NCBI RefSeq assembly: GCF_000143415.4
Contig: NW_003314304.1
Location: 1,565,548-1,629,547, forward strand
Direction: 5' to 3'
Origin: Selaginella moellendorffii
Taxonomy: Eukaryota; Plantae; Lycopodiophyta
Length of the DNA stretch: 64,000 nucleotides
Shown here: in pieces, positions 1-64,000 of the stretch
Position numbering within the stretch: the first letter of the stretch is position 1
How the letters are laid out: each line of letters starts with the position of its first letter
Notes under the pieces: model-generated
What the model saw: the letters and a program-made list of their open reading frames with translations, nothing else
Database searches by the model: none
What the model was told of the DNA's origin: nothing
Position numbers and translations under genes: made by a program

Positions 1-916
1 CTCTTAGAAGAGCTGCAACTTTCAACTTCCATTTATGAAAGCGTGAACTTGCAAAAAAACATGATGAATTATAAACAACCAAAGATAATAACTTAAAAAA
101 TTATTAATATTGTTTTAAATATAGAAATGTATCTTTTGTTCCAATTAGTTATAAATCTTAGGTTATTTGAGATTAAACATCTTTAAATAGTATTGGGTTA
201 GATGACCTTCTAGAAAGCCTAAATTCAGGAGATTATCGTGCCATAAATAATATAAGTTAATGTTTGTAAAGAACCTAGCAAAAAAGAAAACAATTTAAAA
301 TTAAACAACCTTTTAAAAATGAAATATTTACTAGAATGTTCAAAATAAGTATTTAGAAAGCATTTTCATTAGAGCTACTCTCAAGTAACACTTGATGTGT
401 TTCAAATGATTTCATAGTAAAAAATATCTTTATACTTTATTTTTAAAATAATTATAAGTTTTGTTTAATACATATTTTGTATTTTGTAAAAGATGTCTAC
501 AGACACTCAAAAACCTTTTGCTGTTAAATTATTGTCATTCAAGCACTTACTTATAATAGTTAAAGCACAATACAGTGTTTGGTTTTATGGGATGGCATAT
601 ATATGTAATTGAGAAGAGTAAAAAAATTTCTATATAAAGTTTAGTAAGTAAATGGAATTGTGAACAATGACAATTTTCATAAGTTTTTAAATTGTAGTTT
701 GTAACATATTTTAGCTAAACATTAATTTAAAGAATAAGTTGAAGTTGGAAAAGATAATATAAAGTTATGTGATGATAAATAACAATTAAGCACTTGTATT
801 TAGTTTTGAAATGCATTACCTTAAAAGGTTTATTAATATTGATTAACTTCATTCCTAGAATTGTTTTACCAAAGATGGGAAAATAAAAAATGCCGCTAAC
901 ATGAAATCATCTGAGT

Positions 917-2179
917 AGCTTTTCTTTAAAGCATTCAATACTGAAACATCAGAATAAATATAAAAATTATTTTAGAGCAATATGCAAAGATACCTCATCA
1001 ACTTATATCAGGAAATGTAGCATAATCATAATGAAAATAACATTCTGTCATAACTATAACAATATAGAGGACATTTGATTTATCATTGCCTTGCCAAATA
1101 GTCTCAAAAATCAATATAATCAATGATTTATTTTAAATGCCCTACATAGTCTCTGTTAAATAAAACTAAAATCATAGATATATTTCAATGTAAAATACCT
1201 TTGTAAATCCATACTGTTTTATAATCCAAGGTTTTGGGATGGATATTAAAATATTTGGTCATGATTGTCTTTTNNNNNNNNNNNNNNNNNNNNNNNNNNN
1301 NNNNNNNNNNNNNNNNNNNNNNNNNNNNNNNNNNNNNNNNNNNNNNNNNNNNNNNNNNNNNNNNNNNNNNNNNATTTCTTTCACAATTTTAGTTTTCATA
1401 TCAAAATGTCATTAATATGAAATCATTTGATGAGTTTTTCCTTCACTTTGATTATTAAAAATTCAACACTGAAATAAACTTGAAACATTAGAATAAACAT
1501 GAAATAATATTTTAGAGCAATAATGTAAACTTACTTCATCAACTTTTCTTACAAAATATAGCCCAATCATTCCAAAGACATATAGTAATAATTATATAAA
1601 GTATGTTCATTTATCTTCATCTTTCCAAACTACCTCGTAAAAATATATATTGATGATTTGCTTTAGAATGGTGTTTGTTAGATAAAACTAAAAACTTAAA
1701 TGTTAAATACCTTTGCAGATCCATATTTTTCTTTCATCCAGGATTATGGGATGAAGAGCAAAATATATAATTAATGATTTACTTTAAATGCCCTACATAG
1801 CCTCTGTTAGATAAAACTAAAAGCATGGATATATTTCAATATAAAATACCTTTGTAAATATATATTGTTTTATCATCAAAATTATGGGATAAAAAATAAA
1901 ATATTTGGTAGCTTTTCCTTCACTTAAAATATTAGATATTCAACACTGAAATAAACTTGAAACATTAAAATAAACAGGAAAGAATAATTTGGAGTTATAA
2001 TACAAACTTACCTCATTAACTTCAGCTACAAAATAGACCTGAATCATATCAAAGATATATAGTAATAACTATATAAAGCATATTTATTTACCTTCATTTT
2101 GCTAAACCACCTCATAAAAATATAGATTAATGATCTGCTTTAGAATGGTGTTTGTTAGATAAAACAAAAAACTTAAATG
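917..2179 (-). repeat. Degenerate tandem duplications of the ROCO terminal codons and 3' flank
   Basis: taaatacctttg..attatgggat recurs at ~1190, 1703, 1843 and 2181. Same arrangement downstream of copies 2, 4 and 5. Confidence 0.85.
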
Positions 2180-5100
2180 CTAAATACCTTTGCAGACCCA
2201 TATTTGTTTTCCCTCCAAGATTATGGGATGAAGAGCAAAATGTTTTTCCATGATTGTCTCCTGTTTTTCTTGTTTCCCAAATTTAGTTGTCACTAGCTTA
2301 AATATCTCTTGCACATCTTCTGCTTTGGGATTTGTAGTTATCTTGCTTTTGAGAAGACATGAATCCAAAAAACTTATAAGCCTTCCCTTGATCTCATCCA
2401 CGATTGCATTCACTATCTCTCCAACACCAGCAAAATGTCCTCCAACTTTGGCCCCAATAAATAATAGGATCAATGTATTTTTAAGTACTGGAGCAAATTT
2501 CTTGAGCCAATTTGGTGGGAGATCCAATTCAACACCTATAGAACTCTTTACTTGATGACCTTTAGAAGTTCCTTCAGGCCATTCACACAAGTAATGAAGT
2601 CTACCATGTGTTCCCAGTATTTTACTGTAATTTTTCCACATATTATTCTCATCAAGAATATATGGATATTTTGGGTAATCTGTCTCCAATTTCAATAATA
2701 CTTGAAAACACGTTGTATGGATTGCATTCACTTTATCCATGATAGACTTGAGTCCATTTTTGAGCTCATTAACGCTTACTTCAATGTCATTAAGTTTTGT
2801 ATCTAACTTGTCAAAACGGTTCTCCATTTTATCAAACATCTTCTTAATATATTTGAGGATTGCATCAAGTTTTGGGTCTTCAATGTTTGGAAACTCAACA
2901 ACATCTAATGATGCTTTGGGAATTGTGACTTCTCCAACCTCCTCATAATCCTTCAAGAGTTCATGAAGTTCAACAAACTTATTCACCAGTTCATGTTTTT
3001 GCTCCTTAAGCATCAATAGCTTAGCCAAAGCATTCTCATCTGAGACCTTCAAATCATTATTCACATCCCAACTCTCTGCTTCATGTGAATAATTCCAAGT
3101 GTGAGAGTATTCTAGACCTCTTTCTCTTGCTTCATATTTGACTTGCTTTAGTGGACAAACAACTGAAGCCCATAATTCTAATTTGTCCACCTTATTTAGT
3201 ATCCTTCTCCATACATAACCACGTCTCATCACATTTTCTTCAATTTCCAAAGATGGGCAATCCTCCATACATACCCCAATAATGCAATTTCTAATTTTTT
3301 CCATCCATCCTTCAGCTTCCTTTTCTAAATCCGGCCTTGGTGTATTCTCTACCTCTTTTGGGTAGTAAATGATGACATCAACCCATTGCCTATCTTTCCA
3401 GTTGTCTGTGTCTCCCCCAACTCTCACAATTATCTCGATAAGGTTTTTTTTCAAAGCCACCCATCCATTCCCAAGCCTGAAACCTTTCTTGCTTAATTTG
3501 TGAAGTTTAACTTGGATCTTTGTGAAAATACTTGCAGGAAACAATTTCAGGTCCTTGTCTTTGCATTCAAACCTCCTGCCCCAGTAGTTGTGGTTTTTTT
3601 GAGTGTTAATTGACAATAAATATCCTGGAGGTGAATAGTCTTCTTGCAATAGTGTTGGCATTATCAACTCTTTGGGCAAGTTATGCCAATTCCCATCCCA
3701 TGTTTCATCCCAAGGCAATATCACTCCCATCTCATGGAGCACTCCAAGAATGTACTCCACTATTTTGTCTTGCTTCCCACATTGTTGCTTCAACTGATGT
3801 TTAACTTTGTGTGTTTCCATTTTACTTTTGAGTTTGCTTGTCTCAGTATGTATGAAGAGTTGCACCACATCCCTCATAAACCATTGGACATCTAAGATGA
3901 CAAATTGAGACACAATGTCGTCCTCTTCATGTCCCAAGCCAAAGTAAATTGCATCACCAGAATCATGTAGAAATTGCAAGACAAATTTGAGAACATTCTC
4001 GGAACTCCTGTGAGGCAAGAGGATTTCGCCAACTTTGTCTAGGGGTATGACCTTCTTGTGACTTGCACCTTGTACCAGTTTCCTCTTTGCTTCAAGACAT
4101 TCCTGTGGTATTTGTTGCTGGTTTGACAGCAGTTCGTCCAAGCAACTCCCCAACATGGTTTTTATCTCCCTTAAAGCTTTCACTTGAGTGGCCACCACCT
4201 CAAAACAAAGATCTGTCCCAAACTCAAGTACTTGCCCATAGCCTTTGTCGGAGATTATTGCAGAAACCACCTCCTTTGGGTCAAAGTCGGGTTCTGGAGT
4301 GAAAAAGTTCAAGGCAATCAAGACCCTGGGCTTCCTTTTGGGTGAGGCTGATTGATGTGAAGCGATGAACCTCAGCCAGTAAACCAAATTCTGCTTGAAA
4401 ACGTCACAATTGTCATCCTCCACCTTGCATACGATCAAGAAGAGATCCTTCTCACTTCCTCTGAGAAAGTACTGGTGGAAAGCATGGAACTCTTCCTGTC
4501 CAGCCAGGTCGCAAATGAGCAGCTTTTGTTTGGTGGTCGCAAAGACAAGTGGTTGCAGCTCAATGCCTGCTGTTGAAGCATGCCTTTGGAGACATGATGG
4601 AAACCAAGACACTCTGCGGCAGAGGTTTTTTTTTATTGTGGTCTTTCCAACCCTGCTAGCACCACACAAGAAGAGCTTTGCTGTTGACGGGTTGTCAAAG
4701 TCTTTGAATGCACTCTGCTGGAAGATTGCATTCCGCTCTAAAAGACCAGAACACCTCTGCTTGAAAGCTTCAGAAGCTTCGGAATCATCACCTAGCTCAA
4801 GCACTTCCACGAGGCTTTGGTAGTTTTCCTCCAGGGCAGCCAGAATTTGTCTTTTCTGTGCATCACTATCAAGAAAACGAGCCCTGAATCTGCGCACCTT
4901 GCATTTTGGATCCCCCAGCAACTGGCAAAGCTCTTCCAGGTTTTCAAATTTTCGCTCAGATATTTTCAAGTCTTCAATGCTGCTTCCCAAAAGGCACCTC
5001 CATGGCAGCTCCGACTCACATGACAAAGCTTTCAGAGACTTGCAGCTGGTGATAGCTTTCCAAAAGAGCTCCCCATTCGTGATTTTGCACTCCGATATAC

Positions 5101-6534
5101 GCAAATGCTCCAGTTGGCTCTTCTCTATGCCCTCGGCAAACTCCAACGTTAACTCATCGTCTTGTCCCGTGCTACCGCATATTCCCAAATGGCGCAGCTT
5201 ACAATGTGGACTTGAGAGAGCTGACCACAGACTGCTGTCCCAGACCACTCCTCCTCCCTTTCTAAGGGTCAGAGGAAGCTGGCGGTGTCGCCTATGCGAA
5301 TAAAGATGAAGCTTGATCAGCTTGCAATTGCCCAACCATCCACCACCATCACCTGGATAAAGTGTAACGCTGAGTTCCTCCAAGCCACACTTAGCGCTGC
5401 TCAGGGCCTCACCCAGGCCGGTTGCATTGCTCAGGTCCATATATTGGCAACCTAAAACTGACAGGCTGGTGCCCTCCTGAAGAGCCTTGCATACCCATGG
5501 CAACACTCCAGGATCACTAATAAGTAGGTTTAGTCTAAGCGAGTCCAAGCTGTTCGTGAGTGCCTTGAAGCGTGATAGTCTTATCAGTGGAAGGTTTGCT
5601 CCCACAAATAGGTATAGTCTTTGCAGTGAACAGTTTGGACTCGTGAGTGCCTTGAAGAGTGCTTCACCTGCCCCCTCTGGAAACGATGCCCTCAGTTCTA
5701 CTAGCTTATTGCAAATGCCATTCTGAAATGCCTGTTCCCACCCTTCCTTGCCAATGTCCGTATCGATGATGGATAACTCTTCCACCTTGCACTCCTGACT
5801 TGCCAGATCCCTACTCAATTTCCCAAATCCTTCCACTGTCATCCTNNNNNNNNNNNNNNNNNNNNNNNNNNNNNNNNNNNNNNNNNNNNNNNNNNNNNNN
5901 NNNNNNNNNNNNNNNNNNNNNNNNNNNNNNNNNNNNNNNNNNNNNNNNNNNNNNNNNNNNNNNNNNNNNNNNNNNNNNNNNNNNNNNNNNNNNNNNNNNN
6001 NNNNNNNNNNNNNNNNNNNNNNNNNNNNNNNNNNNNNNNNNNNNNNNNNNTCTGTCATCGTCAGTAGCTTTGCAAACCTCTGCATCTCAATCTGCCAAAT
6101 ATCCTGTCCCTGCTGAGGAGGAGCAATGCCCTCTGCCACCCTTTGCATTCGATCACTGGGAATGCCCAACCTACAAGCGACCCTGGCAGCGAAGTGGATG
6201 AATCTGATGTCGAGCTGTGGTACCAAAGCGGCCTTGAGAATGTCAATGTGAGCAGCAGACGAACTGCCATCACCAGCGCCCTGTCTAAACTGGGTGGATG
6301 TGAAATGCACCAGTTGAGCACACCAAGCAGATCCTCCTCTGTGCCTCCAAACCTGTCGACGGTAGCACTCACCTCATCAACAAACTCACCTTTGGATGAG
6401 CGAAGCGCCTCCAGCTTCCCACAATAAAACCGAATCGCATTGAAGTGCCGCTTGTTGTCCCGCTTCGCTGCGAGAGTCTCCTTGATCTCCTTGACAGAAT
6501 GACAGGCGATCCACTCTCGTCGCTCCTCCTCCAT
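2180..6534 (-). pseudogene. TRN1-like: ROCO/TRN1-like copy 1, frameshifted near the N-terminus
   Basis: MEEERR start at 6534 is in a different frame from ORF 2180-6310, which begins at GTG. A 19-bp deletion (gagcatctcccacatccag, between ccag microhomologies) lies at 6276/6277. The rest is open. N-run at 5846-6050. Confidence 0.85.
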
Positions 6535-6597
6535 GGAAGTTTGCCCTGGATCGAAGGGGCAGTGGAGAGCACGAGTAAACTTGTAAAAGTGAACCTT

Positions 6598-6727
6598 GCC
6601 AGCAGTGGAAGCAAAGCACTAAAGAAAGTATGCCAGCTGTGGAAGAAAAGCAAAGCATATGCCAGCTGTGGAAGCAAAGCACTAAGAAAGTGGAAGCAAA
6701 GCATATGCCAGCTGTGGAAGCAAAGCC
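6598..6727. repeat. ~25-30 bp minisatellite (GCCAGCTGTGGAAG[AAAAG]CAAAGCATAT) upstream of ROCO copy 1
   Basis: 4-5 imperfect tandem units visible. Confidence 0.85.
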
Positions 6728-6779
6728 ATCGTACAAGCGGACAGTACAAGCAAGAGTTAATTTAGGTTTTAGGGTTCTT

Positions 6780-9210
6780 CGAGCAAGACGGCCAAGGCGG
6801 CGGAGAAGCGAGCTCATCGCGACGAGAAGAAGGTGTGGGACGAGGATGATATGGATGCGATCTTGGTAAGCAAAGCTCTGGCCAAAGACTCTCAATCGTT
6901 TTCCTTCTTGTCAGGCTAAACTCCACGAGGAGAAAGCAAAGAAGAGCGAAATTCATGTCGATGAGAATGTAGCAGCTCCTTCACCACAATGCAATTGCTC
7001 TGTGCGTAAGAACTCGATTGAAATCTCCACTCTGGAAGCTCACATTCTCTAGAATTCTTCTTTCCTTGCGTTTCAGGTGACTGTAAATCCCGTCAAGGAC
7101 ACTGCGCTGATCGTCCATGGAGGTGAATACCAACAATGGTGACAAGGTTTGTGGTTAGTTTCGCTACGGTGATTTGATCTTCGTGTTTGCTATGCTAGAC
7201 TTTACGTTTATGGTGATGATCTCGACCAAGACAACATCGAGAAGAACGAGTGGAAGCCTGTCACCAGTCCAAACTCTCCTCCCCGAGAAGCGCTCACCAG
7301 GGGGTTGCGTGGAAAAACTGGCTCTTCAGTTTTGGTATGATGTATTTTTCCAGGACTTCTCTTGATTTTGGCAGTGTAGGTGGTGAATTCGGTTTCATCA
7401 CTATAAGGTGTGTTTCTAGCTGACTTACAAGAGAGTTCTTGCAGGATTTATGGAGACTGGATTTAAACACAAATGTGTGGCGGGAGCAGCTCCAACTAAA
7501 AGGCTGTCCAGGTGCTCGTTCCGGACATAGATTTGTATGTATTGCGCTTCTAAACATAATCTTTATTTTTTTCTTTCTTGCCACAGAAACATAAACTTAT
7601 TCTATTTGGTGGATTTTATGACACGCTGAGGGAAGTAAGGTCGGCTGTTTCTGCAGTGTAGATGTTTAATATTGAATTTTTGACACAGGTACTTCAATAA
7701 TCTTTAAGTGCTGGATTTAGACGATTATAAGGTTTGTTTCTGTTTCCTTGTTTTTTAACAACTAAACTGATTTCCTTTTGCAGTGGCAAGAGATAAAACC
7801 CAAGCTTGGAGCTGCCTGGCCTTCAGCTGGAACTGGTTCTCAGCTTGCTGTTTATTTAGATGAGGTATTTGTCTACTAAAAGTATAGTTTTGCGTGTTGT
7901 GAACATTTTTTCTTTTCTAGATTTTCTTGTACGGTGGCTATTTCAAAGAGCCTGCCCCTGACAAAGATCAATCCGACAAAGGTGTAGTGCTCGCAGATAT
8001 GTGGACGTTAGATCCACGGATTGGGAGTGGGACAAGGTTTGCTTGTTTTACATTCTCGTATGGAGTTTTAGTTTTTCAATGTGTTTTGTGAAGGTGAAAA
8101 AATCCGGTATGGCTCCTGGCCAAGAGCAGGATTTTTGTCCACATCTTGTTTGGTGGTGTAGTTGATGCTGATGAGTACGGTTTCAATGCATGCGTTGGAA
8201 AAACTAATGGCTTTTGCAGGTGATTCCCTGCACAGCGTTTTTATGATCGAGATGTATATGCTTTCCAGATGGTTTGTATCTCGTCGATTTTTTTAAAATT
8301 ATCTAAACACCATCGCTCGCAGGTATCCTTTGGAGCTTCTCAAGCCAAAGAGCCTAAAGATTAAGGTATGGTAATCTGAGATTGTGTAGTGGTTAAGTGT
8401 GCATCCAAAGCAGAAGAAAGTGGTTGATCCAAATGTGGAAAATGCGTCTCAACGTTGAGCGTTCTGCTTGAAGGTTGTTGCCTTGTGGAAGAATGAATGC
8501 TGGAATGGTCGTTGGAAAGGATACTTTGTTTCTGTATGGAGGTATGAAAGAAGTCGGCAAAAAAAAAGTGACACGACGACCTTTCCTCGCTGGACCTTCG
8601 ATGTGTGGAAGTGCATTATTGAGGTTAGTATGATCGAGCCATCATCCAGCCTCATACTAATGTCTCAAGCAGGAAACACAAAGCGCGTGGATAGAAGCTA
8701 GTAAGGAGAAAGGCGAAACTGATGGTGACAACAGTGATGCTGGATCGATTAATAAAGGAAAAGACGAAGAGGACGACGACGAGGTAGTAAAAAAGAAGGA
8801 TGTAAGAAAACTTGTCGGCTTCCTTTTGTAGGATGCAGTGGAGTCACTGTGAAGAGGCAGCTGCTATTCTTAGGGGCGAAGGCAGAAAGCTGACACAGAA
8901 AGCACGGAAATTAAAGATCGATCCGGCTGGGCATGGCTGATTCCCAACAAACACTTTTGGTGAGTGCTGATAGTAGTTCATCTTCCTGTTTTGTTATTGA
9001 TTTGTCTTTCAGCCTGGAGAAACGCTGAGAGAATTTTTCTCTTGGACGATCATGTATTGGCAAATGGCACCTTACGATCACACCCAACACACTGGAAAGG
9101 TGACAACGCAGGTTTTCTTTCGCTCGTTCTTCATGCTCTATGCACCTCTCAGGAGCTCAGGAAGGATGGATTTGACTTGGCAAAGACACGCTACAGAGAA
9201 CTTAAACCCA
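6780..9210 (+). pseudogene. KLHDC4-like: KLHDC4-like kelch/DUF4110 pseudogene, copy A (multi-exon, ATG lost, 3' truncated)
   Basis: Exons encode KTAKAAEKRAHRDEKK..EDDMDAIL, KGCPGARSGHR, GFYDTLREV, WQEIKPK, IFLYGGYFKE, ELRKDGFDLAKTRYRELKP, separated by short GT-AG introns. In-frame TAA at 7705-7707 plus frameshifts. Confidence 0.85.
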
Positions 9211-9591
9211 GCTTAAGCTCACTGGCTTGCCCTTCTCGGGGATGAAGTCGATGGATCACTGCCCGATCACTCCACCACTTCTTGTCGACTGGAAAAGTCT
9301 TTAAATTCCTCTCGCTGACACGGCATTAGCCTGAGATCAAGGCCGCGGATCATCCAGCAAAGTCTAAGCTTTTTGCCAAGGATGTGACGAGCTAACGTGT
9401 TGTCCAGAGCGCTTACAGGTTCCATTGTTTTTTCCATGACAATTCTTTTTCCTCTGGCGACCGGCACGAAAGTCGTCCGAAGCAACCCAAACTGGAAACA
9501 AGATACATGCCCAGTTTCTCGGACAGATTTCCTCAAGCCCGGCAGCACACGGAAGACGAAGAAATTCGTTAAAAAATCCACGAGCAAGCAG

Positions 9592-9593
<2 letters not shown>

Positions 9594-9638
<45 letters not shown>
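9594..9638. repeat. (GA)n microsatellite; shorter paralogues at 32687-32722 and 51063-51085
   Basis: Seen directly. Confidence 0.95.
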
Positions 9639-9639
<1 letters not shown>

Positions 9640-9642
<3 letters not shown>

Positions 9643-10190
9643 AAGAACTTTGCCAAGCCCAAAGTCGTTGATGTTAAGCTAGGCCGTGCTTGAAGCGCGT
9701 GATGATGATCATGAAAGTTCCTGTCGAGATGCTCGGTGGATTCTCCGTGTCTCCAGCTAGAGACTTATCGATCAATCCACAGTGTGCGGCAGCCGTCGTT
9801 TCGCTCGATCGCTCCCTCGTTTGCAAAAGCTCGGACTTGACGATCCTTCTCTTTCTGCCATGGATTCCTCCATGAAGAGACCACCGAGCCAAGTTGCGAG
9901 ATTGAGGTTAAGCTGTAGTGATCTTACGGACATCCTCTTTTTGGATTGCTTCCTTTTTTACTCCGCATATCGTATCGACACTGTTGTAGAAGAAACAAAC
10001 GAGTTTTGGAGGTAGCAACTTCCCTTCCATTTGATTGATACATGAAGAACAAGACATCGCTTGCAAGTGGAAGATCACACGGGAGATGTTTGGAGTCAAA
10101 CTGGAACTTTCGTGATTGTTACGAGCACCTCCCCTGAATCCAGCACCACACTATCTATCTGGTAATGTTTCAAAACGAGTAAACTAATCA
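9640..10190 (-). pseudogene. Possible highly degenerate BAHD acyltransferase C-terminal remnant (also ~32725-33270; partly deleted at ~51090-51260)
   Basis: Ordered weak motifs FTRFETL, GKLLPPKLVCFFYNSV, KKEAI and INDFGLGKVLYV (DFGWG-like), interrupted by stops and frameshifts. Motif resemblance only. Confidence 0.25.
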
Positions 10191-10449
10191 GTGTTTGGGA
10201 ATGAATGTTTGTGCTGCTTGGCCAGTTGCACTGCGGCAGCAGAGGAGGATGTTTTGCGGCAACTATACCCGACTAAATCGAAGTACTTTAATTGCAATTT
10301 GTAAGATCACAAGTACTAGTCCTGAAGAAAAACAGCGAGATGTGCTTATAATCAAGGCATTCTTGCAACGCAAGTGGAAATTCACTGTGTTTACCTGGGC
10401 TTTCCGAGGATGCTTCATCTGAATCGCATAGTGTCACCCTGCCATGAAA

Positions 10450-13400
10450 AAGACAAGAGAAAAATTCTTACTCACTAGAGTTTGGCAATTTTACTCTAGT
10501 TACTACAATTTTTCCATTGTTGATACTCACTGTAGTTTCATTCAACTCCACACTTTTTTACTTGATTAGAGATGTAAAGTTTTGTGTCATGTTCTAGAAT
10601 TTTGTCTATAGTTACAAAACCACAAGCTTATCCATAAATGGATTGATATTACTATAAACAATTAAAGAAAACAACTTGAAAGATGTCAAATATAGAGGGA
10701 AAGGGCTCATGAATAAAAATACATCTTATTTTCCAAATGCACTTATTTTTCCAATCGGTTAAAGGTCTTGGGATATTTGGGGTTAAATGTCTCTCGGTTA
10801 GGTAATTTCCCGGGAATTTCAAATTTAAGAGTTTATAATTACTTCAATGCAAAGGTATAATTTCAACTTCTTTCTCTTCCTTTCAGCTTCTTTTCTTTGT
10901 TTTTCAATATGTAGTGAGTGAAATGCTTTCACTCGTAAGTTTTTCATAGATGAGTGAATAAAACTTGATTAACTCTTATAACCTATTTTTCCAAAGTTAC
11001 ATTTAAGATGGCTAAGTGAGCAGTGTGATGTGCTTTTACAACCAAGTGAATAGTTTCTTAACTTGTGCTAATCAAAATTTGCTCACAGATATAATATAAA
11101 ATAGGTGGGGATGCAATAAATTTATTCATTTCTCTCCTTGAGAAAAATCATTCTTTTACTTCTTGTTAAATATATAGTTTCTGATTATGATGTTCTTTCA
11201 CTTTTTTTGAAGGGTGCAACATATACTCCCTTAGTCAAAGATGCAGTTGTTGATTCCATGTTATAGGTAAAAATTTGATAATTAGAATTGTTGCAAGTTT
11301 CAATATTAATTTTGGGACCAACTTCTAAAGTTTTACCAAGATTATTTTAAATTAATAAGTTCAAAACTCTTTCTTGACAATCATGAGAAGTCAACACTTC
11401 AAATTGGAAATATCACCAAGGTTAACTTTAACCATATAATATCCAATCTCATTACAACCAAAATGTGGCTTAGATTATTCAATGGCAATCTAAACACTTA
11501 ACCATATTCATCACTTGGAAATGCAATGATAAATATCAACAGTTTGCTTTAGATATTGCTTTCCAAGGAATTGTTCTCCTAAAAAACAATGGCTTACTAC
11601 TTTTATTCACAATCTTGAAAATTGTGGCTCGTATAGGAAACTATATAAATACAACATACATGATACTTGGAAACTACAAATGTGAAAGATAAGTTTTTTC
11701 TCAAAACTCTTTAGATATTATTTATGGTTTTTTTGGAGAAATGTCATACAAGTATGTATCACCTTTGCAAAACATGCAAATCTACAATAATAACATTCTC
11801 TATTTATAGTACTTATTTCGAGAATGTAGTCTCAACTCATTTCCAACATTTCAAATGCAACCACTTATCTTATTATTCTTGTGATCACTACTTTTTGTTG
11901 ATATCTTGGCTTTCAAGGACAATTTATGAATCTCAAGTGTTATTTGGTTTGGATATTTTCGTTAGTCCAAAAGTGCTACTCTCACTCTTATTACTTTTGG
12001 AGCATAAAATCCAAGTATTCCTTCTCTTGCTTTTTTTTCTTTGTAATACAAACATTGAATCTAAAATTAAGTGGTCACTTGGTAAATACTTAGTACCACA
12101 AGGCATCCATAAATGTTTCCATATTGGATATGAAAATGAAATACAATCCATTGTTGATATTTAAGGAGAAGCTATCAATTTTACACAAGGTNNNNNNNNN
12201 NNNNNNNNNNNNNNNNNNNNNNNNNNNNNNNNNNNNNNNNNNNNNNNNNNNNNNNNNNNNNNNNNNNNNNNNNNNNNNNNNNNNNNNNNNNNNNNNNNNN
12301 NNNNNNNNNNNNNNNNNNNNNNNNNNNNNNNNNNNNNNNNNNNNNNNNNNNNNNNNNNNNNNNNNNNNNNNNNNNNNNNNNNNNNNNNNNNNNNNNNNNN
12401 NNNNNNNNNNNNNNNNNNAGATTGTCCAACTGTAGAGAGCAACAAAATGAACTATAAATTTATAATAATATTTTGCCCAATCTCGACAAAACCATTAATA
12501 AATCAAAGTTTTAGCCAAATGTTCATCTATGCTTGATAATTTAACTCCACTCAATCAAAACATAAAGCCCTAAGTTGGACAATGTATTTTTTATCAAGCT
12601 GGTCCTCTTTAACAAGTTCCATATATAAATAATATAGTGACTTTCTTCTTTTGTAAGTTATTGTCTAAAAAGAGTTTATTTCAAATTCACTTAAATCTTT
12701 ATCTTGAGAAATTACTTAGCTTGGCATAAAATATTAGCAACCCAATACTAAATACTAGCCTAAAAATTTGAGAAAAACATATAAACTAGTATATTAGTGA
12801 TAATTTGAAGCTTTTTCTTGCTAATTTACAAGGTATAATAAATGATTGAGATGTTGGTTCTCTAGACAAGGATGAGATAAAGATTGGGAGTGAGCTTATG
12901 CAAACATCTCTAAGCCAAACTTCTTTATTTGGCTCATAAACTTGGTTGAGTTTACAAAGGTTTTGATAAAGTTTATTTTTGAATTTTTGCATGTCATAAA
13001 TGCTTATCAAGGCAATGTAAATAGGAGTATACTATAATAATGGCTTGTCATTTTTGTTATGGTAGTGGTGATCGCAACTATCACCATGCTTTCGGCATCT
13101 TTATAAATGATTAATTTTTTTTTACTTTAGGATCATCTAAAGGAGTCTCACTCATAATCTCTATAAGCCCTGATATTAATTTGGGTGTTTGTTAACTTTA
13201 AGATGTGTTCTTGTAACCACATCAACTTTGTACTTAGTCTAAATGCTCTATGTGTCCAATTCCACTTTTGGATACCTTTTATGAAGTCCAAATTTAAAAA
13301 CTTATATTTGGTATTAGAGAAATCTAAGGTGTGATTCTATTAGTTGATTAAAGAAATCACACCACATGTTAAAATTGATATTTAATAAGTTTAATTTACT

Positions 13401-15537
13401 CCAATTTCAACTCAAGGGGTAGGGTGTTAAAAGAGCGAGGCTCTTAGAAGAGCTGCAACTTTCAACTTCCATTTATGAAGGCATGAACTTGCAAAAAAGC
13501 ATGATGGATTATAAACAACCAAAGATAATAACTTAAAAAATTATTAATATTGTTTTAAATATAGAAATGTACCTTTTGTTCCAATTAGTTATAAATCTTA
13601 GGTTATTTGAGATTAAACATCTTTAAATAGTATTGGGTTAGATGACCTTCTAGAAAGCCTAAATTCATGAGATTATCGTGCCATAAATAATATATGTTAA
13701 TGTTTGTAAAGAACCTAGCAAAAAAGAAAACAATTTAAAATTAAACAACCTTTTGAAAATGAAATATTTACTAGAATGTTCAAAATAAGTATTTAGAAAG
13801 CATTTTCATTAGAGCTACTCTCAAGTAACACTTGATGTGTTTCAAATGATTTCATAGTAAAAACTATCTTTATACTTCATTTTTAAAATAATTATAAGTT
13901 TTGTTTAATACATATTTTGTATTTTGTAAAAGATGTCTACAGACACTCAAAAACCTTTTGCTATTAAATTATTGTCATTCAAGCACTTGCTTACAATAGT
14001 TAAAGCACAATACAGTGTTTGGTTTTATGGGATGGCATATATATGTAATTAAGGAGAGTAAAAAAATTTCTATATAGAGTTTAGTAAGTAAATGGAATTG
14101 TGAACAATGATAATTTTCATAAGTCTTTAAACTGTAGTTTGTAACATATTTTAGCTAAACATTAATTTAAAGAATAAGTTGAAGTTGGTAAAGATAATAT
14201 AAAGTTATCTCCTACAATATGTGATGATAAATAACAATTAAGCCACTTGTATATACTTTTGAAATGCATTACCTACGAGAGGTGGATTAATGTTAATTAA
14301 CTTCATTCCTAGAATTGTTTACCAAATATGCCAAAATAAAAAATGCCGCTAACATGAAATCATCTGAGTAGCTTTTCTTTAAAGCATTCAATACTGAAAC
14401 ATCAGAATAAATATAAAAATTATTTTAGAGCAATATGCAAAGATAACACATCAACTTATATCTGGAAATGTAGCATAATCATAGTGAAAATAACATTCTG
14501 CCATAGCTATAACAATATAGAGGACATTTGATTTATCATTGCCTTGGTAAATAGTCTCAAAAATCAATATAATCAATGATTTATTTTAAATGCCCTATAT
14601 AGTCTTTGTTAAATAAAACTAAAATCATAGATATATTTCAAAGTAAAATACCTTTGTAAATCCATACTATTTTATAATCCAAGGTTATAAGATGGATATT
14701 AAAATATTTGGTCATGATTGTCTTTTGGTCAATTTCTTTCACAATTTTAGTTTTCATATCGAAATGTCATTAATGTGAAATCATTTGATGAGTTTTTCCT
14801 TCACTTTGATTATTAAAAATTCAACACTGAAATAAACTTGAAACATTAGAATAAACATGAAATAATATTTTAGAGCAATAATGTAAACTTACTTCATCAA
14901 CTTTTGTTACAAAATATAGCCCAATCATTCCAAAGACATATAGTAATAATTATATAAAGTATGTTCATTTATCTTCATCTTTCTAAACTAACTTGTAAAA
15001 ATATATATTAATGATCTGCTTTAGAATGGTGTTTGTTAGATAAAACTAAAAACTTAAATGTTAAATACCTTTGCAGATCCATATTTTTCTTTCATCCAGG
15101 ATTATGGGATGAAGAGCAAAATATATAATTAATGATTTACTTTAAATGCCCTACATAGCCTTTGTTAGATAAAACTAAAAGCATGGATATATTTCAATAT
15201 AAAATACCTTTGTAAATATATATTGTTTTATCATCCAAATTATGGGATAAAATATAAAATATTTGGTACCTTTTCCTTCACTTAAAATATTAGATATTCA
15301 ACACTGAAATAAACTTGAAACATTAAAATAAACAGGAAAGAATAATTTGGAGTTATAATACAAACTTACCTCATTAACTTCAGCTACAAAATAGACTTGA
15401 ATCATACCAAAGATATATAGTAATAACTATATAAAGCATATTTATTTACCTTCGTTTTGCTAAACCACCTCATAAAAATATAGATTAATGATCTGCTTTA
15501 GAATGGTGTTTGTTAAATAAAATAAAAAATTTAAATG
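10450..15537. repeat. ~5 kb AT-rich spacer of the array unit; other copies 1-2179, 19961-22260, 33540-39532, 51530-55398
   Basis: For example, position 1 onward matches 13441, 21647 and 37437 onward. Copies differ mostly by transitions and large indels. Confidence 0.92.
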
Positions 15538-18500
15538 CTAAATACCTTTGCAAACCCATATTTGTTTTCCCTCCAAGATTATGGGATGAAGAGCAAAATA
15601 TTTTTCCATGATTGTCTCCTGTTTTTCTTTTTTCCCAAATTTAGTTGTCACTAGCTTAAATATCTCTTGCACATCTTCTGCTTTGGGATTTGTAGTTAGC
15701 TTGCTTTTGAGAAGACATGAATCCAAAAAGCTTATAAGCCTTCCCTTGGTTTCATCCACGATTGCATTCACTATCGGTCCAACACCAGCAAAATGTCCTC
15801 CAACTTTGGCCCCAATAAATAATAAGATCAATGTATGTTTAAGTACTAGAGCAAATTTCTTGAGCCAGTTTGGTGGGAGATCCAATTCAACACCTATAGA
15901 ACTCTTCACTTGATGACCTTTAGAAGTTCCTTCAGGCCATTCACACAAGTAGTGAAGTCTACCATGTGTTCCCAGTATTTTACTGTAATTTTTCCACATA
16001 TTATTCTCATCAAGAATATATGGATATTTTGGGCAATCTGTCTCCAATTTCAATAATACTCGAAAACACGTTGTATGGATTGCATTCACTTTATCTATGA
16101 TAGACTTGAGTCCATTCTTGAGCTCGTTAACGCTTACTTCAATGTCATTAAGTTTTGTATCCAACTTGTCAAAACGGTTCTCCATTTTATCAAACATCTT
16201 CTTAATATATCTAAAAATTGCATCGAGTTTTGGGTCTTCAATGTTTGGAAACTCAACAACATTTGATGATGCTTTGGGAANNNNNNNNNNNNNNNNNNNN
16301 NNNNNNNNNNNNNNNNNNNNNNNNNNNNNNNNNNNNNNNNNNNNNNNNNNNNNNNNNNNNNNNNNNNNNNNNNNNNNNNNNNNNNNNNNNNNNNNNNNNN
16401 NNNNNNNNNNNNNNNNNNNNNNNNNNNNNNNNNNNNNNNNNNNNNNNNNNNNNNNNNNNNNNNNNNNNNNNNNNNNNNNNNNNNNNNNNNNNNNNNNNNN
16501 NNNNNNNNNNNNNNNNNNNNNNNNNTCCCATGATTCTAATTTGTCCACCTTATTTAGTATCCTTCTCCATACATAACCACGTCTCATCACATTTTCTTCA
16601 ATTTCCAAAGATGGGCAATCCTCCATACATACCCCAATAATGCAATTTCTAATTTTTTCCATCCATCCTTCAGCTTCCTTTTCCAAATCCGGCCTTAGTG
16701 TATTCTCTACCTCTTTTGGGTAGTAAATGATGACATCAACCCATTGCCTATCTTTCCAATTGTCTGTGTCTCCCCCAACTCTCACAATTATCTCGATAAG
16801 GTTTTTTTTCAAAGCCACCCATCCATTCCCAAGCCTGAAACCTTTCTTGCTTAATTTGTGAAGCTTAACTTGGATCTTTGTGAAAATACTTGCAGGAAAC
16901 AATTTCAGGTCCTTGTCTTTGCATTCAAACCTCCTGCCCCAGTAGTTGTGGTTTTTTTGAGTGTTAATTGACAATAAATATCCTGGAGGTGAATAGTCTT
17001 CTTGCAATAGTGTTGGCATTATCAACTCTTTGGGCAAGTTATGCCAATTCCCATCCCATGTATCATCCCAAGGCAATATCACTCCCATCTCATGGAGCAC
17101 TCCAAGAATGTACTCCTCTATTTTGTCTTGGTTCCCACATTGTTGCTTCAACTGATGTTTAACTCTATGTGTTTCCATTTTACTTTTGAGTTTGCTTGTC
17201 TCAGTATGTATGAAGAGTTGCACCACATCCCTCATAAACCATTGGACATCTAAGATGACAAATTGAGACACAATGTCGTCCTCTTCATGTCCCAAGCCAA
17301 AGTAAATTGCATCACCAGAATCATGTAGAAATTGCAAGACAAATTTGAGAACATTCTCGGAACTCCTGTGAGGCAAGAGGATTTCGCCAACTTTGTCTAG
17401 GGGTATGACCTTCTTGTGACTTGCACCTTGTACCAGTTTCCTCTTTGCTTCAAGACATTCCCGTGGTATTTGTTGCTGGGATGACAGCAGTTCGTCCAAG
17501 CAACTCCCCAACATGGTTTTTATCTCCCTTAAAGCTTTCACTTGAGTGGCCACCACCTCAAAACAAATATCTGTCCCAAACTCAAGTACTTGCCCATAGC
17601 CTTTGTCTTTGTCGGAGATTATTGCAGAAACCACCTCCTTTGGGTCAAAGTCGGGTTCTAGAGTGAAAAAGTTCAAGGCAATCAAGACCCTGGGCTTCCT
17701 TTTGGGTGAGGCTGATTGATGTGAAGCGATGAACCTCAGCCAGTAAACCAAATTCTGCTTGAAAACGTCACAATTGTCATCCTCCACCTTGCATACGATC
17801 AAGAAGAGATCCTTCTCACTTCCTCTGAGAAAGTACTGGTGGAAAGCATGGACTCTTCCTGTCCAGCCAGGTCGCAAATGAGCAGCTTTTGTTTGGTGGT
17901 CGCATAGACAAGTGGTTGCAGCTCAATGCCTGCTGTTGAAGCACAATGCGGCAGAGGTTTTTTTTTATTGTGGTCTTTCCAACCCTGCTAGCACCACACA
18001 AGAAGAGCTTTCCTGTTGACGGGTTGTCAAAGTCTTTGAATGCACTCTGCTGGAAGATTGCATTCCGCTCTAAAAGACCAGAACACCTCTGCTTGAATGC
18101 TTCAGAAGCTTCGGAATCATTGCCTAGATATAGCTCTTCCACGAGGCTTTGGTAGTTTTCCTCCAGGGCAGCCAGAATTTGTCTCTTCTGTGCATCACTT
18201 GTAAGAGAAGGAGCCCTGAATCTGCGCACCTTGCATTTTGGATCNNNNNNNNNNNNNNNNNNNNNNNNNNNNNNNNNNNNNNNNNNNNNNNNNNNNNNNN
18301 NNNNNNNNNNNNNNNNNNNNNNNNNNNNNNNNNNNNNNNNNNNNNNNNNNNNNNNNNNNNNNNNNNNNNNNNNNNNNNNNNNNNNNNNNNNNNNNNNNNN
18401 NNNNNNNNNNNNNNNNNNNNNNNNNNNNNNNNNNNNNNNNNNNNNNNNNNNNNNNNNNNNNNNNNNNNNNNNNNNNNNNNNNNNNNNNNNNNNNNNNNNN

Positions 18501-19825
18501 NNNNNNNNNNNNNNNNNNNNNNNNNNNNNNNNNNNNNNNNNNNNNNNNNNNNNNNNNNNNNNNNNNNNNNNNNNNNNNNNNNNNNNNNNNNNNNNNNNNN
18601 NNNNNNNNNGCTTGAGCTTGATCAGCTTGCAATTGGGATTTTGTAGCGCTTTGCCCAACCATCCACCACAATCACCTGGATAAAGTGTAACCCTGAGTTC
18701 CTCCAAGCCACACTTAGCGCTGCTCAGGGCCTCACCCAGGCCCGTTGCATTGCTCAGGTCCTCACTCCGTCTCATTCCTTGGCAATTTAAAACTGACAGG
18801 CTGGTGCCCTCCTGAAGAGCCTTGCATACCCATGGCAACACTCCAGGATCACTTCCCGAATATAGGTATAGTCTTTGCAGCGAACAGTTTGAACAAGTGA
18901 GTGCCTTGAAGAGTGCTTCACCTGCCTCCTCTCGAAACGTTGCCACCAGTTTTACTAGCTTATTGCAAATGCCATTCTGAAATGCCTGTTCCCACCCTTC
19001 CTTGCCAATGTGGTTATCTTCGATGACTAACTCTTCCACCTTGCACTCCTGACTTGCCAGATCCCTACTCAATTTCCCAAATCCTTCCACTGTCATCCTG
19101 TTCCCCAGCAATTGGAGACGTTTCAAGTTGTTTCCTGGTTTCCTAAGGAGTTGGCTAAGGAGAGTCTCTGGGTTCCCAACCTTGTCCAACCAGAGCTCTG
19201 TCAAGCAGTCGAGCTGAGCAAAGGCCAACTCAAGCTCCTGAGGTGGTGTGAGGATGTCTTTGCCTCGCCAATCGAAACGTAGCCCTTTCAAGACCTTGAA
19301 TTCCTCTGTCATGAGAAGCTTTGCAAACCTCTGCACCTCAATCTGCCAAATATCCTGTCCCTGCTGAGGAGGAGCAATGCCCTCTGCCACCCTTTGCATT
19401 CGATCACTGGGAATGCCCAACCTACAAGCAACCCTGGCAGCGAACTGGATGAATCTGATGTCGAGCTGTGGTACCAAAGCGGCCTTGAGAATGTCAATGT
19501 GAGCAGCAGCAGCAGCAGCAGACGAACTGCCATCACCAGGAGCATCTCCCACATCCAGAGCCCCGTCTAAACTGGGTGGATTTGAAATGCACCAGTTGAG
19601 CACACCAATCAGATCCTCCTCTGTGCCTCCAAACCCCTCAACGGTAGCACTCACCTCATCAACAAACTCACCTTTGGATGCGTCAAGCGCCTCCAGCCTC
19701 CAGATCTTCCCACAATGAAACACAATCGCATTGAAGTGCCGCTTGTTGTCCCGCTTCGCTGCGAGAGCCTCCTTGATCTCCTTGACAGACAAACAGGGGA
19801 TCCACACTCGTCGCTCCTCCTCCAT
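15538..19825 (-). pseudogene. TRN1-like: ROCO/TRN1-like copy 2, two frameshifts in the Roc domain; could express LRR + P-loop only (669 aa)
   Basis: Net 31-bp loss at ~17944 (gca-caa-tgcgg versus gcatgcc...gacactctgcgg) and a 1-bp deletion at ~17851 (catggactc versus catggaactc) relative to copies 1, 4 and 5. Contains two N-runs. Confidence 0.85.
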
Positions 19826-22173
19826 GGAAGTTTGCCCTGGATCGAAGGGTATTTACAGGTATTCCCAGAGGTATGGTGAGTCCTTTCTTCACACCTTGTC
19901 CGACGTTGCAAAGTGAGAGTTTTCGACCATCTTGGGGTAACTGCCAGACTCCAGTCACCTAATAACATTCTCTATTTATAGTATTTATTTTGAGAATGTA
20001 GTATTAACTTATCTCCAACATTTCAAATGCAACCACTTATTCTATTATTCTTGTGATCACTACTTTTTGTTGATATCTTGGCTTTCAAGGACAATTAATG
20101 AATCTCAAGTGTTATTTGGTTTAGATATTCTAAGGTGCTATTCTCACTCTTATTACTTTTGGAGCATAAAATCCAAATATTCCTTCTCTTGCTTTTTTTT
20201 CTTTGTAATACAAACATTGAATCTAGAATTAAGTGGTCATTTGGTAAATACTTAGTACCACAAGGCATCCATAAATGTTTCTATGTTGGATATGAAAATG
20301 AAATACAATCCATTGTTGATATTTAAGGACAAGCTATCAATTTTACACAAGGTTACTAACAACTTTGGTGATATAGTAAAAACCTCTTGCGAGTGAGATT
20401 TGTAGAGTGTAAGTTTTGTAAATGATGCACAGCTAAAAATAATTATAAGAAAAGCTACAATTTTTTGATACACGTGGCAGCGGTCATATGGATTCCTTTT
20501 GTATTTGGATTGTCTTACTTAACTTATTTGTACAAGCACAAACAAAGTTCTCCTTCAAAAGCAAAAGAGGAAACTCTTGAGATTGTCCAACTGTAAAGAG
20601 TAACAAAAATTAATCCAATCACTTACAAAATGAACTATAAATTTATAATAACATTTTGCCCAATCTCAACAAAACCATTAATAAATCAAAGCTTTAGCCA
20701 AATGTTCATCTTTGCTTGATAATCTATCTCCACTCAATCAATACATAAAGCCCTAAGTTGGACAATGTATTTTTTATCGAGCAGGTCCTCTTTAATAAGT
20801 TCCATATATAAATAATATAGTGACTTACCCTTTTTTCTTTTGTAAGTTATTGTCTACAAAGAGTTTATTTCAAATTCACTTAAATCTTTCTCTTGAGAAA
20901 TTACTTAGCTTGGCATAAAATCTTAGCAACCTAATACTAAATACTAGCCCAAAAATTTGAAAAATCATATAAACCAGTATATTAGTGATAATTTGAAGCT
21001 TTTTCTTACCAATTTACAAGGTATAATAAATGATTGAGATGTTGGTTCTCTAGACAAGGATGAGATAAAGATTGGGAGTGAGCTTAGGCAAACATCTCTA
21101 AACCAAACTTCTTCATTTAGCTCATAAACTTGGTTGAGTTTGCAAAGGTTTCAATAAAGTTTATTTTTGAATTTTTGCATGTTATAAATGCTTATCAAGG
21201 CAATGTAAATAGCAGTATACTATAATTATGGCTTGTCATTTTTGTTATGGTGGTGGTGATCGCAACCATCACCATGCTTTCGGCATCTTTATAAATGATT
21301 AATTTTTTTTTTACTTTAGGATCATCTAAAGGAGTCTCACTCATAATCTCTATAGGCCCTGATATTAATTTGGGTGTTTGCTAACTTTAAAATGTGTTCT
21401 TGTAACCACATCAACTTTGTACTTAGTTTAAATGCTCTATGTGTCCAGTTCCACTTTTGGATACCCAAATGGCTAAATAACCTTTTATGAAGTCCAAATT
21501 TAAAAACTTATATTTGGTATTAGAGAAGTCTAAGGTGTGACTCTATTAATTGATTAAAGAAATCACACCACATGTTAAGATTGATATTTATTAAGTTTAC
21601 TTTACTCCAATTTCAACTCGAGGGGTAAGGTGTTAAAAGAGCGGGACTCTTAGAAGAGTTGCAACTTTCAACTTCCATTTACGAAGGCGTGAACTTCCAA
21701 AAAAGCATGATGGATTATAAACAACCAAAGATAATAACTTAAAAAATTATTAATATTGTTTTAAATATAGAAATGTACCCTTTGTTCCAATTAGTTATAA
21801 GTTTTGGGTTATTTGAGATTAAGCATCTTTAAATAGTATTGGGTTAGATGACCTTTTAGAAAGCCCAAATTCAGGAGATTATAGTGCCATAAATAATATA
21901 AGTTAATATTTGTAAATAACCTAGCAAGAAAGAAAACAATTTAAAATTAAACAACCTTTCAAAAATGAATATTTACTAGAATTTTCAAAATAAGTATTTA
22001 GAAAGCATTTTCATTAGAGCTACTCTCAAGTAACACTTGATGTGTTGCAAATGATTTCATAGTAAAAAATATCTTTATACTTCATTTTTAAAATAAATAT
22101 AAATGGTGTTTAATACATATTTTGTATTTTGTAAAAAGTGTCTACAAACACTCAAAAACTTTTTTTTGTTAAA

Positions 22174-23454
22174 TTATTGCTTACAATAGTTAAAGCACAA
22201 TACAGTGTTTAGTTTTATGGGATGACATATATATATAATTGAGGAGAGTAAACAAATTTCAAGATGAAGCTTGATTAGCTTGCAATTGGGATTTTGTAGC
22301 GCTTTGCCCAACCATCCACCACCATCACCTGGATAAAGTCTAACGCGGAGTTCCTCCAAGCCACACTTAGCGCTGCTCAGGGCCTCACCCAGGCCCGTTG
22401 CATTGCTCAGGTCCTCACTTCGGCAATCTAAAACTGACAGGCTGGTGCCCTCCTGAAGAGCCTTGCATACCCATGGCAACACTGCAGGATCCCGATATAG
22501 GCCTAGTCTTTGCAGCGAACAGCTTGGACTCGTGAGTGCCTTGAAGAGTGCTTCACCTGCCCCCTCTGGAAACGATGCCCTCAGTTTTACTAGCTTATTG
22601 CAAATGCCATTCTGAAATGCCTGTTCCCACCCTTCCTTGGCAATGCCCTCATCCAGGATGGCTAACTCTTCCACCTTGCACTCCTGACTTGCCAGATCCC
22701 TACTCAATTTCCCAAATCCTTCCACTGTCATCCTGTTCCCCACCAACCTGTTCGCCAGCAATTCGAGACGTTTCAAGTTGTTTCCTGCTTTCCTAAGGAG
22801 TTGGCTAAGGAGAGTCTCTGGGTTCCCAACATTGCGCAACCAGAGCTCTGTCAAGCAGTCGAGCTGAGCAAAGGCCATCTCAAGCTCCTGAGGTGGTGTG
22901 AGGATGTCTTTGCCTTCCCAATAGAAAGCTAGCCCTTTCAAGACCTTGAATTCCTCTATCATCAGAAGCTTTGCAAACCTCTGCACCTCAATCTGCCAAA
23001 TATCCTGTCCCTGCTGAGGAGGAGCAATGCCCTCTGCCACCCTTTGCATCCGATCACTGGGAATGCCCAACCTACAAGCGACCCTGGCAGCGAAGTGGAT
23101 GAATCTGATGTCGAGCTGTGGTACCAAAGCGGCCTTGAGAATGTCAATGTGAGCAGCAGCAGCAGCAGACGAACTGCCATCACCAGGAGCATCTCCCACA
23201 TCCAGAGCCCTGTCTAACCTGGGCGGGTTTGAAATGCACCAGTTGAGCACACCAATCAGATCCTCCTCTGTGCCTCCAAAACTCTCGACGGCAGCACTCA
23301 CCTGATCAACAAACTCACCTTCGTATGAGGGCTCCAGCCCACAATAAAACTCAATCGCATTGAAGTGCCGCTTGTTGTCCCGCTTCGCTGCGAGAGCCTC
23401 CTTGATCTCCTTGACAGACCAACAGCGGATCCACACTCGTCGCTCCTCCTCCAT
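22174..23454 (-). pseudogene. TRN1-like: ROCO copy 3, 3'-truncated: N-terminal LRR half fused to spacer-derived tail (426 aa ORF)
   Basis: Homology to the other copies stops after NCKLIKLHL at ~22261, where it joins AT-rich spacer sequence (gagagtaaacaaatttc). Confidence 0.85.
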
Positions 23455-23529
23455 GGAAGTTTGCCCTAGATCGAGTGATCATGAGTAAACTTCTCCCAGC
23501 TGTGGATAAGAATGTAAGCACGAGTTAGT

Positions 23530-23538
23530 TTAGGGTTT
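23530..23538 (-). promoter_or_regulatory. Telo-box AAACCCTAA between the divergent ROCO and kelch start codons (also 43889-43897)
   Basis: Exact motif 12 nt before the kelch ATG. Function inferred from known plant telo-boxes. Confidence 0.45.
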
Positions 23539-23550
23539 AGAACAGATAAA

Positions 23551-25619
23551 ATGGGGAAGAAGGGGAAAGGGAAAAGAGAAGACCGAGCGAGTTCGTCGCC
23601 ACGACAAGGTGTTAGACGAGGATGATATTGGTGCGATCTTGGTAAGCAATCTCTGGCCAAAGACTCTCAATCGTTTTCCTTCTTGTCAGGCTAAACTCCA
23701 CGAGGAGAAAGCAAAGAAGAGCGAAATTCATGTCAATGAGAATGTAGCAGCTCCTTCACCACAATGCAATTGCTCTGTGCGTAAGAACTCGATTGAAATC
23801 TCCACTCTGGAAGCTCACATTCTCTAGAATTCTTCTTTCCTTGCGTTTCAGGTGACTGTAAATCCCGTCAAGGACACTGCGCTGATCGTCAATGGTGACA
23901 AGGTTTGTGGTTAGTTTCGCTACGGTGATTTGATCTTCGTGTTTGCTATGCTAGACTTACGTTTATGGTGATGCCTACCGATACAACATCGAGAAGAACG
24001 AGTGGAAGCCTGTCACCAGTCCAAACTCTCCTCCCCCGAGAAGCGCTCACCAGGGGGTTGCGTGGAAAACTGGCTCTTCAGTTTTGGTATCCAGGAATTC
24101 TCTTGATTTTGGCAGTGTAGGTGGTGAATTCGGTTTCATGACTATAAGGTGTGTTTCTAGCTGACTTACAAGAGAGTTCTTGCAGGATTTATGGAGACTG
24201 GATTTAAACACAAATATCTGGCGGGAGCAGCTTCAACTAAAAGGCTGTCCAGGTGCTCGTTCCGGACATAGATTGGTATGTATTGCGCTTCTAAACATAA
24301 TCTTTATTTTTTTCTTTCTTGCCACAGAAACATAAACTTATTCTATTTGGTGGATTTTATGACACGCTGAGGGAAGAAAGGTCGGCTGTTTCAGCAGTGT
24401 AGATGTTTAGTATTGAATTTTTGACACAGGTACTTTAATAATCTTTAAGTGCTGGACTTAGACAATTATAAGGTTTGTTTCTCATCGGTCTTCCTTGTTT
24501 TTTAAACAACTAAACTGATTTCCTTTTGCAGTGGCAAGAGATAAAACCCAAGCTTGGAGCTGCCTGGCCTTCAGCTGGAACTGGTTCTCAGCTTGCTGTT
24601 TATTTAGATGAGGTATTTGTCTACTAAAAGTATAGTTTTGCGTGTTGTGAACATTTTTTCTTTTCTAGATTTTCTTGTACGGTGGCTATTTCAAAGAGCC
24701 TGCCCCTGACAAAGATCAATCCGACAAAGGTGTAGTGCTCGCAGATATGTGGACGTTAGATCCACGGATTGGGAGTGGGACAAGGTTTGCTTGTTTTACA
24801 TTCTCGTATGGAGTTTTAGTTTTTCAATGTGTTTTGTGAAGGTGAAAAAATCCGGTATGGCTCCTGGCCAAGAGCAGGATTTTTGTCCACATCTTGTTTG
24901 GTGGTGTAGTTGATGCTGATGAGTACGGTTTCAATGCATGCGTTGGAAAAACTAATGGCTTTTGCAGGTGATTCCCTGCACAGCGTTTTTATGATCGAGA
25001 TGTATATGCTTTCCAGATGGTTTGTATCTCGTCGATTTTTTTAAAATTATCTAAACACCATCGCTCGCAGGTATCCTTTGGAGCTTCTCAAGCCAAAGAG
25101 CCTAAAGATTAAGGTATGGTAATCTGAGATTGTGTAGTGGTTAAGTGTGCATCCAAAGCAGAAGAAAGTGGTTGATCCAAATGTGGAAAATGCGTCTCAA
25201 CGTTGAGCGTTCTGCTTGAAGGTTGTTGCCTTGTGGAAGAATGAATGCTGGAATGGTCGTTGGAAAGGATACTTTGTTTCTGTATGGAGGTATGAAAGAA
25301 GTCGGCAAAAAAAAAGTGACACGACGACCTTTCCTCGCTGGACCTTCGATGTGTGGAAGTGCATTATTGAGGTTAGTATGATCGAGCCATCATCCAGCCT
25401 CATACTAATGTCTCAAGCAGGAAACACAAAGCGCGTGGATAGAAGCTAGTAAGGAGAAAGGCGAAACTGATGGTGACAACAGTGATGCTGGATCGATTAA
25501 TAAAGGAAAAGACGAAGAGGACGACGACGAGGTAGTAAAAAAGAAGGATGTAAGAAAACTTGTCGGCTTCCTTTTGTAGGATGCAGTGGAGTCACTGTGA
25601 AGAGGCAGCTGCTATTCTT
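23551..25619 (+). pseudogene. KLHDC4-like: KLHDC4-like pseudogene, copy B (retains ATG, 3' truncated)
   Basis: Starts MGKKGKGKRE. Near-identical to copy A, with the same premature stop (YFNNL*VLD). Confidence 0.85.
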
Positions 25620-25649
25620 GAGTAAACTTGTAAAAGTGAACCGGTTTAG

Positions 25650-28061
25650 GGTTGATATTGATGCGATCTAGGTAAGCAAAGCTCTGGCCAAAGACTCTCA
25701 ATCGTTTTCCTTTTTGTCAGGCTAAACTCCACGAGGAGAAAGCAAAGAAGAGCGAAATTCATGTCGATGAGAATGTAGCAGCTCCTTCACCACAATGCAA
25801 TTGCTCTGTGCGTAAGAATTCGATTGAAATCTCCACTCTGGAAGCTCACATTCTCTAGAATTCTTCTTTTCTTGCGTTTCAGGTGACTGTAAATCCCGTC
25901 AAGGACACTGCGCATACCAATACAACATCGAGAAGAACGAGTGGAAGCCTGTCAAACTCTCCTCCCCCGAGAAGCGCTCACGAGGCGGTTGCGTGGAAAA
26001 ACTGGCTCTTCATTTTTGGTATGATGTATTTTTCCAGGACTTCTCTTGATTTTGGCAGTGTAGGTGGTGAATTCGGTTTCATCACTATAAGGTGTGTTTC
26101 TAGCTGACTTACAAGAGAGTTCTTGCAGGATTTATGGAGACTGGATTTAAACACAAATATCTGGCGGGAGCAGCTTCAACTAAAAGGCTGTCCAGGTGCT
26201 CGTTCCGGACATAGATTGGTATGTATTGCGCTTCTAAACATAATCTTTATTTTTTTTCTTTCTTGCCACATAAACATAAACTTATTCTATTTGGTGGATT
26301 TTATGACACGCTGAGGGAAGAAAGGTCGGCTGTTTCAGCAGTGTAGATGTTTAGTATTGAATTTTTGACACAGGTACTTCAATAATCTTTAAGTGCTGGA
26401 TTTAGACGATTATAAGGTTTGTTTCTGTCGCTCATCGTTCTTCCTTGTTTTTTAACAACTAAACTGATTTCCTTTTGCAGTGGCAAGAGATAAAACCCAA
26501 GCTTGGAGCTGCCTGGCCTTCAGCTGGAACTGGTTCTCAGCTTGCTGTTTATTTAGATGAGGTATTTGTCTACTAAAAGTTTAGTTTTGCGTGTTGTGAA
26601 CATTTTTTCTTTTCTAGATTTTCTTGTACGGTGGCTATTTCAAAGAGCCTGCCCCTGACAAAGATCAATCCGACAAAGGTGTAGTGCTCGCAGATATGTG
26701 GACGTTAGATCCACGGATTGGGAGTGGGACAAGGTTGGCTTGTTTTACATTCTCGTTTGGAGTTTTAGTTTTTCAATGTGTTTTGTGAAGGTGAAAAAAT
26801 CCGGTATGGCTCCTGGCCAAGAGCAGGATTTTTGTCCACATCTTGTTTGGTGGTGTAGTTGATGCTGATGAGTACGGTTTCAATGCATGCGTTGGAAAAA
26901 CTAATGTCTTTTGCAGGTGATTCCCTGCACAGCGTTTTTATGATCGAGATGTATATGCTTTCCAGATGGTTTGTATCTCGTCGATTTTTGTAAAAAATTA
27001 TCTAAACACCATCGCTCGCAGGTATCCTTTGGAGCTTCTCAAGCCAAAGAGCCTAAAGATTAAGGTATGGCAACCTGAGATTGTGTAGTGGTTAAGTGTG
27101 CATCCAAAGCAGAAGAAAGTGGTTGATCCAAATGTGGAAAATGCGTCTCAACGTTGAGCGTTCTGCTTGAAGGTTGTTGCCTGGTGGAAGAATGAATGCT
27201 GGAATGGTCGTTGGAAAGGATACTTTGTTTCTGTATGGAGGTATGAAAGAAGTCGGCAAAAAAAAAAATGACACGACGACCTTTCCTCGCTGGACCTTCG
27301 ATGTGTGGAAGTGCATTATTGAGGTTAGTATGATCGAGCCATCATCCAGCCTCATACTAATGTCTCAAGCAGGAAACACAAAGCGCGTGGATTGAAGCTA
27401 GTAAGGAGAAAGGCGAAACTGATGGTGACAACAGTGATGCTGGATCGATTAATAAAGGAAAAGACGAAGAGGACGATGACGAGGTAGTAAAAAAGAAGGA
27501 TGTAAGAAAACTTGTCGGTTTCCTTTTGTATTCTAGGATGCAGTGGAGTCACTGTGAAGAGGCAGCTGCTATTCTTAGGGGCGAAGGCAAAAAGCTGACA
27601 CAAAAAGCACGGAAATTAAAGATCGATCCGAGCTGGGCCTGGCTGATTCCCAACAAACACTTTTGGTGAGTGCTGATAGTAGTTCATCTTCCTGTTTTGT
27701 TATTGATTTGTCTTTCAGCCTGGAGAAACGCTGAGGGATTTTTTCTCTTGGACGATCATGTATTGGCAAATGGCACCTTACGATCACACCCAACACACTG
27801 GAAAGGTGACAACGCAGGTTTTCTTTCGCTCGTTCTTCATGCTCTATGCATCTATCAGGAGCTCAGGAAGGATGGATTTGACTTGGCAAAGACACGCTAC
27901 AGAGAACTTAAACCCGTCCTTGACAAGGTAAAGTGGTGTCTCAAGAAGGAATCCTCACAACAGCATTGTTTGATTTGCAGCTGGCGAGACTTGAAGCCGA
28001 CCACAACGCCGAAGAGGAGGCTACCAAACCTTCCAAAGAGCGCAGCAAGAAGAAACGATAA
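25650..28061 (+). pseudogene. KLHDC4-like: KLHDC4-like pseudogene, copy C (tandem to B; partner ROCO absent)
   Basis: Preceded by a remnant of the ROCO leader (gagtaaacttgtaaaagtgaacc, 25620-25642). Same exons and shared stop. Native-looking end aagaaacgataa. Confidence 0.85.
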
Positions 28062-28225
28062 GGTCCGCGAAAGTTCTAGCTGAAAATTAAATGAATAGAT
28101 TACAGTTATTCCCAGAGGTATGGTGAGTGCTTTCCTTTTACAATCTCTGCGTCGCATCATCAATGGTGATAGAAGGTTAATTAATAACGACGATCCGAAT
28201 GCATGAAATGGATATCCTGCTCTTA

Positions 28226-29354
28226 CCCAGGATAAAGTTTATATTTCCATGATTGCTCGCAGAGTGTATGGGCCTGAGATATGCCATGGCTTGCTTTCGG
28301 TTGCCTTTCGTAAAATGCAGAGTGAACACTCTCTCTACGCGGTCCATAAACTTTACTACCTGGAGTGCATTGGAGCAATGAAATTCCATCAGCAAGACCC
28401 TCAAAGGAAAATTTCTTCACACCTTGTCCGACGTTGCAAAGTGAGAGTTTTCGACCATCTTGAGGTAACTGCCAGACTCCAGTCACCTGAAAATTTAAAA
28501 AACCTTTTTAGAAGTCTGCAGTAATTTTCCATTTTCCATAAGTACCTTGTCATATTTCTTGCGGATCTTGACGAATGCCATCATGTTCAAGGAGCTGCCA
28601 AGTAAGTTTTCAACACTTTGAGAACATGGATCAATCGTGTAGAGGTCATTCACCTGAAGTTTCTTAGGAGTCGATGCCCACGATAAAATTCGACAAAGGC
28701 CGTCTGGAGGATCTTGGCTGCTCGCTGAACCTTTCCTTTGTTGCCGGGCTCCCCTTCAAGCTCTGAGATTCGTCATCTACAACATGGCAGAGATCAAACG
28801 ATTCCAAGTTAAGTGCTACAGATTTAGAGGCTGCTATAACGAACCTTGCATAGCGATGACCTCTTCCATTTGGATGTGAAGTTGCCGTGCTTGAGCATCG
28901 TACTCGTCTTCCTTGCATCTAAAAAACTTGTCCACTTTGTTGAGCTGATCGTCAAGGCCGAAAAAGAAGCTCTTTTCGTGATCCGATCGAGTTCCAAACA
29001 GCTCCGTCTCGTAAAAATCCTCGTCATCTCCAATTCTCGTCTTGTGCACAACCTGATCGTATTGAAGTGTTTTGTTTTGTCTTTACAGTCCAGAACATCC
29101 ATGGACGTTTCCGAGGATATGGATTGTTCGCAGCAGCTGCTCAGGATGGCGCTGGGATTTTGCAGCAAGTTTTCAAGCTTGCTCTTGTCAACCGAGAAGA
29201 CATTTGGATCGAACACCTTGTGCTGCTGGTTCTTGGTATGTAGGATCTGGGTTTTGATTCTCTTGACAACTTTCTTGAGCTGCTTGTAGTCGCAGTACTT
29301 CACCCGCCACTCTGGGACGAGCTGGCCCTCCAGCTGCTTCTGGAACTTCACCAT
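28226..29354 (-). pseudogene. PHO1-like: PHO1-family 5' fragment (SPX domain exons, no EXS), disrupted
   Basis: MVKFQKQLEGQLVPEWRVKYCDYKQLKK, FFFGLDDQLNKVDKFF, SLNMMAFVKIRKKYDK, SYLKMVENSHFATSDK, VVKFMDRVERVF..KQAMAYLRP. Intron-1 donor deleted and 1-bp frameshift in exon 3. Confidence 0.85.
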
Positions 29355-30319
29355 GTCTGAAAGCTTGGATTACCTGAGGCGAACATCGTCAGGAAAACGA
29401 TCAAGCAAGAGATGAAATACCTGGAGGAAATGGTGTCAAGTTCAGAATGCCTCTTCAAACTTTTCTGGCGCCTGTGCTCTGGAAGAACAGTGGCAGTGAG
29501 CATATGACGAGACAAATGGTGGCGTGGAATCATCAAATGCATTGTGCTGGGGAGGAGCACCACCAATTCTCACAAGAAAACAGCGTCTTAAGATCATCTC
29601 TGGAAAAAAGGGGGAAAACCTTCGTTTCTCACCGAGGCCAACGAACAATTACATAAGAATACGTTTTCCCGAGTGAAACTGACGCGGCAGAGTGCAAGAG
29701 GAGAGAAAAAGCAAGCGATCCATTGGCCTATGGAACTAAAAAAGGAAGCAAAAGGACAGGGAATGCAGGGGAATCTACATGAAAAGAAGCTGTCATAAGT
29801 TACACACTTCCACACACTCTCGCACACTTCAACTCTTTTCTTGTCAACACGAGTAATTTATGCGAGCGAAAGGGAATGAAAGAATCATTTGAGCATCTAA
29901 AGCATGGAAGGAAGCGAGGCACGTACTCTTTCTGGAAATCACGCTTATGGAGCGTTTTGTTTCGTCGGAGTCCCGATTGCTGGCGCAACCAAACTGAAAG
30001 AATCGCAAGCTCAGAACTACGAAAGCAAAGAAAAAACTTACTCTTGAAAGGGGACGAAGAGGAGAAGAATAACCGAAGGAGCCAAGCTTGGAATCGAGAG
30101 AGCTTGTCGAGTTCTCGAGGTGAGAGGCCTTTGCTCACTCAAAAACTTGGAGCCTTCTCTCCTTCTGCGAGAGGAAGAGGGAGCGGGGGGAGTTTGCAAT
30201 GAAGGTGGTGGTCGCATTTTATACTCTGGTTGGCCGACTAGAGACACACAAGACATGGAAGAATTGAAGCTGACTTTTTAGATCTAAAAAGGTCTAAAAA
30301 GGTCTAAAAAGGTCTGAAA

Positions 30320-30974
30320 GCGGCGACGCCACCCCTTTCTCCAGCGGGTACCTCCGCTGGGGTGGATCGCAGTGCTGCATTAGCGCCGAGAGAAGCGATT
30401 CGAGGGTGGTGTCCTGGAGCTCCTGGAGAGTGTGTGGCGTCGGGGCGGCGGCGGTGAGCTGGCCAGCGCCTCCGCCTCGTACTTGGCCATGGCGGCGGGG
30501 CCGTTCCGATCGAAGCGGACCTTCTCCTTTCACTGTTGTCGCTGGCGCCGCTCACTAGCTTGCCCTTCTCGGGGATGATGCCATAGACGAATCCTTGGGC
30601 TTTGCAGACCTCCATGAGCATCGCGTCCTGGGCTCACGACATCTTCTTCCGCCGGGCTTGCTCCTGGGATTGCTTGTGCTTGGGGAGATTGCCCAGATTC
30701 TGGTGCTGCGCTGCTGGGCTGCCCATGGCTGCTGTGATTCGAGTGATTCGAGGAGAATGCGTTGTTGACCCTGGCCTTTTGCTCGTCCTTGATCCGCTTG
30801 AGTCACAGCCGATCGTTCGAAATCCTCTTCTCCAGCTCGTCCACGTTCCATGTCGTCGTCAATGAAATCCTCGTGATCCTGGACGACCGCCTCGCCCAGG
30901 CCTCCATCGTTGTCTCCCACAAGATCCACGTCCAGGCCATAGTAGAGATCCGGGTCGCCGCCGTGGAGCTCCAT
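30320..30974 (-). pseudogene. EIN3-like: EIN3/EIL transcription factor N-terminal fragment, disrupted
   Basis: [90 protein letters not shown], spread over several frames. Confidence 0.9.
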
Positions 30975-31468
30975 CTTGCGGAGGAAATATTTCGAGCGCG
31001 CGCTGCCGAGAGGAGGGAATATTTCGGAGCGATTACCTCCAATTCGCCATGGAAAGCCGAGGATCGAATGGGAAAAGCGAGGAAGATCACGGGAAGCAGA
31101 GAGAAAGAAGGAAAAAGCTCGATTCAACGCGAGCCCCTTGTGTGATTACCTAGCTCCATCATTGCCCCGTCGACGCGCGCTGCGCTCGCCGATCGCGCCC
31201 GTGACACAGTGGCGCAGCCTTCAAATTCGACACATTGCCCGGGCAAGCGTCACAATCCCAATGCCGCCACCGCTGCGAGGCGCTGCCAACACGATCAACG
31301 AGAATCGATGCCCTAGCGCATCAAGATCCCCGCTTTGCTCGGCGAGAGAGTGAAGAGGAAAGGCGCGGCGCCCCTCGCCATAGCCAACTACTAGCTAATA
31401 GCTATCCATCCAATAGCCGTACAATTCCCCCAGGTCGGGTTTATGACATGGAAGTCCACTGGCTTTTT

Positions 31469-31490
31469 GACACGTGGCACAGCTACGTGG
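31469..31490. promoter_or_regulatory. G-box/ABRE (GACACGTGGC) plus a second ACGTGG, ~500 bp upstream of the EIN3 fragment (also 49810-49819)
   Basis: Exact ABRE-type motif; function untested. Confidence 0.35.
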
Positions 31491-31636
31491 ACGCCCTTTT
31501 CAGCCCTTCCGGCTTACGGCCAATTTGGCTATCTGCCTCAAATTTAGCTAACCGGTTTGTTGCCAGATTTAGCAGCTCCCCGAATTTAATTCACTTTTGT
31601 CCAAGCTGCCAGTTTGTCGGAATCCAGTTTGGGTCA

Positions 31637-31785
31637 TAAAATGGACCACTGGGGGACACCGGGCTCGAACCCGGACCAGCGGATGCCGCGCCGCGCCGGA
31701 CTCGAGCCACGGACCGGCGGTCTCGTCGCCGGACTCGAACCCGCCACCGTACGCTCTACGCCTCCACCGCTACCATACGCCTCTC
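31637..31785 (-). ncRNA. Candidate tRNA-derived Pol III element (SINE-like): A-box plus three B-boxes; second copy ~49988-50125
   Basis: Minus strand: TGGTAGCGGTGG (31775-31764), GGTTCGAGTCC (31741-31731), GGCTCGAGTCC (31708-31698), GGTTCGAGCCC (31671-31661), then CCA-TTTT. No full cloverleaf. Confidence 0.4.
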
Positions 31786-32682
31786 TCTAGTTTATTATAC
31801 GCCTCCAATCCTTGGTAGTGCTTCCTCATGATCACCTCTACGTGACAACCAACGTACGTGGCGTACGACGTTTGAAACTCTATTCATTAGGCTTTGTTAA
31901 AGAGAATAAAAGAGAGAACGCCACTGTAGCTAAACCTAGAAATCAAAAACTAAGGGGACGACAATGCTAGTAGTTCTTCTTTTTTACATCGTGTCATTAT
32001 TGGTTTGACTCTATAGCTTAGATGCAACACCTTTTCCTCGGGGGGTACCCTAATAATATTCGCTGCCGGAGAATATTCCGGAATCGGCCCGGGCAGCCCC
32101 CCCTTTAGCTCCCCATGTGTGGCCTTTGTTTTTGTTGCCAGCCAAAGAAAACACATAGAAAGTTTGAAGGAGAGAGAGAGAGCGCAAAAATCTGAGAGGA
32201 GAGAAGGAAATGGCACTGGCTTTGATTGACTTTGCCGCGCTCCACTTCTTTGATCCCTCCATCTCCATCTCGTCCTTTTTCTTTTTCTACTTGGACTCGG
32301 ACGATTCGATCCATGTCATGTTTCGCTCGAAGTCGATGGATCACTGCCCGATCACTCCACCACTTCTTGTCGACTGGAAAAGTCTTTAAATTCCTCTCGC
32401 TGATGCGATCAGCACGGCATTAGCCTGAGATCAAGGCCGCGGACCATCCAGCAAAGTCTAAGCTTTTTGCCAAGGATGTGACAAGCTAACGTGTTGTCCA
32501 GAGCGCTTACAGGTTCCATTGTTTTTTCCATGACAATTCTTTTTCCTCTGGCGACCGGCACGAAAGTCGTCCGAAGCAACCCAAACTGGAAACAAGATAC
32601 ATGCCCAGTTTCTCGGACAGATTTCTTCAAGCCCGGCAGCACACGGAAGACGAAGAAATTCGTTATAAAATCCACGAGCAAG

Positions 32683-32726
<44 letters not shown>

Positions 32727-34526
32727 AAGAACTTTGCCAAGCCCAAAGTCGTTGATGTTAAGCTAGGCCGTGCTTGAAGCGCGTGATGATGATCATGAAA
32801 GTTCCTGTCGAGATGCTCGGTGGATTCTCCGTGTCTCCAGCTAGAGACTTATCGATCAATCCACAGTGTGCGGCAGCCGTCGTTTCGCTCGATCGCTCCC
32901 TCGTTTGCAAAAGCTCGGACTTGACGATCCTTCTCTTTCTGCCATGGATTCCTCCATGAAGAGACCACCGAGCCAAGTTGCGAGAGTGAGGTTAAGCTGT
33001 AGTGATCTTACGGACATCCTCTTTTTGGATTGCTTCCTTTTTTACTCCGCGTATCGTATTGACACTGTTGTAGAAGAAACAAACGAGTTTTGGAGGTAGC
33101 AACTTCCCTTCCATTTGATTGATACATGAAGAACAAGACATCGCTTGCAAGTGGAAGATCACACGGGAGATGTTTGGAGTCAAACTGGAACTTTCGTGAT
33201 TGTTACGAGCACCTCCCCTGAATCCAGCACCACACTATCTATCTGGTAATGTTTCAAAACGAGTAAACTAATCAGTGTTTGGGAATGAATGTTTGTGCTG
33301 CTTGGCCACTTGCACTGCGGCAGTAGAGGAGGATGTTTTGCGGCAACTATACCCGACTAAATCGAAGTACTTTAATTGCAATTTGCAAGATCACAAGTAC
33401 TAGTCCTGAAGAAAAACAGCGAGATGTGCTTATAATCAAGGCATTCTTGCAACGCAAGTGGAAATTCACTATGTTTACCTGGGCTTTCCGAGGATGCTTC
33501 ATCTGAATCGCATAGTGTCACCCTGCCATATGAAAAAGACAAGAGAAAAATTCTTATTCACTAGAGTTTGGCAATTTTACTCTAGTTACTACAATTTTTC
33601 CATTGTTGATACTCATTGTAGCTTCATTCAACTCCACACTTTTTTACTTGATTAGAGATGTAAAGTTTTGTGTCATGTTCTAGAATTTTGTCTATAGTTA
33701 CAAAACCACAAGCTTATCCATAAATGGATTGATATTACTATAAACAATTAAAGAAAACAACTTGAAAGACGATCAATAGGGTTCAAATATAGAGGGAAAT
33801 GGCTCATGAATAAAAATACATTTTATTTTTCAAATGTATTTATTTTTTCAATTGGTTAAAGGTTTTGGGATATTTGGGGTTAAGTGTCTCTCGGTTGGGT
33901 GACTTCCCGGGAATTTCAAATTTAAGAGTTTATAATTACTTCAATGCAAAGGTATAATTTCAACTTCTTTCTCTTCCTTTCAGCTTCTTTTCTTTGCTTT
34001 TCAATATGTAGTGAGTGAAATGCTTTCACTCATAAGTTTTTCATAGATGAGTGAATAAAACTTAATTAACTCTTATAACCTATTTTTCCAAAGTTACATT
34101 TAAGATGGCTAAGTGAGCAGTGTGACGTGCTCTTACAACCAAGTGAATAGTTTCTTAACTTATGCTAATCAAAATTTGCTCACAGATATAATATAAAATA
34201 GGTGGGGATGCAATAAATTTATTCATTTCTCTCCTTGAGAAAAATCATTCTTTTACTTCTTGTTAAATATATAGTTTTTGATTGTGATGTTCTTCACTTT
34301 TTTTGAAGGGTGCAACATATACTCCCTTAGTCAAAGATGCAGTTGTTGATTCCATGTTATAGGTAAAAATTTGATAATTAAAATTGTTGCAAGTTTCAAT
34401 ATTAATTTTGGGACCAACTTCTAAAGTTTTACCAAGATTATTTTAAATTAATAAATTCAAAACTTTTTCTTGACAATCATGAGAAGTCAACACTTCAAGT
34501 TAGAAATATCACCAAAGTTAACTTTA

Positions 34527-35008
34527 ACCATATAATATCCAATCTCATTACAACCAAAATGTGGCTTAGATTATTCAATAGCAATCCAAACACTTAACCA
34601 TATTCATCACTTGGAGATGTAATGATAATTATCAATAGTTTGCTTTAGATATGGCTTTCCAAGGAATTGTTCTCCTAAAAAACAATGGCTTACTACTTTT
34701 ATTCACAATCTTGAAAATTATGCCTTTTATAGGAAACGATGTAAATACAACATACATGATACTTGGAACCATATAATATCCAATCTCATTACAACCAAAA
34801 TGTGGCTAAAATTATTCATTAGCAATCCAAACACTTAACCATATTCATCACTTGGAGATGTAATGATAATTATCAACAGCTTGCTTTAGATATTGCTTTC
34901 CAAGGAATTGTTCTCCTAAAAAACAATGGCTTACTACTTTTATTCACAATCTTGAAAATTATGGCTTTTATAGGAAACGATGTAAATACAACATACATGA
35001 TACTTGGA
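34527..35008. repeat. ~240-bp direct tandem duplication within the spacer
   Basis: aaccatataatatccaatctcattac at 34527 and 34767. Confidence 0.9.
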
Positions 35009-36335
35009 AACTACAAATTTGAAAGATAAGTTTTTTCTCAAAACTCTTTAGATATTATTTATGGTTTTCTTGGAGAAATGTCATACAAGTATGTATCACC
35101 TTTGCAAAATATGCAAATCTACAGTAATAACATCCTCTATTTATAATACTTATTTTGAGAATGTAGTCTCAACTCATCTCCAACATTTCAAATGCAACCA
35201 CTTATCCTATTATTCTTGTGATCACTACTCTTTGTTGATATCTTGGCTTTCAAAGATAATATATAAATCTCAAGTGGTATTTGGTTTGGATATTTTAGTT
35301 AGTCCAAAGGTGCTACTCTCACTCTTATTACTTTTGGAGCATAAAATCCAAGTATTCTTTCTCTTGCTTTTTTATCTTTGTAATACAAACATTGAATCTA
35401 AAATTAAGTGGTCACTTGGTAAATACTTAGTACCACAAGGCATTCATAAATGTTTCCATATTAGATATGAAAATGAAATGCAATCCATTGTTGATATTTA
35501 AGGAGAAGCTATCAATTTTACATAAGGTTACTAACAACTTTGGTGGTATGGTAAACAACTTCTTGCGAGTGAGATTTGTAGAATGTAAGTTTTGTAAATG
35601 ATGCATAGCTGAAAATAATTATAAGAAAAGCTACAATTTTTTTATACCCCTGGCAGCGGTTAGGTGAATTTCTTTTGTGTTTGGATTGTTTTACTCAACT
35701 TACTTGTACAAGCACTAACAAAGCTCTCCTTCAAAAGCAAAAGAGGAAACTCTTGAGATTGTCCAACTGTAAAGAGCAACAAAATGAACTATAAATTTAT
35801 AATAACATTTTGCCCAATCTCGACAAAACCATTAATAAATCAAAGTTTTAGCCAAATGTTCATCTATACTTGATAATTTAACTCCACTCAATCAATACAT
35901 AAAGCCCTAAGTTGGACAATGTATTTTTTATCAAGCTGGTCCTCTTTAACAAGTTCCATATATAAATAATATAGTGACTTACCCTTTCTTCTTTTGTAAG
36001 TTATTGTCTAAAAAGAGTTTATTTCAAATTCACTTATATCTTTCTCTTGAGAAATTACTTAGCTTGGCATAAAATATTAGCAACCCAATACTAAATACTA
36101 GCCTAAAAATTTGAGAAAAACATATAAACTAGTATATTAATGATAATTTGAAGCTTTTTCTTGCCAATTTACAAGGTATAATAAATGATTGAGATGTTGG
36201 TTCTCTAGACAAGGATGAGATAAAGATTGGGAGTGAGCTTATGCAAACATCTCTAAGCCAAACTTCTTCATTTGGCTCATAAACTTGGTTGAGTTTGCAA
36301 ACGTTTTGATACAGTTTATTTTTGAATTTTTGCTT

Positions 36336-37740
36336 GTTATGGTAGTGGTGATCGCAACTATCACCATGCTTTCGGCATCTTTATAAATGGTTAAATTTTT
36401 TTTACTTTAGGATCATCTAAAGGAGTCTCACTCATAATCTCTATAAGCCCTGATATTAATTTGGGTGTTTGTTAACTTTAAGATGTGCTCTTGTAACCAC
36501 ATCAACTTTGCACTTAGTCTACATGCTCTATGTGTCCAATTCCACTTTTAGATACCCAAATGGCTAGATAACCTTTTATGAAGTCCAAATTTTAAAACTT
36601 ATATTTGGTATTAGAGAAATCTAAGGTGTGACTCTATTAGTTGATTAAAGAAATCACACCATATGTTAAAATTGATATTTAATAAGTTTAATTTACTCCA
36701 ATTTCAACTCAAGGGGTAGGGTGTTAAAAGAGCGGGGCTCTTAGAAAAGCTGCAACTTTCAACTTCCATTTATGAAAGCGTGAACTTGCAAAAAAGCATG
36801 ATGGATTATAAACAACCAAAAATAATAACTTAAAAAATTATTAATATTGTTTTAAATATAAAAATGTACCCTTTGTTCCAATTAGTTATAAATCATAGGT
36901 TATTTGAGATTAAGCATCTTTAAATAGTATTGGGTTAGATGACCTTCTAGAAAGCCTAGATTCAGGAGATTATAGTGCCATAAATAATATAAGTTAAACT
37001 TTGTAAAGAACCTAGCAAAAAAGATAACAATTTAAAATTAAATTGTCATTTTTGTTATGGTAGTGGTGATCGCATGCTTTCGGCATCTTTATAAATGATT
37101 AATTTTTTTTTACTTTAGGATCATTTAAAGGAGTCTCACTCATAATCTCTATAAGCCCTAATATTAATTTGGGTGTTTGCTAACTTTAAAATGTGTTCTT
37201 GTAACCACATCAACTTTGTAATTGGTCTATGTGTCTAATTCCACTTTTGGATACCCAAATGGCTAAATAACCTTTTATGAAGTCCAAATTTAAAAACTTA
37301 TATTTGGTATTAGAGAAGTCTAAGGTGTGACTCTATTAGTTGATTAAAGAAATCACACCACATGTTAAGATTAATATTTAATAAGTTTAATTTACTCCAA
37401 TTTCAACTCAAAGGGTAGGGTGTTAAAAAAGCAGGGCTCTTAGAAGAGCTGCAACTTTCAACTTCCATTTATGAAAGCGTGAACTTGCAAAAACGCATGA
37501 TGGATTATAAACAACCAAAGATAATAACTTAAAAAATTATTAATATTGTTTTAAATATAGAAATGTACCTTTTGTTCCAATTAGTTATAAATCTTAGGTT
37601 ATTTGAGATTAAACATTTTTAAATAGTATTGGGTTAGATGACCTTCTAGAAAGCCTAAATTCAGGAGATTATCGTGCCATAAATAATATATATTAATGTT
37701 TGTAAAGAACCTAGCAAAAAAGAAAATAATTTAAAATTAA
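36336..37740. repeat. ~700-bp direct tandem duplication within the spacer
   Basis: gttatggtagtggtgatcgca..aatttaaaattaaa occurs twice (36336-37042 and 37054-37740). Confidence 0.9.
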
Positions 37741-39532
37741 ACAACCTTTTAAAAATGAAATATTTACTAGAATGTTCAAAATAAGTATTTAGAAAGCATT
37801 TTCATTAGAGCTACTCTCAAGTAACACTTGATGTGTTTCAAATGATTTCATAGTAAAAAATATCTTTATACTTCATTTTTAAAATAATTATAAATTTTGT
37901 TTAATACATATTTTGTATTTTGTAAAAGATGTCTACAGACACTCAAAAACCTTTTGCTATTAAATTATTGTCATTCAAGCACTTGCTTATAATAGTTAAA
38001 GCACAATACAGTGTTTGGTTTTATGGGATGGCATATATATGTAATTGAGGAGAGTAAACAAATTTCTATATAGAGTTTAGTAAGTAAATGGAATTGTGAA
38101 CAATGATAATTTTCATAAGTCTTTAAACTGTAGTTTGTAACATATTTTAGCTAAACATTAATTTAAAGAATAAGTTGAAGTTGGTAAAGATAATATATAG
38201 TTATCTCCTACAATATGTGATGATAAATAATAATTAAGCACTTGTATTTAGTTTTGAAATGCATTACCTCAAAAGGTTTATTAATATTGATTAACTTCAT
38301 TCCTAGAATTGTTTTACCAAAGATGCCAAAATAAAAAATGCCACTAATATGAAATCATCTAAGTAGCTTTTCTTTAAAGCATTCAATACTAAAACATCAG
38401 AATAAATATAAAAATTATTTTAGAGCAATATCCAAAGATACCTCATCAACTTATATCAGGAAATATAGCATAATCATAGTGAAAATAACATTCTGGCATA
38501 GCTACAACAATATAGAGGACATTTGATTTATCATTGCCTTGCCAAATAGTCTCAAAAATCAATATAATTAATGATTTATTTTAAATACCCTACATAGTCT
38601 TTGTTAAATAAAACTAAAATCATAGATATATTTCAATGTAAAATACCTTTGTAAATCCATATTGTTTTATAATCCAAGGTTATAAGATGGATATTAAAAT
38701 ATTTGGTCATGATTGTCTTTTGGTCAATTTCTTTCACAATTTTAGTTTTCATATCGAAATGTCATTAATATGAAATCATTTGATGAGTTTTTCCTTCACT
38801 TTGATTATTAAAAATTCAACACTGAAATAAACTTGAAACATTAGAATAAACATGAAATAATATTTTAAAGCAATAATGTAAACTTACTTCATCAACTTTT
38901 CTTACAAAATATAGCCCAATCATTCCAAAGACATATAGTAATAATTATATAAAGTATGTTCATTTATCTTCATCTTTCCAAACTACCTCGTAAAAATATA
39001 TATTGATGATCTACTTTAGAATGGTGTTTGTTAGATAAAACTAAAAACTTAAATGTTAAATACCTTTGCAGATCCATATTTTTCTTTCATCCAGGATTAT
39101 GGGATGAAGAGCAAAATATATAATTAATGATTTACTTTAAATGCCTTACATAGCCTCTGTTAGATAAAACTAAAAGCATGGATATATTTCAATATAAAAT
39201 ACCTTTATAAATATATATTGTTTTATCATCCAAATTATGGGATAAAAAATAAAATATATGGTATCTTTTCCTTCTCTTAAAATATTAGATATTCAACACT
39301 GAAATAAACTTGAAACATTAAAATAAACAGGAAAGAATAATTTGGAGTTATAATACATACTTACCTCATTAACTTCAGCTACAAAATAGACCTGAATCAT
39401 ACCAAAGATATATAGTAATAACTATGTAAAGCATATTTATTTACCTTCGTTTTGTTAAACCACCTCATAAAAATATAGATTAATGATCTGCTTTAGAATG
39501 GTGTTTGTTAAATAAAATAAAAAACTTAAATG

Positions 39533-42500
39533 CTAAATACCTTTGCAGACCCATATTTGTTTTCCCTCCAAAATTATAGGATGAAGAGCAAAATATTTTT
39601 CCATGATTGTCTCCTGTTTTTCTTCTTTCCCAAATTTAGTTGTCACTAGCTTAAATATCTTTTGCACATCTTCTGCTTTGGGATTTGTAGGTAGCTTGCT
39701 TTTAAGAAGACATGAATCCAAAAAACTTATGAGGCTTCCCTTGATCTCATCCACTATTGCATTCACTATCTCTCCAACACCAGCAAAATGTCTTCCAACT
39801 TTGGCCCCAATAAATAATAGGATCAATGTATATTTAAGTACTGGAGCAAATTTTTTGAGCCAATTTGGTGGGAGATCCAATTCAACACCTATAGAACTCT
39901 TCACTTGATGACCTTTAGAAGTTCCTTCAGGCCATTCACACAAGTAGTGAAGTCTACCATGTGTTCCCAGTATTTTACTGTAATTTTTCCACATATTATT
40001 CTCATCAAGAATATATGGATATTTTGGGTAATCTGTCTCTAATTTCAATAATACTTGAAAACACGTTATATGGATTGCATTCACTTTATCCATGATAAAC
40101 TTGAGTCCATTCTTGAGCTTGTTAACGCTTACTTCAATATCATTAAGTTTTGTATCTAACTTGTCAAAACGGTTCTCCATTTTATCAAACATCTTCTTAA
40201 TATATCTGAGGATTGCATCAAGTTTTGGGTCTTCAATGTTTGGAAACTCAACAATATCTGATGATGCTTTGGGAATTGTGACTTCTCCAACCTCCTTATA
40301 GTCCTTCAAGAGTTCATGAAGTTCAACAAACTTATTCACCAGTTCATGTTTTTGCTCCTTAGGCATCAATAGCTTAGCCAAAGCATTCTCATCTGAGACC
40401 TTTAAATCATTATTCACATCCCAGCTCTCTGCTTCATGTGAATAATTCCAAGTGTGAGAGTATTCTAGACCTCTTTCTCTTGCTTCATATTTGACTTGCT
40501 TTAGTGGACAAACAACTGAAGCCCATAATTCTAATTTGTCCACCTTATTTAGTATCCTTCTCCATACATAACCACGTCTCATCACATTTTCTTCAATTTC
40601 CAAAGATGGGCAATCCTCCATACATACCCCAATAATGCAATTTCTAATTTTTTCCATCCATCCTTCAGCTTCCTTTTCTAAATCCAGCCTTGGTGTATTC
40701 TCTACCTCTTTTGGGTAGTAAATGATGACATCAACCCATTGCCTATCTTTCCAATTGTCTGTGTCTCCCCCAACTCTCACAATTATCTCGATAAGGTTTT
40801 TTTTCAAAGCCACCCATCCATTCCCAAGCCTGAAACCTTTCTTGCTTAATTTGTAAAGTTTAACTTGGATCTTTGTGAAAATACTTGCAGGAAACAATTT
40901 CAGCTCCTTGTCTTTGCATTCAAACCTCCTGCCCCAGTAGTTGTGGTTTTTTTGAGTGTTAATTGACAATAAATATCCTGAAGGTGAATAGTCTTCTTGC
41001 AATAGTGTTGGCATTATCAACTCTTTGGGCAAGTTATGCCAATTCCCATCCCATGTTTCATCCCAAGGCAATATCACTCCCATCTCATGGAGCACTCCAA
41101 GAATGTACTCCACTATTTTGTCTTGCTTCCCACATTGTTGCTTCAACTGATGTTTAACTCTATGTGTTTCCATTTTACTTTTGAGTTTGCTTGTCTCAGT
41201 ATGTATGAAGAGTTGCACCACATCCCTCATAAACCATTGGACATCTAAGATGACAAATTGAGACACAATGTCGTCCTCTTCATGTCCCAAGCCAAAGTAA
41301 ATTGCATCACCAGAATCATGTAGAAATTGCAAGACGAACTTGAGAACATTCTTGGAACTCCTGTGAGGCAAGAGAATTTTGCCAACTTTTTCTAGGGGTA
41401 TGACCTTCTTGTGACTTGGATCTTGTACCAATTTCCTCTTTGCTTTGAGACATTCCCGTGGTATTTGTTGCTGGGCTGACAGCAGTTCCTCCAAGCAACT
41501 CCCCAACATGGTTTTTATCCCCCTTAAATCTTTCACTTGAGTGGCCACCACCTCAAAACAAAAGTCATTCCCAAACTCAAGTACTTGCCAATAGCCTTTG
41601 TCGGAGATTATTGCAGAAACCACCTCCTTTGGGTCAAAGTCGGGTTCTGGAGTGAAAAAGTTCAAGGCAATCAAGACCCTGGGCTTCCTTTTGGGTGAGG
41701 CTGATTGATGTGAAGCGATGAACCTCAGCCAGTAAACCAAATTCTGCTTGAAAACGTCACAATTGTCATCCTCCACCTTGCATACGATCAAGAAGAGATC
41801 CTTCTCACTTCCTCTGAGAAAGTACTGGTGGAAAGCATGGAACTCTTCCTGTCCAGCCAGGTCGCAAATGAGCAGCTTTTGTTTGGTGGTCGCATAGACA
41901 AGTGGTTGCAGCTCAATGCCTGCTGTTGAAGCATGCCTTTGGAGACATGATGGAAACCAAGACACTCTGCGGCAGAGGTTTTTTTTTATTGTGGTCTTTC
42001 CAACCCTGCTAGCACCACACAAGAAGAGCTTTGCTGTTGACGGGTTGTCAAAGTCTTTGAATGCACTCTGCTGGAAGATTGCATTCCGCTCTAAAAGACC
42101 AGAACACCTCTACTTGAAAGCTTCAGAAGCTTCGGAATCATTGCCTATATCAAGCTCTTCCACGAGGCTTTGGTAGTTTTCCTCCAAGGCAGCCAGAATT
42201 TGTCTTTTCTGTGCATCGCTATCAAGAAAAGGAGCCCTGAATCTGCGCACCTTGCATTTTGGATCCCCCAGCAACTGGCAAAGATCTTCCAGCTTTTCAA
42301 TTTCTCCCTGACGTATTTCCAAGTCTTCAATGCTGCTTCCCAAAAGGCACCTCCATGGCAGTTCCGAGTGACATGACAAAGCTTTCAGATGCTTGCAGCT
42401 GGTGATAGCTTTCCAAAAGAGCTCCCCATTCGTGATTTTGCAATTGAATATAACCAAATGCTCCAGTTGGCTCTTCTCTATGCCCTCGGCAAACTCCAAC

Positions 42501-43813
42501 GTTAACTCATCTTCTCCTCCCCATATTTCCAAATGGCGCAGCTTACAATGTGGACTTGAGAGGGCTGACCACAGACTGCTGTCACAGACCACTCCTCCTC
42601 CCTCGTTGCGAAAAGAAAGTTTAAGCTTGATCAGCTTGCAATTGGGATTTTGTAGCGCTTTGCCCAACCATCCACCACCATCACCTGGATAAAGTGTAAC
42701 GCTGAGTTCCTCCAAGCCACACTTAGCGCTGCTCAGGGCCTCACCCAGGCCCGTTGCATTGCTCAGGTCCTCACTCTGTCCTTGGCAATTTAAAACTGAC
42801 AGGCTGGTGCCCTCCTGAAGAGCCTTGCATACCCATGGCAACACTCCAGCATCACTATCCCATAGGGATAGTCTTTGCAGCGAACAGCTTGGACTCGTGA
42901 GTGCCTTGAAGAGTGCTTCACCTGCCTCCTCTGGAAACGGTGCCACCAGTTCTACTAGCTTATTGAAAATGCCATTCTGAAATGCCTGTTCCCACCCTTC
43001 CTTGCCAATGACGTTATCCAGGATGACTAACTCTTCCACCTTGCACTCCTGACTTGCCAGATCCCTACTCAATTTCCCAAATCCTTCCACTGTCATCCTG
43101 TTCCTAGTCAAGACGAGACGTTTCAAGTTGTTTCCTGGTTTCCTAAGGAGTTGGCTAAGGAGAGTCTCTGGGTTCCCAACCTTGTCCAACCTGAGCTCTG
43201 TCAAGCAGTCGAGCTGAGCAAAGGCCAACTCAAGCTCCTGAGGTGGTGTGAGGATGTCTTTGCCTCCTTGCCAACCTAGCCCTTTCCAGACTTTGAATTC
43301 CTCCGTCATCAGTAGCTTCGCAAACCTCTGTACCTCAATCTGGCCAATATCCTGTCCCTGCTGAGGAGGAGCAATGCCCTCTGCCACCCTTTGCATTCGA
43401 TCACTGGGAATGCCCAACCTACAAGCGACCCTGGCAGCGAAGTGGATGAATCTGATGTCGAGCTGTGGTACCAAAGCGGCCTTGAGAATGTCAATGTGAG
43501 CAGCAGCAGCAGCAGACGAACTGCCATCACCAGGAGCATCTCCCACATCCAGAGCCCTGTCTAAACAGGGCGGATTTGAAATGCACCAGTTGAGCACACC
43601 AATCAGATCCTCCTCTGTGCCTCCAAACCTCTCGACGGTAGCACTCACCTCATCAACAAACTCACCTTTGGATGAGTGAAGCCTCTCCAAGATCTCCCCA
43701 CAAAAAAACTGAATCGCATCGAAGTGCCGCTTGTTGTCCCGCTCCGCTGCGAGAGCCTCCTTGATCTCCTTGACAGAGTCACAGCCGATCCACACTCGTC
43801 GCTCCTCCTCCAT
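39533..43813 (-). pseudogene. TRN1-like: ROCO copy 4 with one nonsense codon at the LRR/Roc boundary; 567-aa LRR-only ORF 42110-43813
   Basis: CAG>TAG at 42110-42112 (SEAFK*RCSG versus SEAFKQRCSG). The frame is otherwise open to 39533. Confidence 0.87.
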
Positions 43814-43909
43814 GGAAGTTTGCCCTAGACCGAGTGATCATGAGTAAACTTCTCCCAGCTGTGGATAAGAAAGTAAGCACGAGTTAGTTTAGGGTTTAGA
43901 ACAGATAAA

Positions 43910-46359
43910 ATGGGGAAGAAGGGGAAAGGGAAAAGAGAAGATCGTCGCCACGACAAGGTGTTAGACGAGGATGATATCGATGCGATCTTGGTAAGCAATC
44001 TCTGGCCAAAGACTCTCAATTGTTTTCCTTTTTGTCAGGCTAAACTCCACGAGGAGGAAGCAGAAATTCATGTCGATGAGAATGTAGCAGCTCCTTCACC
44101 AATGCAATTGCTCTGTGCGTAAGAATTCGATTGAAATCTCCACTCTGGAAGCTCACATTCTCTAGACTTCTTTTCTTGCGTTTCAGGTGACTGTAAATCC
44201 AGTCAAGGACACTGAGCTGATCGTCTATGGAGGTGAATACTAACAACGGTGACAAGGTTTGTGGTTAGTTTCGCTACGGTGATTTGATCTTCGTGTTTGC
44301 TATGCTAGACTTTACGTTTATGGTGATCTCTACCGATACAACATCGAGAAGAACGAGTGGAAGCCTGTCACCAGTCCAAACTCTCCTCCCCCGAGGCGGT
44401 TGCGTGGAAAAACTGGCTCTTCAGTTTTGGTATCCAGGAATTCTCTTGATTTTGGCAGTGTAGGTGGTGAATTCGGTTTCATGACTATAAGGTGTGTTTC
44501 TAGCTGACTTACAAGAGAGTTCTTGCAGGATTTATGGAGACTGGATTTAAACACAAATATCTGGCGGGAGCAGCTTCAACTAAAAGGCTGTCCAGGTGCT
44601 CGTTCCGGACATAGATTGGTATGTATTGCGCTTCTAAACATAATCTTTATTTTTTTCTTTCTTGCCACAGAAACATAAACTTATTCTATTTGGTGGATTT
44701 TATGACACGCTGAGGGAAGAAAGGTCGGCTGTTTCAGCAGTGTAGATGTTTAGTATTGAATTTTTGACACAGGTACTTCAATAATCTTTAAGTGCTGGAT
44801 TTAGACGATTATAAGGTTTGTTTCTGTCGCTCATCGTTCTTCCTTGTTTTTTAACAACTAAACTGATTTCCTTTTGCAGTGGCAAGAGATAAAACCCAAG
44901 CTTGGAGCTGCCTGGCCTTCAGCTGGAACTGGTTCTCAGCTTGCTGTTTATTTAGATGAGGTATTTGTCTACTAAAAGTATAGTTTTGCGTGTTGTGAAC
45001 ATTTTTTCTTTTCTAGATTTTCTTGTACGGTGGCTATTTCAAAGAGCCTGTGCTTGTTTTACATTCTCGTTTGGAGTTTTAGTTTTTCAATGTGTTTTGT
45101 GAAGGTGAAAAAATCCGGTATGGCTCCTGGCCAAGAGCAGGATTTTTGTCCACATCTTGTTTGGTGGTGTAGTTGATGCTGATGAGTACGGTTTCAATGC
45201 ATGCGTTGGAAAAACTAATGTCTTTTGCAGGTGATTCCCTGCACAGCGTTTTTATGATCGAGATGTATATGCTTTCCAGATGGTTTGTATCTCGTCGATT
45301 TTTTAAAAATTATCTAAGCACCATCGCTCGCAGGTATCCTTTGGAGCAAAGAGCCTAAAGATTAAGGTATGGCAATCTGAGATTGTGTAGTGGTTAAGTG
45401 TGCATCCAAAGCAGAAGAAAGTGGTTGATCCAAATGTGGAAAATGCGTCTCAACGTTGAGCGTTCTGCTTGAAGGTTGTTGCCTTGTGGAAGAATGAATG
45501 CTGGAATGGTCGTTGGAAAGGATACTTTGTTTCTGTATGGAGGTATGAAAGAAGTCGGCAAAAAAAAAGTGACACGACGACCTTTCCTCGCTGGACCTTC
45601 GATGTGTGGAAGTGCATTATTGAGGTAGTATGATCGAGCCATCATCCAGCCTCATACTAATGTCTCAAGCAGGAAACACAAAGCGCGTGGATTGAAGCTA
45701 GTAAGGAGAAAGGCGAAACTGATGGTGACAACAGTGATGCTGGATCGATTAATAAAGGAAAAGACGAAGAGGACGATGACGAGGTAGTAAAAAAGAAGGA
45801 TGTAAGAAAACTTGTCGGCTTCCTTTTGTATTCTAGGATGCAGTGGAGTCACTGTGAAGAGGCAGCTGCTATTCTTAGGGGCGAAGGCAAAAAGCTGACA
45901 CAGAAAGCACGGAAATTAAATATCAATCCGAGCTGGGCCTGGCTGATTCCCAACAAACACTTTTGGTGAGTGCTGATAGTAGTTCATCTTCCTGTTTTGT
46001 TATTGATTTGTCTTTCAGCCTGGAGAAACGCTGAGAGATTTTTTCTCTTGGACGATCATGTATTGGCAAATGGCACCTTACGATCACACCCAACACACTG
46101 GAAAGGTGACAACGCAGGTTTTCTTTCGCTCGTTCTTCATGCTCTATGCATCTATCAGGAGCTCAGGAAGGATGGATTTGACTTGGCAAAGACACGCTAC
46201 AGAGAACTTAAACCCGTCCTTGACAAGGTAAAGTGGTGTCTCAAGAAGGAATCCTCACAACAGCATTGTTTGATTTGCAGCTCGAGACTTGAAGCCGACC
46301 ACAACGCCGAAGAGGAGGCTACCAAACCTTCCAAAGAGCGCAGCACGAAGAAACGATAA
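43910..46359 (+). pseudogene. KLHDC4-like: KLHDC4-like pseudogene, copy D
   Basis: MGKKGKGKRE start and ..EEEATKPSKERSTKKR* end. Shared stop and an extra internal deletion at ~45050. Confidence 0.85.
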
Positions 46360-46556
46360 GGTCCGTGATCTCTGAAAGTTCTAGCTGAAAATTAAATGAA
46401 TAGATTACAGTTATTCCCAGAGGTATGGTGAGTGCTTTCCTTTTCTAGAGGCAATGCCATTGACATGAAACCACTAGTATACAATCTCTGCGTCGCATCA
46501 TCAATGGTGATAGAAGGTTAATTAATAACGACGATCCGAGTGCATGAAATGGATAT

Positions 46557-47672
46557 CCAGGATAAAGTTTATATTTCCATGATTGCTCGCAGAGTGTATG
46601 GGCCTGAGATATCCCATGGCTCGCTTTCGGTTGCCTTTCGTAAAGTGCAGAGTGAACACTCTCTCTACGCGGTCCATAAACTTTACTACCTGCAGTGCAT
46701 TGGAGCAATGAAATTCCATCAGCAAGACCCTCAAAGGAAAATTTCTTCACACCTTCCGACGTTGCAAAGTGGTAACTGCCAGACTCCAGTCACCTGAAAA
46801 TTCAAAAAAACCTTTTTAGAAGTCTGCACTAATTTTCCATTTTCCATAAGTACCTTTTCATATTTCTTGCGGATCTTGACGAATGCCATCATGTTCAAGG
46901 AGCTGCCAAGTAAGTTTTCAACACTTTGAGAACATGGATCAATCGTATAGAGGTCATTCACCTGAAGTTTCTTAGGAGTCGAAGCCCACGATAAAATTCG
47001 ACAAAGGCCGTCTGGAGCATCTTGGCTGCTCGCTGAACCTTTCCTTTGTTGCCGGGGCTCCCCTTCAAGCTCTGAGATTCGTCATCTACAACATGGCAGA
47101 GATCAAACGATTCCAAGTTAAGTGCCACAGAATTAGAGGCTGCTAGAACGAACCTTGCATAGCGATGAGCTCTTCCATTTGGATGTGAAGTTGCCGTGCT
47201 TGAGCATCGTACTCGTCTTCCTTGCATCTAAAAAAGTTGTCCACTTTGTTGAGCTGATCGTCAAGGCCGAAAAAGAAGCTCTTTTCGTGATCCGATCGAG
47301 TTCCAAACAGCTCCGTCTCGTAAAAATCCTCGCCATCTCCAATTCTCGTCTTGTGCACAACCTGATCATATTGAAGTGTTTTGTTTTGTCTTTACAGTCC
47401 AGACCATCATCACAAACCATGGACGTTTCCGAGGATATGGATTGTTCGCAGCAGCTGCTTAGAATGGCGCTGGGATTTTGCAGCAAGTTTTCAAGCTTGC
47501 TCTTGTCAACGGAGAAGACATTTGGATCGAACACCTTGTGCTGCTGGTTCTTGGTATGTAGGATCTGGGTTTTGATTCTCTTGACAACTTTCTTGAGCTG
47601 CTTGTAGTCGCAGTACTTCACCCGCCACTCTGGGACGAGCTGGCCCTCCAGCTGCTTCTGGAACTTCACCAT
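46557..47672 (-). CDS. PHO1-like: PHO1-family 5' fragment; exons 1-4 splice in frame and give a potential stand-alone SPX protein
   Basis: Exon 1 47672-47418, exon 2 47361-47154, exon 3 from 47085 and exon 4 (SLNMMAFVKIRKKYEK) have compatible phases and GT-AG borders. A shortened exon 5 (41 nt) shifts the frame to a stop just after the SPX domain. Confidence 0.6.
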
Positions 47673-48246
47673 GTCTGAAAGCTTGGATTACCTGAGGCGA
47701 ACATCGTCAAGAAAACGATCAAGCAAGAGATGAAATACCTGGAGGAAATGGTGTCAAGTTCAGAATGCCTCTTCAAACTTTTCTGGCGCCTGTGCTCTGG
47801 AAGCACAGGAAGAACAGTGGCAGTGAGCATATGACGAGACAAATGGTGGCGTGGAATCATCAAATGCATTGTGCTGGGGAGGAGCACCACCAATTCTCAC
47901 AAGAAAACAGCGCCTTAAGATCATCTCTGGAAAAAAGGGGGAAAGCCTTCGTTTCTCACCGACGCCAGCGAACAATTACATAAGAATACGTTATCCCGAG
48001 TGAAACTGACGCAGCAGAGTGCAAGAGGAGAGAAGAAGCAAGCGATCCATTGGCCTATGGAACTAAAAAAGGAAACAAAAGGACAGGGAATGCAGGGGAA
48101 TCTACAGGAAAAGCTGTCGTAAGTTACACACTTACACACACTCTCACACACTTCAACTCTTTTCTTGTCAACACGAGTAATTTATGCGAGCGAAAGGGAA
48201 TGAAAGAATCATTTGAGCATCTAAAGCATGGAAGGAAGCGAGGCAC

Positions 48247-49050
48247 GATGATTCGTCCCTGCTTATTTTTTCGCCTATCGTTGGCTGTGTCTCCTACATT
48301 AGGACCAAAGGTCTTCCCGCATAACCATCAAGCCACGTTTCGTGGATTCGTAATGCACTCGCATAAGGCATGCCATCCTGTAAGAGAAGCAAAGCTGAAT
48401 AACTCCACCAAGACAAAGCGATAAGAACGCCACCTCATATTGAAACACACGGCGGTTGTCAAGCGATAATTCAGCTCTTCGTCTGGAATGCACCAGCAAA
48501 AGAATAATGCATATGACTCAGAAAGAAGAACTTGACGTACCCGTTCGCTGCCACTTATCAAACTTGACAACCCAAGTAACGTCCCCAACCCCCATCAACC
48601 CACATACAGAAGTTCTTTCCCCTGGGAATACCGTGGAGGGGACGTAGAATCTCAACGCTTCTACGAAGATCGTCTTCTAGTTTCCACGGAGTGACCAGCG
48701 TTGAGTCAGGGGCCTGCCAGCCATTTCGTTGCTCAACCATCAAAAACTACTAAACACGAGGAACTTACCATTGGCCTTTTCAAGTGTTCAAACACCTCGT
48801 GGGAGCTTTCAACCTCGCCTCGTAACCATCTCACACTCCACGTCCGATCAACCCTTCGGTGTCCCCAGCAGTGAGCTGGCTCAGTAAGTCGGCATCCCTG
48901 GGCGAAACACAAGGATCAAACTTGAACTCTCGGATAGCTTGTAAGATTCCCGAAGCGCATCTTTCAGTGCCACGAAAGATCTTGGGATTGTCTTTGGCAT
49001 TATCAAGGTACCACTACGTAAGATCTTCAAACGCATTCCCGACCTGAGAT
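48247..49050 (-). pseudogene. Partial copy of unidentified gene X
   Basis: 48247-48705 aligns by eye with 63591-64000. Confidence 0.4.
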
Positions 49051-49071
49051 CGTCAGTGAGTGAGTGAGTGA

Positions 49072-49302
49072 TCAATCGACTTCAAGAACTGAAACGTCTT
49101 TGACGTCCAGCGCCTCCTCCTGATTGAGCACCGAGATCCACGTCGCGCTCTCCTTGGCAGTTATCTTGTCTTGCAAGCACTTGGACTGCCTCACGAGCTT
49201 CCTGATCTTCCCGATATCCGGGGACATGTGTCGGATCACCGCAGTGAGAACTCCAACCTTCCACACCTTCTTGAGATCATGGGGCTTCTTATACGGATCC
49301 AT
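49072..49302 (-). CDS. EIN3-like: EIN3 mini-ORF (76 aa): native start codon fused in frame to the distal DNA-binding-domain helices
   Basis: [63 protein letters not shown]. Upstream leader matches that of the 30974 fragment (tccgcaagATG). The homology is secure; expression is unknown. Confidence 0.6.
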
Positions 49303-52300
49303 CTTGCGGATCGATCGGAGTGGAAGTATTTCGAGCGCCCGCTGCCAAGAGGAGGGAATATTTCGGAGCGATTACCTCCAATTCGCCATGGAAAGCCGAG
49401 GATCGAATGGGAAAAGCGAGGAAGATCACGGGAAGCAGAGAGAAAGAAGGAAAAAGCTCGATTCAACGCGAGCCCCTTGTGTGATTACCTAGCTCCATCG
49501 ATGCCCCGTCGACGCGCGCTGCGCTCGCCGATCGCGCCCGTGACACAGTGGCGCAGCGCCTTCAAATTCGACACATTGCCCGGGCAAGCGTCACAATCCC
49601 AATGCCGCCACCGCTGCGGGCGCTGCCAACGCGATCAACGAGAATCGATGCCCTAGCGCATCAAGATCCCCGCTTTGCTCGGCGAGAGAGAGAAGAGCAA
49701 AGGCGCAGCGCCCCTCGTCATAGCCAACTACTAGGTCATAGCTATCCATCTAAATGCCGTACAATTCCCCCCAGGTCGGGTTTATGACATGGAAGTCCAC
49801 TGGCTTTTTGACACGTGGCACACCTACATCTGGATTTACAAGGACGCCCTTTTCAGCCCTTCGCTTACGGTCAATTTAGCTATCTGCCTCAAATTTAGCT
49901 AACCGGTTTGTTGCCAGATTTAGCAGCTCCCCGAATTTAAATCACTTTTGTCCAAGCTGCCAGTTTGTCGGAATCCAGTTTGGGTCATAAAATGGACCAC
50001 TGGGGGACGCCGGGCTCGAACCCGGACCAGCGGATGCCGCGCCGCGCCGGACTCCGGCGGTCTCGTCGCCGGACTCGAACCCGCCACCGTACGCTCCACG
50101 CCTCCACCGCTACCATACGCCTCTCTCTAGTTTATTATACGCCTCCAATCCTTCCTCATGATCAACGAGACAACCAACCCCGCGTAGAGTACGTGGGGTA
50201 CGACGTTTGAAACTCCATTCATTGGGTTTTGTTAAAGAGAATAAAAGACAGAACGCCACTGTAGCTAAACCTAGAAATCAAAAACTAAACTACATCGTGC
50301 CATTATTGGTTTGAGATGCAACACCTTTTACTCGGGCACCCTAGCGAATAATAGAATATTTTCTGCCGGAGAATATTCTGGAATCGGCCCGTGGTCCACA
50401 TGATAGAGGGCAGTGACAAGAGGTTTTGGGCCCCCCTCAAAATGCTTATTTTTATTGTTCGCTGGGAGTCCATGTTCCCTCTTTAGCTCCCATGTGTGGC
50501 CTTTGTTTTTGTTGCCAGCCAAACAAACACACAGAAAGTTTGAAGGAGAGAGAGAGTGTGCAAAAATCTGAGAGGAGAGAAAGAAATGGCACCGGCTTTG
50601 ATTGACTTTGCCGCGCTCCACTTCTTTGATCCCTCCATCTCCATCTCGTCCTTTTTCTTTTTCTACTCGGACTCGGACGATTCGATCCATCTCATGTTTC
50701 GCTCGAAGTCGATGGATCACTGCCCAATCACTCCATCACTTCTTGTCGACTGGAAAAGTCTTTAAATTCCTCTCGCTGATGCGATCAGCACGGCATTAGC
50801 CTGAGATCAAGGCCGCGGATCATCCAGCAAAGTCTAAGCTTTTTGCCAAGGATGTGACAAGCTAACGTGTTGTCCAGGCGCTTACAGGTTCCATTGTTTT
50901 TCCAATCACAATTCTTTTTCCTCCGGCGACCGGCACGAAAGTCGTCCGAAGCAACCCAAACTGGAAACAAGATACATGCCCAGTTTCTCGGACAGATTTC
51001 CTCAAGCCCGGCAGAACACGGAAGACGAAGAAATTCGTTAAAAAATCCACGAGCAAGCAGCAAGAGAGAGAGAGAGAGAGAGAGACATAAAAAACTTTGC
51101 CAAGCCCAAAGTCGTTGATGTTAAGCTAGGCCGTGCTTGAAGCGCGTGATGATGATCATGAAAGTTCCTGTCAAGATGCTCGGTGGATTCTCCGTGTCTC
51201 CAGCTAGAGACTTATCGACACACTATCTATCTGGTAATGTTTCAAAACGAGTAAACTAATCAGTGTTTGTTGGGAATGAATGTTTGTGCTGCTTGGCCAC
51301 TTGCACTGCGGCGGCAGCAGAGGAGGATGTTTTGCGGCAACTATACCTGACTAAATCGAAGTACTTTAATTGCAATTTGCAAGATCACAAGTACTAGTCC
51401 TGAAGAAAAACAGCAAGATGTGCTTATAATCAAGGCATTCTTGCAACGCAAGTGGAAATTCACTATGTTTACCTGGGCTTTCCAAGGATGCTTCATCTGA
51501 ATCGCATAGTGTCACCCTGCTGTATGAAAAAGACAAGAGAAAAATTCTTACTCACTAGAGTTTGTTAATTTTACTCTAGCTATTACAAATTTTCCATTGT
51601 TGATACTCACTGTAGCTTCATTCAACTCCACACTTTTTTACTTAATTAGAGATGTAAAGTTTTGTCTCATGTTCTAGAATTTTGTCTATAGTTACAAAAC
51701 CACAAGCTTATCCATAAATGGATTGATATTACTATAAACAATTAAAGAAAACAACTTGAAAGACGATTAATAGGGTTGAAATATAGAGGGAAAGGGCTCA
51801 TGAATAAAAATACATTTTATTTTTCAAATGCACTCATTTTTCCAATCGGTTAAAGGTCCTGGGATATTTGGGGTTAAGTGTTTCTGGGTTGGGTGACTTC
51901 CCGGGAATTTTAAATTCAAGAGTTTATAATTACTTCAGTGCAGAAGTATAATCTTAACTTCTCTCTCTTCCTTTCAGCTTCTTTTCTTTGCTTTTCAATA
52001 TGTAGTGAGTGAAATGCTTTCACTCGTAAGTTTTTCATAAGTGAGTGAATAAAACTTGATTAACTTTTATAACCTACTTTTCCAAAGTTACATTTAAGAT
52101 GGCCAAGTGAGCAGTGTGATGTGTTCTTACAACCAAGTGAATAGTTTTTTAACTTGTGCTAATCAAAGTTTGCTCATAGATATAATACAAAATAAGTGGG
52201 GATGCAATAAATTTATTCATTTCTCTTCTCGAGAAAAATCATTCTTTTACTTCTTGTTAAATATATAGTTTTTGATTGTGATGTTCTTCACTTTTTTTGA

Positions 52301-55300
52301 AGGGTATACTCCCTTAGCCAAAGATGCAATTGTTGATTCTATGTTATAGGTAAAAATTTGATAATTAGAATTGTTGCACGTTTCAATATTAATTTTGGGA
52401 CCAACTTCTAAAGTTTTACCAAGATTATTTTAAATTAATAAGTTCAAAACTTTTTCTTGACAATCATGAGAAGTCAAAATATCACCAAGGTTAACTTTAA
52501 CCATATAATATCCAATCTCATTACAACCAAAATGTGGCTTAGATTATTCAATGGCAATTCAAGAGCTGGTCCTCTTTAACAAGTTCCATATATAAATAAT
52601 ATAGTGATTTACCCTTTCTTTTTTTGTAAGTTATTGTTTAAAAAGAGTTTATTTTAAATTCACTTAAATCTTTCTCTTGAGAAACTACTTAGCTTGGCAT
52701 AAAATCTTAGCAACCCAATACTAAATACTAGTCCAAAAATTTGAGAAAAACATATAAACCAGTATAGTAATGATAATTTGAAGCTTTTTCTTGCCAATTT
52801 ACAAGGTATAATAAATGATTGAGATGTTGGTTCTCTAAACAAAGATGAGATAAAGATTGGGAGTGATCTTAGGCAAACATCTCTAAGCCAAACTTCTTCA
52901 TTTGGCTCATAAACTTGGTTGAGTTTGCAAAGGTTTCGATAAAGTTTATTTTTGAATTTTTGCATGTCATAAATGCTTATCAAGGCAATGTAAATAGGAG
53001 TATACTATAATTATGGCTTGTCATTTTTGTTATGGTGGTGGTGATTGCAACTATCACCATGCTTTCAACATCTTTATAAATGATTAATTTTTTTTTACTT
53101 TAGGATCATCTAAAGGAGTCTCACTTATAATTTCTATAGGCCCTGATATTAATTTGGGTGTTTCCTAACTTTAAGATGTGTTTTTGTAACCACATCAACT
53201 TTGTACTTGGTCTAAATGCTCTATGTGTCTAGTTCCACTTTTGGATACCCAAATGACTAGATAACTTTTTATGAAGTCCAAATTTAAAAACTTATATTGG
53301 TATTAGAAAAGTGTAAGGTGTGACTCTATTAGTTGATTAAAAAAATCACACCACATGTTAAGATTGATATTTAATAGGTTTAGTTTACTCTAATTTCAAC
53401 TCGAGGGGTAAGGTGTTAAAAGAGTAAGGCTCTTAGAAGAGCCCTACTCTTGCAAAAAAACATGATGGATTATAAACAACCAAAGATAATAACTTAAAAA
53501 ATTATTAATATTATTTTAAATATAGAAATGTACTCTTTGTTCCAATTAGTTGTAAGTATTAGGTTATTTGAGATTAAGCATCTTTAAATAGTATTGGGTT
53601 AGATGACCTTCTAGAAAGCCCAAATTCAGGAGATTATAGTGCCATAAATAATATAAGTTAATGTTTGTAAAGAAACTAGCAAGAAAGAAAACAATTTAAA
53701 ATTAAACAACCTTTTAAAAATGAAATATTTACTAGAATGTTCAAAATAAGTATTTAGAAAGCATTTTTATTAGAGCTACTCTCAAGTAATACTTGATGTG
53801 TTGCAAATGATTTCATAGTAAAAAATATCTTTATACTTCATTTTTAAAATAATAATTAGTGGTGTTTAATACATATTTTGTATTTTCTAAACAATATCTA
53901 GAGACACTCAAAAACCTTTTGCTGTTAAATTATTGTCATTCAAGCACTTGTTTACAATAGTTAAAACACAATACAATGTTTGGTTTTATGGGATGGTAAA
54001 TATATGTAATTGAGGAGAGTAAACAGATTTCTATATAGACTTTAGTAAGTAAATGGAATTGTGAACAATGACAATTTTCATAAGTCTTTAAACTGTAGTT
54101 TGTAACATATTTTAGCTAAATATTAATTTAAAAAATAAGTTGAAGTTGGTAAAGATAATATAAAGTTATCTCCTACAGTATGTGATGATAAATAACAATT
54201 AAGCATTTGTATTTAGTTTTGAAATGCATTACCTCAAAAGGTTTATTAATAATAATTAACTTTATTCCTAGAATTGTTTTACCAAAGATGCCAAAATGAA
54301 AAAATGCCACTAACATGAGATCATCTGAGTAGCTTTTCTTTAAAGCATTCAATACTAAAACATCAGAATAAATATAAAAATTATTTTATAGCAATATGCA
54401 AAGATACCTCATCGACTTATATCAAGAAATGTAGCATAATCATAGTAAAAATGCCCTACATAGTCTTTGTTAAATAAAACTAAAATCATAGTTATATTTG
54501 AATGTAAAATAGCTTTGTAAATCTATACTGTTTTATAATCCAAGGTTATAGGATGGATATTAAAATATTTGGCCATGATTGTCTTTTGATCAATTTCTTT
54601 CACAATTTTAGTCTTCTTATCAAAATATGATTAATATGACATCATTTGACTAGCTTTTCCTTCACTTGAATTATTAAACATTCAACACTGAAATAAACTT
54701 GGAACATTAGAATAAACATGAAATAATATTTTAAAGCAATAATGCAAATTTACCTCATTGACTTCTATTACAAAATATAGCCCAATCATTCCAAAGACAT
54801 ATAGCAATAACTTTATAAAGCATATTTATTTACTTTCATCTTGCCAAATCATCTCGTAAAAATATAGATTGATGATCTGATTTAGAATGGTTTTTGTTAG
54901 ATAAAACCAAAAACTTAAATGTTAAATACCTTTGTAGACCCATATTTTTCTTTCATCCAGGATTATGGGATGAAAAACAAAACATATGATTAATGATTTA
55001 CTTTAAATACCCTACATAGCTTCTGTTAGATAAAACTAAAAGTATGGATACATTTCAATATAAAATACCTTTGTAAATATATATTGTTTTATCATCTAAA
55101 TTATAAGATAAAAAATAAATTATTTGGTAGTTTTTCCTTCATTTAAAGCATTAAAAATTCAACACTGAAATGAACTTGAAACATTAGAATAAACAGGAAA
55201 GAATAATTTGGAGTTATAATGCAAACTTACCTCCTTAACTTCTGCTATAAAAAATACCCCAATCATACCAAAGACATATAGTAATAACTATATAAAGCAT

Positions 55301-55398
55301 GTTTATTTACCTTTGTTTTACTAAACCACCTCATAAAAATTTAGATTGATGATCTGCTTTAAAATGGTGTTTGTTAGAAAAAACTAAAAACTTAAATA

Positions 55399-58300
55399 TT
55401 AAATACCTTTGCAGACCCATATTTTTCTTCCCTCTAAGATTGTGGGATGAAGAGCAAAATGTTTTTCCATGATTGTCTCCTGTTTTTCTTCTTTCCCAAT
55501 TGTAGTTGTCACTAGCTTAAATATCTCTTGCACATCTTCTGCTTTGGGATTTGTAGTTAACTTATTTTTGAGAAGACATGAATCCAAAAAGCTTATGAGG
55601 CTTCCCTTGATCTCATCCACCATTGCATTCATTATTTCTCCAACACCAGCAAAATGTCCTCCAACTTTAGCCCCAATAAATAATAGGATCAATGTATGTT
55701 TAAATATTGGAGCAAATTTCTTGAGCCAGTTTGGTGGGAGATCCAATTCAACACCTACAGAACTCTTCACTTGATGACCTTTAAAAGTTCCTTGAGGCCA
55801 TTCACACAAGTAGTGAAGTTTAACATGTGTTCCCAATATTTTGCTGTAATTTTTCCACCTATTATTCTCATCAAGAATATATGGATATTTTGGGCAATCT
55901 GTCTCCAATTTCAATAATACTTGAAAACACGTTGTATGGATTGCATTCACTTTATCCATGATAGACTTGAGTCCATTCTTGAGCTCGTTAAGGCTTACTT
56001 CAATGTTATCAAGTTTTGTATCCAACTTGTCAAACCGATTCTCCATTTTATCAAACTTCTTATCAAAATATCTAAAAATTGCATCGAGTTTTGGGTCTTC
56101 AATGTTTGGAAACTCAACAACATTTAATGATGCTTTGGGAATTGTGACTTCTCCAACCTCCTCATAGTCCTTTAAGAGTTCATGAAGCTCAACAAACTTA
56201 TTCACCACTTCATATTTTTGCTCATTAGGCATCAATAACTTGGCCAAAGCATTCTCATCTGAGACCTTCAAATCGTTAATCACATCCCAACTCTCTGCTT
56301 CATGTGAATCATTCCAAGTGTGAGAGTAGTCTAGACCGCTTTCTCTTGCTTCACATTTGACTTTCTTTAGTGGATAAATAACTGCATCCCATGATTTTGG
56401 TTTGCCCACATTATTTAGTATCCTTCTCCACACATAACCACGTCTCATCACATTTTCTTCAATTTCCAAAAATGGGCAATCCTCTATACATACCCCAATA
56501 ATGCAATTTCTAATTTTTTCCATCCATCCTTCAGCTTCTTTTTCCAAATCCGGCCTTGGTGCATTCTCTACCTTTTTTGGGTAGTAGATGATGACATCAA
56601 CCCATTGCCTATCTTTCCAATTGTCTGTGTCTCCCCCAACTCTAACAATTGTCTTGATAAGGTTTTCTTTCAAAGCCACCCATCCATTCCCAGGCCTAAA
56701 ACCTTTCTTGCTTAATTTGTGAAGTTTAACTTGGATCTTTGTGAAAATACTTGCAGGAAACAATTTCAAGTCCTTGTCTTTGCATTCAAACCTCCTGCCC
56801 CAGTAGTTGTGGTTTTTTTGAGTGTCAATTGGCACTGAGGGTGACAATAAATATTCTGGAGGTGAATATTCTTCTTGCAATAATGTTGGCATTATCGGCT
56901 CTTTGGGCAAGTTATGCCAATTCCCATCCCATTTATCATCCCAAGGCAATATCACTCCCATCTCATGGAGCACTCCAAGAATGTACTCCACTATTTTGTC
57001 TTGGTTCCCACATTGTTGCTTCAACTGATGTTTAACTCTGTGTGTTTCCATTTGACTTTTGAATTTGCTTGTCTCAGTATGTATGAAGAGTTGCACCACA
57101 TCCCTCATAAACCATTGGACATCTAAGATGACAAATTGAGACACAATGTCGTCCTCTTCATGTCCCAAGCCAAAGTAAATTGCATCACCAGAATCATGTA
57201 GAAATTGCAAGACGAATTTGAGAACATTCTTGGAACTCCTGTGAGGCAAGAGAATTTTGCCAACTTTTTCTAGGGGTATGACCTTCTTGTGACTTGGATC
57301 TTGTACCAATTTCCTCTTTGCTTTGAGACATTCCCGTGGTATTTGTTGCTGGGCTGACAGCAGTTCCTCCAAGCAACTCCCCAACATGGTTTTTATCCCC
57401 CTTAAATCTTTCACTTGAGTGGCCACCACCTCAAAACAAAAGTCATTCCCAAACTCAAGTACTTGCCAATAGCCTTTGTCGGAGATTATTGCAGAAACCA
57501 CCTCCTTTGGGTCAAAGTCGGGTTCTGGAGTGAAAAAGTTCAAGGCAATCAAGACCCTGGGCTTCCTTTTGGGTGAGGCTGATTGATGTGAAGCGATGAA
57601 CCTCAGCCAGTAAACCAAATTCTGCTTGAAAACGTCACAATTGTCATCCTCCACCTTGCATACGATCAAGAAGAGATCCTTCTCACTTCCTCTGAGAAAG
57701 TACTGGTGGAAAGCATGGAACTCTTCCTGTCCAGCCAGGTCGCAAATGAGCAGCTTTTGTTTGGTGGTCGCATAGACAAGTGGTTGCAGCTCAATGCCTG
57801 CTGTTGAAGCATGCCTTTGGAGACATGATGGAAACCAAGACACTCTGCGGCAGAGGTTGTTTTTTATTGTGGTCTTTCCAACCCTGCTATCACCACACAA
57901 GAAGAGTTTTGCTGTTGATGGGTTGTCAAAGTCCTTGAATGCACTCTTCTGGAAGATTGCATTCCGCTCTAAAAGACCAGAACACCTCTGCTTGAAAGCT
58001 TCAGAAGCTTCGGAATCACTGCCTATATCAAGCTCTTCCACGAGGCTTTGGTAGTTTTCCTCCAGGGCAGCCAGAATTTGTCTTTTCTGTGCATCACTAT
58101 CAAGAAAACGAGCCCTGAATCTGCGCACCTTGCATTTTGGATCCCCCAGCAACTGGCAAAGCTCTTCCAGCTTTTCAATTTCTTCCTGACGTATTTCCAA
58201 GTCTTCAATGCTGCTTCCCAAAAGGCACCTCCATGGCAGCTCCGACTCACATGACAAAGCTTTCAGAGACTTGCAGCTGGTGATAGCTTTCCAAAAGGGC

Positions 58301-59709
58301 TCCCCATTCGTGATTTTGCAGCTCCATATACCCAAATGCTCCAGTTGGCTCTTCTCTATGCCCTCGGCAAACTCCAACGGTAACTCTGTCCTGCTACCCC
58401 ATATTTTCAAATGGCGCAGCTTACAATGTGGACTTGAGAGAGCTGACCACAGACTGCTGTCACAGACCATTCCTCCTCCCTCGTTGAACCAATCAAGGTC
58501 AAGGTTGAGCTTGATCAGCTTGCAATTGGGATTTTGTAGCGCTCTGCCCAACCATCCACCACCATCACCTGGATAAAGTCTAACGCAGAGTTCCTCCAAG
58601 CCACACTTAGCGCTGCACAGGGCCTCACCCAGGCCCGTTGCATTGCTCAGGTCCTCACTCTGTCTCATTTCTCGGCAATCTAAAACTGACAGGCTGGTGC
58701 CCTCCTGAAGAGCCTTGCATACCCATGGCAACACTCCAGCATCAGTACCCCAAAATAGGTATAGTCTTTGCAGCGAACAGTTTGGACTCGTGAGTGCCTT
58801 GAAGAGTGCTTCACCTGCCTCCTCTGGAAACGAATATGCCTCCAGTGCCACTAGCTTATTGAAAATGCCATTCTGAAATGCCTGTTCCCACCCTTCCTTG
58901 TCAATGTCCTTATCTTCGATGACTAACTCTTCCACCTTGCACTCCTGACTTGCCAGATCCCTACTCAATTTCCCAAATCCTTCCACTGTCATCCTGTTCC
59001 CCCGCAATTCGAGACGTTTCAAGTTGTTTCCTGCTTTCCTAAGGAGTTGGCTAAGGAGAGTCTCTGGGTTCCCAACCTTGTCCAACCAGAGCTCTGTCAA
59101 GCAGTCGAGCTGAGCAAAGGCCAACTCAAGCTCCTGAGGTGGTGTGAGGATGTCTTTGCCTCCCCAACGGAAATCTAGGCCTTTCAAGACTTTGAATTCC
59201 TCTGTCATCATCAGTAGCTTTGCAAACCTCTGCACCTCAATCTGGCCAATGTCCTGTCCCTGCTGAGGAGGAGCAATGCCCTCTGCCACCCTTTGCATCC
59301 GATCACTGGGAATGCCCAACCTACAAGCGACCCTGGCAGCGAAGTTGATGAATCTGATGTCGAGCTGTGGTACCAAAGCGGCCTTGAGAATGTCAATGTG
59401 AGCAGCAGCAGCAGACGAACTGCCATCACCAGGAGCATCTCCCACATCCAGAGCCACGTCTAAACTGGGTGGATTTGAAATGCACCAGTTGAGCACACAA
59501 ATCAGATCCTCCTCTGTGCCTCCAAACCTCTCGACGGCAGCATTCACCTTATCAACAAACTCACCTTTGGATGGGACAAGCTCCCACATGTGCCCACAAG
59601 GAAACGCAATCGCATTGAAGTGCCGCTTGTTGTCCCGCTTCGCTGCGAGAGCCTCCTTGATCTCCTTGACAGAGAAACAGTAGATCCACTCTCGTCGCTC
59701 CTCCTCCAT
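55399..59709 (-). CDS. TRN1-like: Intact, intronless LRR-Roc-COR (ROCO) protein, TORNADO1-like, 1436 aa (copy 5)
   Basis: Uninterrupted ORF. RI-like LRRs (CLTELWL, NLKRLEL, KVEELVI, SLQRLYL, GLEELCV, KLRHLKI, QLEHLGI). Roc P-loop GDSRVGKTT, switch I TAGIEL, switch II ICDLAGQEEFHAFH. COR-like region LQFLHDSGDAIYF..VILDVQWF. Coiled coil, then a TRN1-type tail (HYLCEW..FAP..IGAKVGGHFAG..IWVCK). Confidence 0.9.
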   Translation of the reverse strand: MEEERREWIYCFSVKEIKEALAAKRDNKRHFNAIAFPCGHMWELVPSKGEFVDKVNAAVERFGGTEEDLICVLNWCISNPPSLDVALDVGDAPGDGSSSAAAAHIDILKAALVPQLDIRFINFAARVACRLGIPSDRMQRVAEGIAPPQQGQDIGQIEVQRFAKLLMMTEEFKVLKGLDFRWGGKDILTPPQELELAFAQLDCLTELWLDKVGNPETLLSQLLRKAGNNLKRLELRGNRMTVEGFGKLSRDLASQECKVEELVIEDKDIDKEGWEQAFQNGIFNKLVALEAYSFPEEAGEALFKALTSPNCSLQRLYLFWGTDAGVLPWVCKALQEGTSLSVLDCREMRQSEDLSNATGLGEALCSAKCGLEELCVRLYPGDGGGWLGRALQNPNCKLIKLNLDLDWFNEGGGMVCDSSLWSALSSPHCKLRHLKIWGSRTELPLEFAEGIEKSQLEHLGIWSCKITNGEPFWKAITSCKSLKALSCESELPWRCLLGSSIEDLEIRQEEIEKLEELCQLLGDPKCKVRRFRARFLDSDAQKRQILAALEENYQSLVEELDIGSDSEASEAFKQRCSGLLERNAIFQKSAFKDFDNPSTAKLFLCGDSRVGKTTIKNNLCRRVSWFPSCLQRHASTAGIELQPLVYATTKQKLLICDLAGQEEFHAFHQYFLRGSEKDLFLIVCKVEDDNCDVFKQNLVYWLRFIASHQSASPKRKPRVLIALNFFTPEPDFDPKEVVSAIISDKGYWQVLEFGNDFCFEVVATQVKDLRGIKTMLGSCLEELLSAQQQIPRECLKAKRKLVQDPSHKKVIPLEKVGKILLPHRSSKNVLKFVLQFLHDSGDAIYFGLGHEEDDIVSQFVILDVQWFMRDVVQLFIHTETSKFKSQMETHRVKHQLKQQCGNQDKIVEYILGVLHEMGVILPWDDKWDGNWHNLPKEPIMPTLLQEEYSPPEYLLSPSVPIDTQKNHNYWGRRFECKDKDLKLFPASIFTKIQVKLHKLSKKGFRPGNGWVALKENLIKTIVRVGGDTDNWKDRQWVDVIIYYPKKVENAPRPDLEKEAEGWMEKIRNCIIGVCIEDCPFLEIEENVMRRGYVWRRILNNVGKPKSWDAVIYPLKKVKCEARESGLDYSHTWNDSHEAESWDVINDLKVSDENALAKLLMPNEQKYEVVNKFVELHELLKDYEEVGEVTIPKASLNVVEFPNIEDPKLDAIFRYFDKKFDKMENRFDKLDTKLDNIEVSLNELKNGLKSIMDKVNAIHTTCFQVLLKLETDCPKYPYILDENNRWKNYSKILGTHVKLHYLCEWPQGTFKGHQVKSSVGVELDLPPNWLKKFAPIFKHTLILLFIGAKVGGHFAGVGEIMNAMVDEIKGSLISFLDSCLLKNKLTTNPKAEDVQEIFKLVTTTIGKEEKQETIMEKHFALHPTILEGRKIWVCKGI

Positions 59710-59772
59710 GGAAGTTTGCCCTGGATCGAAGGGGCAGTGGAGAGCACGAGTAAACTTGTAAAAGTGAACCTT

Positions 59773-59887
59773 GCCAGCAGTGGAAGCAAAGCACTAAAGC
59801 AAAGCATATGCCAGCTGTGGAAGAAAAGCAAAGCATATGCCAGCTGTGGAAGAAAAGCAAAGCATATGCCAGCTGTAAAAGCAAAGC
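59773..59887. repeat. Same minisatellite upstream of ROCO copy 5
   Basis: About 4 units, two of them identical 29-mers. Confidence 0.85.
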
Positions 59888-59934
59888 CAAGTGGACAGTA
59901 CAAGCAAGAGTTAATTTAGGTTTTAGGGTTCTTC

Positions 59935-62492
59935 GAGCAAGACGGCCAAGCGAGATCATCGCGACGAGAAGAAGGTGTGGGACGAGGATGATATTGATGC
60001 GATCTAGGTAAGCAAAGCTCTGGCCAAAGACTCTCAATCGTTTTCCTTTTTGTCAGGCTAAACTCCACGAGGAGAAAGCAAAGAAGAGCGAAATTCATGT
60101 CGATGAGAATGTAGCAGCTCCTTCACCACAATGCAATTGCTCTGTGCGTAAGAACTCGATTGAAATCTCCACTCTGGAAGCTCACATTCTCTAGAATTCT
60201 TCTTTCCTTGCGTTTCAGGTGACTGTAAATCCCGTCAAGGACACTGCGCTGATCGTCCATGGAGGTGAATACCAACAATGGTGACAAGGTTTGTGATTAG
60301 TTTTGCTACGGTGATTTAATCTTCGTGTTTGCTATGCTAGACTTACGTTTATGGCGATCTCTACCGATACAACATCGAGAAGAACGAGTGGAAGCCTGTC
60401 ACCGAGAAGCGCTCACCAGGCGGTTGCGTGGAAAAACTGGCTCTTCATGTTTGGTATGATGTATTTTTCCAGGACTTCTCTTGATTTTGGCAGTGTAGGT
60501 GGTGAATTTGGTTTCATCACTATAAGGTGTGTTTCTAGCTGACTTACAAGAGAGTTCTTGCAGGATTTATGGAGACTGGATTTAAACACAAATATCTGGC
60601 GGGAGCAGCTTCAACTAAAAGGCTGTCCAGGTGCTCGTTCCGGACATAGATTGGTATGTATTGCGCTTCTAAACATAATCTTTATTTTTTTCTTTCTTGC
60701 CACAGAAACATAAACTTATTCTATTTGGTGGATTTTATGACACGCTGAGGGAAGAAAGGTCGGCTGTTTCAGCAGTGTAGATGTTTAGTATTGAATTTTT
60801 GACACAGGTACTTCAATAATCTTTAAGTGCTGGATTTAGACGATTATAAGGTTTGTTTCTGTCGCTCATCGTTCTTCCTTGTTTTTTAACAACTAAACTG
60901 ATTTCCTTTTGCAGTGGCAAGAGATAAAACCCAAGCTTGGAGCTGCCTGGCCTTCAGCTGGAGCTGGTTCTCAGCTTGCTGTTTATTTAGATGAGGTATT
61001 TGTCTACTAAAAGTATAGTTTTGCGTGTTGTGAACATTTTTTCTTTTCTAGATTTTCTTGTACGGTGGCTATTTCAAAGAGCCTGCCCCTGACAAAGATC
61101 AATCCGACAAAGGTGTAGTGCTCGCAGATATGTGGACGTTAGATCCACGGATTGGGAGTGGGACAAGGTTTGCTTGTTTTACATTCTCGTTTGGAGTTTT
61201 AGTTTTTCAATGTGTTTTGTGAAGGTGAAAAAATCCGGTGTGGCTCCTGGCCAAGAGCAGGGTTTTTGTCCACATCTTGTTTGGCGGTGTAGTTGATGCT
61301 GATGAGTACGGTTTCAATGCATGCGTTGGAAAAACTAATGTCTTTTGCAGGTGATTCCCTGCACAGCGTTTTTATGATCGAGATGTATATGCTTTCCAGA
61401 TGGTTTGTATCTCGTCGATTTTTTAAAAATTATCTAAACACCATCGCTCGCAGGTATCCTTTGGAACTTCTCAAGCCAAAGAGCCTAAAGATTAAGGTAT
61501 GGCAATCTGAGATTGTGTAGTGGTTAAGTGTGCATCCAAAGCAGAAGAAAGTGGTTGATCCAAATGTGGAAAATGCGTCTCAACGTTGAGCGTTCTGCTT
61601 GAAGGTTGTTGCCTTGTGGAAGAATGAATGCTGGAATGGTCGTTGGAAAGGATACTTTGTTTCTGTATGGAGGTATGAAAGAAGTCGGCAAAAAAAAAGT
61701 GACACGACGACCTTTCCTCGCTGGACCTTCGATGTGTGGAAGTGCATTATTGAGGTTAGTATGATCGAGCCATCATCCAGCCTCATACTAATGTCTCAAG
61801 CAGGAAACACAAAGCGCGTGGATTGAAGCTAGTAAGGAGAAAGGCGAAACTGATGGTGACAACAGTGATGCTGGATCGATTAATAAAGGAAAAGACGAAG
61901 AGGACGATGACGAGGTAGTAAAAAAGAAGGATGTAAGAAAACTTGTCGGTTTCCTTTTGTATTCTAGGATGCAGTGGAGTCACTGTGAAGAGGCAGCTGC
62001 TATTCTTAGGGGCGAAGGCAAAAAGCTGACACAGAAAGCACGGAAATTAAAGGTCGATCCGAGCTGGGCATGGCTGATTCCCAACAAACACTTTTGGTGA
62101 GTGCTGATAGTAGTTCATCTTCCTGTTTTGTTATTGATTTGTCTTTCAGCCTGGAGAAACGCTGAGAGATTTTTTCTCTTGGACGATCATGTATTGGCAA
62201 ATGGCACCTTACGATCACACCCAACACACTGGAAAGGTGACAACGCAGGTTTTCTTTCGCTCGTTCTTCATGCTCTATGCATCTATCAGGAGCTCAGGAA
62301 GGATGGATTTGACTTGGCAAAGACACGCTACAGACAACTTAAACCCGTCCTTGACAAGGTAAAGTGGTGTCTCAAGAAGGAATCCTCACAACAGCATTGT
62401 TTGATTTGCAGCTGGCGAGACTTGAAGCCGACTACAACGCTGAAGAGGAGGCTACCAAACCTTCCAAAGAGCGCAGCAAGAAGAAACGATAA
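59935..62492 (+). pseudogene. KLHDC4-like: KLHDC4-like pseudogene, copy E
   Basis: Same exon series and same lesions as copies A-D. Confidence 0.85.
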
Positions 62493-62524
62493 GGTCCGTG
62501 ATCTCTGAAAGTTCTAGCTGAAAA

Positions 62525-64000
62525 TTAAATGAATAGATTACAATTATTCCCAGAGGTATGGTGAGTGCTCTCCTTTTCTAGAGGCAATGCCATTGACATG
62601 AAACAACTAGTATACAATCTCTGCGTCCCATCATCAATGGTGATAGAATTTTGCCTTTGCTCTTCTGAAATCTTGGATTTCTTGGAGGCCGGTTCAAGGC
62701 ACTTTGGCGTCTGAGCTGCAGCCTTGGTTTCTGTCGACCGCAGTGCTGCTGGAGCAGCCTCCTTTGGCTCCTTCTTGCACTGCTGGTTCACCTCAACCTT
62801 TTGCTGGAACTGAAACATGTTTTTCAAGTTCTTGGCTTGTGCTTCGATTTGGAGCTGGAGAAAAGAACAGGACCCAGAGTTTTACACCGGAAAGAAAAAA
62901 GAGAAAACGTTACCTCCAGCTGTGCGTGTAGTTGCTTCTGTACTTCTAGTGTCCTGCCAGAGAAAGAAATAAGGAACAAGTACTAAATAAGAAAGAAATT
63001 TCCTCAAAGAACTTACGCGTCAAAGTTAGGAGCAGTGTTTCTCTTCTTGGTTTTGCTGAAACGCATGAACTATTAATGTCACGCCATAATTTGGTATGTC
63101 CTTTAGGAGGCAAAAGCTTGAATCTTTGGAGTGAAAGCTTCTCCTTCCATTTTCGAAAGCTTATTGAGAGACGCAGAATACAAACCTCTCCGTTGCTACT
63201 GAGAGTTTGATCCCTGTCGTTCCGACCTGTGCCCGTATTCCTGGCTCTTTCCTGGAGAGCTTGTCTTCCGCGGCTATTTGAAAAGCTCGCGCTTGAGTGT
63301 GTCTTATTCTCGCTTTTGATCCTGATGTCACCCTGTTCTACACCATGAATGAATGAGTATAAATGCGTAAACATACCCTCGTCTTGTCGCAAATGTCGAT
63401 CATAGGTGGAATGTACACGCGTGCGTTTGGATCCACATGCCATTCCATTAAGTGTAGAACTGGCTCCTTTTCAACGCGTTGTAAGTCGACCTCGACCATG
63501 GATCGTCGCACTACGGGCTCCATCACTGAGTGCGCATTTGTCTCGTTTTTCAATCTCAGCAAACCTGGAATATATTTGGTTACCTGGACGATGACTCGTC
63601 CCTGCTTATTTTTCGCCAATCGTTGGTTGTGCGTTCTACATTAGGACCAAAGGCCTTCCCGCATAACCATCAAGCCACGTTTCGTGGATTCGTAATACAC
63701 TCGCATAAGGCATGCCATCCTGTAAGAGAAGCAAAGCTGAATAACTCCACCAAAACAAAGCCATAAGAACGCCACCTTATATTGAAACACGGCAGTTGTC
63801 AAGCGACGATTCAGCTCTTCGTCTGGAATGCACCAGCAAAAGAATAATGCATATGACTCAGAGAGAAGAACTTAACGTACCAGTTCGCTGCCACTTATCA
63901 AACTTGACAACCACCCACATCTGTGAATACCGTGGACGTAGAATCTCAACGCTTCTACGAAGATTGTCTTCTAGTCCCCACAGAGTGACCAGCCTTGAGT
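62525..64000 (-). pseudogene. Unidentified, probably multi-exon gene or remnant ('gene X'), running off the window end
   Basis: Coding-like composition and successive minus-strand ORFs (AKNKQGRVIVQVTKYIPGLL.., QQCKKEPKEAAPAALR..). Partial paralogue at 48247-49050. No family recognised. Confidence 0.35.

Follow-up and report, generated by a model that had tools for sequence, protein, structure and literature searches.

One of the closest described counterparts of the genes reported here comes from brown algae. In Ectocarpus and Saccharina, the LRR-ROCO proteins have the order LRR-Roc-COR and form an expanded family (Zambounis 2012, PMC11378527); they are put forward there as candidate immune receptors, and the positions under selection are of the kind considered below (PMC11378527). 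In these algae each LRR, a motif of 23-24 residues, is a separate exon, and diversity arises by exon shuffling and alternative splicing. According to PMC11378527, land plants carry one or two ROCO genes, whose developmental function is poorly understood, and TORNADO1 (TRN1/LOP1, Arabidopsis and streptophyte orthologues) is presented as a developmental gene where PMC11378527 cites Cnops 2006. In the lycophyte Selaginella moellendorffii only about two NLR genes have been reported (PMC3782705).

The Selaginella array described here shares with plant NLR clusters the tandem arrangement, birth and death, exchange between paralogues, allelic hyper-divergence, hypervariability at the xxLxLxx positions and, next to the LRR, a predicted nucleotide-binding switch. 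Unlike plant NLRs, it has no NB-ARC, NACHT, CC, TIR or RPW8 domain, and its putative switch is a Ras-like Roc-COR GTPase that follows the LRR, whereas in NLRs the switch precedes it. In animal ROCOs with immune links (MFHAS1, LRRK2), the LRR is also followed by Roc-COR, and the Roc and COR-B of the array match LRRK2 structures; unlike the animal proteins, the array has no kinase, ankyrin or WD40 domain. The animal ROCO genes MFHAS1 and LRRK2 are single-copy and are not known for a hypervariable LRR.

With the brown-algal LRR-ROCOs, the Selaginella array has in common its architecture, its expansion and positive selection at concave-face LRR positions. However, its LRR region is intronless, its repeats are of the RI/NLRP type with 25-30 residues, and its diversity is attributable to point replacement and to segment exchange among tandem paralogues and alleles. 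No description of a Selaginella ROCO or lycophyte TRN1 expansion was found in a full-text search of the literature.

Five ROCO copies in a tandem segmental duplication

The analysed window, a 64-kb stretch of S. moellendorffii scaffold GL377608.1, holds a tandem segmental duplication carrying five LRR-Roc-COR (ROCO) copies, A to E (Table 1). Identity with locus L005 of GL377608.1 is 100% over 24 kb, and an origin in another species was rejected on this ground. An earlier note, made from the DNA letters, had claimed five TRN1-like copies forming a candidate receptor repertoire. By tblastn, all five were indeed recovered on the minus strand; a working repertoire was nevertheless overstated, as only one of the five (E) is intact and the alleles private to E are missing from the RNA contigs (see below).

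Table 1. Features of the window and of copy E (window coordinates)
Feature	Position	Strand	Status or basis
Copy A	2180..6534 (tblastn 2183-6534)	-	frameshifted, with assembly gap
Copy B	15538..19825 (tblastn 15541-19825)	-	pseudogene, frameshifted
Copy C	22255..23454	-	N-terminal fragment, aa 1-405 only
DUF4110/Kelch gene fragment	27670-28083	+	Pfam; duplicated along with each unit
SPX gene fragment	28824-29354	-	Pfam; duplicated along with each unit
EIN3 DNA-binding gene fragment	30304-30621	-	Pfam; duplicated along with each unit
Copy D	39533..43813 (tblastn 39536-43813)	-	full length, indels all in frame
Second SPX fragment	47133-47672	-	Pfam
Copy E	55331..59709 (tblastn 55399-59709)	-	sole intact ROCO gene of the window (ORF, translation)
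E C-terminal region (aa 1190-1436)	55402..56142	-	alignment, hydropathy
E COR-A + COR-B (aa 791-1170)	56200..57339	-	Pfam, Foldseek
E Roc GTPase (aa 596-760)	57430..57924	-	Pfam, alignments
E N-terminal region + LRR (aa 1-565)	58015..59709	-	AF2 model, Foldseek

The four remaining copies are broken in different ways. Relative to E, copy A has deletions of 7 and 12 bp, which change the frame at about 6274-6280; it also contains an assembly gap within the LRR (5846-6050) and an in-frame insertion of 81 bp (5519-5599) that gives one extra, diverged LRR repeat. The public model P0007 spans 2189-5845 of this copy. In copy B, the Roc domain has lost 31 bp (at about 17942-17954), and there are also a 1-bp deletion (at about 17850-17853) and two internal assembly gaps (16281-16525 and 18245-18609); the frame break of B is also found in the other haplotype (L006 20024-20865). 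Copy C is a deletion allele lacking about 4.6 kb, since the full-length P0006 stands at the same position in the other haplotype (GL377737.1). Copy D, for which the public model is P0005 (LOC9647373), is interrupted by a single nonsense codon at 42110-42112 (residue 568, a Q in the other copies), and the P0005 model skips this stop.

All gaps were checked, and the flanks of each one are colinear with the same paralogue, the spanned length fitting the missing length: 207 nt missing for 207 spanned in A, 363 for 369 and 249 for 249 in B, and 227 for 227 in the intergenic gap. Nothing suggests a misjoin in the assembly, and the reading frame across the gaps depends on their estimated length. The DUF4110/Kelch, SPX and EIN3 fragments (span 27670..31127) also have gene calls in the paralogous loci.

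Gene structure and domain organisation of copy E

Copy E consists of a long first exon (59709-55407), an intron of 53 nt with GT..AG borders (55406-55354) and a short second exon ending at 55331; the spliced product has 1441 aa. No intact copy has an intron in its LRR region, which is one uninterrupted ORF; the 53-nt intron at the 3' end is the only one.

The organisation claimed earlier, an LRR followed by Roc-COR and a C-terminal tail, was borne out by Pfam, fold matches and alignment, and the tail is conserved. In the AF2 model, about 15 RI/NLRP-type repeats were confidently modelled between aa 175 and 565 (pLDDT mostly >85), and two further repeats are possible at aa 8-37. Foldseek matched this model with NLRP9, NLRP3 and ribonuclease inhibitor. 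The likeness of E to NLRP proteins is confined to the LRR part, and no Pfam match to NB-ARC or NACHT was obtained in E at E values up to 0.1.

The Roc domain was recognised by Pfam (PF08477, E=2.3e-11, 44.4 bits for a cut-off of 27); among solved structures, an archaeal Roco RocCOR chain is its best relative, and Rab10 could also be aligned. The P-loop G606-T613 (G1, GxSRVGKT) and the switch II motif DLAGQ (G3) are present and invariant among the copies. In the plant ROCO alignment, the G4 motif of E reads NFFT in place of NKxD, a reading shared by related ROCOs from lycophytes, ferns and liverworts; as NKxD is lost, GTP-specific switching is not assured. COR-A scored slightly below the Pfam cut-off (E=1.1e-7, 32.2 bits for 35.3), and PF16095 (COR) is assigned by the database to all paralogues. 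For aa 965-1170, Foldseek aligned the model with the COR of LRRK2 and of the Chlorobium Roco (probability 1.00, E about 1e-3).

The C-terminal region contains a coiled coil, the invariant motifs P..YPY, LHxLCE..H.V..Q.G and WVC and, according to hydropathy, a hydrophobic, glycine-rich stretch at aa 1339-1357. It is common to all plant ROCOs examined, TRN1 included. The AlphaFold model of aa 930-1436, confident for COR-B only, gave no usable fold match for the tail; a word-index search returned no stand-alone homologue of the domain, and for the last 300 residues a language-model atlas search yielded nothing beyond weak leads of COR type (scores <=0.74). No death, TIR, kinase or pore domain is recognisable in the ROCO copies. 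The proposed C-terminal output module combines invariant Cys/Glu/His positions with a glycine-rich hydrophobic helix.

Diversifying selection on the predicted binding surface

Within a nearly invariant LRR scaffold, the copies differ at the residues quoted in the earlier note, and each of these variants was found again: after KVEEL, SIIDTD (A), VIEDNH (B), AILDEG (C), VILDNV (D) and VIEDKD (E); after SLQRL, YLFVG, YLYSG, GLYR, SLWDS and YLFWG; after NLKRL, QLLG, ELLA, VLTR and ELRG; and after QLEHL, RISE, VIFN and GIWS.

The five window copies were aligned with five more from GL377608.1 and the other haplotype. The codon alignment was guided by the proteins, N being placed at each frame break, and the codon models were our own implementation (not PAML or HyPhy), with branch lengths scaled from M0. 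For residues 1-585, M0 gave an omega of 1.61, M2a was preferred to M1a (LRT 477) with 12.9% of codons at an omega of about 12, and the M7/M8 comparison that had been proposed earlier also revealed a class with omega >1 (LRT 481); in these site models, the assumption of a single tree is violated by recombination, and omega can be inflated by multi-base changes. With the five intact genes alone, omega was 1.83, significantly >1 (LRT 16.2), and the M2a LRT was 262. The full and the intact-only sets together place 12-13% of codons at an omega of about 12-18. Constraint prevails in Roc, in COR and in the C-terminal part (omega 0.44-0.5).

A tree-free test was also carried out on an exposed class of 60 positions defined beforehand from the LRR motif. 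In this class dN was 0.42, as compared with 0.04 in the remaining LRR, and omega was 2.15 (bootstrap 95% CI 1.31-3.99), versus 0.99 at the other LRR positions and 0.44 in Roc-COR-C-term. At the exposed codons dS was also higher (0.19 vs 0.04).

In aa 1-565 of E, 50 codons had a posterior >0.95 for omega >1. When the selected LRR sites were placed on the AlphaFold model, 36 of the 40 fell in a beta strand or in the four residues that follow one, and helices contained none (Fisher p=1.6e-15). The pattern is LxxL#L##; clustering on the surface was judged here from the alternation along the strands and the place in the secondary structure instead of from 3D distances. Indels border some of the selected sites. 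The concave-face hypervariability claimed in the earlier note was confirmed: omega greatly exceeds 1 at the x residues of LxxLxLxx as well as in the following loop. According to these models, the diversifying selection that acts on the predicted binding surface is very strong and resembles that of disease-resistance genes.

Segment exchange, allelic divergence and turnover of copies

The tree of the LRR region is star-like and that of the remaining gene is resolved. The nearest copy differs from repeat to repeat, the LRR region being a mosaic of exchanged segments. Between the syntenic alleles P2 and P4, divergence is 0.4-1.8% in the flanks versus 4.5-9.7% in the LRR part, and the difference within the gene is 5-20 times that of the flanks. 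Evolution by birth and death, also put forward earlier, is apparent from the pseudogenes, the deletion allele, the differences in copy number between haplotypes and the frameshifts confirmed in the second haplotype.

Transcription

Transcription and splicing were seen for at least one intact paralogue. The E-type splice joint (55353/55407) is present in RNA contigs of three runs, and the spliced contigs carry variants private to the intact paralogue P1, the RNA nature of the runs being a guess and the contigs giving no certain assignment to a copy. The expression of an intact gene is seen here as a match to P1. The alleles private to E at 57859-57948 are absent from the RNA contigs.

Position relative to TORNADO1

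A quick, unrooted ML tree built from 124 Roc-COR regions places the array within a lycophyte and fern clade (SH-aLRT 99) and angiosperm TRN1 in a separate clade with Ceratodon (moss), Marchantia 5g17320 (liverwort) and Chara. A derivation from TRN1, as first supposed, does not agree with this tree; on this phylogeny, the array is sister to the TORNADO1 clade and lies outside it, with the complete architecture of TRN1. The domain order (LRR, Roc, COR, C-terminal region) is the same in both, and the invariant P, CE, H, G, L and W..C positions of the C-terminal region are common to the array, Ipomoea TRN1 and moss, liverwort and fern proteins. Several array proteins are labelled 'TORNADO 1' in the public annotation. 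However, the array is multi-copy, polymorphic and under diversifying selection, whereas one or two copies and a developmental role are described for TRN1, and the G4 region is T-H-x-D-like in the TRN1 clade and N-F-F-T in the array.

Discussion

The array displays the operational features of a resistance-gene-like cluster: tandem arrangement, birth and death, exchange and allelic hyper-divergence. As diversifying selection appears to act on its predicted binding surface in the manner of disease-resistance genes, it is a credible candidate for a non-NLR receptor family. On balance, we lean towards intracellular LRR-Roc-COR proteins, encoded in a tandem array of recent origin, that behave as a repertoire of recognition receptors, with a presumed role in immunity. 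Several observations weigh against this reading: four of the five window copies are broken, the NKxD motif is lost, no death, TIR, kinase or pore domain is recognisable, the C-terminal domain occurs also in the developmental gene TRN1, and the alleles private to E are missing from the RNA contigs.

In such receptors, the concave beta-sheet face and the post-strand loops of the RI/NLRP-type solenoid would form the ligand-binding surface, which would be diversified through repeated amino-acid replacement and through the swapping of repeat-sized segments between paralogues or alleles. The Roc-COR GTPase would be the switch and the family-specific C-terminal domain the output, both being kept constant, and unequal crossing-over would lead to copies being gained, lost and broken. 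The likeliest ligands would be fast-evolving pathogen molecules, and the array proteins may be immune receptors that replace the nearly absent NLRs of S. moellendorffii.

The identity of the ligand is not given by diversifying selection alone, and the surface could bind fast-evolving endogenous or selfish partners in a conflict that involves no pathogen: transposon or viral-like proteins, gamete or self/non-self determinants, or secreted nucleases, bound as by ribonuclease inhibitor. The fold is nearest to ribonuclease inhibitor and to NLRPs, several of which have reproductive and not immune roles, and no immune-type output domain was found. We consider this explanation unlikely, however, as allelically hyper-divergent birth-and-death arrays with exchange between paralogues are best known at resistance-gene loci and S. 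moellendorffii is without a normal NLR repertoire (PMC3782705).

More improbable still, the copies could encode subfunctionalised TRN1-like developmental proteins, whose variable LRR face would serve to adjust their binding as endogenous partners, for instance of the tetraspanin type, diverge. The entire architecture, C-terminal motifs included, is common to TRN1, itself a developmental gene in the passage of PMC11378527 that cites Cnops 2006; but the array stands outside the TRN1 clade, and the omega values at the selected codons, the pseudogenes and the haplotype differences in copy number are ill suited to conserved partners. Finally, we give very little credence to the absence of any adaptation, with omega raised above 1 in decaying duplicates by relaxed constraint, gene conversion, multi-nucleotide mutation or indel misalignment: four of the five window copies are defective, the LRR region is recombinant, dS is raised too at the exposed codons and indels adjoin some selected sites, but the signal remains with the five intact genes only, is periodic and limited to strand and post-strand positions, and contrasts with a dN of 0.04 at neighbouring codons of the same repeats and with purifying selection in the rest of the gene (omega 0.44), while relaxation would bring omega near 1 and not 12.

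As a candidate receptor family, the array represents a ROCO lineage of land plants that bears the complete evolutionary signature known from resistance genes, and it offers a concrete candidate, open to testing, for an intracellular receptor system other than NLRs. Besides the brown algae, it would be a second independent case of diversification of the LRR-ROCO binding face, by a different genetic mechanism. As the genes are short and nearly intronless, they can easily be cloned for cell-death, GTP-binding and ligand-fishing assays. We also suggest, very tentatively, that in lycophytes and perhaps ferns a Ras-like Roc-COR switch, and not a STAND ATPase, may be the core of a diversified intracellular immune repertoire, with the C-terminal domain as its output, a hitherto unrecognised executioner or membrane-acting module. 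If this were true, the TORNADO1 of flowering plants would be a domesticated relative of an ancient class of immune receptors.

Organisation of the array

Self-comparison of the window revealed a tandem segmental duplication with units of about 13-20 kb, which are 91-97% identical, intergenic DNA included. When the intact protein was used as a tblastn query, five ROCO copies (A to E, listed in the table) were found in the window. Addition of 1,565,547 converts window coordinates into scaffold coordinates.

Features of the ROCO array (window coordinates)
Feature	Position	Strand	Description
Copy A	2183-6534	minus	Frame change near 6274-6280; one assembly gap inside
Extra LRR repeat in A	5519-5599		In-frame 81-bp insertion, diverged; 17-nt match to the preceding repeat
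Copy B	15541-19825	minus	31-bp and 1-bp deletions in the Roc domain; two gaps inside
Copy C	22255-23454	minus	Residues 1-405 only
Copy D	39536-43813	minus	All indels in-frame; single nonsense codon at 42110-42112
Copy E	55399-59709	minus	Uninterrupted ORF of 1436 codons
Roc domain of E	57430-57924		NFFT at the NKxD position
Private substitutions of E	57859-57948		Six, around the P-loop, including D607 (A elsewhere) and N617 (K elsewhere)
3' intron	55406-55354	minus	53 nt, GT..AG
Locus L005 (GL377608.1, assembly GCA_000143415.2)	53813-29480		Locus of protein model P0005; 100% identity over 24,334 bases
Gene fragments	27670-31127; 47133-47672		SPX (PHO1-like), EIN3-like DNA-binding and Kelch/DUF4110
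AT-rich segments	1-1273; 13441-14726; 37437-38721; 53449-54452		About 1.3 kb, 22-28% G+C

The stop codon of D is skipped in the public model P0005. The frame break of B was considered real, because the other haplotype (locus L006, GL377737.1) has the same break; this counterpart of B (L006 18264-21341) lies in five pieces with large internal deletions and is more degraded than B itself. Since the full-length public model P0006 occupies the place of C on the allelic scaffold GL377737.1, C is a deletion allele with about 4.6 kb missing. The insertion in A indicates that LRR repeat number varies within the family.

Both flanks of every assembly gap are colinear with the same paralogue and the lengths fit the missing sequence: 207 nt missing for 207 nt spanned in A, 363 for 369 and 249 for 249 in the first and second gaps of B, and 227 for 227 in the intergenic gap. 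Flank order and length of these four gaps gave no sign of a misjoin; the frame across any gap depends on its estimated length.

The gene fragments occur in each tandem unit (loci L001, L002 and L005 were also compared), so that the duplication unit has apparently taken up parts of its neighbours. In the public annotation, the models at these fragments look chimeric (EIN3 + S6PP + SPX), and one intact SPX-EXS gene lies at the array edge, beside the comparison copies P2 and P4. Downstream of every ROCO copy, and duplicated along with the unit, is an AT-rich segment that may be UTR, a transposon remnant or a spacer.

Diversifying selection on the LRR face

The variable LRR strings quoted in the earlier note were all found as written. 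In a protein-guided codon alignment of ten copies, with N placed at each frame break (A-E, together with five drawn from GL377608.1 and the other haplotype: the intact P1-P4, and P6 with one frame break), the LRR scaffold is nearly invariant. At individual positions that follow the second leucine of LxxLxL, up to eight different residues occur. Among the window copies, Nei-Gojobori pairwise omega was 0.8-2.6 for residues 1-560 (dN 0.045-0.093), 0.2-1.4 for Roc (dN 0.005-0.026), about 0.5 for COR and 0.3-0.6 for the C-terminus.

Codon site models were fitted with our own GY94 implementation, using a fixed topology, M0 branch lengths and a single free scale. For residues 1-585, M0 omega was 1.61 and M2a placed 12.9% of codons at omega around 12 (likelihood-ratio test statistic, LRT, 477; M8 versus M7, LRT 481; kappa 1.5), values obtained under a single-tree assumption that recombination violates. 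The rest of the gene gave omega 0.79, with 10% of codons at omega 4.5 (LRT 56; kappa 4.6). When only the five intact genes were retained, omega of the LRR region was 1.83, exceeding 1 with an LRT of 16.2 (M2a LRT 262); the codon-site analysis that had been proposed thus places omega above 1 at the variable LRR sites, also in the intact set. A posterior above 0.95 was reached by 50 codons in residues 1-585 versus 7 in the other 851. The seven are codons 755, 757, 786, 792, 891, 1249 and 1318.

On the modelled LRR domain, 36 of the 40 selected sites fall in a beta strand or at most four residues after it and none in helices (Fisher p=1.6e-15), surface clustering being judged from secondary structure. 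The selected sites alternate with the buried leucines, as in LxxL#L##. Four more (10, 12, 35 and 37) are N-terminal and fall on a pair of short predicted strands, which look like two further repeats that the model gives with low confidence.

A tree-free test was also carried out. At 60 exposed positions, which the motif had defined beforehand, omega was 2.15 (bootstrap CI 1.31-3.99), compared with 0.99 at the other LRR positions and 0.44 for Roc-COR-C-terminus. Against the synonymous divergence measured in the rest of the gene, the exposed positions showed a 5.4-fold higher dN.

Segment exchange and allelic divergence

The tree of the region from Roc to the end is resolved as (E,P1), (D,(A,B)) and (P3,(P2,P4)), whereas that of the LRR region is star-like, its tips being long and its support weak. 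The nearest copy switches repeat by repeat: residues 1-30 of P1 are identical to those of D, the copy nearest to P1 from 761 onwards is E, and C is identical to P2 in one repeat. P2 and P4 share their neighbouring genes and lie on haplotype scaffolds that are colinear; the two differ by 0.4-1.8% in the flanks and by 4.5-9.7% in the LRR part. A second divergence peak of 5.6-7% between them was seen in the COR-B/C-terminal part, at 13001-14000 of the compared loci (L003/L004, 10001-14300).

Domain structure

Roc was recognised by Pfam with E=2.3e-11 and COR-A with E=1.1e-7, the latter slightly below the curated score. Residues 219-347 of E resemble the LRRs of NLRP5 and NLRP1. The AlphaFold model of residues 1-600 contains about 15 strand-helix repeats (mean pLDDT 76, mostly >85 at 175-565), and among solved structures its fold comes closest to NLRP9, NLRP3 and ribonuclease inhibitor. 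The model of residues 930-1436 is confident at 965-1170, and over this range it matches COR from both LRRK2 and Chlorobium Roco.

The last 250 residues combine a coiled coil with a small beta region and carry a WVC motif at the end; they also include a glycine-rich stretch, 1339-1357, which is the most hydrophobic of the whole protein. Structure and sequence searches found neither a fold match nor a stand-alone homologue for this tail. When aligned, it shares invariant positions with every plant ROCO examined, Ipomoea TORNADO1 (TRN1) included.

The P-loop and DxxGQ are intact and invariant among copies. At the position of NKxD, the guanine-specificity motif, NFFT is present in all copies; related lycophyte, fern and liverwort ROCOs have N-x-F-like strings there, and the TRN1 clade retains a T-H-x-D-like string. 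The P-loop of Ipomoea TRN1 reads GKN in place of GKT.

The 3' intron was identified from RNA contigs, with its junction in three runs, and all copies retain its splice sites. Splicing takes out the stop of the long ORF together with the two codons before it. The product then ends ...WVCK/DHQSKFL, so that the true C-terminus extends a few residues further, in agreement with the public models.

Expression

About half of the sampled words of E were found in fifteen runs labelled probable RNA. Contigs from four runs, each of a different study, were placed on E at >=98% likeness and cover the Roc-COR-C-terminal part, and the LRR part in patches. Their differences from E match other copies, several being private to P1, and the exact 3' variants of P1 occur on spliced contigs of two runs. 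This indicated that the family is transcribed and spliced, at least one intact member (P1) included, as the earlier note had required of an intact paralogue. The private alleles of E around the P-loop were absent from the contigs of the four runs, from which rare variants drop out; E, the sole intact copy of the window, may be silent or may have an altered function.

Relationship to other plant ROCOs

A word-index search returned only S. moellendorffii proteins at 81-92% identity (annotated 'ROCO family protein' or 'TORNADO 1'), followed by Adiantum at 30%. An exhaustive profile-free search recovered distant ROCOs in Selaginella, Adiantum, liverworts, mosses and Chara, together with Ipomoea TRN1. 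A quick, unrooted maximum-likelihood tree of 124 Roc-COR regions put the array in a lycophyte and fern clade (SH-aLRT 99), with Selaginella D8T252 as its sister; angiosperm TRN1 falls into another group, together with Ceratodon, Marchantia 5g17320 and Chara. Hence the array shares the architecture of TRN1 but is not its orthologue, and the proposal that it is TRN1-derived is not supported as worded. Among the papers searched, none describes this expansion of ROCO genes.

Significance of the array

It was concluded that this tandem ROCO array has a concave LRR face under strong diversifying selection, and that its evolution involves birth and death, the exchange of segments and hyper-divergent alleles. 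Against a role of its proteins in immunity count the tail shared with a developmental gene, the degenerate G4 motif, the broken state of most window copies, and the fact that no known signalling domain was found in the ROCO protein. In favour of such a role, the selection signature can be read together with the scarcity of NLRs in S. moellendorffii, about 2 (PMC3782705), and with the parallel proposal that brown-algal LRR-ROCOs are immune receptors (PMC11378527). On these grounds, we infer that the array proteins may be immune receptors.

Follow-up and report, generated by a model that had tools for sequence, protein, structure and literature searches.

The window, a 64,000-nt stretch of Selaginella moellendorffii DNA, contains five tandem intronless LRR-Roc-COR (ROCO) genes, designated c1 to c5 (Table 1), whose array units are 91–98% identical to one another. 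Only c5 has an intact ORF within the window, the remaining four copies (c1–c4) being broken. In c5 the Roc domain was recognized by Pfam (PF08477, 44.4 bits with a cut-off of 27), and the P-loop motif GxxxxGKT and a DxxGQ motif are seen in the ROCO translations. The COR-A match of c5 (PF16095, E=1.1e-7, 32.2 bits) falls slightly below the curated threshold of 35.3, and the precomputed Pfam list includes this family for 8 of 8 paralogues. A Pfam scan of the intact c5 protein returned no LRR profile match; the LRRs N-terminal to Roc are predicted by the AlphaFold model (mean pLDDT 78.8), which has 15 strand/helix repeats at aa 177–561 with a period of ~28 residues. Foldseek searches with this model retrieved ribonuclease inhibitor (4peq_D, TMt 0.64) and the LRR domains of NLRPs with E ~1e-10. 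NB-ARC was sought in the intact protein by Pfam and is absent, the matches being Roc, Ras, COR-A and one weak coiled-coil-type match. Paralogues in S. moellendorffii are named "ROCO family protein" or "protein TORNADO 1" by NCBI, and our literature search found no relevant joint mention of Selaginella and ROCO.

Table 1. Coordinates of the five ROCO copies and of the segments discussed in the text (aa, residues of c5).
Feature	Position in window	Strand	Description
c5	55399..59709	-	Intact LRR-Roc-COR gene, 1436 aa, no intron (ORF, Pfam, AlphaFold, Foldseek)
c5 domains	58000-59202 (LRR horseshoe)		LRR horseshoe ~aa 170-570; Roc aa 601-713; COR-A aa 791-915
c4	39534..43813	-	Full-length, one in-frame TAG at 42110-42112 (c5 codon 574); LRR ~42122-43303
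c3	22259..23454	-	Truncated; N-terminus and first ~8 LRRs only (c5 nt 1-1211)
c2	15539..19825	-	Broken; 31-nt deletion near 17947 and 1-nt deletion near 17853
c1	2181..6534	-	19-nt frameshifting deletion near 6278; assembly gap 5846-6050
c5/c4 tract	57214..57858	-	c5 nt 1852-2496; c4 ~41336-41980; 1 of 645 positions differs
c5 patch compared with g4	56471..56706	-	c5 nt 3004-3239; carries 15 of the 31 differences from haplotype-2 g4
Motif-bearing LRR stretch, c5	58500..59090	-	c5 nt 620-1210 (coordinate mapping, codon table, patch table)
Counterparts of the motif-bearing LRR stretch	c4 42622-43194; c3 22266-22844; c2 18610-19194; c1 5308-5845

The broken copies differ in their structure. The ORF of c3 continues to 22174 through unrelated sequence, c1 has an additional 81-nt LRR-like insertion (5519–5599), and c2 contains assembly gaps at 18245–18609, within the LRR, and at 16281–16525. 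Some of the apparent breaks adjoin assembly gaps. All data come from one assembly, which we take to be a Sanger assembly, and both haplotypes are present in it. Five further paralogues (g1–g5) from two haplotype scaffolds served as the comparison set beyond the window; c5, g1, g2, g3 and g4 are each single uninterrupted ORFs of ~4.3 kb.

A sequence-only reading of the window had proposed that variable LRR micro-cassettes are shared combinatorially among the copies, and translations together with a codon table reproduce every motif that it listed. GLEEL is followed by SVT in c1 and c4, RVT in c2, RVR in c3 and CVR in c5. VIED is found in c2 and c5 and ILD in c3 and c4, LNCQG in c2 and c4 and LDCR in c3 and c5, LRASFPEGA in c1 and c3 and LVAxFxEEA in c2 and c4, and WLDK in c2 and c5. 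The range of 18610–59200 given for this sharing does not hold for c1, whose LRR (4769–6052) falls outside it. Because assembly gaps lie inside the LRRs of c1 (5846–6050) and c2 (18245–18609), nt ~715–1205 is the only region that is comparable across all five copies. The 36 parsimony-informative sites in nt 1–1205 show all 10 two-copy groupings, and thus no single tree fits the five copies. Site compatibility in the LRR is gone within ~75–150 nt, roughly one repeat, so that neighboring repeats assort almost freely, close to the independent assortment originally described. The micro-cassettes themselves fared less well: the motifs are present, but each amounts to 1–3 variable codons flanked by residues that do not change, among them I264 and D266. 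When whole hypervariable patches are tabulated, the majority of alleles are private to one copy, and a four-gamete-type test with patch-level "cassette" characters was uninformative since nearly every patch allele is confined to a single copy.

The variation is concentrated on the putative binding face of the LRRs. There are 74 codons with at least three residues, and 59 of these lie in the strand or the next five residues (Fisher p=1e-19). At these hypervariable codons, which were selected for their variability, dN is 0.59 and dS is 0.16; dS is 0.035 at the other N-terminal/LRR codons (the framework) and 0.084 in the rest of the gene. A search for "islands" of silent diversity beside the hypervariable codons found a slight rise, with 7 of 67 adjacent codons variable versus ~6% elsewhere, a comparison that involves few sites. 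Convergence, which the use of different codons for a shared motif state would have signaled, finds little echo in the motifs, whose shared states have identical codons (for example GAA/CTG at 265, AAT/GAT at 344 and AGG/GTG at 290). More generally, 124 of 134 shared-residue groups at hypervariable codons (93%) use one codon; exceptions exist, such as R375, which is AGG in c2 and CGC in c3. Local hypermutation was rejected as the main cause of the patches because shared residues keep one codon and the changes are overwhelmingly non-synonymous. DGR-like adenine-directed mutagenesis was also rejected from the alignment, since all bases are involved in the substitutions.

A PHI test restricted to the five window copies (nt 715–1205) was not significant (p=0.06–0.56), so further paralogues were needed. 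With these added, PHI permutation gave p=0.0005 for each of the whole gene, nt 1–1750 and nt 1751–4311. Framework sites alone gave p=0.0002 for nt 1–1750, and every leave-one-out run remained at p<=0.005. PHI on nt 1–1750 was not significant with the five gap-free intact genes (p=0.09) or with g1–g4 alone (p=0.92). The motif-bearing LRR taken by itself (nt 501–1210, seven genes) shows no significant local exchange signal (p=0.16).

These null results leave some room for an alternative, in our judgment unlikely, in which the LRRs do not exchange at all: the copies would be related by a nearly star-shaped tree, and a few hypervariable codons would have acquired their shared states only by recurrent or convergent substitution. 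A tree-like simulation at fitted site rates yields on its own a fraction of 0.41 incompatible site pairs (maximum 0.489) where 0.518 is observed, and ~four fifths of the incompatibility could thereby be produced without recombination. Incompatibility between adjacent codons is already 0.35–0.45, a scale too fine for ordinary conversion tracts, and two sites within codon 10 even conflict with each other. Such observations, along with the predominance of single-copy patches and the two unrelated codons of R375, weigh toward this alternative. Codon-scale motif sharing is largely expected from saturation at a few hypervariable codons, as judged from the patch table and the simulation, and counts for little as evidence of exchange. 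What saturation does not reproduce is the remaining excess and its dependence on distance. Within the LRR half, a fraction of 0.35 of site pairs is incompatible at 3–30 nt, 0.41 at 31–75 nt and 0.54 at >=76 nt, and for Roc-COR the fraction climbs from 0.24 to 0.47 across ~300 nt. This is contrasted by the tree-like simulations, which have no distance effect and of which 0 of 200 attain either the overall value of 0.518 or the far-minus-near difference (0.076) seen in the data. The framework-only PHI result and the 93% single-codon sharing also speak against a lack of LRR exchange.

Gene trees and shared runs lead in the same direction. AU tests on six gene segments showed that each segment rejects most of the other segments' trees (p=0.045 to 1e-92), and the three N-terminal/LRR segments reject one another (p=0.045 to 3e-5), which speaks against the no-exchange alternative. 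A GENECONV-type check, which the sequence-only reading had suggested along with trees for each repeat, found significant shared runs of 80–600 nt between c4 and c5 (1895–2490), c4 and g1 (208–475), c2 and g5 (120–237), and g1 and g5 (1464–1589), including runs in the LRR half. The c4–g1, c2–g5 and g1–g5 tracts span several hypervariable patches together with the silent sites between them. The c4–c5 segment in Table 1 is the clearest exchanged tract within the window: on either side of it c4 and c5 are merely 93–95% identical, and their longest shared run comprises 63 polymorphic sites (p=0.0003). The informative sites there are split 12|45 at 18 consecutive sites and 14|25 from nt 2706 on. A copying-model painting agrees with this tract and shows finer mosaics in the LRR half, although it is parameter-dependent, over-switches at saturated codons and is used here descriptively. 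Elsewhere c5 is 99% identical to g4, and at many sites of the c5 patch at nt 3004–3239 both states occur in other paralogues; such a pattern would fit a short conversion in either c5 or g4.

Comparison of the two haplotypes provides a more direct view of the exchange. The single-copy flanks of the scaffold segments L001 and L002, which are assigned as alleles by flank identity alone, are 99–99.8% identical, with 99.3% flank identity at the position of g1 and g2. Divergence between the two is 0.7% upstream, 4.9% within the paralogous block and 1.3% downstream, so that allelic divergence reaches ~7 times that of the flanks, is restricted to the block and steps up exactly at the block edge. Differences that match other paralogues are likewise ~sevenfold above background divergence. 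Within the gene 133 of 224 allelic differences (59%) have both states in other paralogues (79 of 125 in nt 1–1750, which again disfavors an LRR without exchange), and their spacing is clumped (p=0.0002). This block-confined divergence indicates that conversion supplies most of the allelic novelty at the g1/g2 position. On haplotype 2, g4 is a c4/c5 hybrid gene: its 5' flank is that of c4 (97–99.5% identity), and its 3' half and 3' flank are those of c5 (98.5–99.8%). The distance between the boundary genes is 76 kb on one scaffold and 49 kb on the other. We had considered g3 and g4 as alleles; this was dropped as the c4 and c5 units match the g4 flanks better than the flanks of g3 do.

Given N runs within c1 and c2, highly similar array units and both haplotypes in a single assembly, mosaics could also be artefacts in which reads of different units or haplotypes were merged. 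We regard this as very unlikely. The Roc-COR signal is equally strong in gap-free loci (g1–g4 alone, p=0.0002), and L001–L004 are without N. The c2 motif combination recurs on a separately assembled scaffold, where the first 951 nt of c2 and 2.4 kb upstream are 98.9% identical (L005:15828–19224). The coincidence of the g1/g2 divergence step with the paralogous-block edge also argues against merging, and the ~100–300 nt blocks would be shorter than a Sanger read and thus should not arise from read joining.

Near-identical tracts do link broken copies with full-length genes (c4–c5 at nt 1852–2496, c4–g1 at 184–538, and c3 with g1 and g4 at ~793–921), and the sequence-only reading had raised the possibility that disabled copies act as donors, as in pseudogene-templated receptor diversification; this part of it did not gain support, as the direction of transfer is unreadable from the tracts and nothing in the single germline assembly points to a programmed or somatic mechanism. 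A programmed system in the style of chicken Ig or lamprey VLR, possibly somatic, with broken donors and one or few expressed acceptors, agrees with four of five window copies being broken but is highly improbable, because exchange occurs in all pair types (intact-intact, broken-broken and broken-intact), there are several intact genes rather than one acceptor, some breaks lie beside assembly gaps, and the GTPase and C-terminal half show exchange of the same strength as the LRRs do, for which a device that diversifies receptors would have no use.

Collectively the PHI tests, the simulation excess, the AU tests, the shared runs, the allelic block and the g4 hybrid support germline gene conversion and unequal crossing-over, which were strongly indicated once paralogues beyond the window were added. 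The most probable explanation, in which we have good confidence, is that diversifying selection at a few LRR codons and ectopic recombination between paralogues act jointly in the germline on this ROCO locus. Under strong diversifying selection, a small set of codons on the beta-strand of each ribonuclease-inhibitor-type LRR and in the loop after it would be substituted again and again, giving near-unique patches in each copy and single-codon states that recur across copies. Ectopic homologous recombination, probably in the form of mostly non-reciprocal gene conversion of patches of ~80–700 nt with occasional unit-scale unequal crossing-over, would account for the mosaic make-up of every gene and for an unusually uniform LRR framework, and would carry blocks of roughly one repeat or more from copy to copy. 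The codon-level combinatorial pattern would then be mostly the product of selection superimposed on exchange. What the data show directly is that the genes are mosaics, that this structure depends on distance, that the excess allelic divergence stays within the paralogous block, and that g4 on haplotype 2 is a hybrid; we infer that the exchanges are conversion events, as well as their direction. If the LRR surface binds variable ligands, selection would retain the new combinations, and the ROCO proteins would be candidate non-NLR immune receptors.

The array matches the dynamics already known from resistance-gene clusters, here in a new family, the LRR-ROCO genes. In plant NLR and Cf-type LRR clusters, of which the coffee SH3 CNL cluster is an example (PMC3113787), genes turn over by birth-and-death, exchange sequence through gene conversion and unequal crossing-over, and are under selection at xxLxLxx residues. 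Like these, the Selaginella ROCO array mixes intact and broken members in tandem, shows a marked excess of dN over dS where LRR strand residues face the solvent, contains significant conversion tracts between paralogues and haplotypes, and differs in copy number between haplotypes. Unlike NLR clusters, its signaling module combines a Roc GTPase and COR, with no NB-ARC by Pfam, and its LRRs are of the 28–29-residue ribonuclease-inhibitor type.

In brown algae, LRR-ROCO genes whose LRR exons are shuffled encode candidate immune receptors (Teng et al. 2024, PMC11378527, who cite the brown-algal LRR-ROCO work of Zambounis et al. 2012). The Selaginella genes share with them the LRR-Roc-COR order, diversifying selection on the concave LRR face, and LRR-unit reassortment as the proposed origin of new binding specificities. 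However, each 23-residue LRR in brown algae is its own 72-bp phase-2 exon, and these units are shuffled, duplicated and alternatively spliced (PMC11378527), whereas the Selaginella gene is one uninterrupted ORF with a repeat period of ~28 residues in which each repeat has its own framework and homologous exchange moves variation between corresponding repeats of different paralogues. By domains and NCBI names the family also resembles Arabidopsis TORNADO1 (TRN1), which has the same LRR-Roc-COR order. TRN1 acts in development, is conserved and has few copies; the Selaginella family, unlike it, is hypervariable and tandem and includes pseudogenes. The likeness to chicken Ig and lamprey VLR is that short homologous tracts are common to broken or partial neighbors and to full-length genes encoding a repeat-built binding surface. 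Chicken Ig conversion and lamprey VLR assembly are somatic, run one way, with a single expressed locus as recipient, and require cytidine deaminases, and in Selaginella the exchange extends beyond the binding domain.

Motif-level sharing among a few hypervariable paralogues is by itself weak evidence for conversion, and claims built on it should be backed by silent or framework sites, by a dependence on distance and by comparison with a null model of saturation. The comparison of haplotypes offers a usable measure of the share that conversion has in allelic novelty.

About 2 NLRs have been reported from the lycophyte host lineage (PMC3782705). A far-reaching joint reading, which we consider doubtful, would make the LRR-ROCO locus a working intracellular immune-receptor repertoire in a plant with almost no NLRs, with c1–c4 kept as a reservoir whose LRR segments are copied by germline conversion into the few intact genes, outdoing point mutation as the source of allelic specificities. 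If the ROCO proteins of this locus are receptors, they would represent a second type of intracellular LRR receptor, in which a GTPase switch replaces NB-ARC, and the evolutionary regime of resistance-gene clusters, with a hypervariable surface, exchange between paralogues, pseudogene-rich arrays and copy-number change between haplotypes, would have been reached independently in this family.

The 64-kb window consists of GC-poor spacers (23–30% GC) with GC-richer genes between them, and one large gene is present in it in five minus-strand copies, c1–c5. The array units are spaced ∼13–20 kb apart, with only 3.6 kb between c2 and c3. In the following, gene nucleotide, codon and residue numbers are those of c5.

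Gene copies, paralogues outside the window (g) in their fetched loci (L), and longest shared runs
Feature	Location	Strand	Remarks
c1	window 2181-6534	-	19-nt deletion near 6278; assembly gap 5846-6050 inside LRR
c2	window 15539-19825	-	31-nt deletion near 17947 and 1-nt deletion near 17853; LRR assembly gap 18245-18609
c3	window 22259-23454	-	ends past gene nt ∼1211
c4	window 39534-43813	-	single TAG at 42110-42112
c5	window 55399-59709	-	sole intact copy of the five; 1436 aa, no intron
g1 (L001), g3 (L003)	GL377608.1		window's own scaffold
g2 (L002), g4 (L004)	GL377709.1		
g5, g5b (L005)	GL377737.1		g5b partial, L005:18264-21343
c4-c5 run	gene nt 1895-2490		63 polymorphic sites
c4-g1 run	gene nt 208-475		
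c2-g5 run	gene nt 120-237		
g1-g5 run	gene nt 1464-1589		
c4-g3 run	gene nt 1180-1278		borderline

The c5 protein matches Pfam Roc at aa 601–713 and COR-A at aa 791–915, the latter slightly below the curated cut-off score. An AlphaFold model of aa 1–600 (mean pLDDT 78.8) shows 15 strand/helix repeats at aa 177–561 and is grouped by Foldseek with ribonuclease inhibitor and NLRP LRR domains. Together, these domain matches, modelled repeats and LRR matches identify a predicted LRR-Roc-COR (ROCO) gene without an NB-ARC domain. Eight paralogues were found by word search; every one is from Selaginella moellendorffii and carries the name "ROCO family protein" or "protein TORNADO 1". No Pfam family matched the ∼500 residues past COR (aa ∼930–1436, window 55399–56920), where we observed a lone weak coiled-coil-type hit (aa 1219–1255) and a hydrophobic, glycine-rich stretch at the end. 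The P-loop reads GDSRVGKT in c5 (codon ∼605, window ∼57895) and GASRVGKT in the other window copies read.

The c1 copy has an extra 27-residue (81-nt) LRR-like insertion (window 5519–5599), indicating that repeat number changed within one copy; 17 nt of it match framework sequence of the repeat before it. Some 420–480 nt downstream of each gene, the final ∼62 nt of ROCO coding sequence recur (1703–1764, 15061–15122, 39056–39117, 54922–54982), within a 3′-flank tandem duplication of 477 nt (repeat family D1). Array units also hold further stretches (28171–30264 and 46512–48247; also 7225–9209, 25915–28139, 45051–46515 and 60362–62648). Some match a portion of the SPX-EXS gene adjoining g1 (L001:17278–19394) at 93–95% identity, and others match the Kelch/DUF4110-type gene and EIN3-like region that precede g3 and g4 at 96–98%. 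Co-amplification with the array took in these neighbouring genes or gene fragments as well.

The sequence-only reading held that short LRR variants such as VIED or ILD are cassettes shared in changing pairs of copies. All five of its motif comparisons are exact in translation, shared states are identical codons, and no single tree fits, as the 36 parsimony-informative sites at nt 1–1205 of the five copies carry splits for all ten possible pairs. The units are small, though: "VIED versus ILD" amounts to codons 263 and 265 alone, with I264 and D266 invariant. Whole hypervariable patches have their own allele in almost every copy. Hypervariable codons recur with a period of ∼28 residues, and of the 74 codons that show at least three different residues, 59 fall within a predicted strand or the five positions following it (Fisher p = 1e-19). 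At the hypervariable codons dN is 0.59, while dS is 0.035 in other N-terminal/LRR codons and 0.084 in the rest of the gene. Hypervariable codons also occur before the canonical repeats, in aa 1–170 of c5 (window 59200–59709; codons 10, 12, 35–46, 60–61 and 79–85), some in predicted strands (aa 8–10, 33–38). The variable surface may therefore extend past the LRR horseshoe into these N-terminal 170 residues.

As evidence of shuffling, this motif sharing is not beyond chance on the data from which it was drawn. Our own implementation of the PHI permutation test gave p = 0.06–0.56 for the five window copies (nt 715–1205) and p = 0.16 for seven genes (nt 501–1210), and conflict appears already between two sites of a single codon (codon 10). 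The null consisted of 200 tree-like alignments, simulated with a tree and site-rate classes that had been fitted to nt 1–1750 of eight full-length genes. In these, recurrent mutation by itself produced incompatibility in 41% of informative site pairs (maximum 48.9%), independently of distance. Since this arises without recombination, most of the apparent free assortment is attributed to saturation at a few fast codons.

Exchange does emerge once five additional genes with their flanks are included, with tests performed on the eight full-length genes. The observed incompatible fraction (51.8%) and the far-minus-near difference (0.076) were each reached by 0 of 200 simulations. PHI gave p = 0.0005 for the whole gene, nt 1–1750 and nt 1751–4311 alike, and p ≤ 0.005 in every leave-one-out run; with same-codon pairs left out of nt 1–1750, framework sites alone gave p = 0.0002 and hypervariable sites alone p = 0.029. 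Incompatibility in the LRR half rises from 0.06 within a codon to 0.35 at 3–30 nt, 0.41 at 31–75 nt and a plateau of 0.54 from 76 nt, and in Roc-COR from 0.24 to 0.47 across ∼300 nt. The ML trees of six segments are discordant, each rejecting most others in AU tests (p from 0.045 to 3e-5 among three N-terminal/LRR segments, down to 1e-92 in 3′ segments). When longest shared runs were tested by GENECONV-type permutation, tracts of 80–600 nt proved significant (table), with further significant runs in c5-g4 and c1-c4. The sequence-only reading named shared residues from different codons as a refutation; at hypervariable codons, one codon accounts for the whole group in 124 of 134 groups of shared residues, with exceptions such as R375 (AGG in c2, CGC in c3). 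Among the window copies, Roc-COR (PHI p = 0.0005) switches cleanly from split 12|45 at nt 2242–2496 to 14|25 from nt 2706. Silent diversity in the LRR framework is about 0.02, half of the 0.042 in the rest of the gene, and the copying model yields shorter segments in the LRR half. Both would fit exchange that is more frequent, or more often retained, in that half.

In a comparison of haplotypes, loci L001 and L002, which hold g1 and g2, have common single-copy upstream neighbours (aldose epimerase, pseudouridine synthase and Myb genes) and a common downstream SPX-EXS gene, with 99–99.8% flank identity. Substitution divergence is 0.7% upstream, 4.9% in the paralogue-bearing block (L001:10001–14600) and 1.3% downstream, the step coinciding with the edge of paralogy. 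The g1/g2 differences are clumped (p = 0.0002), and at 133 of 224 both states are found in other paralogues. Unequal crossing-over is ruled out as the cause because both flanks are unchanged; internal, non-reciprocal patches are required, which would mean conversion.

The haplotype-2 gene g4 is a hybrid: its 5′ flank is 97–99.5% identical to that of c4, its 3′ half and 3′ flank are 98.5–99.8% identical to those of c5, and its LRR region reaches only 92–97% identity to either. These identities fit an unequal exchange at unit scale whose junction lies in the 5′ half of the gene, followed or accompanied by further conversion. The two boundary genes are separated by 76 kb on one scaffold and by 49 kb on the other. 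The 3′ halves of c5 and g4 are otherwise ∼99% identical, with 15 of 31 differences falling in 236 nt (gene nt 3004–3239), where many differing sites have both states common to other paralogues.

Could assembly have created the mosaics? L001–L004 contain zero N, and the Roc-COR signal is equally strong in g1–g4 alone (p = 0.0002). The N-terminal/LRR sequence of c2 with 2.4 kb upstream has a 98.9%-identical counterpart on a scaffold that was assembled separately, with 12 differences in 951 nt, six of them within two hypervariable patches. A Sanger read is longer than blocks of 100–300 nt, which read joining should therefore be unable to create. The c2 counterpart on GL377737.1, g5b, is frameshifted near aa 199 and lacks an internal segment (gene nt ∼2480–3849); this copy therefore appears to be a pseudogene on either scaffold, damaged differently in each.

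The sequence-only observation is thus confirmed in part. Its interpretation, short-tract exchange with disabled copies as possible donors, is likewise supported in part: for exchange among paralogues (PHI, AU tests, shared runs, the g1/g2 block) but not for motif-level sharing as its evidence, given saturation. Broken and intact copies share near-identical tracts (c4-c5, c4-g1, c3 with g1 and g4), in which either copy may have been the donor. By PHI, exchange is equally strong outside the LRRs, which speaks against a device dedicated to receptor diversification. The favoured explanation is germline ectopic conversion between paralogues and occasional unequal crossing-over, together with diversifying selection and repeated substitution at strand codons.

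S. moellendorffii is reported to have about 2 NLRs (PMC3782705), and we found no paper on Selaginella ROCO genes. Resistance-gene clusters show the same dynamics as this array; the SH3 cluster of coffee, for instance, combines conversion between paralogues and between sub-genomes with positive selection at xxLxLxx residues (PMC3113787). At the level of the gene family, the nearest parallel is with the LRR-ROCO genes of brown algae, in which single-LRR exons are shuffled and are under diversifying selection, and for which an immune-receptor role has been proposed (PMC11378527). Unlike these, the Selaginella gene is intronless, and its variation is moved by homologous exchange between paralogues.
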